Counted from the stretch's first letter, positions 1 through 64,000 are shown. The stretch is DNA of 64,000 bases from an uncultured Acidobacteriota bacterium (GCA_963700145.1 OY969474.1:992001-1056000), one strand, 5' to 3'. Program-made: numbers and translations. The notes: generated by a model from the letters alone, not told the origin.

Positions 1-3000
1 GCGAGGGCTGCGGCGTCGTGGTGCTAATGCGGCTCGACGCGGCGCGCGCCGCCGGGCGCCGGGTGCGCGCGGTGATCCGCGGCTGGGGCGTGTCCTCGGA
101 CGGCCGCGGCGGGCTGACGCGGCCGGAGGTGGAAGGGCAGATGCGGGCGCTCGCCCGCGCCTACGCGTGCGCCGGGCTGGCGATCGGCGAGGTCGCCTAC
201 TTCGAAGGGCACGGCACCGGCACCGCGGTGGGCGACGCAGCCGAGCTCGAGGCGCTGTCGCGGGCGCGCCGGCAGGACCGCGGCGACGAATGCGATGACC
301 GGGGAGGGCGGGCGCTCCCCGCCATCGGCTCGATCAAGGCGGTCATAGGACACACCAAGGCCGCGGCCGGGGTCGCCGGTCTGATCAAGGCGACGCTGGC
401 GCTCGAGGCGCAAGTGCTGCCGCCGACGATCGGCTGCGACGACCCGCACCCGCTCCTCGCCGGACCGGACGCCGCTCTGCGCGCGCCGGCGGCGGCGGAG
501 CCGTGGCCGGCGGCGGCACCGCTCCTCGCCGGCGTGAGCGCCATGGGGTTCGGCGGCATCAACGCGCACCTCGTGCTCGAGGGCGTGGCGGGCGAGCGGC
601 GGCGGCGGCTCGCCCCGGCCGAGCAGCTCCTCGCGGCATCGCCGCAGGACGCCGAGCTACTGCTGCTCGCGGCCGACGACGCGGCGGCGTTGGCACAGGA
701 GGTCGCGCGACTGGCGCGGCTCGCGCCCCGTCTTTCTCGGGCCGAGCTGGGGGACCTCACCGCGCGCCTCGCGGCCGACCTGCGGCCGGGGCGGCTGCGG
801 GCGGCGGTCGTGGCCGGCTCGCCCGCGGGTCTCGCGCGGCGCCTCGAGAAGCTCGCCGACTGGCTCGCCCTCCTGCCGCCGTCTGACGCCGATGACGTGG
901 GCTGCTGGCGGCAGCTCGACGCCGCGGACGGTGTCTTCCTGGGGCTCGGCGGACAGGCGCCACGGCTCGGCTTCCTCTTCCCCGGCCAAGGAGCGCCCGT
1001 TCCCGCCGCCGGCGGCGCACTGGCGCGGCGCTTCGCCGCCGCGGCCGAGGTCTACGCCGGGCTTGACCTGCCGTCCGTAGAGGACCGCATCGCCACCGCC
1101 GTCGCCCAGCCGGCCATCGCCGCCGCCACGCTCGCCGCGCTGAGGGTGCTCGAGCTGCTGCGGATCGAGGCCGCGGTCGCGGTCGGGCACAGCCTGGGGG
1201 AGCTTGCGGCGCTAACCTGGGCGGGAGCACTCGACGCCGCCGCGCTGGTGCGGGTGGCGGCGGCGCGCGGCCGGGCGATGGCGGAGGTCGACGCCCCGCC
1301 GGGAGCGATGGCCAGCCTGGCGGCGGCGCCGGAGGCGGTCGCGAGCTTCCTCGCCGGCGGCGAACTGGTGGTGGCCGCGTACAACACGCCGGCCGACACC
1401 GTGGTCTCCGGTCCGGCGGCCGCCGTCGAGCGCCTGATCGAGCGCGCCCGTGCCGCCGGTCTGCCGGCCTCGCGCCTCGCCGTCTCGCACGCCTTCCACG
1501 CGCCGGCCATGGCGGCGGCGGCACCGCGCCTGGCGGCGGCGCTGGCGGCGGAGGCTCTGCGGCCGCCGGTCCGCCGGGTCGTCTCGACGGTCACCGGCCG
1601 GCCGCTGCCGCCAGAGGTGGACCTCGTCCGCCTGCTCCTCGACCAGCTCACGCATCCGGTGCGCTTCGTCGCGGCGCTGGCCGCCGCCGGACCGGTGGAC
1701 CTCTGGATCGAGGTCGGCCCCGGCCGGGTGACGAGCGGCCTCGCCGCCTCCTGCGGCGCGGCGCCGGCGGTGCCGCTCGACGCCGGCGGGCCGTCGCTCC
1801 GCGGGCCGCTGCAGGCCGCGGGCGCCGCCTTCGCTCTCGGCGCGCCGGTTGCGGCGGCGGCGCTGTTCGCCGGGCGCTTCACACGGCCGTTCGATCCCGA
1901 GCGCCCGCTGCGCTTCCTCGCCAACCCCTGCGAGCGGGCGCCGGTAGCGCCTAACGATCTCGGCGCCGAGCCGAGCGTGAGGCAAAGAGAAGAAAGGAGT
2001 CCGATGGGGGCAGAACAAGCGCACGCTGCCGCCGACCCGCTGGCGGTCGTGCGCGGGCTCGTCGCCGAGCGCGCCGAGCTGCCGCTCGCGGCCGTGGACG
2101 AGACGAGCCGCCTGCTCGGCGATCTCCACCTGAGCTCGATCGCCGTCGGCCAGCTCGTCGTCGAGGCGGCGCGGCGGCTCGGGCGCGCGGCGCCGGCCGC
2201 GATCATCGAGTACGCCGGCGCCACCGTCGGCGAGGTGGCGCGTGCGCTCGCCGAGCAGCCGCAGCGCGACGAGGCGGCGGCCGAGCCCGAGCGCTGGCCG
2301 GCCGGAGTGGACGCCTGGCTGCGCGCCTTCATCCTCGCTTGGGTGGAGAGGCCGGCGGCGCCGCCGCGCCCGCTCCCCGTCGGCGGCGCCTGCGGCTGGC
2401 GCGTGATGGCGCCGGCCGGGCACCCGCTGGCCGAGCCGCTGCGCCGTGAGCTGGCGCGGGCCACGGGCGGGGGCGTCGCCGTGTGCCTGCCGGCGGAGCC
2501 CGGCGCCGCCACTCCCGGTCTCCTCCTCGCCGCCGCGCACGCGGTCATGGCGCTACCGCGGCCGGCCTGCTTCGTGGCGGTGCAGGCCGCGGGATGGGGA
2601 GGTGGGTTCGCGCGCACTCTCCATTTGGAACGGCCGGATCTCGCCACCGCCGTCGTCGAGGTTCCCTTGGTGGCGCCGGACGGCCATCCGGCCAGCATCG
2701 CGGCTTGGGTGGCGCGCGAGGCCGCGGCGGCGCTCGCCGCCGGCGGCTATCACGAGGCGCGCTACGACGACGCCGGGCGGCGCAGCGAGCCGGTCCTCCG
2801 CCTGCTCGCCGAGCCGCCGCTCGACGTCGAGCCCGCCGCCCCCGCCGCGCTCCCTCTCGGTCCAGACGACGTCCTCCTGGTCACCGGCGGCGGCAAGGGG
2901 ATCGGCGCCGAGTGCGCGCTGGCGCTGGCTCGCGCGAGCGGCGCGCGGCTGGCCCTCCTCGGCCGCTCGCGGCCCGAAGAGGACGGCGCGCTGGCCGCGA

Positions 3001-5057
3001 ACCTCGAGCGCCTGCGCGCCGCCGGGGTGGCCTTCGCCTACCTGAACGCCGACGTCACCGATCCCGACGCGGTCGCGGCGGCGGTGCGCGCAGCGGAGCG
3101 CCGGCTCGGGCCGGTCACCGCCGTGCTCCACGCCGCGGGAAGCAACTCCCCGTGCCTCGTGGCGGCGCTCGACGAGGCGGCGTTCCGCCGCACCCTGGGG
3201 CCCAAGGTCGACGGCCTCGCGCACGTGCTCTGGGCGCTCGATCCGGCGCGCCTCCGCCTGCTGGTCGCCTTCGGCTCGATCATCGGCCGCACCGGTCTGC
3301 CCGGCGAGGCCGACTACGGCGTCGCCAACGAGTGGCTGGCGCGCCGCGTCGAGGCGTTCGCGGCGGCGTTCCCGGCCTGCCGCTGCCTCACCGTCGAGTG
3401 GTCGGTCTGGTCGGGGGTCGGCATGGGCGAGCGACTCGGCCGTGTGGAGGCGCTGCTGCGCGAGGGGATCACGCCGATCCCGCCCGACGGCGGAGTCGCG
3501 GCGCTCCTCGCGCTGCTGCGCCGGCCGCCGCCGGCGACCTCGGTCGTGGTCTGCGGCCGCTTCGGCGACCCGCCGACGCTGCGCCTTGAGCGCCGCGAGC
3601 TGCCGCTGCTCCGCTTTCTCGAGGTGCCGCGCGTCCACGTGCCGGGTGTGGAGCTGGTGGTGGAGAGCGATCTCTCGGCCGATTCCGACCCCTACTTCGC
3701 CGACCACCAGCTCGCGGGCGAGCGCCTGCTGCCGGCGGTGATCGGGCTCGAGGCGATGGCGCAGGCCGCGATGGCGGTCGCCGGTGCGACGGCGCTGCCG
3801 GTCTTCGAGGAGGTCGCGTTCCTGCGCCCGGTCGGGCTCCCGGCCGCCGGCCGGACGCGGCTGCGCATCGCGGCGCTCGGACGCGAGCCGGGGCGGGTGG
3901 AGGTGGTCCTCCGCTGCGCCGCGACCGGCTTCGCGGCCGACCACTTCCGCGCCACCTGCAGCTTCACGGCGGGGCGCCCCGAGGCGGCGACGCCGGCGGG
4001 CGCGGCGCCCGCCGACGAGCCGCCGGCGCGCCTCGCGCTCGACCCCCAGCGCGAGCTCTACGGCGACCTGCTGTTCCACGGCGCCCGCTTCCAGCGTCTG
4101 AGCGGTTACCGGCGGCTGCGCGCCACCGAGTGCCTCGCCGAGATCTCGCCTGACGGTCATACCGAGTGGTTCGGGAGCTACCTGCCCGCGACTCTGGTGT
4201 TGGGCGACCCCGGCGCCCGCGACGCCGCGCTGCACGGCGTGCAGGCCTGCGTGCCACACGCGACTCTCCTGCCGATCGGCGTCGAGCGGATCGAGACCGC
4301 GCCGCTCGCCACCGATCAGCCGTGCCGCGTCACTGCCCGCGAGCGGCGGCGCGACGGGAACACCTTCGTCTTCGACCTCGAGATCGCCGACGCCGGCGGC
4401 GCCCGCGAGCGCTGGCTGGGGCTCCGCCTGCGCGCCGTCGCCGCGCTGTCGCCGCGCGCCGCCTGGCCGCTGCCGCTCCTCGCTCCCTACGTCGAGCGCC
4501 GGCTCGAGGAGCTGCTGCCGGCGGGCCGGCTGGCGGTCGTCCTGGAGCGCGCCGCCCGGGGCGAGCGCCGCGCCGCCGCCGGCCGGGCGCTGGCCGCCGC
4601 GCTCGGGACCGCCGCCGTCGTTGCCCGCCGTCCCGACGGCCGGCCGGAGGGGCCCGGCGGCCGCGCCGTCTCGGTGGCGCACACGGTGGGCCTGGTGCTG
4701 GCGGTGACCGGCGCCGGTCCGCTCGGCTGCGACCTCGAGCCGGTCGCGGACCGCCCGCCGGAAGCCTGGCGCAGCCTCCTCGGGAGCGAGCGGTCGGCGC
4801 TCGCGGCGCTGCTCGGCCGCGAGCGCGGCGAGGACGCGGCGGCCGCGGCGACGCGCGTCTGGACCGCGGCCGAGTGCCTGAAGAAGGCCGGCGCCCCGGC
4901 CGCAGCGCCGCTGGTGCTGGCCGGCGGCACGGCCGACGGCTGGGTGCTGCTGCGCTCGGGACGGCTGCAGGTGGCGACGCTGGTGACCGGCATCGGCGCG
5001 GAGAGCGGGCGTCTGGCGCTGGCGGTGGCGGCGGAGGCGGTCGATGCCCTTCTTTGA
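1..5057 (+). CDS. pksE: Enediyne iterative type I polyketide synthase (PKSE), 5'-truncated by the window edge
   Basis: Frame is open from the window start (EGCGVVVL). KS motifs EGHGTGTAVGD and GSIKAVIGHTKAAAG; AT GHSLGE and HAFH; central ACP LGDLHLSSIAVGQL; KR TGGGKGIG and YGVANEW; DH DPYFADH..LLPAV; C-terminal PPTase GCDLE..WTAAECLKK. This domain order is diagnostic of PKSE. Confidence 0.96.
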   Translation, partial: EGCGVVVLMRLDAARAAGRRVRAVIRGWGVSSDGRGGLTRPEVEGQMRALARAYACAGLAIGEVAYFEGHGTGTAVGDAAELEALSRARRQDRGDECDDRGGRALPAIGSIKAVIGHTKAAAGVAGLIKATLALEAQVLPPTIGCDDPHPLLAGPDAALRAPAAAEPWPAAAPLLAGVSAMGFGGINAHLVLEGVAGERRRRLAPAEQLLAASPQDAELLLLAADDAAALAQEVARLARLAPRLSRAELGDLTARLAADLRPGRLRAAVVAGSPAGLARRLEKLADWLALLPPSDADDVGCWRQLDAADGVFLGLGGQAPRLGFLFPGQGAPVPAAGGALARRFAAAAEVYAGLDLPSVEDRIATAVAQPAIAAATLAALRVLELLRIEAAVAVGHSLGELAALTWAGALDAAALVRVAAARGRAMAEVDAPPGAMASLAAAPEAVASFLAGGELVVAAYNTPADTVVSGPAAAVERLIERARAAGLPASRLAVSHAFHAPAMAAAAPRLAAALAAEALRPPVRRVVSTVTGRPLPPEVDLVRLLLDQLTHPVRFVAALAAAGPVDLWIEVGPGRVTSGLAASCGAAPAVPLDAGGPSLRGPLQAAGAAFALGAPVAAAALFAGRFTRPFDPERPLRFLANPCERAPVAPNDLGAEPSVRQREERSPMGAEQAHAAADPLAVVRGLVAERAELPLAAVDETSRLLGDLHLSSIAVGQLVVEAARRLGRAAPAAIIEYAGATVGEVARALAEQPQRDEAAAEPERWPAGVDAWLRAFILAWVERPAAPPRPLPVGGACGWRVMAPAGHPLAEPLRRELARATGGGVAVCLPAEPGAATPGLLLAAAHAVMALPRPACFVAVQAAGWGGGFARTLHLERPDLATAVVEVPLVAPDGHPASIAAWVAREAAAALAAGGYHEARYDDAGRRSEPVLRLLAEPPLDVEPAAPAALPLGPDDVLLVTGGGKGIGAECALALARASGARLALLGRSRPEEDGALAANLERLRAAGVAFAYLNADVTDPDAVAAAVRAAERRLGPVTAVLHAAGSNSPCLVAALDEAAFRRTLGPKVDGLAHVLWALDPARLRLLVAFGSIIGRTGLPGEADYGVANEWLARRVEAFAAAFPACRCLTVEWSVWSGVGMGERLGRVEALLREGITPIPPDGGVAALLALLRRPPPATSVVVCGRFGDPPTLRLERRELPLLRFLEVPRVHVPGVELVVESDLSADSDPYFADHQLAGERLLPAVIGLEAMAQAAMAVAGATALPVFEEVAFLRPVGLPAAGRTRLRIAALGREPGRVEVVLRCAATGFAADHFRATCSFTAGRPEAATPAGAAPADEPPARLALDPQRELYGDLLFHGARFQRLSGYRRLRATECLAEISPDGHTEWFGSYLPATLVLGDPGARDAALHGVQACVPHATLLPIGVERIETAPLATDQPCRVTARERRRDGNTFVFDLEIADAGGARERWLGLRLRAVAALSPRAAWPLPLLAPYVERRLEELLPAGRLAVVLERAARGERRAAAGRALAAALGTAAVVARRPDGRPEGPGGRAVSVAHTVGLVLAVTGAGPLGCDLEPVADRPPEAWRSLLGSERSALAALLGRERGEDAAAAATRVWTAAECLKKAGAPAAAPLVLAGGTADGWVLLRSGRLQVATLVTGIGAESGRLALAVAAEAVDALL

Positions 5058-5469
5058 GCAGCGCCACGTGGTCGCCTTCGAGGACACGAACCTGGTGGGC
5101 AACGTCTATTACGTGAACTACCTGAGCTGGCAGGGACGGTGCCGCGAGATGTTCATCCGCGCCTACTGCCCGGAGCTGCTCGCCGAGCTGGCCGGCGGGC
5201 TGGCCCTGGTCACCACCCGCTGCTCGTGCGATTTCCTGCGCGAGCTCGCGGCGTTCGACGAGGTGGCGGTGCGCATGCGCCTGGGCGAGCTCGGGCAGAG
5301 CCGCGTGACCATGCTCTTCGACTATTGGCGGCTGGCCGCCGAGGGCGAGGAGCTGGTGGCGCGAGGCGAGCAGCAGGTGGCCTTCATGCGGCGCGAGGCG
5401 GACCGGCTGGTGCCGGCGCCGGTCGCGCCGCGCTTCCGGGAGGCCGTCCAGGCCTTCGTCACGCAGTGA
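5044..5469 (+). CDS. Enediyne hot-dog-fold thioesterase (SgcE10/CalE7/DynE7-like)
   Basis: HVVAFEDTNLVGNVYYVNYLSWQGRCRE signature; overlaps the pksE stop by 14 nt. Confidence 0.95.
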   Translation: MPFFEQRHVVAFEDTNLVGNVYYVNYLSWQGRCREMFIRAYCPELLAELAGGLALVTTRCSCDFLRELAAFDEVAVRMRLGELGQSRVTMLFDYWRLAAEGEELVARGEQQVAFMRREADRLVPAPVAPRFREAVQAFVTQ

Positions 5470-5498
5470 GCGCGGCGCGAGCCGCAGGAGGAGAGGCG

Positions 5499-6425
5499 AT
5501 GGCGATTCCACTCGCGGGCGGCGCACGGCCGGACACCATCCAGGCCCACCGCCGGGCTGTGGACCGGGTCATCCAGGCGATGCACGAGAACCTCGCCGAG
5601 GAGTTCTCGCTCGAGGACATGGCCGACGTGGCGCTCATCAGCCCCTATCACTTCAACCGCGTCTTCCACCAGGTGGCCGGCGTGCCTCCCTGCCAGTTCC
5701 TGAGCGCGCTGCGCCTCTGGCACGCCAAGCGCCTGCTGCTGACGACGCACCTCAAAGTGACCGACATCTGCTTCGAGGTGGGCTACAACAGCCTCGGCAC
5801 CTTCACCCGCCGCTTCACCGACCTCGTCGGGGTGCCGCCGCAGCGTCTGCGGGCGCTGGGCCGCTCGGGTGGGCTCGAGTCGCTCATGGAGCGGCTCCGC
5901 GCGAGCCTCGTCGCGCACGCCGCGGAGGCGGCGGACGCCATCGGCGGCGAGACCGCCGGCGGGCCGGCCCCGGGCAGGACCCCCGCGGCGCGCGCCGGCG
6001 CCCGCGGCGGCCCGGCGGGCCTGCACGGCGTGGCGCACGCGCCGGCGGGCTTCCACGGGCCAGTCTTCGTCGGCCTCTTCGCCAGCTCGCTGCCGCAGGG
6101 ACGGCCGCTCGCCTGCACCGTCCTGGCGCAGCCCGGGAGCTTCCACATCGCGCGCCCGCCGGACGGCACGCTCCACCTCTTCGCCGCCGCGGTCGAGCCC
6201 CGGGCGCAGGACGCCGCCGAGCACCTGCTCTTCGAGCGGGCGCTGCGCGGCACCGCCGGCGGGCGGGTGGTCAGGGTGCGCAACGGCGCTGCGGCGGCGC
6301 CGGTCGATCTCGTGCTGCGCGCCCCCGAGGCGGTCGATCCGCCCATCCTGCTGACCTTCCCAGTGCTGCTCGCCGAGCGGCTGGTGGGAGCCCCAGCCGC
6401 AGCGCCCGGCGCGGCGGTGAACTGA
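5499..6425 (+). CDS. AraC-family transcriptional regulator (N-terminal HTH pair plus C-terminal domain)
   Basis: SLEDMADVALISPYHFNRVF and VTDICFEVGYNSLGTFTRRF; GGAGGAG SD before ATG 5499. Confidence 0.92.
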   Translation: MAIPLAGGARPDTIQAHRRAVDRVIQAMHENLAEEFSLEDMADVALISPYHFNRVFHQVAGVPPCQFLSALRLWHAKRLLLTTHLKVTDICFEVGYNSLGTFTRRFTDLVGVPPQRLRALGRSGGLESLMERLRASLVAHAAEAADAIGGETAGGPAPGRTPAARAGARGGPAGLHGVAHAPAGFHGPVFVGLFASSLPQGRPLACTVLAQPGSFHIARPPDGTLHLFAAAVEPRAQDAAEHLLFERALRGTAGGRVVRVRNGAAAAPVDLVLRAPEAVDPPILLTFPVLLAERLVGAPAAAPGAAVN

Positions 6426-6466
6426 GCGCGCCCCTGGCGCGCAGGACGAGCGTGGAGGAACGAACC

Positions 6467-8026
6467 ATGAGCCACCGATCCCACCACATCGCGCAACTCT
6501 CCCTGTTGCTCGCCGTCGCCGTCGCCTTCGGCTACCTGCTCGGCACACAAGGAACGCTCGTCTGGGGCCTCGACGGGCCGCGGAACGAGCAGCCGGCACC
6601 GCGCACGACCTCCGACGGCATGGTCGCCCCTTCGCCTCCCGCCGCGGCCGCCGACTGGCGCCGCCCGTACCCGCAGCTCCAGCCGCTCGGCGAGGTGCTC
6701 GCGCCGTTCCCGGCGGCGGCGCCCGGCACGCTCGTGCCGCAGGATCTGTACCGCTACGGCGGCCGCGGCAAGCGCGAGTTCGCCTCGGTCGACGACGTGC
6801 CGGAGTTCGCCGCCTTCCACCGCGCGATGGCGGCGCAGAAGCCGCAGGTGATGGCCGCGCGCCGCGACTATCTCGAGCGCCGCTACGAGCTGTCCGGCCA
6901 CACCGCGGCGGACGCCGCGATGACGCGCGGCAAGCCGCTGCCCGTGGGACCGGTGGTGCGGCTCCCCGCAGCGGTCGCCTCGTGGGAGGAGCTGGCGGCG
7001 CTGCCACCCGCGGAGATCCTCCGCCGCGATCTCCTTCCCGAGGGGTTTCGCCCGCTCTCGCACCCCCTCCACTCGACCGGTCACGCCCTCTTTCCCGGTC
7101 CCTGGGTGACGGCCCACCCCGAGCACCGGCGCTTCGACGTCGACTTCGACCTGCCCGAGGCCTATCTGCCGGAGTTCCCGCCGCCGCTGTTCTTGACCAC
7201 CCGCCCCGATCTGGGCGACGTCTCGCAGGGCAAGGAGGTCAACCAAGCCAACTTCCGCGAGCTTTTCGAAGGCGTCTTGACGCCTGAGCAGCTCGAAGGG
7301 CTGCGCCTGCTGGTGACGCCGGCGGCCACCACCTGGTTCAACCACACGAAGCACCGCGTCACCGTCCAGCCGTCGCGCGGCGTCGCCTGCCTCGACTGCC
7401 ACGTCAACGGCCACACCAACGGCGCCATCGTCCTCGACCCCGGCTCGCGGCCGACCCTGGCGCGCACGCGCCTGGACACGCCGAGCCTCCGCGGCAACAA
7501 CGTCAACGCACTCTTCTCCGCGCGCCGCTCGATCCGCTCGCTCGACCATTTCGCTGAGGTCGAGGAGTACTTCGACGGCGACATCTCGATCCAGCCGCAG
7601 ATCGGCGGCCGCCAGCTCGACAAGCCCTCGACCAACCGCATGGGCGACTTCAACGCCATCGTCGGCTTCCCGCCGGCGCCCAAGCTCACTCGCCTGGGGC
7701 GCCTCGACCAGCGGCAAGCGAGCGCCGGCGAGCTGCGCGGTGAGCGCCTGTTCTTCGGCAAGGCGCAGTGCGGCACCTGCCATCCGGCTCCGTACTACCT
7801 CGACAACTCGATGCACGACCTGCGGGTCGAGGAGCTCTACCGCGGCCGGGCCGAGGGCTGGATCAAGACCTTCTCCTTGCGCGGCATCAAGGACAGCCCG
7901 CCCTACCTCCACGACGGCCGTCTGCCGACCCTCGAGGACACGGTCGAGTTCTTCAACCTGCTGCTCGGGACGCGGCTGACCCACGAGGAGAAGCGCGACG
8001 TGGTGGCATTCCTGCGCTGCCTGTAA
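6467..8026 (+). CDS. Exported di-heme cytochrome c, cytochrome c peroxidase-like
   Basis: N-terminal hydrophobic segment; CLDCH and CGTCH heme motifs; TPSLRG and PPYLHDGR. Confidence 0.85.
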   Translation: MSHRSHHIAQLSLLLAVAVAFGYLLGTQGTLVWGLDGPRNEQPAPRTTSDGMVAPSPPAAAADWRRPYPQLQPLGEVLAPFPAAAPGTLVPQDLYRYGGRGKREFASVDDVPEFAAFHRAMAAQKPQVMAARRDYLERRYELSGHTAADAAMTRGKPLPVGPVVRLPAAVASWEELAALPPAEILRRDLLPEGFRPLSHPLHSTGHALFPGPWVTAHPEHRRFDVDFDLPEAYLPEFPPPLFLTTRPDLGDVSQGKEVNQANFRELFEGVLTPEQLEGLRLLVTPAATTWFNHTKHRVTVQPSRGVACLDCHVNGHTNGAIVLDPGSRPTLARTRLDTPSLRGNNVNALFSARRSIRSLDHFAEVEEYFDGDISIQPQIGGRQLDKPSTNRMGDFNAIVGFPPAPKLTRLGRLDQRQASAGELRGERLFFGKAQCGTCHPAPYYLDNSMHDLRVEELYRGRAEGWIKTFSLRGIKDSPPYLHDGRLPTLEDTVEFFNLLLGTRLTHEEKRDVVAFLRCL

Positions 8027-8064
8027 GGAGCCTCGGCGGCCGCGGCGGTCGGGCCCTTCAGCCC

Positions 8065-8106
8065 CGCAATCTAGGAGAAGACAACCCTCCGGCGGCTGCA
8101 TAGCCT
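8065..8106 (+). promoter_or_regulatory. Cluster box CGCAATCTAGGAGAAG, 20 nt, then -10-like TAGCCT
   Basis: One of seven copies with conserved spacing to a TA-led hexamer. Confidence 0.75.
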
Positions 8107-8152
8107 GCGGGGAAAGGCCGGCGCAGGCGCGAGCCGTCGGAGGGCCACCGGA

Positions 8153-8938
8153 ATGCACGGAACCAAGCAGGGCGCAGCGGCAGTCCTCCTCCTCCTCGCC
8201 GCCGCGGGGGCCTTCGCGGCGCCGACCGTCCCGGCGCCGCCGCCCGGCGGCGACGTCGGGCCCACCGATCTCTCGGTCTGCGACGGCGCGCGGCCGCTGC
8301 CGGAACCCGGCGAGCCGGTCGACGCCGCCGAGTTCGCGCGCCGGCTGCACGGCACCTGGGCGCTGGCCAACCGCACCATCCGCGGCCTGACGATCGACAC
8401 CAACTCCACCTTCTATTTCGACCTCGGCGTCGCCGGCGGCAAGGCCACCGGCACGGCGGTGCTGATCGACTACGGCAACCTCGAGGTGCTCGACCCGCTG
8501 AACCGCTGCGCCGCCTGCCTCGCCGACGCCACCGTCTCGGCGCTCTGGGAGGTCACGGTCGAGCCGCGCGGCGAGGCGATCGAGCTGATCATGGCCGGCG
8601 AGTACTACGGCTCCTACGGCGAGTTCCAGAAGGGAGTGCGCGCCACCGAGCGCTCCTCGTTCCTGCGCCGCGGCGGCCAGTACCTCTCGGGCAAGCTGGT
8701 GACGCCGGGCGGCGGCTTCGGCCAGGCTGACGACGTGTGGGACCGCGTCGGTCTCGCCGGCGACACGCTCACCTACGTCTCGTGCGAGGGACTCTACGTC
8801 GAGCGCTACGTGAAGGTCGGCACCGAGACGCCGCGCCTCGACGGCCTGCCGCTGCGGGAGGCCTGGGCGCGGCGCAAGCAGGAGGGGTCGCTGCTGCGCC
8901 CGGTGCCGGTGGCGCCGGCGTGGAAGAGCGGCACCTGA
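8153..8938 (+). CDS. Secreted hypothetical protein, paralog A1 (possible lipocalin-like beta-barrel)
   Basis: Signal peptide ending AFA; RLHGTW..FYFDL..WDR..LTYVSCE..ERYVKV shared with the next gene. Confidence 0.8.
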   Translation: MHGTKQGAAAVLLLLAAAGAFAAPTVPAPPPGGDVGPTDLSVCDGARPLPEPGEPVDAAEFARRLHGTWALANRTIRGLTIDTNSTFYFDLGVAGGKATGTAVLIDYGNLEVLDPLNRCAACLADATVSALWEVTVEPRGEAIELIMAGEYYGSYGEFQKGVRATERSSFLRRGGQYLSGKLVTPGGGFGQADDVWDRVGLAGDTLTYVSCEGLYVERYVKVGTETPRLDGLPLREAWARRKQEGSLLRPVPVAPAWKSGT

Positions 8939-9004
8939 GCGCGGCCGGCCGACCGCCGGCGTGGTTTGACGAGCAACGACGGTTCAAGGAGAAAGGAGAC
9001 GACG

Positions 9005-9796
9005 ATGGGAACGCAACAGCGAAAGCGGGCCTGGGGCCTGGGCTCGCGGGCGCTCGCCGCCGCGGCCCTGCTGGTGCTCGCGGCGGCCGCCGCGTCCGCC
9101 TTCGTGCCTTCGGCCGAGGAAGAGCTGGCCCGTGTCTACCCGCCGGCGCTCAAGTCTGACCTCGGTTCTTGCCACGACCCTGCCGCGCGCGTCACGCCGG
9201 ACACGCAGGCCGACCTCGCCACCTTTGGCGGCCGCCTCAACGGCACGTGGAAGCTGCGCTCGCGCACCCAGCAGGGGCTGAGCGTCGACACCAAGGGGCG
9301 CAACAGCCGCCTGTACTTCGACCTCGGCGCGGTCGAGGGCAACCGGGTGAGCGGCGCGGCGCTGCTGGTGGACAAGCCGAGCGAAGGCGCCGCCAAGGCC
9401 GACAACGCCGTGGCCGGGTTCTGGCGGCTGTCGCTCACCCGCACCGAGCAGGGGCGGATCGCCGTCAGCCTCGAAGGCGAGTCGGTGGGCGGCTACGCCA
9501 ACGTGCGCGCCGCCAGCAGGCAGCGTCATCAGTTCTTCGAGCAGGACGGGGTGTTCGTCTCGATCTTCGACAACAGCGTCCCGGCGCCGACTTGGGACCG
9601 CATCGTCGTCATGGGCAACAGCCTGACCTACGTCTCCTGCGAGGACGGCGTCGTCGAGCGGTACGTCAAGGTGGCGAGCCAGAAACCGCGGATCGAGGGC
9701 GCCTCGCTCGAGGAGTATTGGCAGAAGCTGCGTAGCGAGGGGAAGGTCGCCCGGCTCACCGGGATGCCGACGATCTCGCGCGCTCTCGGCCGCTGA
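9005..9796 (+). CDS. Secreted hypothetical protein, paralog A2
   Basis: AAGGAG SD; signal peptide; RLNGTW..LYFDL..WDR..LTYVSCE..ERYVKV. Confidence 0.8.
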   Translation: MGTQQRKRAWGLGSRALAAAALLVLAAAAASAFVPSAEEELARVYPPALKSDLGSCHDPAARVTPDTQADLATFGGRLNGTWKLRSRTQQGLSVDTKGRNSRLYFDLGAVEGNRVSGAALLVDKPSEGAAKADNAVAGFWRLSLTRTEQGRIAVSLEGESVGGYANVRAASRQRHQFFEQDGVFVSIFDNSVPAPTWDRIVVMGNSLTYVSCEDGVVERYVKVASQKPRIEGASLEEYWQKLRSEGKVARLTGMPTISRALGR

Positions 9797-9875
9797 CGCG
9801 AGCGCGACCTCGCGCTGCTCGTGAGGGGCGGCGGGTGCCGCCCCAGACAGCCTGTCTGACGTCCGGAGGTCGCCC

Positions 9876-11339
9876 ATGGCCGCTGCCGCTCGGTCGCTCT
9901 GCGCTCTGCTTGGCGCCGCGCTCCTCGCGCCGCCCGCCCTGCTCGCCGCTCCTCCACCGGCGCCCGCGGCGGCCGATCGCCAAGTCGAGCCCCCGTCGGT
10001 CGCCGACGCCGTACGCCCCTACGTCAAGACGCTCACCCGCCCGGTCTACGTCTGGCACTACGCGATGCGCGGCCGCCTCGGCGTGACGCCGGCCGGGTAC
10101 ATCCCTCCCGACGCGGCGGAGCTCGAGTCCTACCTGGATGGCCGCTTCGGGCGCTACTGGGACCTCTCGCTGACGCCGCATGAGGACGCGACCGTGAGTG
10201 GTCTATACGTCGCCGCCGATCCGGTCGCGAGCCGCGCCTGGGGAGGGGTGGGGAACGGCTGGGCCATGGTGCAGCTCGTGCTGCCACGCGGCTTCCGCTT
10301 CGTCGACGTGCGCCCACCGCGTGTGGGAGGACAGCCTGCCGGCTTCGCGCCGGACGTCGTGGCGCGCCTTACGGCGGCCGGCTGCGACGCGGCGAGCCCG
10401 GCTGAGCTGCTGACGATGCTCGAGTCGTTCGCCTGCCGCCACGCCGCGGTGCGCACCATGGTGGACCTCGACGTCGACGGCATCCTCTACGACTGGCTGA
10501 GCCGCCAACTCGCAGGCTGCCCCGACCGGCCGCAGGGGGCCTTCCTCCTGGTGCGCGCAGAGGCGGTCGACGTGCTCCAGGCGCGGCTGTTCGTGCACGA
10601 GACGGCGCCGCCGGCAGGCCCCGACGAGGCCGCGGCAGACCGCCGGCGGGTCCAGGCGCTGTTCGTGGTAGCGCAGCAGGCGGGCGCTACACGCCCGTCG
10701 ATCTGGCCAGACCTGCCGGCCGAGACGGCGCCGGAGGAGCTCCGGAGCTGGATGGCGGAGCACCTCTTCGGCTGCGGCGGCCATGCCGAGGACGCGCTCC
10801 CCGAGGCCGCCGCCGACGCCGTGGCGCAGGGCCGCGCGGCGGTGGCGCGCGCCCCCGCCGACGCGGACGCGCACCATCAGCTCGGCGCCGCGCTGGCGGC
10901 GCGGGGGATCGACGGCGAGGCGGCGGCGGCGCTCGAGCAGGCGCTGCGGCTCGACCCCGCGCACGTCGAGACCCTCGCCGAGCTCGCCTGGCTGCGCGCC
11001 ACGAGCGCCGATCCGGCGGTGCGCGACGGGGGGCAGGCGGTGGCGGTGGCCGAGCGGCTGGTCAAGCTCTCGCAGTACCGTCAGCGCTTCTCCTGGGCCA
11101 AGGTCACCAAGATCCGCCACTCGATGATCCTCTCCGCCGCCTACGCTACGGCCGGCAACTTCGGCCGCGCCGTCGACTACGCCCATCACGCCCGCGAGCT
11201 CGCGGGCCTGCAGCACCGCGGCTCCGCGACACCGCTCACCGCGCGTCTGCTGGCCGAGACGGAGCGGCGTCTAGCGCTCTACGTTGCGGGCCGCCCCTAC
11301 AGCCCGCCGGCGCCGTCCGTGGTCGCCGCCACCCGCTAG
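9876..11339 (+). CDS. Secreted protein with an ADP-ribosyltransferase-like N-domain and a C-terminal TPR module (paralog B1)
   Basis: Signal peptide; VYVWHY..SGLYVAADPVASRAW..AMVQLVLP; TPR-like AHHQLGAAL..ALRLDP. Confidence 0.7.
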   Translation: MAAAARSLCALLGAALLAPPALLAAPPPAPAAADRQVEPPSVADAVRPYVKTLTRPVYVWHYAMRGRLGVTPAGYIPPDAAELESYLDGRFGRYWDLSLTPHEDATVSGLYVAADPVASRAWGGVGNGWAMVQLVLPRGFRFVDVRPPRVGGQPAGFAPDVVARLTAAGCDAASPAELLTMLESFACRHAAVRTMVDLDVDGILYDWLSRQLAGCPDRPQGAFLLVRAEAVDVLQARLFVHETAPPAGPDEAAADRRRVQALFVVAQQAGATRPSIWPDLPAETAPEELRSWMAEHLFGCGGHAEDALPEAAADAVAQGRAAVARAPADADAHHQLGAALAARGIDGEAAAALEQALRLDPAHVETLAELAWLRATSADPAVRDGGQAVAVAERLVKLSQYRQRFSWAKVTKIRHSMILSAAYATAGNFGRAVDYAHHARELAGLQHRGSATPLTARLLAETERRLALYVAGRPYSPPAPSVVAATR

Positions 11340-11350
11340 TGGCTGCGACG

Positions 11351-12334
11351 ATGGCGGCGAGGCGCCGCGCCGCGGCCCTGCTCCTCCTGCTGCCCCTGCC
11401 GGGCCTCCTCGCCGCGGCCGCGCCGGACGCGGCCGGCCAAGCGCCCATCTCCGCCGCCGACGCCCTGCGGCCGCTGGTGCGCGTGCTGAGCCGTCCCGTC
11501 TACGTCTGGCACTACGTATCGCGGGCGCGCGCGGGCGTGCCGGCCGGCTACGTGCCGCCCGACTGGCCGGGCATCGACCCTTTCCTGCGCGCGAAGCTCT
11601 CCCGCTTCTGGGATCCGTCGCTGCCGGTCGCGCCGTCCGCCACGGTGAGCGGTCTGTACGCCGGGATCGACCCGGTCGCCGGGCGCCACTTCGCCGGCGT
11701 CGGGGAGGGCTGGGCGGTGGTACAGATCGAGCTGCCCGCCGGCCTCCGCTTCCTCGACGTGCGGCCGCCCGTGGGAGCCCCGGCGCCGCTGCCTCCCGCG
11801 ACGCGGGCGCGGCTCGCCGCGGCCGGGTGCGCGGCCGAGCTGCCGGAGAGCCTGGTGGTGGCGATGGACTCGGCGCCCTGCCGCGAGATCGCGGTCGCGA
11901 GCCTCGGCGAGCTCGGCGCCGGGGCGATCCTGGCCGACTTCCCGCGCTTCGCCTTCCGCGAGTGCGCGGCGCGGCCGACCGGCGTGTTCGTGCTGCTCGA
12001 CCCGGCGCTCCTCACTCCCGGGCGGGTACGCCTGCTGACCCGCGAGTCGGCCGCCGACGCCGTCCAGGCCGACCGGCTGCGCATCCGCGCGCTCTTCGCC
12101 CGCGCCCGCGCGGCCGGCTCGCTGCGGCCGCTCCCGTGGCCGGAGCTGGCGGACCAAGCGCCGCCTCCCGACCTCGACGCCTGGATGCGCGAGCACCTGC
12201 TCGGCTGCGGCGGCTTCGCCGAAGACCGGCCGGGGGAGGCCTCTGCCTTACATTCGCAAGGCCGGAGAAGGTCCGCCGCCGAAGTCGCGGCTACGCTGAC
12301 TCCGGTGCGCCTTTCCGGCGAGCCATTGATCTGA
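11351..12334 (+). CDS. Secreted protein with an ADP-ribosyltransferase-like domain (paralog B2, no TPR)
   Basis: Signal peptide; VYVWHY..SGLYAGIDPVAGRHF..AVVQIELP; colinear with B1 including the Cys positions. Confidence 0.7.
   Translation: MAARRRAAALLLLLPLPGLLAAAAPDAAGQAPISAADALRPLVRVLSRPVYVWHYVSRARAGVPAGYVPPDWPGIDPFLRAKLSRFWDPSLPVAPSATVSGLYAGIDPVAGRHFAGVGEGWAVVQIELPAGLRFLDVRPPVGAPAPLPPATRARLAAAGCAAELPESLVVAMDSAPCREIAVASLGELGAGAILADFPRFAFRECAARPTGVFVLLDPALLTPGRVRLLTRESAADAVQADRLRIRALFARARAAGSLRPLPWPELADQAPPPDLDAWMREHLLGCGGFAEDRPGEASALHSQGRRRSAAEVAATLTPVRLSGEPLI
12255..12297 (+). promoter_or_regulatory. Cluster box CGCAAGGCCGGAGAAG, 21 nt, then -10-like TACGCT
   Basis: Motif copy inside the 3' end of the preceding ORF, upstream of 12348. 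Confidence 0.7.
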
Positions 12335-12347
12335 AAAGGAGGCGATC

Positions 12348-13925
12348 GTGAACCCGATCAGTGGATTCACCCGCGGCACGGTGGCACTCGCCGGAGCCTT
12401 GCTGCTGCTGGCGGCGACCGGTTGCGCGACCAACGGCGAGCACCCGAACGGCGAGCCCCCGGACGCCGCGGCGAGCGGCGCGCGCGCCACGGGCGCCGGC
12501 GGCTGGAGCGCCGACTTCTCGCAGCCGGCCACGGTCAGCGCCCTCGGCAACTATCGCACCAGCGACGGCCAGACGTTCGAGCTCGAGACCCTGAGCGCGC
12601 TGCTTATCGAGCCCAGCCGCACCGCGACCTACAGCTTCCGCGCCGCGGACGCCGGCCGGCGGCGGGCGCGCGGCGTGCCAGCCAACGAGCTGGTGGTCGA
12701 GGACCCGAACCCGGCCGTGCGCCCCGCCCCGCCCGGGAGCGCGCGCTGGTACGAGCGGGCCGAGGGGGCGATCTCGGCGATCGGCTGGGTGAACCAGTTC
12801 TTCACCGACGTGCGCGTGACCGGCATCGTCAACACCGCCGGCGGCAAGGACGGCGCCAAGGCGGAGAGCCGGCAGGGGCTGCTCGGGCGCTGGGACCTCG
12901 GCACCAACTACTACTGGTTCAACGTCGACTTCGCGAAGGGCGTCTACGAGATCGACCGCGCCTCCTTCTTCGCGCTGCAGTCGCCGATGGAGGGCTCGGT
13001 CGGGCCGGTCAAGGGCTTCGACGCCACCAAGCCCTACTGGCTCGAGTTCGAGCTCGTGGGCACCAAGCTGCGCGGGCGTGTCTACGAGGTGCGCAACGGC
13101 CAGCGCGGGGGGCTCGTCGGCGACACCGGCGACGTCACCGAGAAGGACGTGATCCCGCAAGGGGTGTCCGGGATCCTGACCGAGCCCACCGACGCCGCCC
13201 CCTTCACGCCGCTGCGGGGAAGCTTCGCCAGGGTGTCGTCGACGGCGCTACGCGGGCAGCCCACGAAGCCTGCGGCCGAGGCCGCCGCCGGGGCCGCCGC
13301 CCCGCCGCAGCCCGGGCCGCGCGTGGCCGAGGCCCGCGCGCAGGCCAACCGCAAGCAGTACAAGGAAGCGGTCGCGACCTACCAGGCGGCGCTCGCCGCC
13401 AACCGCCAGGACGTGGTCGCCATGCGCGAGCTCGCCTGGGTGCGCGCCACGGCGACCGACGCCGAGGTGCGCAACCCCCAGGAGGCGCTGACGCTGGCGA
13501 ACCAGTCGCTGGACGTGCTGATCGAGAACGTCAAGGCAGGCCGGCGCGCCGGCCAGGTCGTGGTCGGCAAGGAGGCGATCCCGTTCCTGACCCAGCTCCT
13601 CCGCTCCGGCCAGAGCATCGCCGCGGCCTTGGGCGCGCAGGGCAAGTTCGTCGGCGCGCCGCAGCCCCAGGTGGAGAGGATGATCCAGGAGCTGGGCGCG
13701 GAGAGGCTGGCCGAGCGCGACCTGACGCTGGAGATGGCGAGGGTCTCGGCCGGCGACAGCGGCGAGCTGAGCATGCAGCAGACGGCCGACTGGACGGTCG
13801 CCTTCGCGCGGCAGATCAACCAGCTGGCGCCGACCCAGGAGTCGGCGCACCTGCTCCAGACGAGCGAGCAGATCAAGTCGGCGGCGCTCGCCAACCGCAC
13901 GCTGGACGGCATGCCGATCCCGTAG
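12348..13925 (+). CDS. Lipoprotein with a beta-rich domain and C-terminal TPR-like module
   Basis: AGGAGG SD and GTG start; lipobox-like LAATGC; ELAWVRAT..EVRNPQEAL resembles the B1 C-terminus. Confidence 0.78.
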   Translation: MNPISGFTRGTVALAGALLLLAATGCATNGEHPNGEPPDAAASGARATGAGGWSADFSQPATVSALGNYRTSDGQTFELETLSALLIEPSRTATYSFRAADAGRRRARGVPANELVVEDPNPAVRPAPPGSARWYERAEGAISAIGWVNQFFTDVRVTGIVNTAGGKDGAKAESRQGLLGRWDLGTNYYWFNVDFAKGVYEIDRASFFALQSPMEGSVGPVKGFDATKPYWLEFELVGTKLRGRVYEVRNGQRGGLVGDTGDVTEKDVIPQGVSGILTEPTDAAPFTPLRGSFARVSSTALRGQPTKPAAEAAAGAAAPPQPGPRVAEARAQANRKQYKEAVATYQAALAANRQDVVAMRELAWVRATATDAEVRNPQEALTLANQSLDVLIENVKAGRRAGQVVVGKEAIPFLTQLLRSGQSIAAALGAQGKFVGAPQPQVERMIQELGAERLAERDLTLEMARVSAGDSGELSMQQTADWTVAFARQINQLAPTQESAHLLQTSEQIKSAALANRTLDGMPIP

Positions 13926-13951
13926 CGGCGGCGGCTCGGGAGAGCCGAACG

Positions 13952-13981
13952 GGCCGGCGGCCTCTCGGGTCGCCGGCCTTC
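13952..13981. terminator. Hairpin between convergent genes (probable intrinsic terminator)
   Basis: GGCCGGCGGCC-loop-GGTCGCCGGCC stem followed by TTCT. Confidence 0.5.
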
Positions 13982-14853
13982 TACTTCCCGGAGCCGGCGG
14001 CGCCGGCGCGGGCGGCGACCTGGGAGTAGACGAGGGCGCGCTCGACGAAGGCGTCGCGGTAGAAGCGCACGTTGTGCAGCCAGCTCGCGTACCGCGCCTC
14101 CCCCTTCGCCGCCACCAGGGCGGCGCGATGGCGCTCGGACGCCCGCACGACGGCGGTGAAGCAGGCGGCCGCCAGGGGAGTGAGGTCCGTCGCCTCGGCG
14201 TCCGTGAAGCCGGCCGCCGCGAGCATCGCCACGTGGCCGGCGGGTGAGGGGAGGTCGAGGATGCCGTCCTCCTGCCAGACGAGCTCGCGCACGCGCTCGC
14301 TGATGCGCTCGCCGGCGAGCACGTCGGCCACCACCAGCGTCCCGCCGGGCGCGAGCGCCGCCCCGAGCGTGCCCAGCGCGCCGCGGCGGTCCTCGAGCAG
14401 CATCAGCGAGTCGATGGCCACGGCCGCGTCGTAGCGGCGGTCGGGCGTCCAGGCGAGGACGTCGGCGCGGAGAAAGCGGACGCGCGCGGCGGTGAGGGGG
14501 TCGAGCGCCCGCAGTCGCCGGCGCGCCTGCTCGACCTGCCGCCGGTTCCACTCGACGCCGGTGACCCGGCAGCCGGTCGTCGCGGCGAGGTAACGGCAGG
14601 TGTCGCCCAGGCCCGAGCAGACCTCGAGCACCTGGCTTCCCGGACCGAGCGCGGCGCGGCGGACGAGGGCGTCGAGGACGTGGCGGCCGCCGATCGAGGC
14701 GAACCACCAGCCGTCGTGGCAGGCGTCGTAGACGGTGAGGCGCCAGTACGGGTCGGCGGCGTCGTCGTACTCGAGCCGGTTGCGCTCGCGGATCGCGGCC
14801 TTGCTCGGCCGGCCCGCCGCGGCCGCTGGCGACGCCGTCGCCACATTTGTCAC
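13981..14853 (-). CDS. Class I SAM-dependent methyltransferase
   Basis: VLEVCSGLG motif I, VTGVE, LAPGGTLV; start overlaps the S9 peptidase stop. Confidence 0.88.
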   Translation of the reverse strand: MTNVATASPAAAAGRPSKAAIRERNRLEYDDAADPYWRLTVYDACHDGWWFASIGGRHVLDALVRRAALGPGSQVLEVCSGLGDTCRYLAATTGCRVTGVEWNRRQVEQARRRLRALDPLTAARVRFLRADVLAWTPDRRYDAAVAIDSLMLLEDRRGALGTLGAALAPGGTLVVADVLAGERISERVRELVWQEDGILDLPSPAGHVAMLAAAGFTDAEATDLTPLAAACFTAVVRASERHRAALVAAKGEARYASWLHNVRFYRDAFVERALVYSQVAARAGAAGSGK

Positions 14854-16814
14854 TGCGGTAGCCCCTCGACCGTCGTGTCGCCCCAGACGTAGCGGTCGAG
14901 GAAGCGGTCCGTGGCCTCGTACGCCGCCAGGCGGTTGGCGTTCTTCGAGAACCCGTGCCCCTCGCCGGGGATGACCAGGTAGTGGACCGGCACCTGCCGC
15001 CCGCGCAGCGCCGCGACCAGCCGGTCGGACTGGTCGCGCGGGACGCGCGCGTCGTTTTCCCCCTGCACCACGAGCAGCGGCCGCGCGATGCGGTCGACGT
15101 GGTAGATCGGCGAGCGCTCGCGCTGGTAGCGGGCGTGATCGGGGTTCTTCGGGTCGCCGTACTTCCTGTAGGTGAACGGCGAGTAGGCCGCCCAGTAGGC
15201 GGGATAGGAGTCGAGGAGGGCCTTGAAGTCGGTGATGCCGAAGTGGTCGACGTGGGCGGTGAACTCGGTCGGGTGAAAGGCGGCGGCGGCGACCGCCATG
15301 TAGCCGCCGTAGGAGGCGCCCATGATCGCCACCCGCGCCTCGTCGACGCGCGCCTCGTCGACGAGCCAGCGCTTGCAGGCCAGAACGTCGCGCAGCGGCC
15401 CGCCGCCGAGGTCGAGGTCGTCGAGCGCCGTCCAGGTCTTGCCGTAGCCGGTCGAGCCGCGCACGTTCGGGACCAGCACCACGTACCCCTTCGACACCAG
15501 GTACTGCCGCAGCCCGACGAAGGCGCGCTTGGCCTGGGCGTTGGGGCCGCCGTGGACGTCGATGACCGCCGGGAACGGCCCGCGGCCGGGCGGCTCGTAG
15601 ACCAGCGCCGGCACCTCGCGGCCGTCGAAGGAGCGGATGCGCACGGCGCGGCCGGGCGTCATCCGGCGGCCGCGCAGCGCCTCGGGGAGCACGTCGGCCA
15701 GGCGGGTCGCGGTCTGCCGCGCGAGGTCGACGACGTAAAGGGTCTCGGGCGCCGTGTCGGTGACCAGGGTGGCCGCGAGGTAGCGGTCGCTCGGCGAGAA
15801 GGCGACCGGCACGAAGGCGCCGGGGTCGCCGGTCGGCGGCAGCGCGACGGCGGCGCCGCGCGCGAGGTCGCGCACCGCGACTGCGGGCGTGCCGTCGGCG
15901 TTGACGACGGTGACCAGGTAGCTGCCGCCGGCCGAGACCTCGCCCTTCTCCACGTCCCAGGGCGCGGCGAGGACCGGCTTCGCGGTGCGCGTCGCGAGGT
16001 CCATCGCGTAGAGGGCGGTGAACTCCCCGGCCTCGGTCGAGGTGTAGTAGAGGGTCCTGCCGTCGGCCGAGAAGCTCTGGGCGGTATAGGCGACGGCGCC
16101 CTGGTGCGGCGTCAGCAGCACCGGCTCCGCGGCGCCGCGCTCGAGCAGGTAGAGGTTGAAGTCGGCGTCCGAGAGCACCTCGAGGAGCACGAAGCGGCGG
16201 AGGTCAGGGCTGGCGAGCGCGAACGAGAGGTGCTTGGGCGAGCGCCAGACGGGCTCGGAGGTCTTGCTCGCGAGGCGGTGCTCGCGCAGCTCGGTCGTCT
16301 CGCCGCCCGGCAGCACGACGACGTAGAGGAACGAGCGGCCGTCCCCGGCCCAGCGGATGAAGCCGATGCGCGAGCCGGCCGGCAGCTCGGGGAAGAGGTC
16401 CACCAGCGGCCGGCCGCGGCTGTCGGTGGCGTAGATCCGCGGCGCGTCGTTGCCCCCCTCGTCCACCTCGACCAGCAGCAGGTCCTCGACCGGCGAGAAG
16501 GCAAAGGAGTGGATGACGCCCGCGACCCGCGTCACCTGCCGCGCCTCGCCGCCGCCCACCGGCTGCACCCAGACGTCGAGCCGCCCGCCGGCGTCGCTGC
16601 GGTAGGCGACGAGCTTCTCGTCGTGCGAGAACGAGGCGCCGCGCACGCGGCGGATGTTCAGGTACTCGGCGAGCGGCACCGGCGGCTGCGGGGCGCGCGC
16701 GGCGGGTGGAGCGGCGGTGGCCGCCGGCGGCACGACCGAAGACGGCGCGGCGGCCGCCAGCGCGAGGGAGGCGGCGAGAGCGAGGAGGAGGGCAGACGGA
16801 GGTTTCGCGGCCAT
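14850..16814 (-). CDS. Exported S9 (prolyl oligopeptidase/acylaminoacyl peptidase) family peptidase
   Basis: Signal peptide after ATG 16814; propeller plus HGGP, GASYGG (Ser), GENDARV (Asp), EGHGF (His). Confidence 0.92.
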   Translation of the reverse strand: MAAKPPSALLLALAASLALAAAAPSSVVPPAATAAPPAARAPQPPVPLAEYLNIRRVRGASFSHDEKLVAYRSDAGGRLDVWVQPVGGGEARQVTRVAGVIHSFAFSPVEDLLLVEVDEGGNDAPRIYATDSRGRPLVDLFPELPAGSRIGFIRWAGDGRSFLYVVVLPGGETTELREHRLASKTSEPVWRSPKHLSFALASPDLRRFVLLEVLSDADFNLYLLERGAAEPVLLTPHQGAVAYTAQSFSADGRTLYYTSTEAGEFTALYAMDLATRTAKPVLAAPWDVEKGEVSAGGSYLVTVVNADGTPAVAVRDLARGAAVALPPTGDPGAFVPVAFSPSDRYLAATLVTDTAPETLYVVDLARQTATRLADVLPEALRGRRMTPGRAVRIRSFDGREVPALVYEPPGRGPFPAVIDVHGGPNAQAKRAFVGLRQYLVSKGYVVLVPNVRGSTGYGKTWTALDDLDLGGGPLRDVLACKRWLVDEARVDEARVAIMGASYGGYMAVAAAAFHPTEFTAHVDHFGITDFKALLDSYPAYWAAYSPFTYRKYGDPKNPDHARYQRERSPIYHVDRIARPLLVVQGENDARVPRDQSDRLVAALRGRQVPVHYLVIPGEGHGFSKNANRLAAYEATDRFLDRYVWGDTTVEGLPQ

Positions 16815-16823
16815 GTCGGCCGA

Positions 16824-16865
16824 TCTGTAGCATGGCCGCGCCACCCCGCCTTCTCCCAGCTTGCG
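16824..16865 (-). promoter_or_regulatory. Cluster box CGCAAGCTGGGAGAAG, 20 nt, then -10-like TACAGA
   Basis: Minus-strand copy upstream of the S9 peptidase, back-to-back with the plus-strand copy. Confidence 0.7.
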
Positions 16866-16884
16866 CCCGGCCGCGCGCTCGCCG

Positions 16885-16927
16885 CGCAATCTCGGAGAAG
16901 AGCGGCGCCGCCCGCCCCGTCTAGCCT
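16885..16927 (+). promoter_or_regulatory. Cluster box CGCAATCTCGGAGAAG, 21 nt, then -10-like TAGCCT
   Basis: Plus-strand copy upstream of the 2OG-Fe(II) oxygenase. Confidence 0.75.
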
Positions 16928-16959
16928 GCCCTGCGGACGCACCAGCAAGGGGGCCTGCC

Positions 16960-17655
16960 ATGATCGCCGCCGAGATCGACGTCGCCGGGCTCTTGACCGA
17001 GCTCCAGATCGGCTGGAGCGCGTCCGGCACGGCCGCGCTCGAGGCCGAGCTCGGGCCGTGGACGGACGCCATGTTCCGGCACCTGGGCGGGCATCGCATC
17101 GCCTCGCACATCCGCGGCGCGGGCGCCCTCGCCGCGCCGATCACCGACGTCACCGACCCGCACGAGCTCTACGCGACGGCGGTCGGCGACGTCAGCCAGG
17201 AGCGCTACGAGGTCGAGGAGCACGACGACTACTGGGTGACCACGCACCTGTCGACGGTGCCGGTCGTCATCCTGCTGCTCAAGCGGCGACAGGGGCCGCT
17301 GCCGGTGCTCGGCGACCTCTGCGCCCGCTGCGTCGGCGCTCTCGGCAGGCCGATGGGGCAAGCGCGCTACCTGCAGTGGAACCAGCCGGGATACGGCTGG
17401 CCGCTCCACACCGACGACGACTTCGACGGCGTGTTCACGCGCGTCCACGTGCCGATCGTCACCACGCCGCAGAACCGCTTCGCGTGGGCGGCGTCGCTCG
17501 ACGCCCCGCGCGCCGAGTGGCTGCTCGAGACCCACCTCGAGCGGGGCAAGGTCTACAGCACGCGGGTGGACGTGCCGCACACCGCGTTCAACGAGCACCC
17601 GACCGACGGGCGGCTGCACCTCATCCTCGACGTGGCCGGCGAGGGCGCGAGCTAG
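16960..17655 (+). CDS. Asp/Asn beta-hydroxylase-like 2OG-Fe(II) oxygenase
   Basis: HTD (HxD)..RVHVPIVT..PHTAFN..RLHLILD pattern. Confidence 0.78.
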   Translation: MIAAEIDVAGLLTELQIGWSASGTAALEAELGPWTDAMFRHLGGHRIASHIRGAGALAAPITDVTDPHELYATAVGDVSQERYEVEEHDDYWVTTHLSTVPVVILLLKRRQGPLPVLGDLCARCVGALGRPMGQARYLQWNQPGYGWPLHTDDDFDGVFTRVHVPIVTTPQNRFAWAASLDAPRAEWLLETHLERGKVYSTRVDVPHTAFNEHPTDGRLHLILDVAGEGAS

Positions 17656-17705
17656 AGGCGCAGGGCGGTGTCGAGCGCGCAACACGCCCGGCGCGCGAGA
17701 GGCTC

Positions 17706-19001
17706 ATGATCGAGCCGTTGCCGGTCGTGGACGGGCCGCTGGGCCGCCGGCACGGAGATCTCCTCCCGGCGGCGGACGCGGCGGGCGGCGATGCCGCCCC
17801 GCGCTGGGACGTCTTCGCCCAGCCGTCGTTCCGCCGCCTGTGGGCGGCCGGGCTCGTGGCGACGGCCGGCGTGCAGGTCGGCCGCATCGGCCTGCTCCTC
17901 CACCTGCTGCAGCAGGGCTCGTCGGTCCTCGGGCTGGCGCTCCTGGTGGCGACGAAGACCCTGCCGGGCGCGCTCGCGGCCCCGGCGGCCGGGTTGCTGG
18001 TGGACCGGCTGAGCAAGCGGCGGGTGATGATCGCCGCCGACCTCGTGCGCGCGGCCTGCCTCGGGGCGGTGGTCCTGGCGCCGCGCCTCGAGGTCATCTA
18101 CCTCGCGGCGGCGGTCGAGTCGCTGGCGACCGCTCTGTTCGACCCGGCGCGCGCGGCGGCGCTGCCGCTCGTCGTGCGGCGCCGCGACGTGCCGCGCGCC
18201 AACGGCTTCGACCAGAGCGCGGCGACCGTGGCGATGGTGGCCGGGCCGCTCGCCGGCGCGGCGCTCTTCGCGCTCGGCGGCCTGGCGGCGGCGGCCGGCG
18301 TGAACGCGTGCGCCTTCGCGGCGAGCGCACTGCTGCTGGCGCGGGTGCGCGTGCGGCGCGCCGCCGCCGTGCCGGCGCTCGCGCTGCGGCAGCTCGGCAT
18401 GAGCGACCTGCGGGCGGGCTGGTCCTACCTGGCGCGGCACCGGGCGGTGCTGCAGCTCACCGTGCTCTTCTTCGTCAGCATGCTCTGCGGCGGCGTCTGG
18501 GTGCCGCTCGCGCCGAGCTTCATGCGCGAGGTGCTCGGCAGCCCCGACCGGCTGCTCGGGCTGCACCTCGGCGCCTTCGGGGTGGGGGGCATGGTGGGAT
18601 CGCTGCTGGCGCCGCGGCTCGGCGGGCTCGTCGACCGCGGCCTCGTGCTCTTCCTGGCGCTGCTCATCGAGGGCGGGCAGATCGCCGCCTATGCGCTGGT
18701 GCCCGACGCCGCGGCCTCGGCCGTCGTGCTGCTGCTCTGGGGCGGCACGGTGGCGGTCATCCGCGTCTCCTCCTACTCGATCCTCCAGCTCGAAGTCGCC
18801 GAGCCGTTCCTCGGCCGCGTCTTCGCGGTCGTCAAGCAGGCCGAGAACGCGGCGATCCTGCTGGCGACGACGCTCGCCGTCCTGCTCTCGCAGCGCCTCA
18901 CGAGCCAGGACATCCTGCTCGCCGCCGGCGTCACCTACTGCGGCATCGTCGTCGCGTCGAGCCTGACGGCCGGCGGGCGCACCCTGCTCGCAGCGCGGTG
19001 A
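17706..19001 (+). CDS. MFS transporter (DHA3/MefA-like), paralog 1
   Basis: FRRLWAAGL, GLLVDRLSKRRVMIAADLVRA, about 12 hydrophobic segments. Confidence 0.9.
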   Translation: MIEPLPVVDGPLGRRHGDLLPAADAAGGDAAPRWDVFAQPSFRRLWAAGLVATAGVQVGRIGLLLHLLQQGSSVLGLALLVATKTLPGALAAPAAGLLVDRLSKRRVMIAADLVRAACLGAVVLAPRLEVIYLAAAVESLATALFDPARAAALPLVVRRRDVPRANGFDQSAATVAMVAGPLAGAALFALGGLAAAAGVNACAFAASALLLARVRVRRAAAVPALALRQLGMSDLRAGWSYLARHRAVLQLTVLFFVSMLCGGVWVPLAPSFMREVLGSPDRLLGLHLGAFGVGGMVGSLLAPRLGGLVDRGLVLFLALLIEGGQIAAYALVPDAAASAVVLLLWGGTVAVIRVSSYSILQLEVAEPFLGRVFAVVKQAENAAILLATTLAVLLSQRLTSQDILLAAGVTYCGIVVASSLTAGGRTLLAAR

Positions 19002-19007
19002 AGACGG

Positions 19008-20465
19008 TCAGTCGCCGGCGGCGACGGTGGCGTCGAAGGCACCGGTGAGCACCTGACCGCCGCTCTTGGCCTGGACCCAGATGCGGTAGCGGCCGGGCTC
19101 CGGAAAGGCGTAGGGGAAGGACAGGTCGGACGGGAGGGGGCGCGGGGAGACGGCGGCAGGCGCTGCGGTGTGGCCGGCATGCGCCGAGGCGGACGCTCGC
19201 TCGCGGCGGGCGAAGAGCTGGAGCGAGGCCATGGAGACGGTACCGGAGGGGTGGAGATGGACGAACACCTCGCCGTCGTCGCGGGCGATGACGGCGTGTC
19301 CGGGCATGCCCATGTACGGCTCGAGGGGGAGGGGCCGGCCCGCCGCGTCCTGGAGCGCGAAGCCGAGGGCCGTCTCGCGACCGGCGGTGAGCCGCTCGTG
19401 GCCCCGTAACCAGAGCATCTCGGCGCCGCAGTCGAGCTGAGCGGTCCGGGCCGCGTGCCAGGAGTCGTCCGGATCGGAGGCCAGGCCGGGCTCGCCTCCG
19501 GCCGCGGGATCGGGCGGCGGCGGCAGGTCCACGCTGCCGACGAGGGTGTGCGCGAAGCCGGTCTCCTCGGTGACGTCGGCGAAAAGACGATAGCGGCCGG
19601 CGGTGAGGGGAGGCAGGACGGCCTCGAAGCTGCGGTCGTCGACCGGCGTCGGGTGGAGATGGGCGAAGCCGCCGCGGTCTCCCTCGCCGAGCAGGAAGAG
19701 GTGAACGAGCTTGCCGTGGTCGGGGACGAGCGGGGCGGTGCGCGCCCAGCGCTCGTCGGCGACCGCGAGCGTGAGCAGGCGCTGCGGGCCTTCGACGGCG
19801 GCGCGCGCGTCGAGCCGGAAGGTTTGGTAGAGGCCGGCGCGGTGCGCGGCGTCGGCGCGGTCCCACCAGCCCTTGCCGAGCGCGAGGACGAGGGTGAGGA
19901 CGGCGGCGGCCAGGACGCCGGCGCGGCGGCCGCGCCGGCGTTCCCGCGCCTCCGGCCCGGCTCCCGGAGCGAGGGCGCTCTCGCGCGCCGCGGCGGCGGT
20001 GACCGCGACCGCGCCGGCGAAGAGCAGCGCCGCGAGCGCCGCCAGCAGTGCGCCGCGCCAGCGGGGCATCGGGCTGCGCTCCATGACGACCGGCGCGACC
20101 GGCACCGCCGCCGTGCCGTGGCCGCGGTCGCCGTCCACCTCGACCTGGAGGTAGTACGAGCTCACGGTCATCAGCCAGAGGTCCGCCCGGTAGAGACCCA
20201 CCGCGCCGCGCACGGGCGCGGCTGGCTCGGCGCCGGGCGCGCCAGCGAGGCCGGCGTCCCAGCGCACCGGACGCACCGCCACGCGCCGCGCCCGCCCGGC
20301 CTCGACGCGCACCGCCACCTCCGCCACCCCCGGCACCACGGCCGGCGGCCGCACGGTGACACGCACCGGGTAGGCTCCCGCCGCGCCGCGGAAGAAGACG
20401 TCCGGGCTGCCCACGTGCCCCATCGTCGCCAGCGCGAGCACGGCGAGCAGGAGGAGCCGGCTCAT
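19008..20465 (-). CDS. Membrane-anchored protein with His-rich, putatively metal-binding motifs
   Basis: HVGSPD N-terminus; LVPDHGKLVHLF..FAHLHP and LEPYMGMPGH..FVHLHP repeats. Confidence 0.7.
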   Translation of the reverse strand: MSRLLLLAVLALATMGHVGSPDVFFRGAAGAYPVRVTVRPPAVVPGVAEVAVRVEAGRARRVAVRPVRWDAGLAGAPGAEPAAPVRGAVGLYRADLWLMTVSSYYLQVEVDGDRGHGTAAVPVAPVVMERSPMPRWRGALLAALAALLFAGAVAVTAAAARESALAPGAGPEARERRRGRRAGVLAAAVLTLVLALGKGWWDRADAAHRAGLYQTFRLDARAAVEGPQRLLTLAVADERWARTAPLVPDHGKLVHLFLLGEGDRGGFAHLHPTPVDDRSFEAVLPPLTAGRYRLFADVTEETGFAHTLVGSVDLPPPPDPAAGGEPGLASDPDDSWHAARTAQLDCGAEMLWLRGHERLTAGRETALGFALQDAAGRPLPLEPYMGMPGHAVIARDDGEVFVHLHPSGTVSMASLQLFARRERASASAHAGHTAAPAAVSPRPLPSDLSFPYAFPEPGRYRIWVQAKSGGQVLTGAFDATVAAGD

Positions 20466-21682
20466 CGCTGCACCCGCCGCAGCCAGCGTCCGAGGACGAG
20501 CCCGAGCCCCGCCGACGCGGTCGCCGCGAGGAAGGTCCAGGCGATCGCCTCAGGCGCCAGCGCGTCGGTCTCCCAGAACTGGTAGCGCCACGCCCCGAGC
20601 CGCGGGTGGACGCCTTCCACGGTGGCGGTGACGCCGAAGTACCACTCGTCCCCGGCGAAGACAGGGTTGCGGGCCCGCGGCGAGAGGAGGAAGGCGGCGA
20701 GAGGCCACTGGACCGCCGCGAAGGCCACCACGAACAGCGCGCCCAGGAGCGGTGCCGCCAGCAGCCCCTGCAGGCGCATCCGGAGACCGCGGCGGAGGGC
20801 GTCTCCGGCCGCCCGCCGCCGCGTCACGAGATCGACGGCAACCGCGGGCGCCAGCAGCAGGAGCGGAAAGATCCCGGGCCACATGTGGTCGACGCGGTTG
20901 AAGACCGGCGCCAGCCCCGGCTCGGCGGGGAAGAGCGGCAGGATCCAGAGCGTCGCCAGCGAGAGCGCGGTATAGACGGCGGCGACCGTCGTCGCCGCCC
21001 ACCGCCGGCCCGTCCGCGCCACCGCCACCAGGAGCCACGGGTAGGCGAGGGCCGAGGCGCGGTAGAAGGCGGCGCCGTGCTGGCGGTTGGGGTAGTTGGA
21101 CTCGAGCAGGAGGGTCGCCAGGAGGAGCGCGGTGACGCCGGCGACGGCGAGCAGGCCTCCCTCGAGCCACCGGCGCGCGCCCCCGGCCGCGCGGTTGGCG
21201 AGCGCCGCGGCCTGGAGGAGCGTGCCGAGGTGCACGACGACCATCCCCGTGGCGAGCACGCTGTGCGCCGGCGTGACGATGCCGACGTCGAGGCCGTAGG
21301 TGCCGTGCCACCAGGCGTCGAAAGGGGCCGCCGTCAGCATGGCGGCGGCGCCCCAGAGCGACACCCAGGCGCCGATCGGCGCGCGGAAGCCCCAGACCCG
21401 CACGGCGGCGGCGCGCTCGTGCGCCGCGCCGGCGAAGGTGGTGCGCGCCACGAGCCACGCCGCCGCGAGACCGGCGAGGAGGCTCCCCAGGTAGATCGTG
21501 ACGTGGGCCGGCGTCCAGAAGCTGTCGCGGCCGACGCTGGCGTGCCAAGAGATGTCCCAGAGGAGGCCGAGAGTGATGGCGCCGCAGCCGGCGGTCGCGG
21601 CCGCCAGCGCCGCCCGCCGTACGTCGACCCGCGCGTCGATCTCGTGGACTGCGACGAGCCTCTCGCCGGCCAGACTCGTCAC
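20462..21682 (-). CDS. Polytopic membrane protein with repeated WDxxWH motifs
   Basis: WDISWH..RDSFWTPAH and FDAWWH..TPAH; many TM helices; translationally coupled on both sides. Confidence 0.75.
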   Translation of the reverse strand: MTSLAGERLVAVHEIDARVDVRRAALAAATAGCGAITLGLLWDISWHASVGRDSFWTPAHVTIYLGSLLAGLAAAWLVARTTFAGAAHERAAAVRVWGFRAPIGAWVSLWGAAAMLTAAPFDAWWHGTYGLDVGIVTPAHSVLATGMVVVHLGTLLQAAALANRAAGGARRWLEGGLLAVAGVTALLLATLLLESNYPNRQHGAAFYRASALAYPWLLVAVARTGRRWAATTVAAVYTALSLATLWILPLFPAEPGLAPVFNRVDHMWPGIFPLLLLAPAVAVDLVTRRRAAGDALRRGLRMRLQGLLAAPLLGALFVVAFAAVQWPLAAFLLSPRARNPVFAGDEWYFGVTATVEGVHPRLGAWRYQFWETDALAPEAIAWTFLAATASAGLGLVLGRWLRRVQR

Positions 21683-24612
21683 GGCACAGGCTCGAGCAGC
21701 CGCCGCACCTCGCGCTCGAGGCCGTCGGCGGAGATCCCGCCGCTCACCACGCGCGCGATCGCGCCCGAGGCGTCGAGCACCACCGCCGCCGGCAGCGGCA
21801 CGGCGCCGTCGCCGAACGCGGCCTCGAGGAGGGGAGCCATCGCTTGCATGTCGGAGAGCCCCATGCGGTACTGGGGCCGGGTGCGTGCGATGAAGTCACG
21901 CGCGGCATTGGCATCGGGCTCGAAGGAGATTCCGACGACCTGCGCGTCGTCACCGAGCCGGCGCTGCAGCGCATCGAGCTCCGGCACCTCGGCCGCGCAA
22001 GGCAAGCACCAGGAAGCCCACAGGCTCACCACCGCCGGCCTGCCAGCGGAGAGCGTGAACGGCGTTCCTTCCGTGGTCCACGCACGCCAGACGGGACGTT
22101 GCGCGGCGGGCGTGCGGGCGGAGGCAGGCTCCGCCCCCAACCCTTCGGCGAACGCACGCAGCGCCGTCAGAGTCACCCGCCCTTCTCCCTCGACGATCCG
22201 TACCACGTTCCCCGCCGGCAGGTCGCGGAAGGTCTCGACGCTCCCTCCCGGCCAGCGCACCGTCAGCTCGTCCGCCCGCTGCGCGCCGCCCAGGCCGAAG
22301 TGCAGCGTCGCCTCCGACTGCGCCTGGAAGCCGCTCCCCGCCGAGCGCACCCGCACCTGCCGCAGGCCGCCGGCGGTGAGCCGCGCCACCGCCCCGACCG
22401 CGTCGCGGTTGCCGCGCGTCCCGACCAGCTCGACGCGGAGGGCGTTGCCGCGCCAGGCGGCGTCGTTGTGGAGGTAGGCGAGCTTCTGCCGCGCCACGCT
22501 CCGCACCACGAGGTCGAGGCCGCCGTCGCCGTCGAGGTCGCCGACGGCGACGCCGCGCCCCTCGAGGTCGAGGTCGATCCCGAGCGGGTAGCCGGCCTCG
22601 ACGAAGCGCCCGCCGCCGCCGTTGACGAAGAGGCAGTTGCGCTCGCGGGCGTTGAAGCTGAACCCCTTGAGCGCGCCGTCGCTCGCCAGGAGATCGAGGT
22701 CATCGGGCCCCAGGCGGGTCATCAGACGCGACACCGCCTCCTTCTTCTCCAGGGTCCTGCCGCTCGCTTCGGGCGTCAGCGCCAGGACCTGGCGCCAGTA
22801 GAGCGGTCAGGCATCGGCATCGCTGGTCCCCGCCCAGAAGCCGTTGGCGACGTGGAGGTCGAGCCGGCCATCGTTGTCGTAGTCGAGGAAGTTGCTCCCC
22901 CAGGCCCAGCCCGCGAGGTGCACGGCGGCGGTCGCGCCGCGCTCCTCGAAGCGGGTCTCGCCGGCGGCGTCGGGGCCGGCGTTGCGGTAGAGCGAGTTGC
23001 CGCGCGCGCTCCACAGCAGCTTCTGGCGCAGCACCGGATCGAGGTCGGGGACGAGCGGCACGAACTGGTTGCCGGTCTTCGAGTACATGTTGGCGACGTA
23101 GAGGTCGAGCCGGCCGTCGTTGTCGTAGTCGCCCCAGTCGGCGCCCATGCCGTTGGCGGGGTCGGCGACGCCGGCGCGCGCCGCCACCTCCTCGAAGCGC
23201 ACCTCGCCCGCGGCGTCGCGGCCGCGGTTGCGGAAGAGCTGGTCGTCGCCGAAGTCGTTGGCGACGAAGAGGTCGATCCGGCCGTCGTCGTCGTAGTCGG
23301 CCCAGGCCGAGGCGTAGGCCCAGCCCGCGCCGCGCACGCCGGTGCTCTCGCCGACCTCGGCGAAGCGGAAGCCGCCCAGGTTGCGGTAGAGGCGATTGCC
23401 GAAGCCGTCGCGCGCCTCGACGAAGTGATGGTAGGGGTGGAGCTTGGTGTCCTGGTAGTAGGTGACGAAGAGGTCAAGCAGGCCGTCGCCGTCGTAGTCG
23501 GCGGCGGAGGCGCCGCTCGCCGGCCCGACCGGCCCGAGCTCGCCGGGCAGGCGCGTGAAGCGCGTCGCGCCGCCGCGCGGGCCGTCGTTGCGGTAGAGGA
23601 CGTGCCCGCGCCGCGCGTGCTCGCCCTGGATCAACGTGTAAGCGGCATTGACGACGAAGAGGTCGAGGTCGCCGTCGTTGTCGAGGTCCACCCAGAGCGC
23701 CGCCTGGCCGTTGCCGGGATCGCCGACGCCGGCCGCCGCCGTCACGTCCACGAAGCCGCCGCGGCCGTCGTTGCGCAGCAGCGCGTTGGGGCCGGCGCGC
23801 ACGACGTAGAGGTCGGGCCGGCCGTCGCGGTCGTAGTCGCCGATGGCGACGCCGCCGTAGAGGATCTGGCCGTACGCGAAGTCGGTCGGGTCGTAGCCCT
23901 CGTCGCGCCAGTCGGCGGGGAGGCCGGCGCGCGCTGTCCGGTCGCTGAAGGCGGGGCCGGCGCTCTCGAAGCGCTCGCGCTCGCCCCAGACGAGGCGCGT
24001 CAGGCGCCAAGCGCCCTCGCCGTCCTCGGCCAGCTCGGCGGCGACGTCGCCCTTCTCGCCGACGCGGCTGCCGTCGGCGGTGACGCCGCCCAGCCAGAGG
24101 TGGAGGTCGACGGCGGCGCGCCGCGGGCCGTCGCCGCGCGGCGTCGCGAGCACCCGGTAGGGCTTGAAGAAGCAGCGCTCGACGCGCTGCCACGAGCCGG
24201 TCAGGAGCGCGAGGTCCGCCGCGAAGGCCGCCGGCCCGCCGAAGCAGCCGGCGTCGGCCGGCCGGAGGAGCGATCCGTGCGCGTGCGCGCCGGCGACGAC
24301 CGGCGTCTCGGCGCGCGGGAAGAGCCGCTGCACCCGCGCCTCGGGCGCGAGGTACGGGCGGACGGCGTCGACGTCGAACGCCGTCAGCACGCGGCAGACG
24401 CCGCCCATCGTCACTTCCTTGACCGCCGCCGCGATCGCCTCGACCTCGACCAGGTCGCGCTCGGGCTCGGCGATCGCGAGGGACGGCGGCGCGGCGGAGC
24501 AGGTATCCGCCGGCGGCGGCGACGGCGGGCTCGCGGCCGCGGCGGCGGACGCCGCGCCCGCGGCCGCGAGACAGAGCGGGGCGAGCGGCCGGAGCGCCGC
24601 GCGAAGCGTCAC
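21679..24612 (-). CDS. Exported FG-GAP (CRTAC1-like) + ASPIC/UnbV + TlpA thioredoxin protein; probable selenoprotein (in-frame TGA at 22807-22809)
   Basis: Track ORFs 22807..24909 and 21679..22734 share a frame and are separated only by one TGA. DYDxDGxxDL repeats continue on both sides; UnbV GNRDAVGA..LHFGLG; WASWCLPC. Confidence 0.82.
22779..22795 (-). promoter_or_regulatory. Bacterial SECIS-like hairpin
   Basis: mRNA UGA-CCGCUCUACUG-GCGCCAG-GUC-CUGGCGC: perfect 7-bp stem starting 11 nt after UGA with a G-led apical loop. Confidence 0.75.
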
Positions 24613-24654
24613 CTGAGCGCTGCCTCCTCGTCGCGCCGCATCGCCGCAGCCCGC

Positions 24655-24696
24655 ACGGTAGCCAAGCGCTCCGGCGCCAACTTCTCCCGGATTGCG
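24655..24696 (-). promoter_or_regulatory. Cluster box CGCAATCCGGGAGAAG, 20 nt, then -10-like TACCGT
   Basis: Minus-strand copy upstream of the UnbV operon. Confidence 0.75.
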
Positions 24697-24723
24697 CGGC
24701 TGCCGCCGCGCTGCCGCCCATCG

Positions 24724-24766
24724 CGCAATCTCGGATAAGCGCTCCTCCGGGCCGCCGCGATAGCAA
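24724..24766 (+). promoter_or_regulatory. Cluster box CGCAATCTCGGATAAG, 21 nt, then -10-like TAGCAA
   Basis: Plus-strand copy of a divergent pair. Confidence 0.7.
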
Positions 24767-24775
24767 AGCGTGCGG

Positions 24776-25765
24776 ATGACTTTCGGCGCAGCCGTACCCC
24801 ACGCCCGTCGAGCGGCACTCCGGGGCGCCGTCCTCCTCGCCGCGGCCTGCGCGGCGCCCGCGGCGCCCGCGGCAGGCGCGGGCGGCGAGCCGCGCGTCGT
24901 CGCCGTCACCAGGGTCCCGGCCGGCTTCGTCGGCCACCTCGCGTACGAGGCGGCGAGCGGCCGCCTCTGGCTCCTCTCCTTCGGGCCGCCGGCGAACCCG
25001 GCGGGCGCGAGCCGCCTGTACGAGCTCGACGCCGGAACCGGCGCCGTCCTCGCCGAGGCCGCGCTGCCGTTCGCCGGCTCGTTCGGCCCGCCGGCGGCGG
25101 TCGACGGTGACCTCTACGTCGGCATCTTCTGGGAGTCGCGGATCTACCGCCTCTCGACCGCTCGCCAGAGCTTCGGCGCCGTCGTGGCGACGCTGCCCGT
25201 CCCCGGCGTGGCGGAGCTCGGGATGGAGCGCGACGGCCGCTACCGCTATCCGTTCCTCGAGTTCAGCGGCCTCGCCGTGACGCCCGAGAAGCACCTCCTG
25301 CTCTACGCCAACCGCGCCGGCGAGCTGATCACGCTGGCGCGCGACGGCACCGTGGTGTCGCGGGTGCCGACCCTGCGCGGCCTCGGAGCGCTCGCGGGCG
25401 TGGCCGCGGACGGCCGTTTCCTCCTGCTCGCCAACCAGGACGCGGAGGACTTCGCGGTGCGGGAGAAGGTGGTCGGCTTCGACCTCCGTCCGGCGGTCGT
25501 GCCGGTCGCCACCAAGCGGTCGCGCTGGGGCTCGTTCGCCGCGCGCGCCGCGCCCAAGCAGGTGAGCTGGCTGCTCCTCGACGCCGCCGACGGTGCCGCT
25601 CTCGCCCGCGTCGACGATGCCGACTCGCCGGCCTTCGCCGCCGGCACGGCGATCGTGCGCCGCGAGGCGGTGGCGGGCGCGCCGTACGGGCGCCTCTCCT
25701 TCCTGGCGCTGGGAGCGGACGGGATCCTCACCCTCGAATGGACCCCGGGCGGAGGCCCGGGCTGA
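24776..25765 (+). CDS. Secreted putative beta-propeller protein, paralog C1
   Basis: Signal peptide; SGRLWLLSFGPPAN..LYELD..GAPYGR..LEWTPG shared with 25839 and 33102. Confidence 0.75.
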   Translation: MTFGAAVPHARRAALRGAVLLAAACAAPAAPAAGAGGEPRVVAVTRVPAGFVGHLAYEAASGRLWLLSFGPPANPAGASRLYELDAGTGAVLAEAALPFAGSFGPPAAVDGDLYVGIFWESRIYRLSTARQSFGAVVATLPVPGVAELGMERDGRYRYPFLEFSGLAVTPEKHLLLYANRAGELITLARDGTVVSRVPTLRGLGALAGVAADGRFLLLANQDAEDFAVREKVVGFDLRPAVVPVATKRSRWGSFAARAAPKQVSWLLLDAADGAALARVDDADSPAFAAGTAIVRREAVAGAPYGRLSFLALGADGILTLEWTPGGGPG

Positions 25766-25838
25766 TGCGCTCTTTCCATGGACTCGGCGGATGCACCGGC
25801 CAAGACCTGGGTCGCGGGACGACCCTAAGGAGGCAGAG

Positions 25839-26870
25839 ATGAAGAACAGCATGTCCAGATTCTGGCTGGTCTCGGCGTTGGCGGTCCTGGCGGCGTGCCT
25901 GGCGGCGGGTGCGGCGCCGGCGGACGAGCCGAGGGTGGCCGGCAAGGACCAGGGCTACGCCAAGGCACGTCCGGGACAGCCCGGGCACGAGCAGCACCGG
26001 GAGTGGGAGGGCCGGTACCCGACGCCGGCGACGCTCAACGACTTCAAGGTGGTCCGCGCCTTCGCGCCGCCGGAGGGCTTCATCGGCAACCTGACCTACG
26101 ACCGCCGGAGCGGCCGCCTGTTCCTCATCTCGCTCGGCCCGCCGACCAACACCGCCGGCCCCAGCACGCTGTACGAGCTCGACCCCGCCACCGGCAGGGT
26201 GCTGGCGCAGGCGACGATGCCGTTCAAGGGCGACTTCGGCCAGCCGGTGTTCCTCGACGGCCACCTCTACCAGGGGATCTTCCACGAGTCGAAGATGTAC
26301 AAGGTCCGCACCGACCGGGGCGCGGACTTCGGCCGCATCGTCAAGACGGTCCAGCTGCCGACGCTGAATGACCTCAAGCTCATCGAAGAGGCGCACTCGT
26401 TCCCGTTCATCGAGTTCGGCGGCGTCACCCTGACCCCCAACGGCAAGATCATGCTGCACGCCGACGACGTCGGCGAGTACATCACCATCGAGCCCGAGAC
26501 CGGCGCCATCGTCGAGCGCGCCCGGACGATCAAGGCGATGGGCGGCATCGCCGGCGTCGGCGACAGCGAGGGGCGCTTCCTGGTCGTCGCCAACTCCGAC
26601 CCGCGCGGCGGCTACTGTGCGCTCTCCTACCCGCCGCTGCTCTCGCGCAGCGCCGACCAGAAGGACATCAGTTGGGCGCTGACCGACGGCAAGACCGGCG
26701 ACGTCCTCGCCTCGCTGCGCACCCAGAACTCTCGCGCCTACGCGAGCACGATCGCCCTGGTCAGGCACGAGGAGCTCGCCGGCGCGCCGTACGGCCGGTT
26801 CACCCTGTTCGCCACCGGCGAGGAAGGGATCCTCGAAATCGAGTGGACCCCCGGCCGCGACGCCTACTAG
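25839..26870 (+). CDS. Secreted putative beta-propeller protein, paralog C2
   Basis: TAAGGAGG SD; signal peptide; SGRLFLISLGPPTN..LYELD..GAPYGR..IEWTPG. Confidence 0.8.
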   Translation: MKNSMSRFWLVSALAVLAACLAAGAAPADEPRVAGKDQGYAKARPGQPGHEQHREWEGRYPTPATLNDFKVVRAFAPPEGFIGNLTYDRRSGRLFLISLGPPTNTAGPSTLYELDPATGRVLAQATMPFKGDFGQPVFLDGHLYQGIFHESKMYKVRTDRGADFGRIVKTVQLPTLNDLKLIEEAHSFPFIEFGGVTLTPNGKIMLHADDVGEYITIEPETGAIVERARTIKAMGGIAGVGDSEGRFLVVANSDPRGGYCALSYPPLLSRSADQKDISWALTDGKTGDVLASLRTQNSRAYASTIALVRHEELAGAPYGRFTLFATGEEGILEIEWTPGRDAY

Positions 26871-26904
26871 CGGCCGGGAACGAGGAGCGAGGAGCACCGC
26901 CGCG

Positions 26905-28518
26905 ATGCGACGCACCACCACCGCCTGCCTGGCGGCGGCCGTCGTCGCGAGCCTGCCGCCGCTGATCGCCGCCGGCGCCGGGGAGCCGATCGGCCGCGAG
27001 GTCGCGGTGCCGCGGCACCTGGCCGACGGCGAGGAGCTCAGCGCGCCGCTGGCGGCGGTGCTCGAGCACGGGCGGCGGCTCTTCGCCGCCATGTGGACGT
27101 CGCAGGAAGGGGCCGGCCGGCCGCTCACCAAGGGCACCGGCGATCCGGTGAGCGACTCCGGCTCCCCCCTGGTCTTCCCGCGCAACTTCAACCGCGTCTC
27201 GGGGCCGGACGCCAACTCCTGCGCCGGCTGCCACAACGCTCCCTTCGGCATCACCGGCGGCAGCGGCGACGTCGCCACCAACGTCTTCGTCCTGGCGCAG
27301 CGCTTCGACGCGGCGGACTTCGACCGCAGCGACGCGACGCTGACGCGGGGCGCGCACGACGAGGCGGGGCAATCGGTCGGTCTCGCCACGGTCGGCAACA
27401 GCCGCAAGACCGTGGGTCTCTTCGGCAGCGGCTACCTCGAGCTGCTGGCGCGCGAGATCACCGCCGAGCTCAGGGCGATCCGCGACTCGATCCCTCCCGG
27501 CGGCGCGCGCCAGCTGGTCGCCAAGGGGATCTCGTTCGGCACCTTGCGCCGGGTGGTGGACGGGCGGTGGGACGTCTACGGGGTCGAGGGCCTGCCGGCC
27601 TCGAGCCTAGCCACCTGGGGACCGGACGAGCCGCCGAGCCTCGTCGTGCGTCCCTTCCACCAGGCGGGGGCGATCGCCTCGCTGCGCGAGTTCACCGTCA
27701 ACGCCCTGAACCACCACCACGGCATCCAGGCCGCGGAGCGCTTCGGACGGCGCCGCGACCCGGACGGCGACGGCTTCGTCGACGAGGCCACCCGCGCCGA
27801 CGTCACCGCGCTCACGCTCTTCCAGGCCGTCATGGCGGTCCCCGGCAGAGTCGTCCCGCGCGACCCCGCGATCGAGCAGGCGATCGCTCTCGGGGAGGCG
27901 CGCTTCGCCGAGATCGGCTGCGCCGGCTGTCACGTGCCGGCGCTGCCGCTCGCCGACGCGCGCTACGTCGAGCCCGGGCCGCACAACCCGGTGGGCACCC
28001 TGCGGCGCGGGCAGGCGCCGCCGCTGGCGGTGGACCTCAACAGCAAGGAGCTGCCCCCGCCGCGCCTCGGCGGGCGGGACGGGACCACGATGGTGCCGGC
28101 CTACACCGACTTCAAGCTGCACGACATCACGGCCGGGCCCGCGGACCCCAACCGCGAGCCGCTCGACATGATCCAGCCTGCCGGCACGAACGCCTTCTTC
28201 GCCGGCAACGCGAGCTTCGTCACCCGTCGCCTCTGGGGCATCGGCAACCAGGGGCCCTACTTCCACCACGGCAAGTTCACCACCCTGCGCGAGGCGGTGC
28301 TGGCGCACGCCGGCGAGGCGCAGGCGGCGACCGACGCCTTCCTCGCCCTGCCGGCGCGCGAGCGCGACTGCGTCATCGAGTTCCTGAAGTCGTTGCAGGT
28401 GCTGCCGCCGGGCAGCCGCTCGCTCGTCGTCGACGAGCGCGGGCGGCCGCGGCCGTGGCCCCGCCGCGACCCGGGCCCCGCAACCTCGGATAAGCAACCG
28501 CGCTCCGGACCGCGATAG
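26905..28518 (+). CDS. Di-heme oxidoreductase (DHOR / thiol oxidoreductase-like), exported
   Basis: NSCAGCH and GCAGCH; YTDFKLHD; LWGIG..PYFHHG..AVLAHAGEA..FLKSL. Confidence 0.85.
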   Translation: MRRTTTACLAAAVVASLPPLIAAGAGEPIGREVAVPRHLADGEELSAPLAAVLEHGRRLFAAMWTSQEGAGRPLTKGTGDPVSDSGSPLVFPRNFNRVSGPDANSCAGCHNAPFGITGGSGDVATNVFVLAQRFDAADFDRSDATLTRGAHDEAGQSVGLATVGNSRKTVGLFGSGYLELLAREITAELRAIRDSIPPGGARQLVAKGISFGTLRRVVDGRWDVYGVEGLPASSLATWGPDEPPSLVVRPFHQAGAIASLREFTVNALNHHHGIQAAERFGRRRDPDGDGFVDEATRADVTALTLFQAVMAVPGRVVPRDPAIEQAIALGEARFAEIGCAGCHVPALPLADARYVEPGPHNPVGTLRRGQAPPLAVDLNSKELPPPRLGGRDGTTMVPAYTDFKLHDITAGPADPNREPLDMIQPAGTNAFFAGNASFVTRRLWGIGNQGPYFHHGKFTTLREAVLAHAGEAQAATDAFLALPARERDCVIEFLKSLQVLPPGSRSLVVDERGRPRPWPRRDPGPATSDKQPRSGPR

Positions 28519-28521
28519 GAC
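28479..28521 (+). promoter_or_regulatory. Cluster box CGCAACCTCGGATAAG, 21 nt, then TAGGAC
   Basis: Copy upstream of the operon starting at 28572. Confidence 0.65.
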
Positions 28522-28571
28522 AAGGCCAGACCTGCCAGGTGAGCAAACCGGTCATCACCCCAAGGAGGTTG

Positions 28572-29435
28572 ATGAAAATGCCCAGCCAGCTTTCCAACCG
28601 CAGCCGTCGCACGATGACTCTCGCGCTGGGGCTCGCCGTGGCGGTCGCCGTCCTGCCGCTCCTCGCGAGCCAGGCCGGTGCCGCCGCGGCCAGCCTGCGC
28701 GTCGTCCAGGAGCTCAAGGCGCCGGGTGTCGAGCCGGAGCTCTCGGGCATCTACCCGCACCCGACCGACGAGACGCTCTACTACGTCGTCGCCAACCAGC
28801 GTCCGGCCTACCGCCCCAGCCAGAAGGCGATGCTCCCGGCGCAGTACCGGGGCAAGCTGCTGACCGTCGACGGCCGCACCGGCGAGGTGGTGCAGACCCT
28901 GGCGCTCGCCGACGGCGACTACGGCGACCTCGCCTTCGGCGGCGGCCACCTCTTCGTCTCGAGCCTCGAGCCGGCCGAGATCCTCAAGGTCGACCTCGCG
29001 GCGGGGCGCATCGTGGCGCGCTTCCCGCTCGCCGGCCCGGCGGGCGGGCTCGAGTACGACCGCGACCGCAACCTCCTGGTGGCGCAGCTCTTCGTCGGCC
29101 ATCCGCACCTCGCGGTCATCGACCCGGCGACCGGCGCCACCGTCGACACGCTGTGGTCCGACGAGAGCGCGATGGGTCTCGCCAAGGTCGGCGGCGACCT
29201 GCTCTGCACCTGGGCCAGCGGCTTCGACGAGCACGCCAAGAGCGAGCTGCGCCTGCTCGACCCGGCGACCGGCAAGGTGATCGGCCGCACGCCACTCGCG
29301 GGCGGCGTCCACACCGCGATGGCGCCGGCGGGCAGCGACGCCTTCATGGTGCTGGTGGCGACCGACCGCGCCAACGGCACGGTGGCGGTGCGCAAGTACG
29401 CCTACGACGGCGCCCGGATGGCCTGGCAGCGGTGA
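28572..29435 (+). CDS. Secreted beta-propeller protein (YncE/glutaminyl cyclotransferase-like)
   Basis: AAGGAGG SD; signal peptide; repeated DxxTGxVV blade motifs. Confidence 0.75.
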   Translation: MKMPSQLSNRSRRTMTLALGLAVAVAVLPLLASQAGAAAASLRVVQELKAPGVEPELSGIYPHPTDETLYYVVANQRPAYRPSQKAMLPAQYRGKLLTVDGRTGEVVQTLALADGDYGDLAFGGGHLFVSSLEPAEILKVDLAAGRIVARFPLAGPAGGLEYDRDRNLLVAQLFVGHPHLAVIDPATGATVDTLWSDESAMGLAKVGGDLLCTWASGFDEHAKSELRLLDPATGKVIGRTPLAGGVHTAMAPAGSDAFMVLVATDRANGTVAVRKYAYDGARMAWQR

Positions 29436-29514
29436 GGAGCGGCGGCGTGCGGGCGCCCTCCGCCCGGCTGCGGGCGCCCGCGCGCTGCGGTGAGCTCGAC
29501 CGGAGGCGAAGCCC

Positions 29515-32500
29515 ATGACGGACGGCCGAGACAGCGGGGAGCGGGGACGCCGCCAGGCACTCCTGGCCGGCGCGCTCGCCGCCCTGCTGCTGGCGCCCGC
29601 CGTCCTGGCCGGACGGTGGACGGCGGAGGAGCGCTCGGACCTCTTCGCCGCCGTCGCCTTCGCGCCGACGCCCGGCCGTGTCGAGGCGAACCGCACGGCG
29701 CTGCTCGAGCGAGTGCGGCAGGCGGCGCGCGACGGCGCCCGCTACGTCGTCCTCCCCGAGCTCGCGACCACGGGACGCCTCGACCGCGTCGCCGATCCGG
29801 CGGCGCTGGCCGAGCCCGTGCCGGGCCCCACGACCGACGCCTTCGCGGCGGTGGCGGCGGAGCGCGGAATCTGGATCGCGCTCTCGCTCGCCGAGACCGC
29901 TCCCGCCGCCGCCGGCGAGGGCGCCTATTGGGTGTCGACCGTCCTTCTCGACCCCGCCGGCGAGGTCGCCGTCCTCCAGCGCAAGGTGATGCCGCGCTTC
30001 GACGGCGGCGACGGGCCGGCGCGGCGCGGCGATCCGCGCGCCGTCCTCGACAGCGTCGACGACCGCGGCCGCCGCATCGGCGTGCTGGCGGGCGACGACC
30101 TGCTGGCCGGCGTGCCGCAGCTCGCCGCGCGCGGTGCCGAGGCCATCCTGATCACCGCCGGCTGGACGGCCGGCGAGCCCGTGGCCTGGCGCGAGCGCTG
30201 TGCGCGTCTGGCCCGGGAGCACGCCGTCGACCTGGTCGTCGCCGACCGCCTCGAGGCGGGCGAGGAGCCCGGCTTCGCCGGCATCGTCTCGCGCCACGGC
30301 GAGGCGCTGGGCCCGACGGCCGCGGTCACGGCTCGCGGCGGCGGCGGGCGCATCGGGTCGGCGCTCGGCCTCCCGTCGGTGCCGGTGCCGGCTGCGTCCC
30401 CGGCCTCGCCCGAGCTGATCGAGCTCGGCCGCGCCCTGTTCTTCGACCGCGAACTGTCGCGCGACGGCACCGTCGCCTGCGCGAGCTGCCATCAGCCGGA
30501 GAAGGGTTTCTCGAACGGCGAGAGGAACGGCGCCGGCATCTACCGTCACCCGACGACGCGCAACGTGCCGACGCTGCTCAACGTCGGCTTCAAGGCGGCG
30601 CTCTTCTGGGACGGGTACGCCTCGACCCTCGAGAGCCAGGCCAAGTACCCGACGACGCACGCCTTCGAGATGGACTCGCCGTACCTCGACGAGCTGATCG
30701 GCTACGTGCGCGGGCAGGAGCGGTACCGCCGGGGGTTCGCCGCGGCGCTCGGCAGCGAGGAGATCGGCTTCGACGAGGTGGCGCTGGCGCTCGCGTCGTA
30801 CCAGCGGGCGCTCGTCTCGGCCAACTCGCCGTTCGACCGCCACCTCTACGGCGGCCAGCACGAGGCGCTCTCGGCGAGCGCGCGGCGCGGGCTCGAGCTC
30901 TTCGCCGGCAAGGCGGGGTGCGCCGGCTGCCACAAGGTCGGGCGCGACTACGCCCTGCTCACCGACAACCAGTTCCACAACACCGGCGTCGGCTACGACC
31001 CGGCGACCGGCCGCTTCGCCGACGGCGGGCTGGGCCTGCTCTCCGACGCCAGCCGCATCGGCCGCTTCATCACCCCGACGCTGCGCAACGTGGCCGAGAC
31101 GGCGCCCTACATGCACGACGGCAGCCTCGCCACCCTGGAGGAGGTCGTCGCCTTCTACGACCGCGGTGGCGCCGCCAACCCCGGCCTCGATCCGCGCCTG
31201 CGGCCGCTCGGCCTCACCGCCGGCGAGCGCGCCGACCTGGCCGCGCTGCTACGCGCCTTCTCCGGCGACCGGCGTTTCGACGCCGCAGGGCTGCCGGTCC
31301 CGGCGCCGCGCGCGGCGCCGCTGCCCGAGGGCGAGCTGGCGCGGCTCGCCGTCGTCCGCTTCGCCCCCGCCCCCGGGCGGCTGGCGGAGAACCGGGCCGC
31401 GCTCGCGGCGCGCGTGGCGCGCGCCGCCGGCCAGGGGGCGGCGTTCGTGGTCCTGCCGGAGCACGGCGAGACCGGCCCCCTCGGCGGCCGGCTCGCGGAG
31501 GCGGCGCTGCGCGCCCTCGCCGAGCGCCAGGAGCGCGAGTCGCTCCCGCTCTGGTCGGACCTCGCGCGGCGGCACGGCATCTGGCTGGCGGCGCCGCTGC
31601 TCGAGCACGACGCGGCGGCGGGCAGGCTCTACCAGTCGATCGCCCTCTTCGACCCTGACGGCGTCGAGGCGCTGCGCCAGCGCAAGCTCGCCCCGGACCG
31701 CCGGCGCGGGGACGCGCCCGCGGCCGGCGGCAGCGTCAAGAACGTCGCGGCCGCCTGGACGCCGCTCGGCTGGGTCGGGGTCCTCGCCGGCGACGACCTG
31801 CAGGAAGGGCTGCCGCGCCTGGCCGAGCTCGGGGCCGGCACGGTCCTCGTCTCCGCCTCCTGGGAGCGTGAGGACGCCGTCGACTGGGACGCGCTGGCGG
31901 TGGCGCTCGCCGAGCGCTTCCACGTCCACCTCGTGGTGAGCAACCTGATGGGGCGCGCCGCCGCGGCCGAGGGCGCCGACGACGCGGCCGCGCCGAACCT
32001 CTTCCTCGCCCTGGTCAGCGGCACCGGGGCGGTCTCGAAGCTCTCGCCGCCATCGGGCCTCGAGATCGCCACCGCGAGCCTCGGTCGCCGCCCGCACGCC
32101 GTCGCCCTGCGCGTGCCGGCCGGGCTGCCGCTCCTGCCGCTGCCGGCGCACCGGCCCCTGAGCGTGGAGGCGATCACGCTCGGCCGCAAGCTCTTCTTCG
32201 ATCGGCGCCTTTCCGGCGACGGCACGGTCGCCTGCGCGAGCTGCCACCGGCCGGAGGCCGCCTTCGCCGACGGCCGCCGGGTGGCCCGGGGGATCGCCGG
32301 CCGCGAGGGCCACCGCAACACGCCGTCGCTCCTCAACAGCGCTTACCGCCCGTGGCTGTTCTGGGAAGGGCGGACGGCGACGCTCGAGGAGCAGGTCGCG
32401 CACGCGCTCCAGGGGTGGGCGGAGATGAACGGCCGGCCCGAGGCGGCGCTCGCCGTCGTCAGCGCCGACCCCGAGTACCGCCGGCTCTTCCGGCGTGCGA

Positions 32501-33105
32501 CCGGCCGTGCCGAGATCGTCTTCGACGACCTGGCGGCGGCGCTCGCGGCGTACGAGCGGACGCTCCTCTCGGGCGACTCGCCCTTCGACCGCTGGTACTA
32601 CGGCGGCGACGCGACGGCGATCTCCGAGCGCGCCAAGCGCGGCTTCAAGGTCTTCGCCGGCGCCGCGCGCTGCGGCTCCTGCCACACGCTCGGCGAGCGC
32701 TCGGCGCTGTTCTCCGACCACCGGTTCCACAACACCGGGGTCGGCTACCACGTGCGCTTCGAGTACCTGGGCTACGGCGGCGACGGCCTGCCCGGCAACC
32801 TGGCGCGCGACAACCGCTTCCGCGGCGAGTACCTGACGCCGTCGCTGCGCGGCGTCGCGCAGACCGCGCCCTACATGCACGACGGCAGCCTGGCGACGCT
32901 GGCCGACGTCGTCGAGTTCTACGTCCGCGGCGGCGTGGCCAACCCGGATCTCGATCCGGCGATCCGGCCGATCGCGGGGCTCGGCGAGCGCGACAAGGCC
33001 GACCTCGTCGAGTTTCTCCATACGCTCAGCGGCGAGCCGCCGCCGGGCGAGCAGGAGCGCGTGCGGGCGCTGCGGCGCGCGGCGCTCCAGGGAGGCGGAC
33101 GATGA
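29515..33105 (+). CDS. Tandem [nitrilase-like + di-heme cytochrome c peroxidase/MauG-like] x2 fusion protein
   Basis: Two VVLPE..RK..GVLAGDD nitrilase-like units, each followed by LGRxLFFD..CASCH..CxxCH..TPxLR..APYMHDGS; signal peptide. Confidence 0.85.
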   Translation: MTDGRDSGERGRRQALLAGALAALLLAPAVLAGRWTAEERSDLFAAVAFAPTPGRVEANRTALLERVRQAARDGARYVVLPELATTGRLDRVADPAALAEPVPGPTTDAFAAVAAERGIWIALSLAETAPAAAGEGAYWVSTVLLDPAGEVAVLQRKVMPRFDGGDGPARRGDPRAVLDSVDDRGRRIGVLAGDDLLAGVPQLAARGAEAILITAGWTAGEPVAWRERCARLAREHAVDLVVADRLEAGEEPGFAGIVSRHGEALGPTAAVTARGGGGRIGSALGLPSVPVPAASPASPELIELGRALFFDRELSRDGTVACASCHQPEKGFSNGERNGAGIYRHPTTRNVPTLLNVGFKAALFWDGYASTLESQAKYPTTHAFEMDSPYLDELIGYVRGQERYRRGFAAALGSEEIGFDEVALALASYQRALVSANSPFDRHLYGGQHEALSASARRGLELFAGKAGCAGCHKVGRDYALLTDNQFHNTGVGYDPATGRFADGGLGLLSDASRIGRFITPTLRNVAETAPYMHDGSLATLEEVVAFYDRGGAANPGLDPRLRPLGLTAGERADLAALLRAFSGDRRFDAAGLPVPAPRAAPLPEGELARLAVVRFAPAPGRLAENRAALAARVARAAGQGAAFVVLPEHGETGPLGGRLAEAALRALAERQERESLPLWSDLARRHGIWLAAPLLEHDAAAGRLYQSIALFDPDGVEALRQRKLAPDRRRGDAPAAGGSVKNVAAAWTPLGWVGVLAGDDLQEGLPRLAELGAGTVLVSASWEREDAVDWDALAVALAERFHVHLVVSNLMGRAAAAEGADDAAAPNLFLALVSGTGAVSKLSPPSGLEIATASLGRRPHAVALRVPAGLPLLPLPAHRPLSVEAITLGRKLFFDRRLSGDGTVACASCHRPEAAFADGRRVARGIAGREGHRNTPSLLNSAYRPWLFWEGRTATLEEQVAHALQGWAEMNGRPEAALAVVSADPEYRRLFRRATGRAEIVFDDLAAALAAYERTLLSGDSPFDRWYYGGDATAISERAKRGFKVFAGAARCGSCHTLGERSALFSDHRFHNTGVGYHVRFEYLGYGGDGLPGNLARDNRFRGEYLTPSLRGVAQTAPYMHDGSLATLADVVEFYVRGGVANPDLDPAIRPIAGLGERDKADLVEFLHTLSGEPPPGEQERVRALRRAALQGGGR

Positions 33106-34190
33106 CTCTCGATCCGGCACCGGCGCGCCTCGCGGGCGGCCTGCTCCTCCTCAGTCTCCTCCTGGCAGCGCCGCTGGCGGCGCAGGAGCACCGGCATGAG
33201 GTCGCGCCGGCCGACGACGAGGCGCCCGGCCTCAGGGTGCGGCGCGTGCTGACGCCGCCGCCGGGGTTCAAGGGCACGGTGACCTACGACGCCGACTCCG
33301 GGCGGCTCTTCCTGGTCTCCCACGGCCCGCCGGCCAACACGCGCGGCCGCAGCAGGCTCTACGAGCTCGAGCCGGCGGGAGGGAAGGTCCTGCGGCAGGC
33401 GATCCTGCCGTTCGTGGGCGAGCTCCCGTCGCCGGTGCTGGTGGACGGCGTCCTGTACCAGGCGGTCCATCACGAGTCGAAGCTGTTCCGGATCGACGTC
33501 CGCCCGGGGCCGGACTTCGGGAAGGTGCTGGGCGAGCTCGCGCTGCCGACGCTCGTCGACCTCGACGTCTCCTCGCGGGACGACGTCTACCGCTTCCCCT
33601 TCGTGTCGTTCCGCGGCGTCAGCCGCACGCCCGAGGGGGAGCTGCTGCTGCACGCCCAGGAGCTGGGGGATCTCGTCACCGTCGACCGGACGACCGGCCG
33701 CTTCACCCGCCGCGTTCCGACGCTCAAGGGGCTGGCCGGCATCGCGGCGGTCCCCGGGCCGCGCGGCGAGCCCCTGGTCCTCGCCAACAGCGACCCCGCG
33801 CAGGCGGAGTTCGAGAGCGAGGTGCGGCGCTTCATGTTCCGCGCCGCGCACGACGGGCCGCCGGCGCCGCGCTACGGCGCCCGCGACGTGCTCTGGGTCC
33901 TCCTCGACGGCGGCAGCGGCGAGGTCCTCGCCTCGGCCGAGAGCCGCGACTCGCGCGCCGAAGCCGGCGCCATCGCGCTGCTGCGGCGCGAGGACGTGGC
34001 GGGGACGCCCTACGGCCGGTACGTCTTCCTCACCACCGGCCCCGAAGGGCTCCTCGAGATGGAGTGGACACCTGGCGGCGACGCCGACGTCGCCGCCATC
34101 AGGAGCTGGGCCGCTCCCCGGCGGCCGTCACCAGAAGCTCGAAAAACCTGGGTCTATGGGGACCCGAACAAAGGAGCGGAACCACGATGA
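33102..34190 (+). CDS. Secreted putative beta-propeller protein, paralog C3
   Basis: ATGA overlap; signal peptide; SGRLFLVSHGPPAN..LYELE..GTPYGR..MEWTPG. Confidence 0.78.
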   Translation: MTLDPAPARLAGGLLLLSLLLAAPLAAQEHRHEVAPADDEAPGLRVRRVLTPPPGFKGTVTYDADSGRLFLVSHGPPANTRGRSRLYELEPAGGKVLRQAILPFVGELPSPVLVDGVLYQAVHHESKLFRIDVRPGPDFGKVLGELALPTLVDLDVSSRDDVYRFPFVSFRGVSRTPEGELLLHAQELGDLVTVDRTTGRFTRRVPTLKGLAGIAAVPGPRGEPLVLANSDPAQAEFESEVRRFMFRAAHDGPPAPRYGARDVLWVLLDGGSGEVLASAESRDSRAEAGAIALLRREDVAGTPYGRYVFLTTGPEGLLEMEWTPGGDADVAAIRSWAAPRRPSPEARKTWVYGDPNKGAEPR

Positions 34191-35383
34191 GAAACCCAGT
34201 CGGAATCGCCACCAATGAGGTAGCCGTCCAGGAGTTCGCGACGGGGCACCGTTACGGCGACCCCACCACGCGTTTCAGCGAAGCCATCCAGCACGCGGCG
34301 CTGAGCTTGGAGGGGCGCACCGACGACGAGCTCAAGGCCGACGGGCTCAACCTCCCCGACCCAGTGCTGCGCGAGTACGCCCTCTACCAGCTCCTGGCGC
34401 GGCGCCGCGAGGCCGCGCTGCCGGTGATCGAGCAGGCGCTGCTCAACGACAGCGACACCGACCTGCGCGTCAACCTGCTGTGGGCGCTCGAGTGGCTGCA
34501 CAGCCCGCAGTGCCGCGAGATCGGCCTGGCGCTGATCAACGATCCCGACCACCGCGTCCAGGAGTGGGCGCGCGTGTTCGCCTGGGAGATGGGCTGGACC
34601 GACAAGGACTTCCGCCGCGCCCGCGAGTTCGCCTACTACCAGGGGAGGACCTTCGACCAGACGATCTTCCTCCACATCACCTGCAACCTCTACATCCGCC
34701 TCGGCCAGGGGACGGACATGTGGGGCCACGTGCTGCTCAGCCCGCAGATGCTGGCCCGCATCTACGGCCAGGCCAAGGCCTGCCCGATCGTCGAGACCCG
34801 CGACCGCGAGATCGTCATCTCGAAGACCCTCCAGGGCCTGCACGAGGACGGCAGCGAGCACTACGAGGCCTTCCTCTTCCGCGGCTTCACCGAGCAGTCG
34901 ACGTCGACGCAGGGCAACTTCTACTTCGAGACCCAGAGCGAGCGGCCGTTCTTCCTCTCCGGCAAGGCCAACGACGCATCCGAGGGCGTCGTCGAGCGGG
35001 TCACCGTCCCGTTCGCCCGCGAGGGGCAGTGGTTCCTCAACGAGAACATCGAGATCAAGGGCAAGAAGGCGATCGAGTACGTGCGCGGTCTGTTCCAGGG
35101 CTGGGCGTTCGTCAACCTCGAGCGGATCGAGCGCAACGGCGGCCAGTTCCTGTTCCCCGGCAACTCGGTGCTCTCGACGCTGCACCACCCGGTCGTCGGC
35201 GAGAAGACCAACACCTTCCTGAACGGCCGCTTCAAGGGCAAGGTCGTGGACTGGAACGGCGACGGTATCATCGACCTCAACTACCTGCCGGGCAACGCCA
35301 CGGCCAAGGGCGAGGTCGACTCCAACAACGACGGCATCCCCGACGTGCCGGGCATGACCGTCTCCTGGCAGCCGGCGGCCTGA
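34187..35383 (+). CDS. Cytoplasmic HEAT-repeat protein with an unknown C-domain and DxNxDG motifs
   Basis: AAGGAG SD; DPVLREYAL, DTDLRVNLLWAL, DPDHRVQEWA; DWNGDGIID and DSNNDGIPD. Confidence 0.8.
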   Translation: MRNPVGIATNEVAVQEFATGHRYGDPTTRFSEAIQHAALSLEGRTDDELKADGLNLPDPVLREYALYQLLARRREAALPVIEQALLNDSDTDLRVNLLWALEWLHSPQCREIGLALINDPDHRVQEWARVFAWEMGWTDKDFRRAREFAYYQGRTFDQTIFLHITCNLYIRLGQGTDMWGHVLLSPQMLARIYGQAKACPIVETRDREIVISKTLQGLHEDGSEHYEAFLFRGFTEQSTSTQGNFYFETQSERPFFLSGKANDASEGVVERVTVPFAREGQWFLNENIEIKGKKAIEYVRGLFQGWAFVNLERIERNGGQFLFPGNSVLSTLHHPVVGEKTNTFLNGRFKGKVVDWNGDGIIDLNYLPGNATAKGEVDSNNDGIPDVPGMTVSWQPAA

Positions 35384-35453
35384 GACGAGCCGGCCCGCAG
35401 GGTTTGCGCGGCGGGGTCGCGGGCCGTCCCGGCCCCGCCGGCGAGGAGCTGGC

Positions 35454-36206
35454 ATGTACGACGTGTTCCGGCAGCGCCAGGTGCCGGTGCCCCGCGAGGA
35501 GGTGTGGCGCGCCATCACCGATCCGGCGCGCCTCGGCCAGTGGTTCGCGGACGTCGATCGCCCCTTGGTGCCCGGCGAGAGCTTCCGTTTCAGCTTCGGC
35601 GACGGCGACTTCTTCGCCGGCACCCTGATCGATGCCGCCGTGCCCCGGCTCCTGCACCTGAACTGGAAGTTCATGGACCTCGGCCTCCTCTTCGAGGTGC
35701 GCTACATCCTGACTCCGCTCGACGGCGACTCAACCGAGGTGACGGTGCACGATCAGGGCTCGCTGTCGGTCGAGGAGGTGATGAGCCTGCGCCAGGGATG
35801 GGACGACTTCCTGATGCGCCTGGACCAGTACCTCCGCACCGGCAAGAACGTCCGCTACACCTGGAGCGAGTCGATCGGCATCGGCGCGCTGCTGCGCCAC
35901 ACCGGCGGCGCCCTGCCGGCCGAGCTCGACGACCCACAGTGGTGGCGCCGGCACTTCCCGAGCGCCCAGGTCAAGGTTGAGCGCCCGGCCGAGCGCCAGC
36001 TCCACCTCCAGTTCACCGAAGGCGACTGGGAGGGCGGCGGCACCGAGGCGCTGGTCGAGACCGCCTGCGTCGGCGGCGGCACTTACCTCGGGCTCACCCA
36101 TCGCGGCTGGCCCAACCTGCCGGCGCTGCGCCAGATCGTCGAGCGCCGGCGCTACGCCGGCCTCTGGCGCGGGGCGCTCAAGGCGCTCGAAGAGCGGTAT
36201 CACTGA
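35454..36206 (+). CDS. SRPBCC/START (AHSA1-like) di-domain protein
   Basis: VPREEVWRAITDPARLGQWF..TEVTVH..GWDDFLMRL, then a second degenerate unit ending LTHRGW..WRGALKAL. Confidence 0.8.
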   Translation: MYDVFRQRQVPVPREEVWRAITDPARLGQWFADVDRPLVPGESFRFSFGDGDFFAGTLIDAAVPRLLHLNWKFMDLGLLFEVRYILTPLDGDSTEVTVHDQGSLSVEEVMSLRQGWDDFLMRLDQYLRTGKNVRYTWSESIGIGALLRHTGGALPAELDDPQWWRRHFPSAQVKVERPAERQLHLQFTEGDWEGGGTEALVETACVGGGTYLGLTHRGWPNLPALRQIVERRRYAGLWRGALKALEERYH

Positions 36207-36223
36207 GCGCGGGGGCGGCCGGC

Positions 36224-37423
36224 GTGCGCGAACTCCTCGCCAATCGCGCGTTCAGGCGCCTCTGGGCGGCGGGCCTGCTGTCGGCGCTCGGCACGCAGGT
36301 CAGCCGCATCGGGCTCATCCTCTTCCTCTTCGAGCGTACCGACTCGGTGCCGGGGCTGGCGCTGCTCGTGGTGCTCGAGACGCTGCCGGGGGTGCTCGCC
36401 GCGCCCGCCGCCGGCGCCGTCATCGACCGCCTCGACCGGCGCGCGCTGATGATCGGCGCCGACCTCCTGCGCGCGCTCTTCCTACTCGCCGTCCTCGCGC
36501 ACCCGGCCGTCGAGACGATCTATCTGATGGCGGCGCTGGGCTCGGTCGCCACGGCGTTCTTCCAGCCGTCCGAGCGCGCGCTGCTGCCCGCCGTCGTCCC
36601 CGCGGCCGACCTGCCGCGCGCCAACGGCCTCGCCGAGAGCACGAGCAACCTGGTGCTGATCCTCGGCCCGCTCGCCGGCGCCGAGCTCTTCTTCAGCGTC
36701 GGCTTGGCGCCCACGCTGCTGCTCGACGCGGCCTCGTTCGTGCTGAGCGCGGTCTTGATCCTGGGCGTCGGCGCGGGCGCCGCGGCGCGGCCGGACGGGC
36801 GCGCGGAGCGGGCGTCGCCGCTCGCCGACCTGCGCGACGGCTGGCGCTACGTGCTGCACCACCGCCTGGTCCTGCACCTGGCGCTCCTTTTCTTCGTCAG
36901 CCTCCTCTGCGTCGGCCTCTGGCTGCCGCTCGCGCCGTTCTTCATCCGCGAGTTCCTGGGCGCCGGCGAGCGCCTGCTGGGAGTCCAGATCGCCGCCTTC
37001 GGCCTGGGTGGCGTGCTCGGCGGCCTCGCGGCGCCGCGGCTCGTCGCCCACCTCGGCCAGGGCGCGGCGCTCTCCCTCGGGTTCCTCGCCGAGGGGACCG
37101 TGATGACGCTCTACGCGCTGGTGCCGGACGCGCGCGCCTCGGTCGGCATCATCTTCGTCTGGGGCGTCGTGGTGTCGATCGTCGTCGTGCCCTTCTACTC
37201 GCTCCTCCAGAGCGTGGTCGACGAGGGCTTCCGCGGCCGCGTCTTCTCCTTCCTCAAGCAGAGCGAGAGCCTGGCCCTCCTCGGCGCGATGGGGCTCGCC
37301 GTCGCCCTCCAGCGGGTGCTCCCGAGCCACTGGATCTTCTGCGCCGCCGGCCTCGCCTACTGCGGCGTCGCCGCGCTCGCCGCGACCACCGCCGGCGGGC
37401 GCGTGCTGCGGGCCACGCGATGA
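36224..37423 (+). CDS. MFS transporter (DHA3/MefA-like), paralog 2
   Basis: FRRLWAAGL, GAVIDRLDRRALMIGADLLRA; colinear with 17706..19001. Confidence 0.9.
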   Translation: MRELLANRAFRRLWAAGLLSALGTQVSRIGLILFLFERTDSVPGLALLVVLETLPGVLAAPAAGAVIDRLDRRALMIGADLLRALFLLAVLAHPAVETIYLMAALGSVATAFFQPSERALLPAVVPAADLPRANGLAESTSNLVLILGPLAGAELFFSVGLAPTLLLDAASFVLSAVLILGVGAGAAARPDGRAERASPLADLRDGWRYVLHHRLVLHLALLFFVSLLCVGLWLPLAPFFIREFLGAGERLLGVQIAAFGLGGVLGGLAAPRLVAHLGQGAALSLGFLAEGTVMTLYALVPDARASVGIIFVWGVVVSIVVVPFYSLLQSVVDEGFRGRVFSFLKQSESLALLGAMGLAVALQRVLPSHWIFCAAGLAYCGVAALAATTAGGRVLRATR

Positions 37424-39288
37424 GACGCCGCGCCCTGGCGCTCCTCCTCGGACTCTGGGTCGTCGCCGTCGTCGCCGCCGGTTGCGCCGGCCGCGAGCCG
37501 GTCTACGCGCTCCGCCGGCTGGCGGCCGATCCCGCCGGCGGCGGCGACGCTTCGATCTCTCCCGACGGGCGGCGATTCGTCGTCAGCTCGCGACGTGCCG
37601 GCAACTGGGACCTCTGGCTCTACGACATCGCGGCCGGGCGCTGGACGCAGCTCACTCGTCACCCCGCCGACGACTTCGAGGGCAAGTGGTCGCCCGACGG
37701 CCGGCGCCTCGCCTTTACCTCGACCCGCGGCGGCGGCAAGGACGTCTGGGTGATGTCGCTCGCCGGCGGCGCGCCGCGGCAGCTCACTTCCTCGCCGGCG
37801 GAAGAGGAGTACCCGGCCTGGTCGCCGGACGGGCGGCGGGTCGTCTACTCGGGCGGCCCGTGGGGCGAGCGCGATTTCTGGACCGTCCCCGCCGCCGGCG
37901 GCGCGCCGCGCAAGCTGACGCGGCGCCCCGGCTGGGCCGGCGCCTGCACCTTCGGCGCGCGCAGCGACTCGCTCGTCTGCCATCGCTACGACCAGGGGTC
38001 GGGCGACGTCGAGCGCCTCTGGCTCGACGACGGCGAGTCGACGCCGCTCACAGCCGGCGCCGACTGGGACTACAAGCCGGCCGAGTCGCCGGACGGGCGC
38101 TGGATCGCCTTCTCGCGCAGCCGCGAGGGGCCGTCGGGGATCTGGCTCATGCCGGCGGCCGGGGGGCGGGCGCGGCCGCTCACCGCCTCGCTCGCCGAGG
38201 ATCGCTGGCCGACCTGGAGCGCGGCGGGGGACCGCCTCTTCTTCCACCGGCTGGTGGAGACCGGCACCGCAGTCAAGCTCCTCGACCGCGCGAGCGGACG
38301 CGTGAGGACGCTCGTCGACGCCGGGGAGCGGCCGCTCCAGGCGGCGCTCGACCCGGCCGGCCGGCGGCTCGTCTACTGCGCCGAGCGCGGCGGCCGGCGC
38401 GTGCTGCGGCTGAAGGACCTCGGAAGCGGCGCCGTGCGCACGCTCCCGACCGGCGCCGCCGCGGCTTGCTTTCCGCGCTTCTCGCCCGACGGCGCGGCGA
38501 TCGCCTTCGCCGCCCGCGGCCCGGTGCGGTGGGAGATCGCCGTCATGCGCTCCGGCGGCGGCGGCCTGCGGGCGCTCACCGCCGGCCACGCCGGTCTGCG
38601 CGGCCTCGACGGCCCGCTCGACTGGTCGCCCGACGGCGCCCGGCTTCTCTTCCACTCCGACACGCGCGCCTTCGAGGCCAGCCTCTACACCGTCGAGGTG
38701 GCGACGCGGCGCCTGGCGCGGCTGACCTCCGACGCCTGGTTCGACGAGGCGCCGTCGTGGACGCCGGACGGGCGCGGCGTCCTCTTCATGTCGACGCGCG
38801 GCGGCGACTGGACGTGGGGCCTGTTCCGGTTGGCGGTCGATCGCGACGAGCAACGAGACGAGCCGGGTGGAGTGCTGGATGGGAAGGACGCGGCGATCCA
38901 GGTCTTCGCGGGTCCCGACTACGAGGAGAAGAACTACCCGCGGGCGGCGGCCGACGGCGCGATCCTCTGGAGCGCGGTGGACGGCGCGGGGGTCGAGCGG
39001 ATCGTCGAGCGGGCGGCCGGCGGCGAGGCGCGTGTGTGGCCGGGGACGGAGGGCGGGCGGTGGCCCTCGCTCTCGGCCGACGGGCGGCAGGTGGTGTTCA
39101 CGACGATCGCCAAGCGGGTCGAGTACTGGCTGGCGGAGAACCCGACCGGCAAGGGCTCGCCGCTCGCGGCGCCGCCGCGGCCTGCCCGCGGCCGGCGTGG
39201 AGCTCAGGTGGCGGCGATGACGCATCGCCCGGAGGTGGAGATCCGCACGGGCGCCCGCCGCAGCCCCGTCGATCTCCACCACCGCTGA
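37420..39288 (+). CDS. TolB-like (PD40 repeat) double beta-propeller lipoprotein
   Basis: Lipobox-like VAAGC; many P-x-WSPDG repeats. Confidence 0.85.
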   Translation: MRRRALALLLGLWVVAVVAAGCAGREPVYALRRLAADPAGGGDASISPDGRRFVVSSRRAGNWDLWLYDIAAGRWTQLTRHPADDFEGKWSPDGRRLAFTSTRGGGKDVWVMSLAGGAPRQLTSSPAEEEYPAWSPDGRRVVYSGGPWGERDFWTVPAAGGAPRKLTRRPGWAGACTFGARSDSLVCHRYDQGSGDVERLWLDDGESTPLTAGADWDYKPAESPDGRWIAFSRSREGPSGIWLMPAAGGRARPLTASLAEDRWPTWSAAGDRLFFHRLVETGTAVKLLDRASGRVRTLVDAGERPLQAALDPAGRRLVYCAERGGRRVLRLKDLGSGAVRTLPTGAAAACFPRFSPDGAAIAFAARGPVRWEIAVMRSGGGGLRALTAGHAGLRGLDGPLDWSPDGARLLFHSDTRAFEASLYTVEVATRRLARLTSDAWFDEAPSWTPDGRGVLFMSTRGGDWTWGLFRLAVDRDEQRDEPGGVLDGKDAAIQVFAGPDYEEKNYPRAAADGAILWSAVDGAGVERIVERAAGGEARVWPGTEGGRWPSLSADGRQVVFTTIAKRVEYWLAENPTGKGSPLAAPPRPARGRRGAQVAAMTHRPEVEIRTGARRSPVDLHHR

Positions 39289-39350
39289 CTGCTCTAGCCG
39301 CCCTCCGGTCGGAGGGTTGAGCCGGGTCGGAGGAGCCGAGGAGCCAAGCA

Positions 39351-40220
39351 ATGAGCCGGACGACGAAGCTCGCAGCAGCGGCCGTGGCGATCCTCCTCCT
39401 GGCCGCCGCCGGTGCCCTGTGGGCGAGCCTCGCCGGCCAGGGCTGGCGCGCCGAGACCCGCATCGTCCCGACGTCGCTCAAGAACCTCTCGGCCGTGACC
39501 TGGGACGGCGAGGCGCTGTGGGTCACCGTCGACACCGCGGGGCGCGCCTACCACCTCGATCCCGCGACCGGCGCCGTCGACCGCACGCTCGCGCTGCCGG
39601 CCAAGGACACCGGGGGCAGCGCCTGGGACGGCCGCACGCTCTGGCAGCTCGCCTATCGCGAGCGGAAAATCTACCGCCTCGACCCCGTGTCCGGCGCGGT
39701 CCTGGCCACGATCCCCTCGCCGGGCCGCGGCATGTGCAGCGGCATGACGTGGGACGGCCGCCACCTCTGGCTCGCCAACTGGGAGGACGAGCGCATCTAC
39801 CAGATCGATCAGGAGCGCGGCGGGCGGGTGCTGCGCTCGATCCCGGGCGAGCTCGAGTTCACCGGTCTCGCCTGGGACGGCCGCTATCTCTGGACCGGCG
39901 TGCTGGTGGGGACCGAGTCGCACGACGAGGCGCCGCCCTTCACCGGCTTCGTGCAGCAGCTCGACGTCGACACCCGCCGCGCGCTGCGCGCCTTCCCGGT
40001 CAACGGCGTCACCCCGGGCGGCTGCGACTGGGTCCCGGGGCGGCGCCTGGCGCGGCGCTTCTGGTGGTACGACCACTATCACGCGCGCTTGGTCGAGATG
40101 CGCCTCCGCCACGAGCACGAGAGCGCCGGGCGGGCGGCGGCGGGGATGTTGCTTCTCTTCGGTTGCGCGAGCGGCGGGTGGGCGCTGCGGGGGTGGCGGA
40201 GGGAGCGTCAGGGCACCTAG
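39351..40220 (+). CDS. Exported glutaminyl cyclotransferase-like beta-propeller with a hydrophobic C-terminus
   Basis: Four (T/A)WDGxxLW repeats and DPxTG motifs. Confidence 0.72.
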   Translation: MSRTTKLAAAAVAILLLAAAGALWASLAGQGWRAETRIVPTSLKNLSAVTWDGEALWVTVDTAGRAYHLDPATGAVDRTLALPAKDTGGSAWDGRTLWQLAYRERKIYRLDPVSGAVLATIPSPGRGMCSGMTWDGRHLWLANWEDERIYQIDQERGGRVLRSIPGELEFTGLAWDGRYLWTGVLVGTESHDEAPPFTGFVQQLDVDTRRALRAFPVNGVTPGGCDWVPGRRLARRFWWYDHYHARLVEMRLRHEHESAGRAAAGMLLLFGCASGGWALRGWRRERQGT

Positions 40221-40277
40221 CTCGCCGAGCCCCGGACGCGGAGGCCGGGCTGCAGACCGTCCAAAAGGAGAGCCGTC

Positions 40278-40712
40278 ATGTCGAGCTATCAGACGGGCAT
40301 CACCATCGCCGCGCCGCCCGAGCGGGTGTTCAAGCTGCTGACCGAGCCGGAGCAGATCAAGCGCTGGGCCGACGGAGTGGAGTCGATCGAGTACACCGAA
40401 GGCAGCCCGCGCCAGGCCGGCGCCCGCTTCAAGCAGCGGATCAAGGAGGGGAGCAAGATCGTCGAGTACGACGGCGAGGTCGTCGCCTACGAGCCGCCAC
40501 GCCGCCACACGACGCGGCTGGCGAACCCGCAGTTCACGATGGTCATCGACCACCACTTGAGCGCCGAGGGCGGCGGCACGCGCGTCGAGCAGCAAGTCGA
40601 CATGACGGCGCACAGCGCCCTCGGGCGGCTCCTCGGATTTGTCTTCTGCTGGTTCACCAAGGGCATCTCGCGCAAGCAGCTCGCGAAGGTCAAGGAGCTC
40701 GCCGAGAGCTAG
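40278..40712 (+). CDS. SRPBCC family protein (polyketide cyclase/START-like)
   Basis: IAAPPERVFKLLTEPEQIKRW..GGGTRV..LAKVKELAE; AAGGAG SD. Confidence 0.85.
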   Translation: MSSYQTGITIAAPPERVFKLLTEPEQIKRWADGVESIEYTEGSPRQAGARFKQRIKEGSKIVEYDGEVVAYEPPRRHTTRLANPQFTMVIDHHLSAEGGGTRVEQQVDMTAHSALGRLLGFVFCWFTKGISRKQLAKVKELAES

Positions 40713-40733
40713 GGGACTACAATCGTCTCCGCA

Positions 40734-41498
40734 ATGAGCGGAGTGAGATTGGCTGACCTCGTCGCCTACCTGGACGACCTGCTCGAGGCCCATGAAGGCT
40801 GCGACTTCGGACCGAACGGGCTCCAGGTCGAGGGGCGGGAGGAGGTGCGGCGGGTGGTGACCGGCGTCTCCGCCTGCCGCGAGCTGTTCGAGCGGGCGGC
40901 GGCGGCGGGCGCCGACGCCGTCCTCGTTCACCACGGCCTCTTCTGGGAGGGGATGCCGCGGACGTTGACGGGCTTCCAGTACCGGCGCGTGGCCGAGCTG
41001 CTCCGCGCCGGGATGAGCCTCGTCGCCTACCACCTCCCGCTCGACCGCCACCCCACCTACGGCAACAACGCCCTGGCGGCGCGGGCCTTCGGGCTCGAAG
41101 GGCTGGAGCCCTTCGCGGTCCACGAGGGGCTGCCGATCGGCTTCCGGGGCCGCTTCCCCGAGCCGATCTCGGTCGAGGAGCTGACCCGGCGCTGCGCCGC
41201 GGTCTACGGCCAGGAGCCGCTCGCGCTCCCGGGCGGCCCGGAGCTTGTGAAGACCCTGGGCATCGTCTCCGGCGGCGCCCAGCGCGAGGTCCACGACGCC
41301 ATCGCCGCCGGCCTCGACGCCTACCTGACCGGCGAGGCCAGCGAGTGGGTGATGAACGTGGTCCGCGAAGCCGGCATCCACTACCTCGCCGCCGGCCACT
41401 ACGCCACCGAGCGCCTCGGCGTCCGCGCCCTCGGCGAGCACCTCGCCGACCGCTTCGGGCTGGCGGTCGAGTTCATCGACGTGCCGAACCCGGTCTGA
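40734..41498 (+). CDS. Nif3-like dinuclear metal centre protein (YbgI family)
   Basis: NGLQVEG, VHHGLFW, YHLPLDRHP..GNN, AGHYATE; TACAAT -10 at 40718. Confidence 0.93.
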   Translation: MSGVRLADLVAYLDDLLEAHEGCDFGPNGLQVEGREEVRRVVTGVSACRELFERAAAAGADAVLVHHGLFWEGMPRTLTGFQYRRVAELLRAGMSLVAYHLPLDRHPTYGNNALAARAFGLEGLEPFAVHEGLPIGFRGRFPEPISVEELTRRCAAVYGQEPLALPGGPELVKTLGIVSGGAQREVHDAIAAGLDAYLTGEASEWVMNVVREAGIHYLAAGHYATERLGVRALGEHLADRFGLAVEFIDVPNPV

Positions 41499-41511
41499 GG
41501 CGCGTCCCGCC

Positions 41512-41820
41512 CTACGCCCGAAGCAACTGGACGTCGTACGCGGCGAGCTGGCGGTCGGCGGTGAGGAGCGGCAGGTTTTCCAGCTGCGCCTGCGCGACGA
41601 GGAGACGGTCGAAGGGGTCGCGATGGTGCGGCGGGAGGTTGGCCGTCCAGAGGACGTGCGCGTGGTGGATCGGCAGCGCCGTCGTGCCGCTCGCCCGCAT
41701 GCGGCTCGGCACGTAGTCGGAGGGCGGCTCCGGCAACGGCAGCTTGCGCGTCTCTGCCGAGAGCCGTCGCGGGGCCATCTGCATCCAGAGCCAGACCTGC
41801 GTGTCGAGGAGGACCCTCAC
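41512..41820 (-). pseudogene. vapC: VapC/PIN toxin with an apparent in-frame internal deletion
   Basis: LLDTQVWLW and HRDPFDRLLVAQA..LLTAD are present, but the usual S..S.WEIAIK segment is missing; only 102 aa. Confidence 0.7.
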
Positions 41821-42047
41821 GAAAGGAAGTCGGCGAGGACCTCGTCGGGCAGCGGCGCGTCGAAGTCGTCCGGCACCTCGAAGACACCCTCGTCGATCCC
41901 GAGCCGGCGGCCGGCCGGCGCCTGGACCGGCACCAGCTTCGCCACGGGCTTCCCGGCGCGGGCGATCACGACTTCCTCGCCGTGCTCCACCTCGGCCAGC
42001 AGCCGGGAGAGGTGGGTCTTCGCCTCGTGGACGTTCACTTCGCGCAC
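41817..42047 (-). CDS. Phd/YefM-family antitoxin
   Basis: VNVHEAKTHLSRLL..GEEVVIARAGKPVAKLVP. Confidence 0.92.
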   Translation of the reverse strand: MREVNVHEAKTHLSRLLAEVEHGEEVVIARAGKPVAKLVPVQAPAGRRLGIDEGVFEVPDDFDAPLPDEVLADFLS

Positions 42048-42121
42048 GTCGGCAGGTTAGCTAAATTGCCGGACTAGGGCAACTCCACAGCGGGGTGGGC
42101 AGGAAACGAGGCGCCTGACGG

Positions 42122-42373
42122 CCCGAAAACTTGGTATCAGAGCCTGATACCCCCGTCGCAAGGCCTGATACTCCCGTATGGAGCCCCGATACTCTCGTAT
42201 CAGCCGTTGATACTGTCGTATCGGGCGTTGATACGTCCGTATCAGGCGCCGATACCCTCGTAGCACGGGCCGATACCTCCGTAGCAGGCACCGATACGTC
42301 CGTATCACCTGCCGATACGCTCGTATCGAGCGCTGATACGCCCGTATCAGCACCTGATACGTCTTCCTCAGGC
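42122..42373. repeat. 21-bp tandem array, 11-12 units, core GATAC-N4-GTATC
   Basis: GATAC recurs at 42146, 42167, 42188 ... 42356 with an exact 21-nt period. Confidence 0.9.
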
Positions 42374-42424
42374 GTCGCTACTGGATTGTTCGCGGGGATG
42401 GTCTACGCGCGTAGGATCGGGGTG

Positions 42425-43543
42425 ATGCGCTGTCGCCCGCGTCTCCCCTCTCCCACCGTCGCCGCCCTCGCGGCGGTCCTTCTTCTCACCGCCTGCTTCG
42501 ATCCGCCCGTCCGCGAGACCGTCGAGCTGCGCTTCCTGCCGCACGGCGAGTACGTCGTCACCAGCCGGGTCGAGATCACCGAGCCCGAGAAGACCGGCAA
42601 CCGGGCGCTGGAGCGGCGGCTGGCGGAGGTGCGGCGGGCGCTGGCGCAGGAGGACGACGACTGGTCGCGGCGCTTCGCCGCCCTCGCGCCGGCGGCGGAG
42701 CGCTTCGCCTGGGAGAAGCACCTCGGCGCCCTGCACCGGGTGGAGCGCTCGGCGGTGCTCGACGAGCCGGCCCAGCTCGCCGCCTTCTTCGCCGACACCC
42801 CGCTCGCCGTGAGCTACGAGGTGCGCGACGGCCTGGGCGAGCTGGCGGTCGTCCCCGGGCCGGCCGGCCGCGCCACCCGCCGCCAGCGGCGTGAGATGGA
42901 CGAAGCGCTCGCCCAGTGGAGCGCCAGCGTCGCCGCCTACCTCGCCGCCGCCGAGGACCTCTACGCCTACCTCGACCGCCGTCCCGAGCGCGCCCGCGCC
43001 GCCCTCGGCGGCCTCCTCTCCGATCTCCTCTCCGACACCGAGCGCGCCGCCCTCGGCACGCTCGACGAGGCCGAGCAGGCCCTCGTCGAGCCCCTCGAGA
43101 AGGCCATGGAAGAGGTGGTCGGCGTGCTGCTCGTCGCGCCCGGCGAGGAGCTCTCGCTCGACGAGCTGTCGCACCTGGTCTACGACCCCTTCCCGGCGGC
43201 CCTGCGGGTGCGGCTGCCGGTGACGCCGCAGGAGGTCGAGGGGTTCGCGCGCGGCGGCGAGGGCGAGCTGGTGGTGCCCGGGCTCGGCCTCTGGCCGGCG
43301 CTGCGCGCCCTCGAGGGGCGGTGGCTCTCGCCCGACCCGGCGCTCCTCTACGTCGAGCTGCGCGGCCGGCGCGCCGAATCGCCGCTCGACCTGGCCGAGC
43401 TCATCACCCGCGAGCGCCGCGCGGCGGAGGCGCCGACCGCCGCCGAGGTCCGCCTGGCCATCGAGGAGCGTCTCGAGCCCGCTTCGCTCTACCGCGCCGC
43501 CTGGCCGGTCACCCCGGGCGAGAGCGACCTCACCGGCTTCTAG
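42425..43543 (+). CDS. Hypothetical lipoprotein
   Basis: Lipobox LLLTAC after ATG 42425; typical GC3 codon bias. Confidence 0.75.
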   Translation: MRCRPRLPSPTVAALAAVLLLTACFDPPVRETVELRFLPHGEYVVTSRVEITEPEKTGNRALERRLAEVRRALAQEDDDWSRRFAALAPAAERFAWEKHLGALHRVERSAVLDEPAQLAAFFADTPLAVSYEVRDGLGELAVVPGPAGRATRRQRREMDEALAQWSASVAAYLAAAEDLYAYLDRRPERARAALGGLLSDLLSDTERAALGTLDEAEQALVEPLEKAMEEVVGVLLVAPGEELSLDELSHLVYDPFPAALRVRLPVTPQEVEGFARGGEGELVVPGLGLWPALRALEGRWLSPDPALLYVELRGRRAESPLDLAELITRERRAAEAPTAAEVRLAIEERLEPASLYRAAWPVTPGESDLTGF

Positions 43544-44852
43544 CCAGGATCTCCTCCGCCGCCGTCTTGCCGCTGCGCATCGAGTGGTCCATGTTGAAGT
43601 ACTGCCACTCGCCGAAGCGGCCGACCGGCCAGATGCCGTGCTCCTTGAGCCAGGCGCGGATCACGCCGACGTTCTTGGCGTGGTCGAGGTCGTAGATCAC
43701 GTAGGCCGGCAGGATCTCCTCGGTGTGGACGAGCTCGATGCGGTCGTCGGGGGAGAGGATCTCGGCCGTCTGGAGGGCGGCGATCGTCCGCTCCACCGCC
43801 TGGTCGCGGTCGAGCGGCCGCTCGCGCGAGAAGGCCACCTCGGTCGAGATCGAGCTCTTCCCCGGCGGCACGGTGCCGGGGCTGAAGTTGGCCGGGAAGG
43901 AGAGCCGGTGGAAGGGGAACGGCTCCTCGTAGAAGTAGACCCAGTGCTTGTCCGAGATCCGCTCGCGGTCGATGCCCAGGTTGACGCAGTAGATCCCCTG
44001 GTAGCGGAGGCCGGCGCAGGCCCGCTCGACCTCCGGCGGCAGCGCGTCGCAGAGCGCGGGCAGGAGGGCCAGCGGCAGGGAGTAGACCAGCTTCGAGAAC
44101 GGCACGACCTCGCCGTCGGCGAAGACCAGGCGCTGGCCGGCGACCTCCAGTCGCTCCACCCGGCGGTTGAGATGGACGTTGCGCAGGCGCGCGCCGAGCG
44201 CCCGCGGCAGCGGCTCGATGCCGCCGACCTTCGGGTACCAGAAGGCCGCGGTGGCCCCCACCTGCGGCACCTCGTCCGACAGCGCGCCGGCGATGATCCG
44301 CTCGTAGTCCGGGGTCGGCACGCGGCGACCGATCCAGCTGAAGTCCATGGTCGCGGGCTCGACCGTCCAGATCTTCCGCGCGTAGGGGATCATCAGGTGC
44401 TCGGCGATGCCGTCGCCGAAGAAGCCGCGCATCCACTCCTCGTAGTTGGCGGGCTGGAAGGCGCCGCGCGCCTGCCGCTCGACCGCCCGCACCAGCCCCA
44501 CCAGGCAGTCGCGCACCACCTCGACCGGCAGGCCGTGGAGGTGGGCCTGGAAGGGGAAGCGGGTGTAGAGGCGGCTGGCGTGGTGGTAGATGTAGGCCTC
44601 GCGCTCCTGGGCGTGGAAGTTGTCCCCCAGGAGCTCGCGGATCAGCGCCTCCATCTCGGCGTCGATGGTGAAGAGGATGTGGGGGCCGAAGTCGAAGAGG
44701 TAGCCGCCGGCGGCGATCGAGCGCGCCAGCCCACCCAGCCGCTCCTCCTTCTCGTAGAGCTGCCAGTGGTCCTCTCCCGCCTGCTGGAAGGTGTAGGCGG
44801 CGGTCATGCCGGCGAGACCGCCGCCCAGGATCACGTCCTGTCGCTCCGCCAT
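43530..44852 (-). CDS. FAD-dependent oxidoreductase (UDP-galactopyranose mutase/protoporphyrinogen oxidase-like)
   Basis: ILGGGLAG, GGLARS..FDFGPH, GRFGEWQYFNMD. Confidence 0.85.
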   Translation of the reverse strand: MAERQDVILGGGLAGMTAAYTFQQAGEDHWQLYEKEERLGGLARSIAAGGYLFDFGPHILFTIDAEMEALIRELLGDNFHAQEREAYIYHHASRLYTRFPFQAHLHGLPVEVVRDCLVGLVRAVERQARGAFQPANYEEWMRGFFGDGIAEHLMIPYARKIWTVEPATMDFSWIGRRVPTPDYERIIAGALSDEVPQVGATAAFWYPKVGGIEPLPRALGARLRNVHLNRRVERLEVAGQRLVFADGEVVPFSKLVYSLPLALLPALCDALPPEVERACAGLRYQGIYCVNLGIDRERISDKHWVYFYEEPFPFHRLSFPANFSPGTVPPGKSSISTEVAFSRERPLDRDQAVERTIAALQTAEILSPDDRIELVHTEEILPAYVIYDLDHAKNVGVIRAWLKEHGIWPVGRFGEWQYFNMDHSMRSGKTAAEEILARSR

Positions 44853-44939
44853 GGCGCGCGGGGTCAGAGGGCAGGGGTCGCGATCATGGCGGGCGACTCT
44901 ACCAGCGTCGATCGGGGCGCGGCGCCGGACCCGCGCCGC

Positions 44940-46577
44940 TCACGCCATCATCCGGTGGTACTCGCGCGTCGTCTCCGGCAGCGGCTCGACGCCCAGCTCC
45001 TCGGAGAGCAGCGTCGTCAGCCGGTCGTACTGGCGGCGCACCAGGTCGCGCCGCCCTTCGCGCGAGTAGAGGCGCATGACGGCGAGGTGGACCCGCTCCT
45101 GCAGCGGGTCCTCGACCAGCAGCGCGCGGTAGGCGTCCATCGCCTCGGGGTGACGCTCGAGGCGGACGCAGAGGTCGCCGAGGTCGCGCAGCATGTCGAG
45201 GTACTGCCGCTGCGCCGCCTCCCGCCGCGCCACCACCCAGCTCTCGTAGTGCCCCTGCAGGAACGGCCCGCGGTAGAGCGACCAGCCGGCGCGCCAGGCC
45301 TCGACCGCCTCCTCCCCCTCCTCGCGCGCCGCCCGCTCGCGCCCGCGCTCGAGGAGCTGCCCGAACTCGACGAGGTCGATCTCCCAGGTGATCTCCGGGT
45401 TGAGCCGGTAGATGTCGCCGCGCAGCAGCAGCGGCGGCGGCAGCTGGCGGCGGCGCTCCCCTTCCAGCGTGCGCCGGAGGTGCGAGAGCGTGGGGTGGAA
45501 GTTGTTCTGGATCTTCTCCTCGCCTTCGGTCGGCCAGACCGCCTCGATCAGCTCCTCGCGGCCGGCCTGGAGCGCCGGGCAGGAGGCGAGGTAGGCCAGC
45601 ACCTTGAAGGAGCGGCGGAGGCGCCAGGCGAGCGGCCGCTCGCTGCGGTCGGGGAGCTTCTCGCGCACCTCCGGGTCGCCCAGCAGGGCGACGGCGTAGG
45701 CGGCGGCGCCGCCGACCGGCTGCGGCGCGGCGCGTGTGAAGACCGTCGGCGCCGGCGCCGCGCTCACCGCCACCGAGCGGCTGCGCTCGCGCTCGAGGTA
45801 GGCGGCGAGGAGGCGCGGGAAGCGGCGCTGCCCCCCCTCCTCGATCCACAGGCCGTGCTCCTCGATGGCGCGCTGCAGGTGGGCGCGCTGGTGGTCCGGC
45901 TCGCGGCGGGCGATCTCGGGGCCGAGCAAGAGAGGCGCCGACTGCAGCAGCTCGCGCTCCTCGGCGCCCAGGCTCCCCAGGGCCTCGTGCTGGACGAAGG
46001 AGCGGATCGACTCGAGCTCCAGCAGCTCGGCGGCGCCGCCGCTCCCCACCGCCCGGTCCGCCTCGGCCACCAGGCGCAGCGGGCGGTACCAGCCGTCGGT
46101 GGCGTCGACCAGGGTGCGGGCTTCGCGGTCGGGCAGGTCGCGGCCGGCGGCCAGCCGCCAGAGGGCGGCGGTCTCGCTGCGGCCGAGCAGCAGCTCCTGC
46201 GGCGCCACGACGGTGCACGGCAGGTCGCCGAAGGCGAGGCGGCGGCGGGTGCCGAAGACCAGGCGCTGCCCGGGCCGCAGCCAGCGCACCGCGTCGGCCA
46301 GCCGCTCGGGCGGGCAGCTCGTCGCCACCAGCCAGCGGGCGCCTCCCTGGTCGGCGTACTCCAGCGCCTCGCGCAGCGCCTGCTCGTCGGAGACCTCGGC
46401 GAGCGCCAGCGCCGTGGCGCGCTCCCCCTCGGCCTCCAGCAGCGCTTCGAGCAGCGCCGAGCGGCCGCTCCCCGGCCAGCCCCAGACCTGCACCAGCGGC
46501 GTCTCGGCGGTGCGCACGCGCCGCAGCAATCGCTCGACGTGCGGCAGCCGTGGCCTGGGGGGAACGGGGGCTCTCAA
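44940..46577 (-). CDS. BTAD-domain transcriptional regulator (MalT/SARP-like)
   Basis: GWPGSGRS degenerate P-loop; LYRGPFL; DPLQERVH..MRLY..EELGVEP. Start uncertain. Confidence 0.82.
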   Translation of the reverse strand: MRAPVPPRPRLPHVERLLRRVRTAETPLVQVWGWPGSGRSALLEALLEAEGERATALALAEVSDEQALREALEYADQGGARWLVATSCPPERLADAVRWLRPGQRLVFGTRRRLAFGDLPCTVVAPQELLLGRSETAALWRLAAGRDLPDREARTLVDATDGWYRPLRLVAEADRAVGSGGAAELLELESIRSFVQHEALGSLGAEERELLQSAPLLLGPEIARREPDHQRAHLQRAIEEHGLWIEEGGQRRFPRLLAAYLERERSRSVAVSAAPAPTVFTRAAPQPVGGAAAYAVALLGDPEVREKLPDRSERPLAWRLRRSFKVLAYLASCPALQAGREELIEAVWPTEGEEKIQNNFHPTLSHLRRTLEGERRRQLPPPLLLRGDIYRLNPEITWEIDLVEFGQLLERGRERAAREEGEEAVEAWRAGWSLYRGPFLQGHYESWVVARREAAQRQYLDMLRDLGDLCVRLERHPEAMDAYRALLVEDPLQERVHLAVMRLYSREGRRDLVRRQYDRLTTLLSEELGVEPLPETTREYHRMMA

Positions 46578-46610
46578 GACAGAAGGTGCTCCGCGGGTCG
46601 CGGCAGCTTA

Positions 46611-47372
46611 TCAGCCGGCCCGCAGACGATCGCGGACCTGCTGCATGTCCTCCCAGGTGGGACGCTTGAGCGCCGGGTTGCGCAGCAGCGCCGCCGGGTG
46701 GTAGGTGACCATCGTCGGCACGTCCAGCACCCGGAACCACTGCCCGCGCATGCGCCCGATCGGCGTGTCGTTGCCGAGCAGCACCTGCGCCGCGATCCGT
46801 CCCAGCGCCACCAGCACCCGCGGGCGCACCAGCGCGATCTGCTGCTCCAGGTACGGCAGGCAGGAGGCGGCCTCGTCGGGGAGCGGGTCGCGGTTGCCCG
46901 GCGGGCGGCACTTGAGGATGTTGGCGATGTAGACGTCCTCGCGCCGCAGATCGATCGCCTGGATGATGCGGTTGAGCAGCTCGCCGGCGCGGCCGACGAA
47001 GGGCAGCCCCTGGCGGTCCTCCTCGGCCCCCGGCGCCTCGCCCACGAACATCAGGTCGGCGTCCGGGTTGCCGGCGCCGAAGACCACCGTCTGCCGCCCG
47101 CCGGCCAGCCGGCAGCGGGTGCAGGTCGAGGCCACGACGGCGAGGGCGGCGAGCGCGGCGGCGCGGGCGCCGGCCTCCGCCGGCACCTCGATGGGCGGCG
47201 GATCGAAGAGCGAGCCCGGCCGCGCGGCGGCGGGCAGCTCCTCGTCGCGCGGCGGCGGCGCGGCGGCCGCGACCGCCGCCTCGCCGGACGCCGCCCGCAG
47301 GTAGACCTCGCCGTAGCCGATGTCGGCCAGGTAGGCGAGGAGGTCAGCGAGCGCCGGGGAGGGAGCGCTCAC
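46611..47372 (-). CDS. Uracil-DNA glycosylase family 4
   Basis: [27 protein letters not shown]. Confidence 0.93.
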
Positions 47373-48585
47373 GGGGGGCGAGGGCGGGGGTGAAGAGGTC
47401 GAGCAGGTCGCCGGCGAGGCGGGTCTTCGGACGGCGGGAGAGGAAGACGGGCTCGCCGTCCCGCCGGAAGACGGTCACCTCGTTGGCCTCCTGGCCGAAG
47501 GCGATGTCGGCGCGGGAAACGTCGTTGGCGACCAGGAAGTCGCACCCCTTGCGCGCCAGCTTGGCGCGTGCCGCCGCCTCGAGGTCGCCGGTCTCGGCGG
47601 CGAAGCCGACGGTGACCGCGCCCGGGGCCCAGCGCGGCAGCTCGGCGAGGATGTCCGGGGTCGCCGCGAGCTCCAGCCGCGGCACCCCCTGCTCCTTCTT
47701 GAGCTTGGCGGCGGCGGGACGGACCGGCGCGTAGTCGGCCACCGCCGCGGCCATGACCACCAGGTCCGCCGCCGGCGCCAGCTCGCGCACCGCGGCGGCC
47801 ATCTCGGCGGCGGTCTCGACGTCCGTCCGCTCGACCCCCGCCGGCGTCGGCAGGGCCACCGGCCCCGCCACCAAGAACACGCGGGCGCCGCGGCGGGCGG
47901 CCTCGTCCGCCAGCGCGAACCCCATCTTGCCGCTCGAGCGGTTGCCCAGGAAGCGGACCGGGTCGATGGGCTCGTGGGTGGGGCCGGCGGTCACCAGGAC
48001 GGTGCGGCCGGCGAGCGGCGCGGCGGCCGCCGCCGCGGCGCGGCCGTGCGCCGCCGCCCAGGCCTCCTCCACCGCGGCGGCGATCGCCTCCGGCTCGGCC
48101 ATCCGCCCCATCCCGCTCTCCCCCGAGGCGAGCGGCCCTTCGACCGGCCCGACGAGACGGGCGCCGCGGCGGCGCAGGGCGTCGAGGTGGTCCTGGAGCG
48201 GCGCCTTCTCCCACATCCAGGGGTGCATCGCGGGGGCCAGCACCAGCGGCCCGGGGAAGGCGAGGGCGGTGGTGGTCAGGAAGTCGTCGGCGAGGCCGAG
48301 GGCGAGGCGGCCGAGCAGGTGGGCGGTGGCCGGGGCCACGCACAGCACCTCGGCCCACCGCGCGGCGGCGATGTGCCCCTCCTCGCCGCTGCCGCTCGCG
48401 GTGAGGTACTCCTCCTGCCAGACGGGATAGCCGGTGAGAACTTCGAGGGTCAGCGGCGTGATGAAGGAGGCGGCGCCGCGCGTCGCCGCGCAGCGCACCT
48501 CGTGGCCGCGCTCGCGCAGCCGGCGGACCAGCTCGGCCGCTTTGTAGGCGGCGATGCCGCCGCTGACTCCCAGCAGGACGCGGAT
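47344..48585 (-). CDS. coaBC: Phosphopantothenoylcysteine decarboxylase/ligase; start apparently non-canonical (ATC)
   Basis: [55 protein letters not shown]. Confidence 0.93.
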
Positions 48586-48597
48586 CGGCCGCTCCCG

Positions 48598-48843
48598 CTA
48601 GTGAACCTCGGCCGCCGCCGCTTCCTCGCTGGCCGCCTCGGCCGGCGGCTCGGGCTGCGGCGCCGGGCCGTAGTCCCACTCCACCATGTCGCCGTGGATC
48701 TCCTCCATGGCGAGGAGGGTGGGCTTCTTCTTCTCGGCGTCGCGCTTGGGGCGCGCGCCGCGCATGAGCTGCTCGGCGCGCTTGGCGGCGAGCAGCACGA
48801 GTCGGAACTTGCTGTCGATCTCTGGCGGCATATTCGGTTCCAT
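48598..48843 (-). CDS. rpoZ: RNA polymerase omega subunit
   Basis: DSKFRLVLLAAKRAEQL; gmk-rpoZ-coaBC synteny. Confidence 0.93.
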   Translation of the reverse strand: MEPNMPPEIDSKFRLVLLAAKRAEQLMRGARPKRDAEKKKPTLLAMEEIHGDMVEWDYGPAPQPEPPAEAASEEAAAAEVH

Positions 48844-48893
48844 GCGTCCTCATCGGACCGGCGGCGAGGGGCCGCCGGTGCTGCTTGGTGGGC

Positions 48894-49523
48894 TCAGACC
48901 CGTTCCTGGAAGCTGGCCAGGACCTCCTGGATGCGCTCCCGCATCCGCTCCTGGCCGTGGCGCTTTTCGAGGATGATCGCCGCCAGGACTTCCCCGGCCC
49001 GGCGGACATCGTCGTTGATTATAACGTATCGGTAGCGGTCGTAACGGCTGATCTCCCAAATGGATACGTGCAGGCGGCGGCGGATGGCCTCGGGGTCGTC
49101 CAGGCCGCGCCCGGCGAGACGCGCCTCCAGGGCCTCGTAGGAGGGGGGCAGGACGAAGACGCTCTGCGCCTCGGGGTGGCGGGCCAGCACCTGCTCGGCC
49201 CCCTGGACGTCGATGTCCAGCACCACGTCGGTCCCCTGATCGAGGCGCGGAAAGACCTCCCGCTTGGCGGTCCCGTAGCGGTTGCCGTGGACGACCGCCC
49301 ACTCCAGGAACTCGCCGGCCTCGACCATGCGCTCGAACTCCGCGGCGGAGACGAAGTGGTAGTCGCGGCCGTCCACCTCGCCGTCGCGCGGCCGGCGGGT
49401 GGTGTGGGAGACCGAGAAGGCGATGTCGCCGGTGGCGCCGAGGCGGCCGTCGAAGAGGCTGCGGATGAGGGTCGTCTTGCCGGCGCCGGACGGCGCGGAG
49501 ACGATGAACAGCTCGCCCGGCAT
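48894..49523 (-). CDS. gmk: Guanylate kinase
   Basis: SAPSGAGKTT, SHTTRRPR..DGRDYHF, LDIDVQGA. Confidence 0.95.
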   Translation of the reverse strand: MPGELFIVSAPSGAGKTTLIRSLFDGRLGATGDIAFSVSHTTRRPRDGEVDGRDYHFVSAAEFERMVEAGEFLEWAVVHGNRYGTAKREVFPRLDQGTDVVLDIDVQGAEQVLARHPEAQSVFVLPPSYEALEARLAGRGLDDPEAIRRRLHVSIWEISRYDRYRYVIINDDVRRAGEVLAAIILEKRHGQERMRERIQEVLASFQERV

Positions 49524-49546
49524 GGGGGCGGGATCGTAACAGACGG

Positions 49547-50425
49547 TCACTCCACGTTCTGCACCTGCTCCCGCAGCTGCTCGCAGAGCACCTTGCCGTC
49601 GAGGACGGCGCGGACCATCTCGGTGTGGCGACCCTTGGCGCCCAGGGTGTTGAGCTCGCGGAAGACCTCCTGGGTCAGGAAGTCGAGGCGCTTGCCGGCC
49701 GGCTCGCGGGCGCCCATCACCTCGCGGAAGTGCTGCAGGTGGGAGGACAGCCGGTCCAGCTCCTCGCGCACGTCGCTGCGGTCGACGAGGAGCGCCACCT
49801 CCTGCACCAGCCGCGGCTCCTCCACCGCCTGCCCGCGCAGCAGCTCGGCGAGCCGCCGCGACAGCCCGGCGGCCAGCTCCTCGCGCACCGGCCCCTGCAG
49901 CGCCTCGAGGCGCTCGACGACCTCGGCGAGCCCCTCCAGCCGGCGCTCCAGCGCCGCCGCCAGGTGCCGCCCTTCGAGGTCGCGCCCGGCGTCGAGCTGG
50001 TCGAGGGCCTCCTCGGCCACCCGCAGCAGCAGCGCCTCGTCCTCGCCGCTCCACTCGTCCGGCTCGAGCTCGACGCGGAAGGCCTCCGGCAGGCGGAGGA
50101 GGTCGCCGGCGGTGAGCTCGCCGGCGATCAGGCCCTGCGACACCAGGTCGTGCGTGGCCGCGTGGGCGGCGCGGACGACGCCCATGTGCAGCTCGACCCG
50201 CGCCTGCCGCTCGCCCAAGGCCCGCGCCTCGACGCGCACCTCCACCCGCCCCCGCGCGACGTGCGCGGCGATGCGCTCGCGCAGCGCGGCCTCGCTGCCG
50301 CGCGCCGCCTCGTCGAGCCGCGCCTGCACGTCGAGGAAGCGGTGGTTGACGGCGCGCAGGGCCACCGTTACCGCGTGCCGGCGGTTCTCGCCCGAGGCCT
50401 GCCCGAAACCGGTCATGCTGCGCAT
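49547..50425 (-). CDS. yicC: YicC/YloC family endoribonuclease
   Basis: MRSMTGFG, VNHRFLD, GKRLDFLTQE..RELNTLGAK, EQVQNVE. Confidence 0.93.
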   Translation of the reverse strand: MRSMTGFGQASGENRRHAVTVALRAVNHRFLDVQARLDEAARGSEAALRERIAAHVARGRVEVRVEARALGERQARVELHMGVVRAAHAATHDLVSQGLIAGELTAGDLLRLPEAFRVELEPDEWSGEDEALLLRVAEEALDQLDAGRDLEGRHLAAALERRLEGLAEVVERLEALQGPVREELAAGLSRRLAELLRGQAVEEPRLVQEVALLVDRSDVREELDRLSSHLQHFREVMGAREPAGKRLDFLTQEVFRELNTLGAKGRHTEMVRAVLDGKVLCEQLREQVQNVE

Positions 50426-50438
50426 GGATCGTCCTCCG

Positions 50439-51068
50439 TCATTGCTGGGCCAGCTCTTCCGCCCGCGCCTCGGCGGCGTGCAGCCGCCGCCCCAGCTCCT
50501 CGGCGTAGGCGGGGACTTCGGCGTCGCGCGGCACCGCCAGCGGCTCGCCGCAGACGAAGTGGACGGTGGCGAGCGGCAGCGGCACGACGAAGCGGTCCCA
50601 GCTCTTGAGCCGCCGGCGGCGCGTCGCGGCGTAGGCCACCGGCTGGATCGGGAAGCCGGTCGCCGCCGCCGCCAGGATCACCCCCGGCTGCACCACCCCG
50701 GCCGGACCGCGCGGGCCGTCGGGGGTGAAGGCGAGGTCGTAGCCGGCCTTCGCCTTGCGCAGCAGCTCGCGCAGCCCCACCGCGCCGCCGCGGCTGGTCG
50801 AGCCGCGCGAGGAGTCGATGCCGAGGCGCCCCACGGTGCGCGCGATCAGCTCGCCGTCCCGGCTCGCCGAGACCAGCACCGAGATCCGCCGCCCGCGGTA
50901 GACGTACGGCATGAGCAGCAGGTGGCGGTGCCAGAAGGTGAGGATGAAGCGCTCGTCGTTCGTCTCCCACCGCCGCTGCGCCGCGTCGCCGTGCCGGCGC
51001 ACCCGCACCGTAGCGCGCAGCCCGCGGATGACGGCGGCGGCCAGGAAGGAGACGAGCGCGGTCCCCAG
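50439..51068 (-). CDS. DUF374 / lysophospholipid acyltransferase family protein; probable CTG start
   Basis: FWH, SASRDGE, RGSTSRGG, TPDGPRGP, SWDRF; GAGGAG 5 nt before CTG 51068. Confidence 0.85.
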   Translation of the reverse strand: MGTALVSFLAAAVIRGLRATVRVRRHGDAAQRRWETNDERFILTFWHRHLLLMPYVYRGRRISVLVSASRDGELIARTVGRLGIDSSRGSTSRGGAVGLRELLRKAKAGYDLAFTPDGPRGPAGVVQPGVILAAAATGFPIQPVAYAATRRRRLKSWDRFVVPLPLATVHFVCGEPLAVPRDAEVPAYAEELGRRLHAAEARAEELAQQ

Positions 51069-51077
51069 GCGCGCTCC

Positions 51078-52994
51078 TCACACCCTGAACTGCAGGTCGT
51101 ACAGCCGCTTGTACCGCCCGCCGAGGGCCAGCAGCTCGTCGTGCGAGCCCTCCTCGACGATCCGCCCGCCGTCCATCACCACGATGCGGTCGGCCCGCAT
51201 CACCGTCGACAGGCGGTGGGCGATGACCAGCGTCGTCCGCCCCTGCATCAGGTTGTAGAGCGCCTTCTGCACCAGCGCCTCGGACTGGCTGTCGAGCTGC
51301 GAGGTGGCCTCGTCGAGGATCAGGATCGGCGCGTTCTTGAGCAGCGCGCGGGCGATCGCCAGGCGCTGCCGCTGGCCGCCCGAGAGGCGCAAACCGCCCT
51401 CGCCGATCACCGTGTCGTAGCCCTGCTCCATCTCCATGATGAACTCGTCGGCGTAGGCGGCGGCCGCCGCCTCGCGCACGCGCTCCAACGGCAGGTCGGA
51501 GCGGCCGTAGGCAATGTTGTTGCGCACGGTGTCGTTGAACAGCACCGTCTCCTGCGTCACCAGGCCGATCAGCGAGCGCAGGCTGCGGAGCTTGAGGTCG
51601 CGGATGTCGATGCCGTCGATCGTCACCCGGCCTTCGTCGGGATCGAAGAAGCGCGGCAGGAGGTTGACGAGGGTCGACTTCCCCGCCCCCGAATGGCCGA
51701 CCAAGGCCACGATCTCGCCGGCGCGGATCGGCAGCTCGACGTCTTGCAGCACCGGCGTCCGCTCGTAACCGAAGGAGACCCCTTCGTAATGCACCCCGTC
51801 GCGCACCGTGTCGAGGGTGCGGGCGCCGGGGCGCTCGGCGACCTCGTTGGGGATCGCCAGCAGGCGCGAGACGCGCTCGCCGGCGGCGGTCGCCTCCTGG
51901 AGGATCAGGTTCACCTTGTTCAGCTTGCGGATCGGGTCGTACATCATCAGCATGGTGGTCAGGAACTTGATCAGCTCGGGGGCGGTGAGGCTGCCGGCGC
52001 GGATGCTCTGCCCCGCCCAGATCAGCAGCGCCGCCGCCCCCAGGACCGCCAGCGACTCCACCACCGGCCCCGAGGCGTGCGACAGCATCTGCGCCCAGAG
52101 GTTGGCGCGCAGGTGGCGGCGGGTGGCGTGGCCGAAGCGCACCGCCTCGAACTCCTCCATGCCGAAGGCCTTGACCACGCGGTGGCCGCGCACCCCTTCG
52201 GTGAGCAGGCTCGCCAGGTCGGCCATCCGCTCCTGGCTGCGGTGGGTGGTGCGGCGCAGGCCGCGGCCGAAGCGCACGATCGGCACCAGCAGCACCGGCG
52301 CCGCCACCAAGGCGAAGAGGGCGAGCCGGAAGTGCGTCGAGAGCAAGAGGCCGAGCAGGAAGACCAGGGTGATCGACTGCTGGAAGAGGTCGAGCAGGCG
52401 GTTGGAGACCGCGTTCTGCATGATCGCCACGTCGTTGATCACCCGCGCCACCAGCTCGCCGGAGGGGTGCGCGGCGTGGAAGCGGCTCGACTGGTCGAGG
52501 ATGCGGCGGTAGAGGTCGTTGCGGATGTCGGTGGTGATCCCCAGGCCGATGTGCTGGAAGGCGTAGCCGGAGAGGAAGTCGGCGAGGCTGCGCAGCAGGA
52601 AGATGGCGACCAGCAGCAGCGGCACGAACCAGACCACGTCGTCGCCCTCGATCCCCAGCCGCCGCTTGAGCGAGGCGTAGGTGTCGTCGATCTGGTCGGC
52701 GAAGTCGAAGCGCTTGCGCAGGTCGGCCAGCAGGTCGGCCTCCGGCGCCGCGGCCGGTGTCGCGGATGGCGGCGCGGCGCCCGGTGCGGCGCCCGCCGAC
52801 GGCTCGGGCTGCGCGCCGCCGCCGAGGAGTGACGGCGCCTGATCGCCGGCGAGCAGCACCTCGCCGAAGACCGGCTCGATCAGCGCCACGAGACCCGCGG
52901 TGGCGACCGCGAAGACGAGGATCGAGACCGCGGCGAGGAGCGCCCAGCCGGTGTAGCGGCGGAGGTAGCGGAGGAAGAAGGAGGTGACCGTCAT
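51078..52994 (-). CDS. msbA: Lipid A export ABC transporter, MsbA-like
   Basis: TM domain plus GHSGAGKS, LSGGQRQR, ILDEATS; adjacent to lpxB. Confidence 0.88.
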   Translation of the reverse strand: MTVTSFFLRYLRRYTGWALLAAVSILVFAVATAGLVALIEPVFGEVLLAGDQAPSLLGGGAQPEPSAGAAPGAAPPSATPAAAPEADLLADLRKRFDFADQIDDTYASLKRRLGIEGDDVVWFVPLLLVAIFLLRSLADFLSGYAFQHIGLGITTDIRNDLYRRILDQSSRFHAAHPSGELVARVINDVAIMQNAVSNRLLDLFQQSITLVFLLGLLLSTHFRLALFALVAAPVLLVPIVRFGRGLRRTTHRSQERMADLASLLTEGVRGHRVVKAFGMEEFEAVRFGHATRRHLRANLWAQMLSHASGPVVESLAVLGAAALLIWAGQSIRAGSLTAPELIKFLTTMLMMYDPIRKLNKVNLILQEATAAGERVSRLLAIPNEVAERPGARTLDTVRDGVHYEGVSFGYERTPVLQDVELPIRAGEIVALVGHSGAGKSTLVNLLPRFFDPDEGRVTIDGIDIRDLKLRSLRSLIGLVTQETVLFNDTVRNNIAYGRSDLPLERVREAAAAAYADEFIMEMEQGYDTVIGEGGLRLSGGQRQRLAIARALLKNAPILILDEATSQLDSQSEALVQKALYNLMQGRTTLVIAHRLSTVMRADRIVVMDGGRIVEEGSHDELLALGGRYKRLYDLQFRV

Positions 52995-54196
52995 GAGGCC
53001 ACCTCCGGCGCCGCCGCCTCCTGCGGCCAGGTCACCGTGCCCGGCGGCGTGGGCAGGAGGCCGGTGCGCACCAGCGCCGCCACCACCTCCTCCGCCGCCC
53101 GCTCGGTCGCGCCCCCTTCGCCCAGGCACCCGCGCAGCTCGGCGAGCCCCTGCCGCATCGCCGCCACCGCCGCCGGGTCGCGGAGCAGCCGCGCCGCCTC
53201 GCGCGCCACCCGCGCCGGCGCGGTCTGGCGCTGGATCAGCTCCGGCACCACCTTCCGCCCGAGCACCAGGTTGACCAGGCTCACCCAGGGCAGGCGCACC
53301 AGGAGCCGGCCGAGCAGGTAGGAGGCGAGCTGGAGGTGGTAGAGGACGACGAGCGGCGTGCCCAGGAGCCCCACCTCGAGCGTCGCGGTGCCGGAGGCGC
53401 AGAGCGCCAGGTGAGAGCCGGCGACCGCGGCGAAGCGGTCCTCGGCGACGATCCGCACCGGCAGCCCGGAGAGGGCGATCTCCTCTTCCAAGAGCTCGCG
53501 CGGGATGGTCGGGGCCTGGATCAGCCGCGCCTCGACGGGCAGCTCGCGCGCCAGCAGGCGCACCGCCTCGAGCATCCGCGGCAGCAGCGGCTCCACCTCG
53601 CTCGGGCGCGAGCCGGGCAGCAGCGCGATGCGGTACGGCGCCCCCGCCGGCGGCGGCCCCTCGTCCCAGGCCTGCGGTAGCCGCGGCACCTCGTCCACCA
53701 GCGGGTGGCCGACGTGCCGGACCGTCACCCCGGCGCCGCGGTAGAACTCCGCCTCGAAGGGGAAGAGCACCAGCATCTCGTCGACCCGCTCGGCGATCGT
53801 CTCCACCCGCCGCCGCCGCCAGGCCCAGACCTGCGGGCTGACGTAGTAGACGACGTGCACGCCGCGCCGCTTGAGCTCGCGCGCCAGGCGCAGGTTGAAC
53901 TCGGGGAAGTCGATCAGCACCGCCGCCCGCGCCCGCCGCCGCTCCACCTCGGCGAGCAGCGCGGCGAAGACCTGCCGCGCCCGCGGCAGCACCTTGAGCA
54001 CCTCGGCGATCCCCACCACCGCCACCTCGCGGCTGTGCGCCACGGCCGCCAGGCCCGCGGCGCGCATCTCGTCGCCGCCCAGGCCGAACGGGCGCAGCCC
54101 CGGCACCAGCCGGCGCAGCGCGGCGAGGAGCCGCCCGCCGTGCAGGTCGCCGGAGGCCTCGCCGGCGACCAGCAGCAAGTCGACGCCGCGGTCCAC
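52991..54196 (-). CDS. lpxB: Lipid-A-disaccharide synthase
   Basis: AGEASGD, IDFPEFN, YVSPQVWAWR, GHPL, LPGSR, SGTATLE. Confidence 0.95.
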   Translation of the reverse strand: MDRGVDLLLVAGEASGDLHGGRLLAALRRLVPGLRPFGLGGDEMRAAGLAAVAHSREVAVVGIAEVLKVLPRARQVFAALLAEVERRRARAAVLIDFPEFNLRLARELKRRGVHVVYYVSPQVWAWRRRRVETIAERVDEMLVLFPFEAEFYRGAGVTVRHVGHPLVDEVPRLPQAWDEGPPPAGAPYRIALLPGSRPSEVEPLLPRMLEAVRLLARELPVEARLIQAPTIPRELLEEEIALSGLPVRIVAEDRFAAVAGSHLALCASGTATLEVGLLGTPLVVLYHLQLASYLLGRLLVRLPWVSLVNLVLGRKVVPELIQRQTAPARVAREAARLLRDPAAVAAMRQGLAELRGCLGEGGATERAAEEVVAALVRTGLLPTPPGTVTWPQEAAAPEVAS

Positions 54197-54204
54197 CGCG
54201 GGGC

Positions 54205-54399
54205 TCAGGGGATCGGGGCGGGCGGCCCCGGCGGGAAGGGGTACATCAGCCAGGCCAGGGCCAGCCCGCCCCCCACCATGCCGATGAACATCTGGAGGAA
54301 GAGCTTGATCCGCTCGCCGCGCTCGCGCCGCCAGAGCAGGGCGAAGAAGAGACTGACGATCAGGGCGTAGGCGACCATCAGGGCGAAGTGGCTGAGCAT
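54205..54399 (-). CDS. Small two-TM membrane protein
   Basis: Two hydrophobic helices; sits in-operon. Confidence 0.7.
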   Translation of the reverse strand: MLSHFALMVAYALIVSLFFALLWRRERGERIKLFLQMFIGMVGGGLALAWLMYPFPPGPPAPIP

Positions 54400-54411
54400 T
54401 ACGGTGGGCCC

Positions 54412-54831
54412 TCAGTCCTTCTTGCCCAGGGCGATGTCCCAGGCGTCGAGCACCAGCAGGAGGTTCATCAGGCCGGCGGTCAGGATGAAGGCGGTGCCGT
54501 ACTCGTAGCCGGGGGCGATCACCTCGCCGGTGTAGCCCGCGAGATACCGGAGCAGGAAGTAGGGCAGCCCCATGCCCATGGAGCCCAGCGTCGCCAGGTA
54601 GGAAAGCGGCTGGCCGGGTAGCGGCCGGTAGAGGTTGCCGTGGAGCGCCACGCCGAGGGCCAGCGAGGCCGCCACCAGGCCGAGGAAGGCGAGCGCCCGT
54701 CCCCGCCGTCCCAGGTACCAGTGCCCGGCCCCGGGCACCAGCCAGGCGACGACCGCCGCCACCCAGGGGTTGCCCACCGGCGCCGCCTGCTCCTCGGGAG
54801 CGGCCTGCGCCTCACGCGTCGGTTCGGCCAC
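54412..54831 (-). CDS. Membrane protein (DUF6677-like)
   Basis: AWLVPGAGHWYLG..YEYG..AGLMNLL..DA. Confidence 0.75.
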   Translation of the reverse strand: MAEPTREAQAAPEEQAAPVGNPWVAAVVAWLVPGAGHWYLGRRGRALAFLGLVAASLALGVALHGNLYRPLPGQPLSYLATLGSMGMGLPYFLLRYLAGYTGEVIAPGYEYGTAFILTAGLMNLLLVLDAWDIALGKKD

Positions 54832-55324
54832 GCGCCTCCTCCCGCAAGAACAGCTCCCGCAGCCGCGCCCGCGCCGCGCCCAGGTCCTCGGGCACCACGC
54901 GCACGCCGGCCACGACGCTCATGAAGTTGGTGTCTCCGGCCCAGCGCGGGACGACGTGGACGTGGAAGTGCCCAGGCACCCCGGCGCCGGCCGGCTCGCC
55001 CAGGTTCATCCCCAGGTTGAAGCCGTCGGGCGAGTAGGCGGCCGCGAGCGTCCTGTGCGCCGCCAGCACCACCGGCCAGAGCTCGGCCCGCGCCGCGGCG
55101 TCGCTCTCCTGCGGCGAGGCGACGTGGGCGAGCGGCGCCACCATCAGATGCCCGCTGGCGTAGGGGTGGCGGTTCAGCATGACCAGGTGGTGGCCGGCGG
55201 TCCAGACGACCAGCGACTCGGGGTCGTCCGGGCGGCGCGCCGCGGCGCAGAAGAAGCACTCCGCGGCGGCCTCCTTGGACTGCGTGATGTAGCTGTGCCT
55301 CCAGGGCGCGAAGAGCGTCTGCAT
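54812..55324 (-). CDS. HIT family hydrolase (Ap4A phosphorylase/Fhit-like)
   Basis: APWR, CFFC, GFNLGMNLG..AGAG..HFHVHVVPRW. Confidence 0.92.
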   Translation of the reverse strand: MQTLFAPWRHSYITQSKEAAAECFFCAAARRPDDPESLVVWTAGHHLVMLNRHPYASGHLMVAPLAHVASPQESDAAARAELWPVVLAAHRTLAAAYSPDGFNLGMNLGEPAGAGVPGHFHVHVVPRWAGDTNFMSVVAGVRVVPEDLGAARARLRELFLREEARGRTDA

Positions 55325-55343
55325 CGGGGGCGGCGGGACCGCC

Positions 55344-55658
55344 TCAGCACTCGTCGTTGAGCAGCTCCCGCAGCTCCTTGCCGGGCTTGAAGTAGGGGAT
55401 CCGCTTGGGCGGCACCTTGACCTTGTCGCCGGTCTTGGGGTTGCGCCCGGTGCGCGCGCCGCGGTGGCGGATGCGGAAGCTGCCGAAGCCGCGCAGCTCG
55501 ATCTTCTCCCCGGCCTTGAGCGACTTCACGATGCTGTCGAAGACCTCGTTGACGATGATCTCCGCGTGCTTCTTGGTGAGCTGGGTGGTGCGGGCGACTT
55601 CCTCGACCAGCTCGGCCTTCGTCATGCCGTCTTTGATCGCCGTCATCGTCTCCCCCAT
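55344..55658 (-). CDS. ihfB: Integration host factor beta / HU family DNA-binding protein
   Basis: MTKAELV..IELRGFGSF..GRNPKTG..FKPGKEL; downstream of rpsA. Start may be 55646 or 55625. Confidence 0.88.
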   Translation of the reverse strand: MGETMTAIKDGMTKAELVEEVARTTQLTKKHAEIIVNEVFDSIVKSLKAGEKIELRGFGSFRIRHRGARTGRNPKTGDKVKVPPKRIPYFKPGKELRELLNDEC

Positions 55659-55668
55659 TCGCGCAAGA

Positions 55669-57498
<1,830 letters not shown>

Positions 57499-57603
57499 AA
57501 AACGGAAATCCTCCTGGCGTTTGGATTCAGGCCCACGGCCTGTGCTCCCGCGGTCGCGGGAGGGACGAGTTCTGGCTAACTCCTTGAGAACTCGGAAATT
57601 CGG

Positions 57604-57632
57604 AGTATAGGGAGGGGCCGCTGGCGAGTCAA
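57604..57632 (-). promoter_or_regulatory. Sigma70-type promoter for rpsA
   Basis: TTGACT-17 nt-TATACT on the minus strand, about 100 nt upstream of the rpsA ATG. Confidence 0.85.
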
Positions 57633-57636
57633 CCCG

Positions 57637-58701
57637 CTAGCGATCAGCACCGGCTCCGCAGCGCTCCAGCGCCCAGGCGGCGTGGGAGCGGACGACGGGG
57701 TCGTCGTCGCCGAGCGCCTCCGTCAGGGCCGGGGCGTAGCGCGCGTCGCCGCGGTTGCCCATGGCGACGGCGGCGTTGCGGCGCAGGCCCTCGTACTTCG
57801 CGCGCTTCATCGGGCTGCCGCGGAAGCGCGTCACGTACTCCTCCCGCGAGAGGCGCAGGAGGCCGGCGAGGTCCAGCTCCGCGCGCTCCGGCGGCAGCCG
57901 CAGCTCGGGGTGGTCGGCGCCGGCCGGGGCGGCGTTCCAGGGGCAGGCCTCTTGGCAGAGGTCGCAGCCGAAGACCCACTCCCCCACCAGCACGCGCGCC
58001 GCCTCCGGCAGCGGCCCGCGGTGCTCGATCGTCCAGTAGCTGATGCAGCGGTCGCTCACCAGGCGGTAGGGCTCGGGCAGAGCGCCGGTCGGGCAGGCCT
58101 CCAGGCAGCGGGTGCAGCTGCCGCAGAGGTCGGCGAGCGGCGCGTCGGGAGCGAGGTCGAGAGTGGTGAACAGCTCCCCGAGCAGGAACCAGGAGCCCGC
58201 CTCCGGGTGCAGCAGGTTCGTGTGCTTGCCGACGGCGCCCAGCCCGGCGCGGCCGGCCAGCTCGCGCTCCAGGACCGGGCCGGTGTCGACGTACGGGCGG
58301 GTGGCGCTGCCGGGGAACGCGTCGGCGACGCGCGCCGCGAGCCGGCGGAGGCCCGCGGTCATCAGGTCGTGGTAATCGACGCCGCGGGCGTAGCGGGCGA
58401 CCCACGGCCAGAGGTCCGAGCGCTCGGGGCCGGGCGGGTCGTCCTCCCCGACAAGCGGGTGGTACTGGAGCGCTACGCAGAGGACGCTCCGCGCCCCCGG
58501 CAGGACCGTCGCCGGATCGAGCCGCGCCTCCACCCGCCGCTCCAGGTACCCCATCCCCGCCTGGTCGCCCCGCGCCAACCAGCGCAGGAACGCCTCCCCA
58601 TGCTCCGGCGCCTCCAGCGCCGCCACCCCGACCCGGTCGAAACCCTCCTCCAGGGCCCACGACTTCAGCAGCTCGGCCCGCGATCCCGAGTCCTCTTCCA
58701 C
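57637..58701 (-). CDS. queG: tRNA epoxyqueuosine reductase
   Basis: ARYARGVDYH, VDTGPVLER, CGSCTRCLEACP, CISYWTIE, GCDLCQEACPWN. Confidence 0.95.
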   Translation of the reverse strand: MEEDSGSRAELLKSWALEEGFDRVGVAALEAPEHGEAFLRWLARGDQAGMGYLERRVEARLDPATVLPGARSVLCVALQYHPLVGEDDPPGPERSDLWPWVARYARGVDYHDLMTAGLRRLAARVADAFPGSATRPYVDTGPVLERELAGRAGLGAVGKHTNLLHPEAGSWFLLGELFTTLDLAPDAPLADLCGSCTRCLEACPTGALPEPYRLVSDRCISYWTIEHRGPLPEAARVLVGEWVFGCDLCQEACPWNAAPAGADHPELRLPPERAELDLAGLLRLSREEYVTRFRGSPMKRAKYEGLRRNAAVAMGNRGDARYAPALTEALGDDDPVVRSHAAWALERCGAGADR

Positions 58702-58725
58702 GAAGTTAGCTTACCGGGTACCACG

Positions 58726-58892
58726 GTAGCCCTCCGGCGTGCGCTCCCCGGAGGCATGTCTGAGCGAGCGCCTGGCAAGCCCTTCGGCAGGCCTCAAGCG
58801 CGCTGGCGCGACGCGAAGCCAAGGCGCGCGACTCAGATCAGGAGTCCTCCCACTCGCGCGCCGGTGCCTCCGGGGAGCGCACGCCGGAGGGC
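58726..58892. repeat. REP/REPIN-like element with 28-bp inverted repeats
   Basis: GCCCTCCGGCGTGCGCTCCCCGGAGGCA (58729-58756) and its exact reverse complement (58865-58892); the left arm starts within GTAG. Confidence 0.8.
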
Positions 58893-58905
58893 GGTGCATC
58901 ACGCA

Positions 58906-60120
58906 TCACCCTCCACTCTCTTCCGGCGGCTTGAGCCCCCGGAACGACCGATACAGGAGCAGGTCGTAGACGATCTTGATCCCGGCGCCGGCCAGGAGCG
59001 GTGCCGCGAGCCCCAGGCCCTGCATCGCCCACCCCCCTAAGCTCGGCCCGAGCGCCCACATCGCCAGGCGCACCAGGTTCGTCACCCCCGAGGCGGTCGT
59101 CCGCTCCTCCGGCCGTACCATCGCCATGACGTACGACTGCCGGGTCGGCACGTCCATCTCGACCAGCGCCTCGCGCAGCAGGAAGAGTGCCGCCGCCAGC
59201 GGGAAGGTCGGTACGAAAGCGACCGCCACCAGCAGCAGGCTCGCCGGGATGTGGGTGAAGACCATCGTGTTGACCAGGCCGACACGGCGCGCCAGCCAGG
59301 CGGCGCCGAAGTTGGAGAGGAGGTTGGCGACGCGGGCGGCGAAGAAGAGCCCCGAGAGCGCCGCCACGCCGACGCCGAAGCGCTCGAAGAAGAAGTAGGA
59401 GAGGAGGGTCGTCAAGAGCAGGCCGCCGCCGAGGCCGTCGAGCGCGAAGAGCAGGCTGATGCGGGTCAGGATGCGCCGGCTCTCCGGCGTGAGCCGAGCG
59501 GGCTGCGGCGGCGCGGCCTCCGCGGCCCGAGCCGCCCGCGCCGGCAGCCCGAGGTAGCAGAGCCCCGAGAGCAGCAGCAGGAGCGCGTAGAGCCCAAAGC
59601 AGAGCCGCAGGCTCGCCGTCATCGACAGCGCCGTCGCCGCGACCAGCAGCGCCGGCAGCCCCGCCGCCAGGCTCCCCAGCGAGTGCCCGCAGTCCTGAAG
59701 CGCGGTGTACCAGGCGAAGGCGGCGGTCCGCCGCGCCGGCGTCGTGGTGGCCGGCAGGAGCGCCTGCTCGAGGATCGCCGAGGGCCCGCGGTCCCGCCCC
59801 ATGCCGTTGACCATGCCGAGGAAGGCGACCGCGGCGAGCGCCAGCGGCTGCTCGACCAGCGCCAGGAGCGCGCCGCCCGCGGCGGCGAGGAAGGCGAGGG
59901 CGAGGAGCGCGCCGCGCCCCGCCATCCGCGCGCCGCGCAGCGTGACGACCAGCGCCCCGGCCGCGGCCCCGGCCAGCCCCGCGCCGGCCACCGCCCCCAC
60001 CTGCCCCGGAGAGAGCCCGCGGTCGGCGAGGTAGATGCCGAGCAGCACCCCGGCCATGCCGGTGGCGAGGGCGCGCAGGAACGCGGCGCCGAGGAGGAGC
60101 TTTCGCGCCACGCCGCCCAT
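58906..60120 (-). CDS. MFS transporter
   Basis: About 12 TM segments; RRVGLVNTMVFTHIP, MDVPTRQSY. Confidence 0.88.
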   Translation of the reverse strand: MGGVARKLLLGAAFLRALATGMAGVLLGIYLADRGLSPGQVGAVAGAGLAGAAAGALVVTLRGARMAGRGALLALAFLAAAGGALLALVEQPLALAAVAFLGMVNGMGRDRGPSAILEQALLPATTTPARRTAAFAWYTALQDCGHSLGSLAAGLPALLVAATALSMTASLRLCFGLYALLLLLSGLCYLGLPARAARAAEAAPPQPARLTPESRRILTRISLLFALDGLGGGLLLTTLLSYFFFERFGVGVAALSGLFFAARVANLLSNFGAAWLARRVGLVNTMVFTHIPASLLLVAVAFVPTFPLAAALFLLREALVEMDVPTRQSYVMAMVRPEERTTASGVTNLVRLAMWALGPSLGGWAMQGLGLAAPLLAGAGIKIVYDLLLYRSFRGLKPPEESGG

Positions 60121-60172
60121 CGCCGGCGGACCCTAGCGCAGTCCAATAGACTCTTCGGACGGAGGTGAGGCG

Positions 60173-60643
60173 ATGAGCGACTGGGTCGAGGAAGGCGAGA
60201 CGGCGCCGGACTTCACGCTGCGTGCCGACGACGGCGGCGAGGTGACGCTCTCGGCGCTGCGCGGCAAGCCGGTGGTCCTCTACTTCTACCCCAAGGACGA
60301 CACCTCCGGCTGCACCAAGGAGGCCTGCGCCTTCCGCGACCGGCGCCCCGAGCTCGCGGCGGCCGGCGCCGCCCTCCTCGGCGTCTCGCCGGACGACGTG
60401 GCAAGCCACGTCCGCTTCCGCGACAAGTACAGCCTCAACTTCCCGCTCTTGGCCGACCCCGACCACCGGGTCGCCGAGCGCTACGGCGCCTGGCGCGAGA
60501 AGCACCTCTACGGCAAGACGTCGATGGGCATCCAGCGCTCCACCTTCCTGATCGACCGCGAGGGCAAGGTGCGGAAGGCCTGGAAGCGGGTGAACGTGGA
60601 CGGGCACGACGAGGAGGTGCTCGCGGCCCTCGCCGCGCTTTGA
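60173..60643 (+). CDS. bcp: Peroxiredoxin Bcp
   Basis: YFYPKDDTSGCTKEAC, RSTFLID. Confidence 0.95.
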   Translation: MSDWVEEGETAPDFTLRADDGGEVTLSALRGKPVVLYFYPKDDTSGCTKEACAFRDRRPELAAAGAALLGVSPDDVASHVRFRDKYSLNFPLLADPDHRVAERYGAWREKHLYGKTSMGIQRSTFLIDREGKVRKAWKRVNVDGHDEEVLAALAAL

Positions 60644-61482
60644 GCGAGCGCCTCCGCGCCCGCTTGGTATTGCTCGGGTCCACGGCCGTCTGGGGCGCTT
60701 CGTTCGTCCTGGTGCAGCGCGGCATCGAGCGGCTCGAGCCCTTCCACTTCATCGCGCTGCGCTTCACGCTCGCCGCGCTCCTCCTCCTCCCCCTCCTCCG
60801 CCGCGGCTGGAGCCGCGAGCTGGGGCGCGACGGCGTCGTGATCGGCACCGTCCTCTTCGCCGGCTTCGTCCTGCAGACCTACGGCCTGCTCTGGACGACG
60901 CCGTCGCGCTCGGCCTTCCTCACCGGCCTCTCGGTCATCTTCGTCCCGGTCGTGGGCCTCGCCGCCGGCGCCTACCGGCCGCGCTTCGGGCCGATCGCCG
61001 GCACCCTCTGCGCCGCCGCCGGGCTCTGGGTGCTCTACCGGCCGGAGGCGGGGGGCGGGCCCTTCAACCGCGGCGACGCGCTGACGATCGGCTGCGCCGC
61101 CGTCTTCGCGGGGTACGTCGTGCTGGTCGGGCGGGCGGTGCGCCGCCACCCGGCGGCGCCGCTCATCGTCGTCGCGCTCATCGTCGCGGCCGTCCTCTCC
61201 GCACCGTCTCTCGTTCTCGACCCGCCGGCCCGCGCGGACTTCGGCGGCTTCGCCATCCCCGCCGTCCTCATCACCGGCGTCTTCTGCACCGCCCTCGCCT
61301 TCCTCGGCCAGTTCTACGCCCAGCGCCACCTCGACGCCATCGAGACCGGCGTCATCCTCACTCTCGAGCCGGTCTTCGCCGCCGTCACCTCGATCGCCCT
61401 CGGCGCCGAGCGCTGGAGCGCGGCGCTGCTCATCGGCGGCGCCCTGGTCGTCGCCGCCATGCTGCTGACCGAGCTAAAGTAA
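60640..61482 (+). CDS. EamA/DMT family transporter
   Basis: WGASF..RF, LQTYGL..SAFLTGL, LEPVFA. Confidence 0.88.
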   Translation: MSERLRARLVLLGSTAVWGASFVLVQRGIERLEPFHFIALRFTLAALLLLPLLRRGWSRELGRDGVVIGTVLFAGFVLQTYGLLWTTPSRSAFLTGLSVIFVPVVGLAAGAYRPRFGPIAGTLCAAAGLWVLYRPEAGGGPFNRGDALTIGCAAVFAGYVVLVGRAVRRHPAAPLIVVALIVAAVLSAPSLVLDPPARADFGGFAIPAVLITGVFCTALAFLGQFYAQRHLDAIETGVILTLEPVFAAVTSIALGAERWSAALLIGGALVVAAMLLTELK

Positions 61483-61518
61483 AACGGCACGATCCACCGC
61501 GCCGCGAGAGGGGGCCGC

Positions 61519-62619
61519 ATGGAGCTCTTCCGACAACTGGCCGACATGGGGCACGAGCGGGTGCTCTTCTGCTCCAACCCCGACGTCGGCCTGCAGGCGA
61601 TCATCGCGGTGCACTCGACGGTGCTGGGGCCGGGGCTCGGCGGAGTGCGGATGTGGCCCTATGCCTCCTGGGACGAGGCGCTGATCGACGTCCTGCGCCT
61701 GTCGCGCGGCATGACCTACAAGGCGGCCGCCGCCGGCATCAACCTGGGGGGCGGCAAGGCGGTGATCCTCGCCGACCCGAAGCACGACAAGTCGGAGGCC
61801 CTCTTCCGCTCGTTCGGCCAGTACGTGGACTCGCTGGGCGGCCTCTACATCACCGCCGAGGACGTCGGCACCGACACCGAGGACATGGAGCTGATCCTTT
61901 CGGAGACGAGCTGGGTCACCGGCGTTTCGCCGGCCCACGGCGGCGGCGGCGACCCCTCGCCGGTCACCACCTACGGCGTCCTCCAGGGGATGAAGGCGGC
62001 GGCGCAGCGGCGGTGGGGCGAGGCTTCGCTCGCCGGGCGCACGGTGGCGGTGCAGGGGCTGGGGAACGTCGGCTCGCACCTCGCTTCGTACCTGCGGAAG
62101 GAGGGGGCGAAGGTCTTCGGCTCGGACATCGACCCGGAGCGGGTGGCGCGGGCGCGCGACGAGCACGCGGTGGAGCCGGTCGGGGCGGACGAGGTGCTGG
62201 AGGTTGAGTGCGACGTGCTGGCGCCCTGCGCGCTGGGGGCGGTGCTCAACGAGGAGACGATCCCGAAGCTGCGCTGCGCGGTGGTGGCGGGGGGGGCCAA
62301 CAATCAACTGGCGGACGAGGCGCGCGACGGGCGGGCGCTGCACGAGCGGGGGGTTCTCTACGCGCCGGATTTCGTGATCAACGCCGGCGGGCTGATGAAC
62401 GTTTACAACGAGCTGACGGGGTACAACCGCGAGCGGGCGATGCGGATGACGCGGGGCATTTATCTGAATCTGATGCGGGTGTTCGAGATCGCGGGGGCTG
62501 ACGGGATTCCTACGCATGAGGCGGCGGAGAGGGTGGCGGAGGAGCGGATCGCCAAGATCAAGGCGCTGCGGCCGCAGCACTGGGCGCGGACGATGCGCGA
62601 GCGGCGGGCTCGGAGCTAG
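61519..62619 (+). CDS. Leu/Phe/Val dehydrogenase
   Basis: LGGVRM, GMTYK, GGGK, AEDVG, QGLGNVG, GGANNQL, NAGG. Confidence 0.93.
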   Translation: MELFRQLADMGHERVLFCSNPDVGLQAIIAVHSTVLGPGLGGVRMWPYASWDEALIDVLRLSRGMTYKAAAAGINLGGGKAVILADPKHDKSEALFRSFGQYVDSLGGLYITAEDVGTDTEDMELILSETSWVTGVSPAHGGGGDPSPVTTYGVLQGMKAAAQRRWGEASLAGRTVAVQGLGNVGSHLASYLRKEGAKVFGSDIDPERVARARDEHAVEPVGADEVLEVECDVLAPCALGAVLNEETIPKLRCAVVAGGANNQLADEARDGRALHERGVLYAPDFVINAGGLMNVYNELTGYNRERAMRMTRGIYLNLMRVFEIAGADGIPTHEAAERVAEERIAKIKALRPQHWARTMRERRARS

Positions 62620-62631
62620 CGACTCCCTCCT

Positions 62632-62938
62632 GCATGTCGGCCCCCCTATGCATGTCGTCCCCCCATGCATGTCATCCCGAGCGAGAGCGAGGGATCTGGG
62701 CGGGGGGCGGTGCGATGACAGCTCATTCGCGGCACGGACCTTTGCAGAGGCACTGCGGCCAGATTCTGACCCCCCCGGAGCGTCGGGGGGCTTCCGGCGG
62801 GAACCGGCGCGCGCTTTGTTCGCCTGCACGATCTGAGGCGCGCGCCTGCGCTTCGCTGCGCGCATCGGCGGTCGCGGCCTGCGATGGGGCTTGCCGGCGC
62901 TGGCTCAGAGCTTCCCGCCGGAAGCCCCCCGACGCTCC
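62632..62938. repeat. Intergenic repeat cluster: short ATGCATGTC direct repeats, a REP-like palindrome and a 27-bp inverted repeat pair
   Basis: TGTCATCCCGAGCGAGAGCGAGGGATCT near 62670; GGAGCGTCGGGGGGCTTCCGGCGGGAA (62777-62803) with its reverse complement at 62912-62938. Confidence 0.75.
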
Positions 62939-62950
62939 CTCCCCCGCCCT

Positions 62951-63802
62951 ATGACTCGGTCTGTGGTTGTCCCCTGCCTGGATTCTCCCTACGTGAAACG
63001 GACGTTGGACGGTCTCAGCGCCCACGGGGAGATCGAGGTGGTTGTCGTGGGGCGCGATTCGCATGGGTTGGTGCCTCGGGATGGGAGTGTGCACTTCGTA
63101 GAGACGGAGGCGCGGCTCAATCCGGCGGCGGCTCGGAACTTGGGGGTGAGTGAGGCGCGGGGGGAGCGGATCTTTTTTACGGACGCGGATTGTCTGCCGC
63201 TTCCGGGGTGGCTCGCGGGGCTCGATGCGGGGTTGGAGCGGGCGGCTGTGGCTGGGGGGGCGGTGGTGTTTGCGCGGGGCGGGGGGCGGTGGGCGCTGGC
63301 GGACAACATTGCTTCGTTCCATGAGCTTCTGCCCGATCGGCCGGCGGAGGGGGATACGCGGCGGCCGTTGGGGAGTCTGAACCTGGCTTGCACGCGGGCG
63401 GCTTGGGAGGTTGTGGGGGGGTTCGACGAGTCGCTGACGACTAGCGAGGACCACGACTGGGTGTTGCGGGCGCGGCAGGCCGGGTTGGCTACTGCGTTCG
63501 TGCCGGAGGCGGTGGTGGAGCATGCGGCGGTGCGGGGGAGTCTCGCGGAAGTGGAGGCGCACGCTGCCTGGTACGGGGCGCACTTCCATCGCTTTCGCGC
63601 GCGCCATCCGGAGGCGTTCGGGACCGGGCCGACTTGGGCGAGCCGGGAGCGGTTGGCGCGGGCGGTGCCGGTGAAGGCGGTGGCTTCGGCGCTCGGGATC
63701 TTCCTGCGCCATCCTCGCTTGCTGACCTCGCTCCACGCCCTGCCGGGCGTCGTCGCCTTCAAGCGGGCCTGGTACCGGGCGGTGCTGGAGTCTTGGCCGT
63801 GA
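62951..63802 (+). CDS. Glycosyltransferase family 2
   Basis: SVVVPC, AARNLG, FFTDAD, GGFDES..EDHDW. Confidence 0.9.
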   Translation: MTRSVVVPCLDSPYVKRTLDGLSAHGEIEVVVVGRDSHGLVPRDGSVHFVETEARLNPAAARNLGVSEARGERIFFTDADCLPLPGWLAGLDAGLERAAVAGGAVVFARGGGRWALADNIASFHELLPDRPAEGDTRRPLGSLNLACTRAAWEVVGGFDESLTTSEDHDWVLRARQAGLATAFVPEAVVEHAAVRGSLAEVEAHAAWYGAHFHRFRARHPEAFGTGPTWASRERLARAVPVKAVASALGIFLRHPRLLTSLHALPGVVAFKRAWYRAVLESWP

Positions 63803-64000
63803 GGGGGCCGGAGGCGGCGGGTGGCGCGAGCACGGAGAAGCGGGTCGTCGCCTCGACGCTGGCCGCGTACGGCAGTCAGCTCGGGCGGGTGGCGATCCGG
63901 GCGGTCGCCGACTTGGCGCTGGCGCGGCTCATCCTGCCGGACGGGCACGGGCTCTTCGATCTGGCGCTCGGGGTCGTCGTCGTCGCGGGGATCTTCCGCG
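63799..64000 (+). CDS. Wzx-like oligosaccharide flippase, partial (runs off the window)
   Basis: GTGA overlap with GT2; translates ..LALARLILPDGHGLFDLALG.., resembling the LARLLxPxxFG flippase motif. Confidence 0.6.
   Translation, partial: MRGPEAAGGASTEKRVVASTLAAYGSQLGRVAIRAVADLALARLILPDGHGLFDLALGVVVVAGIFR

Follow-up and report, generated by a model that had tools for sequence, protein, structure and literature searches.

An enediyne-type polyketide cassette and a conserved set of predicted exported proteins share one 46.7-kb insertion in a soil acidobacterium

Does a long run of genes for mostly exported proteins, lying behind an enediyne-type polyketide synthase (PKSE) in a diderm bacterium, belong to that synthase, and what might the two do together? 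The question is raised by the window analyzed here, a 64,000-nucleotide stretch from the genome of an uncultured soil bacterium of the class Thermoanaerobaculia (Acidobacteriota). A preliminary description had reported PKSE and an E10 thioesterase followed by about 25 genes, approximately 16 of them with signal peptides or lipoboxes. Our gene calls were made by third-position GC because the DNA is about 75% GC. They place 26 genes between E10 and position 40,712 (Table 1), and these are predicted, from N-termini judged by eye, to encode 17 exported, three polytopic membrane and six cytoplasmic proteins; three of the 17 carry a lipobox-like Cys. The diderm markers described before were recovered in the window: lpxB at 52991-54196 (287 bits) and, at 51078-52994, a gene for an MsbA-like ABC exporter. 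Throughout, G000 denotes the genome holding the window, G041, G042, G043, CAZCOV and G037 other MAGs or genomes, and L-numbers sampled loci or contig stretches.

The window opens inside the PKSE gene. The sequence upstream, which we inspected for E3, E4 and E5, contained E3, E4, a probable E5 and a SARP gene, followed by the housekeeping genes nusA-infB-rbfA-pnp; a conventional full tailoring set was absent there. With this probable E5 counted, the five-gene enediyne-type cassette, as defined in passages of PMC4480864, is complete: all five genes (E3/E4/E5/PKSE/E10) are contiguous and on one strand, and the E10 gene and the 3' end of the PKSE gene overlap by 14 nt. Pfam profiles identified KS (175 bits), AT (98), KR (104) and PS-DH (65) domains in the PKSE, the DynE8 AT domain aligned to it with 216 bits, and orthologues in relatives were 51-62% identical. 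Its C-terminus reads ...LGCDLEPV... and ...WTAAECLKK..., which we take to be phosphopantetheinyl-transferase-like motifs. Between AT and KR, an ACP was matched neither by the Pfam PP-binding profile nor by a simple GxDS pattern; Pfam often misses the ACP domain in PKSEs. E10 matched 4i4j ("ACP-polyene thioesterase", 8e-41), CalE7 (1e-40) and DynE7 (2e-37) in the PDB. From these assignments, the expected product assembled and released by PKSE and E10 is a conjugated C15 polyene. E4 starts with the predicted signal MSAGRPLRRHAPKLVALGLIGALYGFA. E5 (310 aa, at least four hydrophobic windows) gave an RnfD-like match of 23 bits, which is sub-threshold; its position fits UnbU, and orthologues in other cassettes were 57-65% identical. 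To our knowledge, all enediyne pathways have three conserved helpers, namely cytoplasmic E3, the polytopic membrane protein E5 and the exported propeller E4; the three are hard to study in actinomycetes.

Table 1. Genes of the island. Positions without a prefix are those of the window; identities are those of orthologues unless a paralogue is named.
Feature	Position	Strand	Remarks
SARP/BTAD regulator	G000:C1:986250-987224		upstream of window, same island; BTAD 90 bits
E3/UnbL (DUF1702)	G000:C1:987344-988297		upstream of window; PF08012 344 bits, cut-off 25
E4/UnbV	G000:C1:988294-990258		upstream of window; FG-GAP_3 93 bits, UnbV_ASPIC 35 bits
E5/UnbU-like membrane protein	G000:C1:990255-991187		between E4 and PKSE
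PKSE, 3' part	1..5057	+	whole gene G000:C1:991184-997057, 1,957 aa
E10 hot-dog thioesterase	5044..5469	+	4HBT_2; PDB matches
AraC-type regulator	5499..6425	+	HTH_18 76 bits
cytc524, membrane-anchored/exported, MauG/MbnH-like C-terminus	6452..8026	+	CXXCH at residues 313, 440; 73-78% identical
u261	8153-8938	+	exported, unnamed Cys/Trp-rich family
u263	9005-9796	+	exported paralogue of u261, 34% identical
TPR487, exported, TPR tail	9876-11339	+	~300-aa Cys-containing domain, fold without known match
u327, exported	11351-12334	+	paralogue of TPR487, 47% identical
u508 lipoprotein	12399..13925	+	N-terminus ...LLLLAATGC
Class I SAM methyltransferase, cytoplasmic	13981..14844	-	Methyltransf_25/23/12; best PDB matches 3bus, MitM, ~6e-15
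Exported S9 (prolyl-oligopeptidase family) serine hydrolase, N-terminal propeller	14850..16814	-	Peptidase_S9 159 bits
u231, cytoplasmic	16960..17655	+	49% identical orthologue adjoins methyltransferase in G041
MFS exporter 1 (start uncertain)	17706..19001	+	MFS_1 98 bits, MFS_3 76 bits
u485, exported	19008-20465	-	downstream of putative selenoprotein gene; 57% identical
u406, eight-helix membrane protein	20462-21682	-	TM windows; downstream of putative selenoprotein gene; 62% identical
Second UnbV-like protein, exported, FG-GAP/UnbV_ASPIC/thioredoxin-fold	21679..24612	-	in-frame TGA 22807-22809
u329, exported	24776-25765	+	u339-family paralogue
u339, exported	25851-26870	+	lipobox LAAC; paralogue of u329/u362
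Exported di-haem protein, DHOR family	26905..28518	+	DHOR 50 bits; CXXCH at residues 106, 339; 63-70% identical
Exported PQQ_2/BamB-like propeller fragment protein	28614..29435	+	PQQ_2 29 bits; G041 62% identical
Exported fusion: nitrilase-superfamily domain + two MauG/CCP di-haem units	29515..33105	+	CN_hydrolase 104 bits; CCP_MauG 332 bits in 2 stretches; CXXCH at residues 322, 469, 907, 1053; signal peptide
u362, exported	33102..34190	+	third u339-family propeller paralogue
HEAT-repeat protein, cytoplasmic	34187..35383	+	HEAT_2 below cut-off; 68-83% identical
DynU16-family di-domain START/SRPBCC protein, cytoplasmic	35463..36206	+	PDB 6v04 6e-28
MFS exporter 2	36224..37423	+	MFS_1 108 bits; G041 46% identical
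TolB-like PD40 propeller lipoprotein	37420..39288	+	PD40 173 bits; N-terminus ...VVAAGC
Exported DUF6923-like protein	39384..40220	+	DUF6923 28 bits; G041 53% identical
Single-domain SRPBCC protein (144 aa), last island gene	40278..40712	+	Polyketide_cyc2 70 bits

The whole block is a single 46.7-kb insertion. It occupies 46,729 bp between pnp and NIF3 in G000, comprises 32 genes, of which the SARP gene is the first and the single-domain SRPBCC gene the last, and has a GC content of 74.7% vs. 71.5% for the genome. The left edge lies at about G000:C1:986025, directly past the pnp stop codon, and the right edge at about window position 40754. Homology with relatives restarts at 40755, the start of NIF3, and pnp and NIF3 were adjacent in all five relatives tested, one of which had a 99% identical PNPase.

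The accessory families do accompany pksE elsewhere. An 83.9-kb contig of the acidobacterial MAG G041, whose 20.9-kb stretch L139 has ~60% GC, gave matches to 27 of the 33 proteins queried over more than half of the query length, and gene order on it from u261 to the DUF6923 gene is nearly the same as in G000 at 30-70% identity. Two metagenome contigs of one population, L156 and L155, carry the series E4-E5-PKSE-E10-AraC-u261-u263-u508-TPR/u327...FG-GAP/UnbV. The AraC-type gene adjoins E10 in every linked example (orthologues stand by E10 or cytc524 in G041, L151 and L153-L156), u508 homologues were present in G041, L153-L156 and L162, and the order of u485 and u406 is kept in L137. Pieces in matching order were also found in the fragmented MAGs G042, G043 and CAZCOV, all three of which have E3; that co-presence is weak evidence, since E3 occurs in about half of the relatives (21/41), and physical linkage alone counts. 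The families are rare: u261 is represented by 17 proteins among 5.8 billion and by 2 of the 401 genomes sampled from the class, u339 by none of 40 relatives and by four loci in three MAGs among ~185,000 species genomes. Together, these comparisons of predicted genes show that the ~26 downstream genes are co-inherited with the cassette as one conserved set. A chance juxtaposition, in which an ordinary PKSE cassette stands beside unrelated envelope genes, would agree with the cassettes of the closest relatives, which lack these neighbors, but we consider it scarcely credible: gene order is kept at the above protein identities on contigs whose sampled stretches range from 60 to 76% GC, the families are extremely rare, and the whole block is inserted exactly between pnp and NIF3. 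Linkage in G041 and L155/L156 and the insertion data already contradict it.

Phylogenetic analysis of the PKSEs grouped G000 with the accessory-linked L155/L156 (support 99), and all five accessory-linked PKSEs fell, with the seven PKSEs of relatives, within one 13-row clade. On the tree the G000 PKSE sits among PKSEs adjoining E3 from many phyla; such PKSEs were recovered in loci labelled Acidobacteriota, Cyanobacteriota, Planctomycetota, Verrucomicrobiota, Chloroflexota and others. PKSE cassettes outside Actinobacteria are already published (passages of PMC10308959; 7/61 clusters in the pertinent part of PMC4480864), and these cassettes are of this same type, from phyla for which those passages give no known enediyne compound. 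Of the different architecture proposed in the preliminary description, the exported set does belong with pksE in one insertion, but diderms with a PKSE cassette are not in themselves unusual. At the nearest relatives' loci, cassettes of the same clade had PKSE and E10 at 9 of 14 loci and the full five genes at seven, and syntenic accessory genes were absent from the ~10 kb plus 50 kb inspected around E3. The cassette therefore works without the set, and the set could serve a purpose other than the cassette's.

As to what the set contains, 14 of the 28 genes called in the island were exported-like by a crude script-based heuristic, vs. 819/3,302 (24.8%) genome-wide, and only 43 of 3,275 28-gene windows across the genome reached 14, although the heuristic overlooked some island genes and mis-scored one. 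The preliminary description was right to list heme-c enzymes and propellers: CXXCH motifs number 2, 2 and 4 in three proteins (eight haem-c sites), and propeller-type matches include PD40, FG-GAP, PQQ_2-like and DUF6923. Cytc524 matched MauG (6e-9) and MbnH (1.5e-7) weakly, both under cut-off. The earlier labels "ART-like" and "barrel-like" had no backing in Pfam, NCBIfam and PDB profile searches. The unnamed family of u261 and u263 had no match in these three databases; u231 was without a Pfam or PDB match, u485 and u406 without a family match in profile searches, and the HEAT-repeat protein without a PDB relative. The ~300-aa domain of TPR487 and u327 showed conserved motifs in the alignment, and PDB matches were to TPR only. 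At its revised start the S9 hydrolase has the signal peptide MAAKPPSALLLALAASLALAAAAP; no orthologue was found on the G041 contig. A protein-atlas lead placed u329 and u339 with NHL/SGL/lactonase-like clusters (0.91-0.94), and both are probably six-bladed propellers.

Known MauG/MbnH members oxidize residues of a partner protein: MauG acts on methylamine dehydrogenase and MbnH on MbnP, making protein-derived cofactors. The exported genes might accordingly be a self-contained periplasmic redox module whose MauG-like enzymes make such cofactors in their partners, merely co-inherited with the cassette. The fusion protein with its two CCP_MauG units belongs to the family by sequence and has exported partner genes alongside. 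Every di-haem gene adjoins genes for exported partners (cytc524 by u261/u263, and u339-DHOR-PQQ-like-CCPx2-u362), and Trp, Tyr and Cys residues are invariant in the u261 family. Moreover, in G037 a distant u261-like gene lies by a MauG-like gene on a contig other than that of the PKSE, and L154 has an AraC-cytc524-u261...u508-MT block, with a terpene synthase and a P450 present, for which no PKSE was found in the 7.4 kb upstream. Unlike in MauG/MbnH systems, the partners encoded in the island had no match among MbnP or dehydrogenase families, and the substrate may be a small molecule. Set and PKSE are linked on every sufficiently long contig (G000, G041, L155/L156) except L153/L154, the MFS genes and the cytoplasmic genes of polyketide type (methyltransferase, DynU16-like, SRPBCC) are interleaved and conserved with the exported ones, and the block was inserted in one piece. 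We therefore hold an independent redox module to be improbable.

The second UnbV-like protein (FG-GAP_3 122 bits, UnbV_ASPIC 67 bits, Redoxin 45 bits; signal peptide at the revised start) is interrupted by a TGA at an identical site in all four orthologues. It is followed by a 20-nt, 8-bp hairpin, in which no covariation is countable because the sequence is identical in all four. G000 has tRNA-Sec, SelA (355 bits) and SelB (362 bits), and the protein is probably a selenoprotein of ~977 aa read through the TGA.

The DynU16-like protein aligned to 6v04 over residues 6-244 of 247, i.e., full-length. The relevant passage of PMC8488855 identifies 6v04 as DynU16 and gives RxxFxDGDFF as the motif of the family; here the motif reads FRFSFGDGDFF. 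CalU16 matched the same 247-aa protein at 7e-6, and the 144-aa SRPBCC protein had weak PDB matches only. By this homology, the DynU16-like protein links the accessory set to characterized enediyne clusters. Profile searches of the island for P450, epoxide hydrolase, flavin reductase, NRPS, sugar-pathway and apoprotein families gave no match, in agreement with the earlier statement that P450, epoxide hydrolase, deoxysugar and NRPS genes are missing. The contrast drawn there with known clusters holds for the usual tailoring genes, but it is weakened by the DynU16-family protein and by E4 and E5, which are themselves exported or membrane proteins; some extracytoplasmic chemistry may therefore be general to enediyne cassettes.

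These observations bear on a further alternative, namely that the island makes a simple linear lipid or pigment of the polyene or polyyne type for the cell envelope, with a role like that of aryl-polyene pigments, and that the exported proteins move, anchor or redox-protect the product. The missing core-finishing families of actinomycetes (P450, flavin reductase, epoxide hydrolase) would suit it, as would the lipoproteins and the TolB-like protein in the set. By its E3 count the cassette is very common in the lineage, which is easier to reconcile with a physiological lipid than with a genotoxin, and in the passages of PMC10308959 concerned no enediyne-class compound is reported from these phyla. 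Against a lipid speak the DynU16-family protein, the lack of matches in the island to Lol/LolA-like and acyltransferase families, and the eight haem-c sites and putative selenoprotein, which exceed transport needs. E3, E4 and E5 are also retained, and the portions of PMC4480864 and PMC10760148 that treat them call them specific to enediyne core formation. We give the envelope product a minor though real chance.

We hypothesize instead one horizontally acquired island, an enediyne-type cassette plus a co-inherited set, whose intermediate is exported and then tailored, carried or checked in the periplasm, and we put the odds for this reading as about even. Periplasmic maturation and MFS export are inferred from predicted protein location and gene linkage. 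A polyene- or polyyne-type intermediate would leave the cytoplasm via the E5/E4 pair or the two EntS-like MFS pumps, and in the periplasm it would be oxidatively tailored, carried or held in check. Candidate agents are the MauG/CCP-type di-haem enzymes with their eight haem-c sites, the propellers, the S9 serine hydrolase, the UnbV-like putative selenoprotein with its thioredoxin-fold domain, and three exported Cys-rich families. The DynU16-like di-domain START protein and the second SRPBCC protein may be binding proteins for the hydrophobic intermediate or may protect the cytoplasm. In our opinion the end product is a reactive polyyne/enediyne-class molecule rather than a bare heptaene. A stronger version, which we offer as doubtful, would make this the first pathway to an enediyne-class molecule or reactive polyyne with late steps in a diderm periplasm, where MauG-type enzymes and the Sec UnbV paralogue replace the cytoplasmic P450/flavin chemistry of actinomycetes, new exported Cys-rich carriers take the part of the chromoprotein apoproteins, and the warhead is kept away from the DNA of its producer at all times.

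Compared with the actinomycete clusters for C-1027 (sgc), calicheamicin (cal) and dynemicin (dyn), the five-gene cassette is common to all, with the E5 of the island a probable one, and the E10 of the island is close to CalE7 (calicheamicin) and DynE7 (dynemicin). Also shared are a DynU16-family START protein, SRPBCC protein, SARP and AraC regulators, methyltransferase and efflux pumps. Unlike those clusters, the island resides in a diderm acidobacterium, lacks P450, epoxide hydrolase, sugar, NRPS and apoprotein matches, and encodes 17 predicted exported proteins (di-haem enzymes, propellers, the putative selenoprotein UnbV paralogue and three unmatched families). Colibactin, the genotoxin of the pks island of Enterobacteriaceae, is exported in prodrug form, and its activation takes place in the periplasm. 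The likeness is one of concept only, a diderm keeping a DNA-damaging polyketide inactive while it is in the cytoplasm and completing it after export; ClbP-type (beta-lactamase/S12) peptidase and NRPS families had no match in the island, which unlike colibactin has no ClbP-type peptidase, NRPS prodrug motif or MATE pump, and its candidate enzymes are haem peroxidase-like. In the literature searched, the pertinent sections classify KS domains or cassettes, and we found none that describes a conserved set of exported partners; such a set appears to be undescribed. Enediyne cyclases have not been identified and candidates appear membrane-bound, according to a passage in PMC8488855.

The island, a 47-kb unit with sharp boundaries and a conserved list of partners, could be transferred to a diderm host, and close relatives with the cassette and without the partners form a natural comparison set. 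It ties several protein families without known fold or function and a new putative selenoprotein to a testable pathway, and cassette and exported partners suggest that a reactive molecule is finished or handled here in a manner not yet studied. If the periplasmic reading is true, the island would show a second way for a producer to protect itself from a metabolite that cleaves DNA.

Some minor observations concern individual proteins. The DynU16-like protein alone recalls the finishing enzymes of actinomycetes; no other enediyne-specific one was found in the island. At the position that we read as the nitrilase nucleophile Cys (Glu-Lys-Cys triad) of the fusion protein, a two-sequence alignment has GVLAGDD in G000 and GLTWGSD in G041; with Gly instead of the catalytic Cys, the nitrilase-like domain may be inactive. 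The two MFS exporters are 50% identical and u329, u339 and u362 41-46%, and the DUF6923-like protein is distantly related to the u329 family (34% identity to u329 over 155 aa).

The G000 genome, a 5.46-Mb Thermoanaerobaculia genome, is contained in one contig, of which the window covers G000:C1:992001-1056000. Since the GC content of the window is about 75%, genes were called by third-position GC. The left edge of the window cuts a large polyketide synthase gene, and with the upstream DNA added the whole PKSE comprised 1,957 aa. Profile searches identified KS, AT, KR and DH domains, the AT region scored 216 bits against the solved DynE8 domain, and the C-terminal stretch carries motifs that we take to be phosphopantetheinyl-transferase-like. 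The thioesterase E10 matched 4i4j, entitled ACP-polyene thioesterase (8e-41), CalE7 (1e-40) and DynE7 (2e-37). The upstream DNA, where the preliminary description had suggested looking for E3, E4 and E5, did hold E3, E4 and a membrane protein in the E5 position. The five-gene cassette, described in PMC4480864 as the defining feature of enediyne clusters, appears complete in G000. A conventional tailoring set upstream of the cassette was ruled out; the genes found there instead are the housekeeping genes rimP, nusA, infB, rbfA and pnp.

The pnp and NIF3 genes were adjacent in all five relatives tested (three congeneric ones, including one whose PNPase is 99% identical, and two of the same family), and in G004 the gap between them is approximately 20 nt. 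Homology to G004 ends at the pnp stop codon and restarts at window position 40755. The adjacency in relatives together with this break in homology therefore reveals an insertion of 46,729 bp in G000. This island (G000:C1:986025-1032754) codes for 32 proteins, with SARP at one end and the small SRPBCC protein at the other, and has a GC content of 74.7% vs. 71.5% for the genome. The last gene of this island ends at 40,712, where the preliminary description had placed the end of the locus. No direct repeat was seen at the two junction sequences compared, and the island genes scanned gave no match to integrase families. Our reading is that G000 acquired the whole block laterally. The amine oxidase and AAA-BTAD regulator genes were rejected as cluster members, since their position past NIF3 puts them outside the insertion. 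A PIN-domain gene and a small ORF upstream of it, possibly a toxin-antitoxin pair, are located just outside the island, after NIF3.

Coordinates of features in the window, elsewhere in G000 and in compared sequences (window positions unless a contig or stretch is named)
Feature	Position	Strand	Remarks
SARP/BTAD regulator	upstream of window	same as PKSE	contiguous
E3	upstream of window	same as PKSE	contiguous; DUF1702, 344 bits
E4	upstream of window	same as PKSE	contiguous; FG-GAP + UnbV_ASPIC, 654 aa, signal-like N-terminus
Putative E5	upstream of window	same as PKSE	contiguous; 310-aa polytopic membrane protein in E5 position
E10 hot-dog thioesterase	5044-5469		directly after PKSE; PDB matches
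Accessory set	5,499-40,712		26 genes
FG-GAP/UnbV_ASPIC/redoxin gene	21679-24612
In-frame TGA in this gene	22807-22809	-
Nitrilase-like domain	29515-30500
PIN-domain gene	41512-42038	-	102 aa called, possibly start-truncated
Amine oxidase + AAA-BTAD regulator	43.5-46.6 kb		rejected
lpxB + MsbA-like exporter	51-54 kb
Second DUF1702 (E3-like) gene	G000:C1:5265223-5266215		outside window; 313 bits
Extra PKS of C137	L139:380-6622 = C137 36589-42831	- (L139)	between u231 and FG-GAP/UnbV gene
Terpene synthase, P450, WD40 protein	L154:15043-18590		inside accessory block
TPR487-type and u327-type genes	L153:6895-9138		no stop codon between them
u261-like and CCP/MauG-like di-haem genes	L245/L246 (G037 contig C39, ~27.7-29.9 kb)		adjoining; u261-like gene distant, 28% identity

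Reading of the N-termini by eye assigned the products of the 26 accessory genes to three locations: 17 exported, 3 membrane and 6 cytoplasmic. The exported proteins include three haem proteins with 2, 2 and 4 CXXCH motifs, namely cytc524 (two motifs and a MauG/MbnH-like tail), a DHOR di-haem protein, and a fusion protein that joins a nitrilase-like domain to two CCP/MauG units. The others are u261, u263, TPR487, u327, the lipoprotein u508, an S9 hydrolase, u485, a large FG-GAP/UnbV_ASPIC/redoxin protein, u329, u339, u362, a PQQ_2-like protein, a PD40 lipoprotein and a DUF6923-like protein. Two EntS-like MFS pumps (sharing 50% identity) and the eight-helix protein u406 are membrane proteins, and the cytoplasmic products are an AraC regulator, a class I methyltransferase, u231, a HEAT-repeat protein, a 247-aa AHSA1/START protein and a 144-aa SRPBCC protein. 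Two gene starts were revised, after which signal peptides were seen in both the S9 hydrolase (a clear one) and the FG-GAP protein, and the overlap between the S9 gene and u231 disappeared. By a crude heuristic, which missed several genes, 14 of 28 called island genes were exported-like vs. 24.8% genome-wide, a level reached in 43 of 3,275 windows of equal size (28 genes). The preliminary description had claimed a mostly exported set (about 16 of about 25 genes) with haem-c enzymes and paralogues, and these counts agree with it; the paralogue pairs and triplets were real by sequence comparison. Its claim that P450, epoxide hydrolase, deoxysugar and NRPS genes are absent from the accessory stretch also held: a profile search of the island genes gave no match to P450, epoxide hydrolase, NRPS or sugar families. 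So did its placing of lpxB and msbA on the same contig. The nearest PNPase matches were all MAGs labelled Thermoanaerobaculia, and the host is therefore a diderm acidobacterium.

PDB profile searches with three alignments (A1, A2 of u261, and A3 of the u327 domain shared with TPR487) matched TPR repeats alone, and no PDB relatives were found for u231 and the HEAT-repeat protein. Protein atlas leads for u339 (propeller, 0.91-0.94) and weak ones for u261 (avidin/DUF5991-like, 0.80-0.86) were not relied on. Low-complexity candidates dominated a homologue search with u327, which yielded 2 matches. Complex prediction of cytc524 with u261 scored 0.02, which counts neither way on binding. In both G000 and its sister-cluster genome G041 the nitrilase-like domain tentatively has Gly at the position predicted for the catalytic Cys, and this exported domain may be a binding domain instead of an enzyme.

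E3 was present in 21 of 41 genomes sampled from the genus, family and order (G000 counted). Approximately 60 kb around each of 14 E3 loci in 13 relatives, and around the second E3 copy of G000, were searched with 37 proteins of the G000 locus (the stretches were shorter for G021, 23 kb, and G037, 20 kb). The full cassette was found at seven of the relatives' loci, with 51-67% identity; two had E3, PKSE and E10, one had E3, E4 and E5 without PKSE, and four had E3 alone. None of the 14 loci had syntenic accessory genes within the stretches fetched, and the u339 family was found in 0 of 40 relatives. Taken alone, this comparison speaks against linkage of the accessory set to pksE. Genes flanking the second G000 E3 are 62-80% identical to the flanks of the full cassette in G018, and the same likeness extends to the E3-only loci of G002, G006 and G019; this site may therefore be the ancestral cassette site of the family. 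G000 retains E3 alone there and carries the whole cassette in the inserted island.

Outside the close relatives the accessory families were rare. In a search of approximately 185,000 species genomes, u339-family genes occurred at 4 loci in 3 MAGs; u261-family genes were found in 3 MAGs, alongside a single weak, unrelated match. Within the class, a sample of 401 genomes contained the u261 family in G000 and, weakly, in G037, and 5.8 billion proteins contained 17 members of the family. E3 was present in all three accessory-bearing MAGs tested. We regard an 83.9-kb contig of G041, C137 (~60% GC over the 20.9-kb stretch L139), as the decisive case for accessory-pksE linkage on the grounds of gene order: E5-E4-E3, AraC-E10-PKSE, u261, u263, two TPR487/u327-type genes, two u508-type genes, methyltransferase, u231, an extra iterative PKS, FG-GAP/UnbV/redoxin gene, u339, DHOR, PQQ-like gene, nitrilase-CCPx2, u362, HEAT, START protein, MFS, PD40 and DUF6923. 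Over more than half their length, 27 of 33 query proteins were matched on C137; the six queries without a match were SARP, cytc524, S9, u485, u406 and the small SRPBCC protein. The extra PKS, which has no counterpart in G000, is a 2,080-aa iterative type I enzyme (KS-AT-DH-KR-ACP). Enediyne clusters use iterative PKSs of this type for aromatic side groups.

Two metagenome contigs, L155 and L156, which represent one population because their PKSEs are near-identical, have the order E4-E5-PKSE-E10-AraC-u261-u263-u508-TPR/u327...u508-FG-GAP/UnbV. The neighbourhood search foreseen in the preliminary description thus found accessory families beside pksE both there and in C137. Accessory pieces in the same order are also present on short contigs belonging to G042, G043 and a fourth MAG. 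The contig type of L153 and L154, which agree in all their matches, speaks the other way: the order is AraC-cytc524-u261-u263-TPR-u327...u508-MT, and PKSE is absent from the 7.4 kb covered upstream of AraC on these contigs of 76-80 kb. In L154, three genes are inserted inside the accessory block; in L153, the TPR487-type and u327-type genes have no stop codon between them and may therefore be fused. A serious alternative is that the exported genes constitute a self-contained module of MauG and a partner, merely co-inherited with the cassette. In its favor, a u261-like gene adjoins a MauG-like di-haem gene in G037, whose PKSE is located on another contig; this arrangement hints at a recurring pair of di-haem enzyme and partner. 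We consider it quite probable that the cassette and the accessory set form one conserved unit.

In a FastTree phylogeny of 70 PKSEs, the G000 enzyme clustered with L155/L156 (support 99). All five accessory-linked PKSEs fell in one clade with seven PKSEs of relatives and one planctomycete sequence (13 rows, starred). The accessory label required two changes on this tree, and its origin may be single. Our reading is of a lineage-specific PKSE clade, some members of which carry the accessory partner set.

The FG-GAP/UnbV_ASPIC/redoxin gene contains an in-frame TGA, which occurred at the same site, in the context DA-stop-PLYWRQVLAL, in all four orthologues (including G041, L137 and L155). A 20-nt hairpin 3' of the TGA was identical in all four despite wide GC differences between the genomes. 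G000 has the Sec machinery (tRNA-Sec, SelA and SelB). The product is most likely an exported selenoprotein of about 977 aa with a thioredoxin fold.

Homology shows PKSE and E10 as the predicted makers and releasers of a conjugated polyene, with E3, E4 and E5 as conserved helpers. The product could be an envelope polyene or polyyne lipid, which we treat as a serious rival. The membrane location of E5 and the export of E4 would already bring part of core processing to the membrane or past it. An intermediate would leave through the two MFS pumps, and its periplasmic tailoring or control would fall to the MauG/CCP-type di-haem enzymes, the S9 hydrolase, the propellers and the UnbV-like redoxin selenoprotein. 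The Cys-rich families u261/u263, TPR487/u327 and u508 would bind or carry the intermediate, and the START proteins would bind it in the cytoplasm. We give periplasmic maturation of the PKSE product slightly less than an even chance.

PKSE cassettes outside Actinobacteria are already reported in PMC10308959, and PMC4480864 gives 7 of 61 clusters outside Actinomycetales in 2014. Searches by title and abstract of the enediyne literature on Acidobacteria or Thermoanaerobaculia, on periplasm/Gram-negative hosts, or on MauG gave no account of a conserved, mostly exported partner set; supplements may list further non-actinobacterial clusters. Against these sources, the partner set would be what is new here, the PKSE cassette outside Actinobacteria being known. 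The 247-aa START protein matched PDB 6v04 over its whole length (6e-28), and CalU16 at 7e-6. According to PMC8488855, 6v04 is DynU16, a di-domain START protein of the dynemicin cluster, whose homologues occur in pathways to anthraquinone-fused enediynes and whose family motif is RxxFxDGDFF; the G000 protein resembles it in reading FRFSFGDGDFF.

Follow-up and report, generated by a model that had tools for sequence, protein, structure and literature searches.

The SECIS element of E. coli fdhF has a minimal 17-nt upper stem-loop that begins 11 nt after the UGA and carries a GGUC-type apex. Bacterial selenoproteins with a TlpA/ResA-type thioredoxin fold have selenocysteine (Sec) in place of a Cys inside the CxxC motif of that fold. 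In the Neisseria PilB/MsrAB fusion a periplasmic catalytic module comes with a built-in TlpA/DsbE-like recycling thioredoxin domain. The CRTAC1/ASPIC/UnbV proteins (PF07593 with FG-GAP repeats; murine CRTAC1, PDB 9etn) have known members that include no selenoproteins and have no assigned enzymatic chemistry, and none of the 119 prokaryotic selenoprotein families in a catalogue of 2026 has PF13517 or PF07593. Here we analyse a putative selenoprotein gene in a 64,000-nucleotide stretch of DNA from an uncultured Acidobacteriota bacterium (the window) and compare it with these systems.

With the TlpA/ResA-type selenoproteins the window protein would share a SECIS element within the coding region and a presumed extracytoplasmic thiol/selenol exchange, but its CxxC is all-sulfur, and the predicted Sec is part of a beta-propeller, 267 residues before this motif. 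With the CRTAC1/ASPIC/UnbV proteins it shares the same domain pair, above the Pfam cut-offs, and calcium-type DxDxDG loops, murine CRTAC1 (9etn) being its best structural match; beyond what CRTAC1 has, the window clade possesses an alpha+beta domain at the N-terminus, a CxxC domain by fusion and a putative Sec that opens a helix next to a preceding propeller strand. The likeness to PilB/MsrAB, a catalytic module fused to a TlpA/DsbE-like domain that recycles an oxidised residue, is an analogy only: in the window protein a propeller takes the place of the catalytic module, and Sec would be what is recycled. Like that of fdhF, the candidate SECIS hairpin follows an 11-nt spacer and has a short stem rich in G+C, with a loop that starts G-U or G-G, but the stem sequences are unrelated, and the window hairpin is a predicted ligand of SelB.

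As the initial annotation had claimed, two apparent ORFs on the minus strand form one frame: translation is open over 977 codons, and the sole break is a TGA (22809..22807) at codon 602, where the reading is ..NGFWAGTSDADA-TGA-PLYWRQVLALTPE.., in agreement with the earlier estimate of about 977 residues with Sec near residue 602 (Table 1). A GAGGAGG lies about 10 nt 5' of the GTG start at 24612. Recoding of TGA as a sense codon throughout the genome is ruled out, because the gene itself terminates with TGA. The gene is most likely intact, with its internal UGA read as Sec, a reading that is strongly supported, at the level of sequence comparison, by the Sec machinery of the genome, TGA in the same column of relatives, a covarying hairpin and agreement with the bSECIS criteria as given in one section of their source. 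For the fuller reading, that the two ORFs are one exported selenoprotein gene of about 977 residues with Sec insertion and a redox relay, we estimate a probability of roughly 0.8.

Table 1. Features of the putative selenoprotein gene, with positions counted from the first nucleotide of the window.
Feature	Position	Strand	Basis or remark
Whole gene	21679..24612	minus	977 codons plus TGA stop 21681..21679; GTG start at 24612
Signal-peptide-like N-terminus, residues 1-28	24529..24612	minus	By eye: two Arg, then a hydrophobic Ala/Leu run
N-terminal alpha+beta domain, about residues 54-217	23962..24453	minus	No Pfam family; model
FG-GAP beta-propeller, about residues 254-720, with DxDxDG calcium-type loops	22453..23853	minus	Pfam, alignment, model, Foldseek
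In-frame TGA, codon 602, read as selenocysteine (predicted)	22807..22809	minus	Translation and same-column TGA in relatives
SECIS-like hairpin GCGCCAG-GUC-CUGGCGC	22779..22795	minus	11-nt spacer 22796-22806 after UGA
UnbV_ASPIC domain, residues 738-802	22207..22401	minus	Pfam
ResA/TlpA-like thioredoxin-fold domain (Redoxin, residues 846-955)	21748..22077	minus	Pfam, NCBIfam, Foldseek
CLPC active-site motif, Cys869 and Cys872	21997..22008	minus	Alignment, translation

The machinery for Sec, for which the initial annotation had proposed a search, is encoded in full in the source genome: a tRNA-Sec (70.3 bits; ARAGORN types it as SeC, anticodon tca), selA (442.9 bits), selB (361.8 bits) and selD (339.5 bits), which is itself interrupted by an in-frame TGA at the canonical GGUxxK site. 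SelB also scores above the cut-off in the genomes of 45 of the 51 TGA-bearing loci described below, the remaining six being draft assemblies. It is retained as well in the genomes of 21 of 29 loci that carry another codon at the site; the replacements are therefore not explained by the Sec trait having been lost.

Among 10 loci from relatives that belong to the same order but to other genera, 7 have a TGA in the same column, as do 51 of 80 loci from named genome records, all 51 stops being TGA; these 80 loci were fetched with patterns from TGA-bearing sequences and are mutually related, so that 51/80 is not a prevalence, and the counts overstate independence. Their proteins are only 29-38% identical to the window gene over the best segment and, judged from record titles, 29 of the 51 TGA loci belong to Acidobacteriota, 13 to Planctomycetota and 8 to Verrucomicrobiota. 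Across the 59 TGA-bearing genes (the window gene, 7 relatives and 51 loci) the downstream part is in the same frame without exception, and the residues directly after the TGA are conserved. Within the source genome the query finds 38 matches, most of them to other FG-GAP/ASPIC proteins; the ASPIC paralogues of this genome at 4949500-4958500 have no TGA in this column, the TGAs flagged there being at other sites.

An error of sequencing or assembly, or a decaying gene with a nonsense mutation private to this strain, could explain a bare stop codon taken alone, and the site is covered by just one low-depth contig: four sequencing runs were compared, three of which do not cover the TGA, and an independent soil-metagenome run gave a contig (X4, 151 nt, depth 2) that spans 22763-22911 and has no listed difference at the TGA or the hairpin. 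That contig agrees with the window, however, and the same codon stands in the same column of 58 other genes from the order itself and three labelled phyla, flanked on either side by sequence under purifying conservation and accompanied by an RNA structure that covaries, leaving this explanation practically refuted by the comparative data.

The column tolerates many residues where TGA is absent. The 29 non-TGA loci have Ala (13), Ser (10), Gly (2) and one each of Gln, Tyr, Asn and Glu, with no Cys, and 16 motif-bearing representatives have Glu (4), Asp (3), Arg (3), Ser (2) and one each of Asn, Cys, Gln and Ala. Cys was found in only two relatives, P0152, which is the closest full-length relative (58% identity over the region), and P0100, and both of these lack a CxxC. 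The initial annotation had anticipated Cys or TGA here together with a conserved hairpin, and had taken homologues with an unconserved, non-Cys residue as evidence against Sec. TGA with a conserved hairpin was indeed found, but Cys proved rare and the non-Sec relatives do have such unconserved residues; these do not refute the Sec reading, because the hairpin and the CxxC are lost in the same relatives. Even so, a variable column and so few Cys homologues would be unusual for a catalytic Sec.

The perfect hairpin that had been reported exactly 11 nt after the TGA is present (22795..22779, spacer 22806..22796), with a 7-bp stem, a GUC loop and a UGA-to-loop distance of 18 nt. The bSECIS model, as set out in section 5 of PMC13188914, has a loop of 3-9 nt, a stem of 4-16 bp, a G in the first two loop positions, a UGA-to-loop distance of 16-37 nt and an MFE of at most -7.5 kcal/mol. 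The hairpin agrees with four of the four bSECIS criteria of that section, the MFE being -22.8 kcal/mol for a 53-nt stretch. As a single sequence its fold is within chance for DNA of 74% G+C (z = -1.32; 18 of 200 shuffles fold as well), and its significance comes from the comparison of homologues. A search of 22650-22900 against Rfam at E up to 10 gave three chance-level matches and no SECIS family.

In that comparison, all six of six pairs form in 46 of 51 TGA loci vs none of 29 non-TGA loci, with means of 5.88 and 3.21 pairs, respectively. Across 56 TGA sequences 98.1% of 318 cells pair, a value reached by 0 of 500 shuffles, whereas slid-register controls pair at 18-67%; one stem pair is found as five pair types (CG 18, GU 15, AU 11, UA 5, GC 4). 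Judged by this covariation, the stem is kept by compensatory changes and found only where the UGA is present. The hairpin overlaps the conserved FWRQV codons, and part of its sequence conservation is therefore at the protein level. The consensus loop GGUCG occurs in 28 of the 51 TGA loci, and a second putative Sec subfamily (L025, L027, L030), which has other residues following the Sec (DDL-U-LPYILGAVAHI), yet carries a GCGC-GGUC-GCGC hairpin.

These results bear on whether the UGA might mainly terminate translation or be read through without selenium, giving a 601-residue propeller fragment with now and then a hairpin-stimulated, near-cognate read-through, or else two products. Public gene callers do end the protein at the TGA, and Sec insertion in bacteria is generally inefficient. 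We nevertheless regard this outcome as highly improbable, given a frame that is kept downstream in 59 of 59 genes with conserved residues right after the TGA, a hairpin that fits the bSECIS model in its section-5 form and whose loop is G-rich and of GGUC type in the majority of members, the occurrence of selB alongside the great majority of TGA loci, and the decoding, in the same genome, of the selD TGA at a canonical Sec site. Under the Sec reading, SelB with Sec-tRNA(Sec) would bind the hairpin 11 nt past UGA602, and Sec would be inserted with no termination.

Pfam agrees with the architecture of FG-GAP repeats, UnbV and a WCLPC thioredoxin domain proposed at the outset, with FG-GAP_3 in six stretches (137.5 bits), UnbV_ASPIC (65.1 bits) and Redoxin (42.7 bits), the WCLPC being residues 868-872. 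In an AlphaFold2 model (pLDDT 83.7, pTM 0.80), Sec602 is the first residue of a helix (602-611) that follows a strand (585-590) and a loop (591-601), and a further helix covers residues 10-27; the signal-peptide-like appearance of the N-terminus, assessed by eye, suggests that the protein is exported or extracytoplasmic. Foldseek pairs the propeller with murine CRTAC1 (9etn_A, E 4.2e-28, TMt 0.74) and the C-terminal domain with ResA, TlpA, StoA and DsbE at TMt of about 0.8 (0.82 for ResA). This thioredoxin-fold domain has, besides its WCLPC site, a downstream acidic residue, E875. By profile and fold it is related to the ResA/TlpA/DsbE type and no equivalog, because all scores fall far below the NCBIfam equivalog cut-offs for TlpA, DsbE and ResA (TlpA, for example, 43.1 vs 230 bits).

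Sec and the CxxC of the C-terminal ResA/TlpA-like domain occur together, the intact motif being found in 51 of 51 TGA loci vs 1 of 29 non-TGA loci. On a 104-row tree we counted 8 independent pairs that differ in Sec, in which the CxxC changes the same way in 5-7, the opposite way in none and not at all in 1-3 (median sign-test p = 0.031). Reference proteins were compared in a 41-row alignment. Ten columns reach 90% conservation or more in the Sec group while staying at 35% or below elsewhere, namely U602, W868, C869, P871, E875, D311, D313, D315, G650 and D700. A functional link of the Sec with the CxxC domain of the same protein, as proposed, is thus supported by both the locus counts and the tree pairs. 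The second Sec subfamily has no fused thioredoxin domain, and the fused partner is therefore not obligatory.

We infer that this co-occurrence fits a selenol/thiol relay, to which co-evolution and domain homology both point, and extracytoplasmic selenol/thiol redox chemistry is the most likely function. The mature protein would be a CRTAC1-like FG-GAP/ASPIC beta-propeller with Sec602 at the N-terminal end of a helix, and a flexible linker would connect this part with the ResA/TlpA-like domain and its WCxPC site. The propeller would hold a substrate or oxidant for reaction with Sec602, Cys869 and Cys872 would restore the selenol through a selenenylsulfide, and a membrane electron carrier may re-reduce the thioredoxin-like domain, as for ResA and TlpA. 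The specific proposal that this is the first beta-propeller selenoenzyme, with Sec602 as the nucleophile of an unrecognised extracytoplasmic redox activity and its own ResA/TlpA-type recycling domain, is tentative, and we put it at somewhat short of even odds.

The inserted Sec might instead coordinate a soft metal or metalloid, with Cu, Hg and As as examples, or be a binding residue, rather than a redox catalyst that the CxxC recycles, the TlpA-like domain keeping it reduced or serving another client. TlpA-type domains reduce the copper-site cysteines of ScoI and CoxB in solved complexes, two of which (4txo and 4txv) are among our fold matches, and the range of residues accepted at the column in non-Sec relatives suits a ligand too. 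We consider this unlikely: around residue 602 we found no second conserved Cys or His that is particular to the Sec form, the columns that set this form apart comprise the thioredoxin active site, a single DxDxD loop, G650 and D700, and the tight co-occurrence of Sec and CxxC suits a direct partnership at least equally well.

The initial annotation had further placed the gene inside an enediyne cluster, an assignment that our results do not support. Enediyne PKSs have the composition KS-AT-ACP-KR-DH-PPTase, and genes E3, E5 and E10 accompany UnbV (E4) in the enediyne cassette. The nearest, and only, PKS in the vicinity (window 3-5057, KS-AT-KR-DH) is 16.6 kb off, with at least ten ORFs on both strands intervening; its sole profile matches are to generic type I PKS or PfaA models, with scores short of the cut-offs, and neither a PPTase domain nor an enediyne-specific model was matched. 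The profile matches of the flanking ORFs (S9 peptidase, MFS, methyltransferase, AraC, di-haem/MauG-like, or none) include no model named for E3, E5 or E10. In 5 of 5 other long-contig genomes (contig numbering being assumed for 4), no ketosynthase domain lies closer than about 290 kb to the Sec-form gene, and the window's flanking ORFs have no matches in the flanks of 99 loci, which at just 1.5 kb are too short to weigh. The idea that a selenol activates an enediyne was built on this cluster assignment and is likewise unsupported.

The gene most likely represents a widespread, propeller-type family of bacterial selenoproteins that is truncated in public annotation, its members in soil and aquatic Acidobacteriota, Planctomycetota and Verrucomicrobiota being annotated as fragments. 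Selenoprotein discovery, as described in excerpts of PMC12013277 and PMC13188914, standardly rests on Sec/Cys pairs. With nearly no Cys forms, the family can therefore be missed by methods of the kind those excerpts describe, and the selenoproteomes of these phyla may be undercounted. Together, the Sec and the co-evolving CxxC domain point to redox chemistry in the ASPIC/UnbV/CRTAC1 superfamily; a beta-propeller selenoenzyme, if confirmed, would offer the first chemical handle on the function of these proteins from bacteria to mammals, and, given that Cys forms are all but missing, would mean that the usual exchange between Sec and Cys played no part in the gain and loss of Sec at this site. 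Public entries end at this very column in 25 of the 150 best cluster representatives and in 10 of the 120 best 90%-identity clusters, and one such NCBI record bears just the name "FG-GAP repeat domain-containing protein".

We find that the gene is a single 977-codon frame, preceded by GAGGAGG about 10 nt upstream of its GTG start and interrupted only by an in-frame TGA at codon 602, where SelB-dependent insertion of selenocysteine (Sec) is a well-supported prediction from comparison of sequences. The frame, the position of the hairpin behind the TGA, and the domain matches show that the initial annotation, which had described a single-frame FG-GAP/UnbV/thioredoxin-like protein with a TGA at codon 602 and a hairpin 11 nt downstream, was exact. 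NCBIfam models match only the C-terminal domain (TlpA, DsbE, and ResA, all below threshold), with no match in the rest of the product. An AlphaFold2 model built from a 41-row alignment (pLDDT 83.7, pTM 0.80) comprises, in order, an N-terminal alpha+beta domain, a propeller, an ASPIC beta-sandwich, a disordered linker (826-838), and a thioredoxin fold. The putative Sec602 is modeled as the first residue of helix 602-611, following strand 585-590 and loop 591-601; the start of a helix after a strand and loop is a common position for a reactive Cys or Sec. Foldseek searches with the model retrieve murine CRTAC1 (9etn_A, E 4.2e-28), and then structures of ResA, TlpA, StoA, DsbE, and DsbF. The N-terminal domain, modeled as a curved sheet with two helices packed against it, is partly common to several relatives.

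Coordinates of features in the window, in the gene product, and in related loci (L-numbers); G000:C1 is the contig of the window's own genome
Feature	Location	Strand	Remark
Sec gene	24612 (GTG start) to 21681..21679 (TGA stop)	-	977 codons
In-frame TGA	22809..22807	-	codon 602
SECIS-like hairpin GCGCCAG-GTC-CTGGCGC	22795..22779	-	11 nt after codon-602 TGA
N-terminal domain	23962-24453 (residues 54-217)	-	no Pfam family
FG-GAP_3	gene product		six stretches; Pfam, above cut-off
UnbV_ASPIC	residues 738-802		Pfam, above cut-off
Redoxin	residues 846-955		Pfam, above cut-off
Two downstream ORFs	20462-21682 and 19008-20465	-	stop/start codons overlapping
Type I PKS (KS, AT, KR, PS-DH)	3-5057	+	~1950 residues; begins upstream of window (G000:C1:991193 onward)
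AraC-type regulator	5139-6425		after PKS
MauG/di-haem-like ORFs	6452-8026 and 26905-28518	+	one each side of Sec gene
Second-subfamily TGA	L025:2269-2271; L027:2113-2115; L030:3028-3030
selD TGA	L018:1531-1533 (G000:C1 ~3788771)

The TGA recurs widely among relatives. When 40 related genomes were searched in six frames, each of the seven best non-self matches contained a TGA, and seven of ten aligned loci (L022-L027 and L030, which represent six genera of the window's order) carry it exactly at the window's column; from the more distant paralogues L028, L029, and L031, the TGA or the whole segment is absent. A further scan of one genome per species with an eight-row alignment of TGA-bearing sequences gave 578 confirmed relatives, of which the top 80 were analyzed. 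The column holds a stop in 51 of these 80 loci, a fraction that is not a prevalence, given the TGA-bearing origin of the search patterns and the mutual relatedness of the loci; all 51 stops are TGA. L081, L097, and L102 come from genomes flagged as unpublished and carry none of the claims; leaving them out gives 50 TGA and 27 non-TGA of 77. By record label, 50 of the 51 TGA loci belong to Acidobacteriota (29), Planctomycetota (13), and Verrucomicrobiota (8), and the other 29 to Acidobacteriota (28, of which 21 Terriglobia) and one bin labeled Actinomycetota. An error or pseudogene as the origin of the TGA is poorly compatible with these data. The same-genus genomes G001-G004 have no close whole-gene match (best E-values 1e-52 or weaker, with partial query coverage); clear Sec-form relatives occur in genomes of other families of the order, in a patchy distribution.

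The expectation that homologues would show either TGA or Cys at this column, with a conserved hairpin, is borne out for the TGA and the hairpin, but Cys forms are rare. The 29 non-TGA loci among the best 80 of 578 relatives encode Ala (13), Ser (10), Gly (2), and Gln, Tyr, Asn, and Glu (1 each), and none encodes Cys. Sixteen motif-bearing representatives from a library of 1.84 billion proteins have N (1), D (3), C (1), S (2), R (3), E (4), Q (1), and A (1). Cys is also found in P0152, the closest full-length relative in the window's sub-clade (806 aa, 58% identity over the region), which has no thioredoxin domain. Judged from these sequences, a Sec/Cys pair exists, yet the usual abundance of Cys homologues is missing.

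Taken alone, the window's hairpin is unremarkable in DNA of 74% G+C (z = -1.32; 18 of 200 shuffles fold as well). It fits all four constraints of the published bSECIS model (PMC13188914, section 5). Scored in a fixed six-pair register that begins 11 nt behind the TGA, all six pairs form in 46 of the 51 TGA loci, five in 4, and four in 1; none of the 29 non-TGA loci has all six (mean 5.88 vs. 3.21 pairs). An ungapped alignment of 56 TGA sequences (53 distinct) is paired in 98.1% of 318 cells, none of 500 column shuffles matches the observed pairing or covariation score, and sliding the 3' arm by 1-3 columns reduces pairing to 18-67%. The fourth pair occurs as five types (CG 18, GU 15, AU 11, UA 5, and GC 4) and links the synonymous third position of an Arg codon with the first position of one that varies among Ser, Pro, Thr, and Ala; the protein sequence appears to bend to preserve the RNA pairing. 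The loop is GGUCG in 28 of 51 TGA loci, and an Rfam search around the TGA returned no matching family. In a second subfamily (L025, L027, and L030), the residues around the Sec differ from the window's (..DDL-U-LPYILGAVAHI..), the hairpin GCGC-GGUC-GCGC lies about 16 nt after the TGA, a few bases further than in the main register, and the ASPIC protein ends about 220 residues past the Sec with no fused thioredoxin domain.

The single-contig, 5.46-Mb genome encodes the full Sec machinery that the initial annotation had proposed to look for: tRNA-Sec (70.3 bits vs. a cut-off of 47; called SeC, anticodon tca, by ARAGORN), selA (442.9 bits), selB (361.8 bits), and selD (339.5 bits). In selD itself, the canonical ..TTGG-U-AAK.. 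(GG-U-xxK) site holds an in-frame TGA with a stem-loop behind it, and the host evidently decodes UGA as Sec. The genes are dispersed (selB at 2.17 Mb, tRNA-Sec at 2.74 Mb, selA at 2.89 Mb, and selD at 3.79 Mb). Among the genomes that carry the 51 TGA loci, selB exceeds its cut-off for 45 of the loci, and the other six lie in draft assemblies. It does so for 21 of 29 non-TGA loci as well, so that loss of the Sec codon in this gene is not explained by loss of the Sec trait. Termination at the TGA, or read-through without selenium, is poorly compatible with the data, although public gene calls do end there: the window's product is on record as the 599-residue P0153, nine more clusters from the window's sub-clade break off at this column too (one, an NCBI record, is called "FG-GAP repeat domain-containing protein"), as do 25 of the 150 best representatives.

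An intact [WYF]CxxC motif is present in the C-terminal thioredoxin-like domain of all 51 TGA loci and in one of the 29 non-TGA loci (L087); six others have an alignable domain with decayed motifs (e.g., ..SPAC.. or ..SPAS..), and in the remaining 22 nothing could be aligned to the window's domain. No thioredoxin-type Pfam match occurs in any of the eight non-Sec cluster representatives examined. At ten columns, conservation reaches at least 90% within the Sec group and stays at or below 35% elsewhere: U602, W868, C869, P871, E875, G650, D700, and D311, D313, and D315, the three Asp of one DxDxD loop. On a quick FastTree tree of the propeller region (104 rows, Sec column masked), with the truncated L026 entered as lacking CxxC and the three second-subfamily rows as Sec without the fused domain, the minimum number of state changes is 9 for Sec and 10 for CxxC. 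Across 8 independent pairs differing in Sec, CxxC differs the same way in 5-7, oppositely in none, and not at all in 1-3 (median sign-test p 0.031). From this co-evolution we propose that a selenol at the propeller is cycled by the protein's own CxxC domain. In the main rival account of function, the Sec would bind a metal or a ligand, and the TlpA-like domain would do no more than keep it reduced. Export of the Sec protein is predicted from its signal-like N terminus and the extracytoplasmic habit of ResA/TlpA domains. In non-Sec relatives (L043, L048, L053, and further non-TGA loci, most of them Terriglobia) the C-terminal part spans about 650 residues and its thioredoxin motif is decayed; in the related cluster representative P0114 this part contains TPR repeats. 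These features suggest that the domain was retained as a scaffold once its redox site had been lost.

In full-text searches we found no paper tying selenocysteine to FG-GAP, ASPIC, UnbV, CRTAC1, or VCBS proteins; supplementary tables of survey papers could still list the family. Table 1 of a 2026 review (PMC13188914), which its authors call the most comprehensive inventory and which covers 119 families or subfamilies, has no entry for an FG-GAP/ASPIC selenoprotein family, and the words FG-GAP, ASPIC, UnbV, and propeller are absent from the review.

The enediyne-cluster setting originally assigned to the gene, and with it an enediyne role, is unsupported. Against NCBIfam, the type I PKS best matches generic PKS and PfaA models, with scores far short of the cut-offs. 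Five other long-contig genomes were compared; in each, the ketosynthase closest to the Sec-form gene is either no less than about 290 kb away or on a different contig, the contig numbering being certain only for the single-chromosome record. Between the PKS and the Sec gene lie the AraC regulator, a MauG-like di-haem ORF, a TPR protein, a methyltransferase, an S9 peptidase, an MFS transporter, and several ORFs without a family. The name "enediyne biosynthesis protein E4" that JGI gives to many homologues is one based on homology, and the window's own genome has 38 matches to the query gene. The ORFs at 6452-8026 and 26905-28518, one on each side of the Sec gene, have weak MauG/di-haem peroxidase-like C-terminal matches (TIGR03791, E 6e-9; PF06537, E 2e-13). 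Because stop and start codons overlap, the Sec gene and the two ORFs directly downstream possibly form an operon; these ORFs have no Pfam or NCBIfam family, and the short flanking sequences of the other loci contain no homologue of them. One of the pair is apparently membrane-embedded, and one has a signal-like N terminus.
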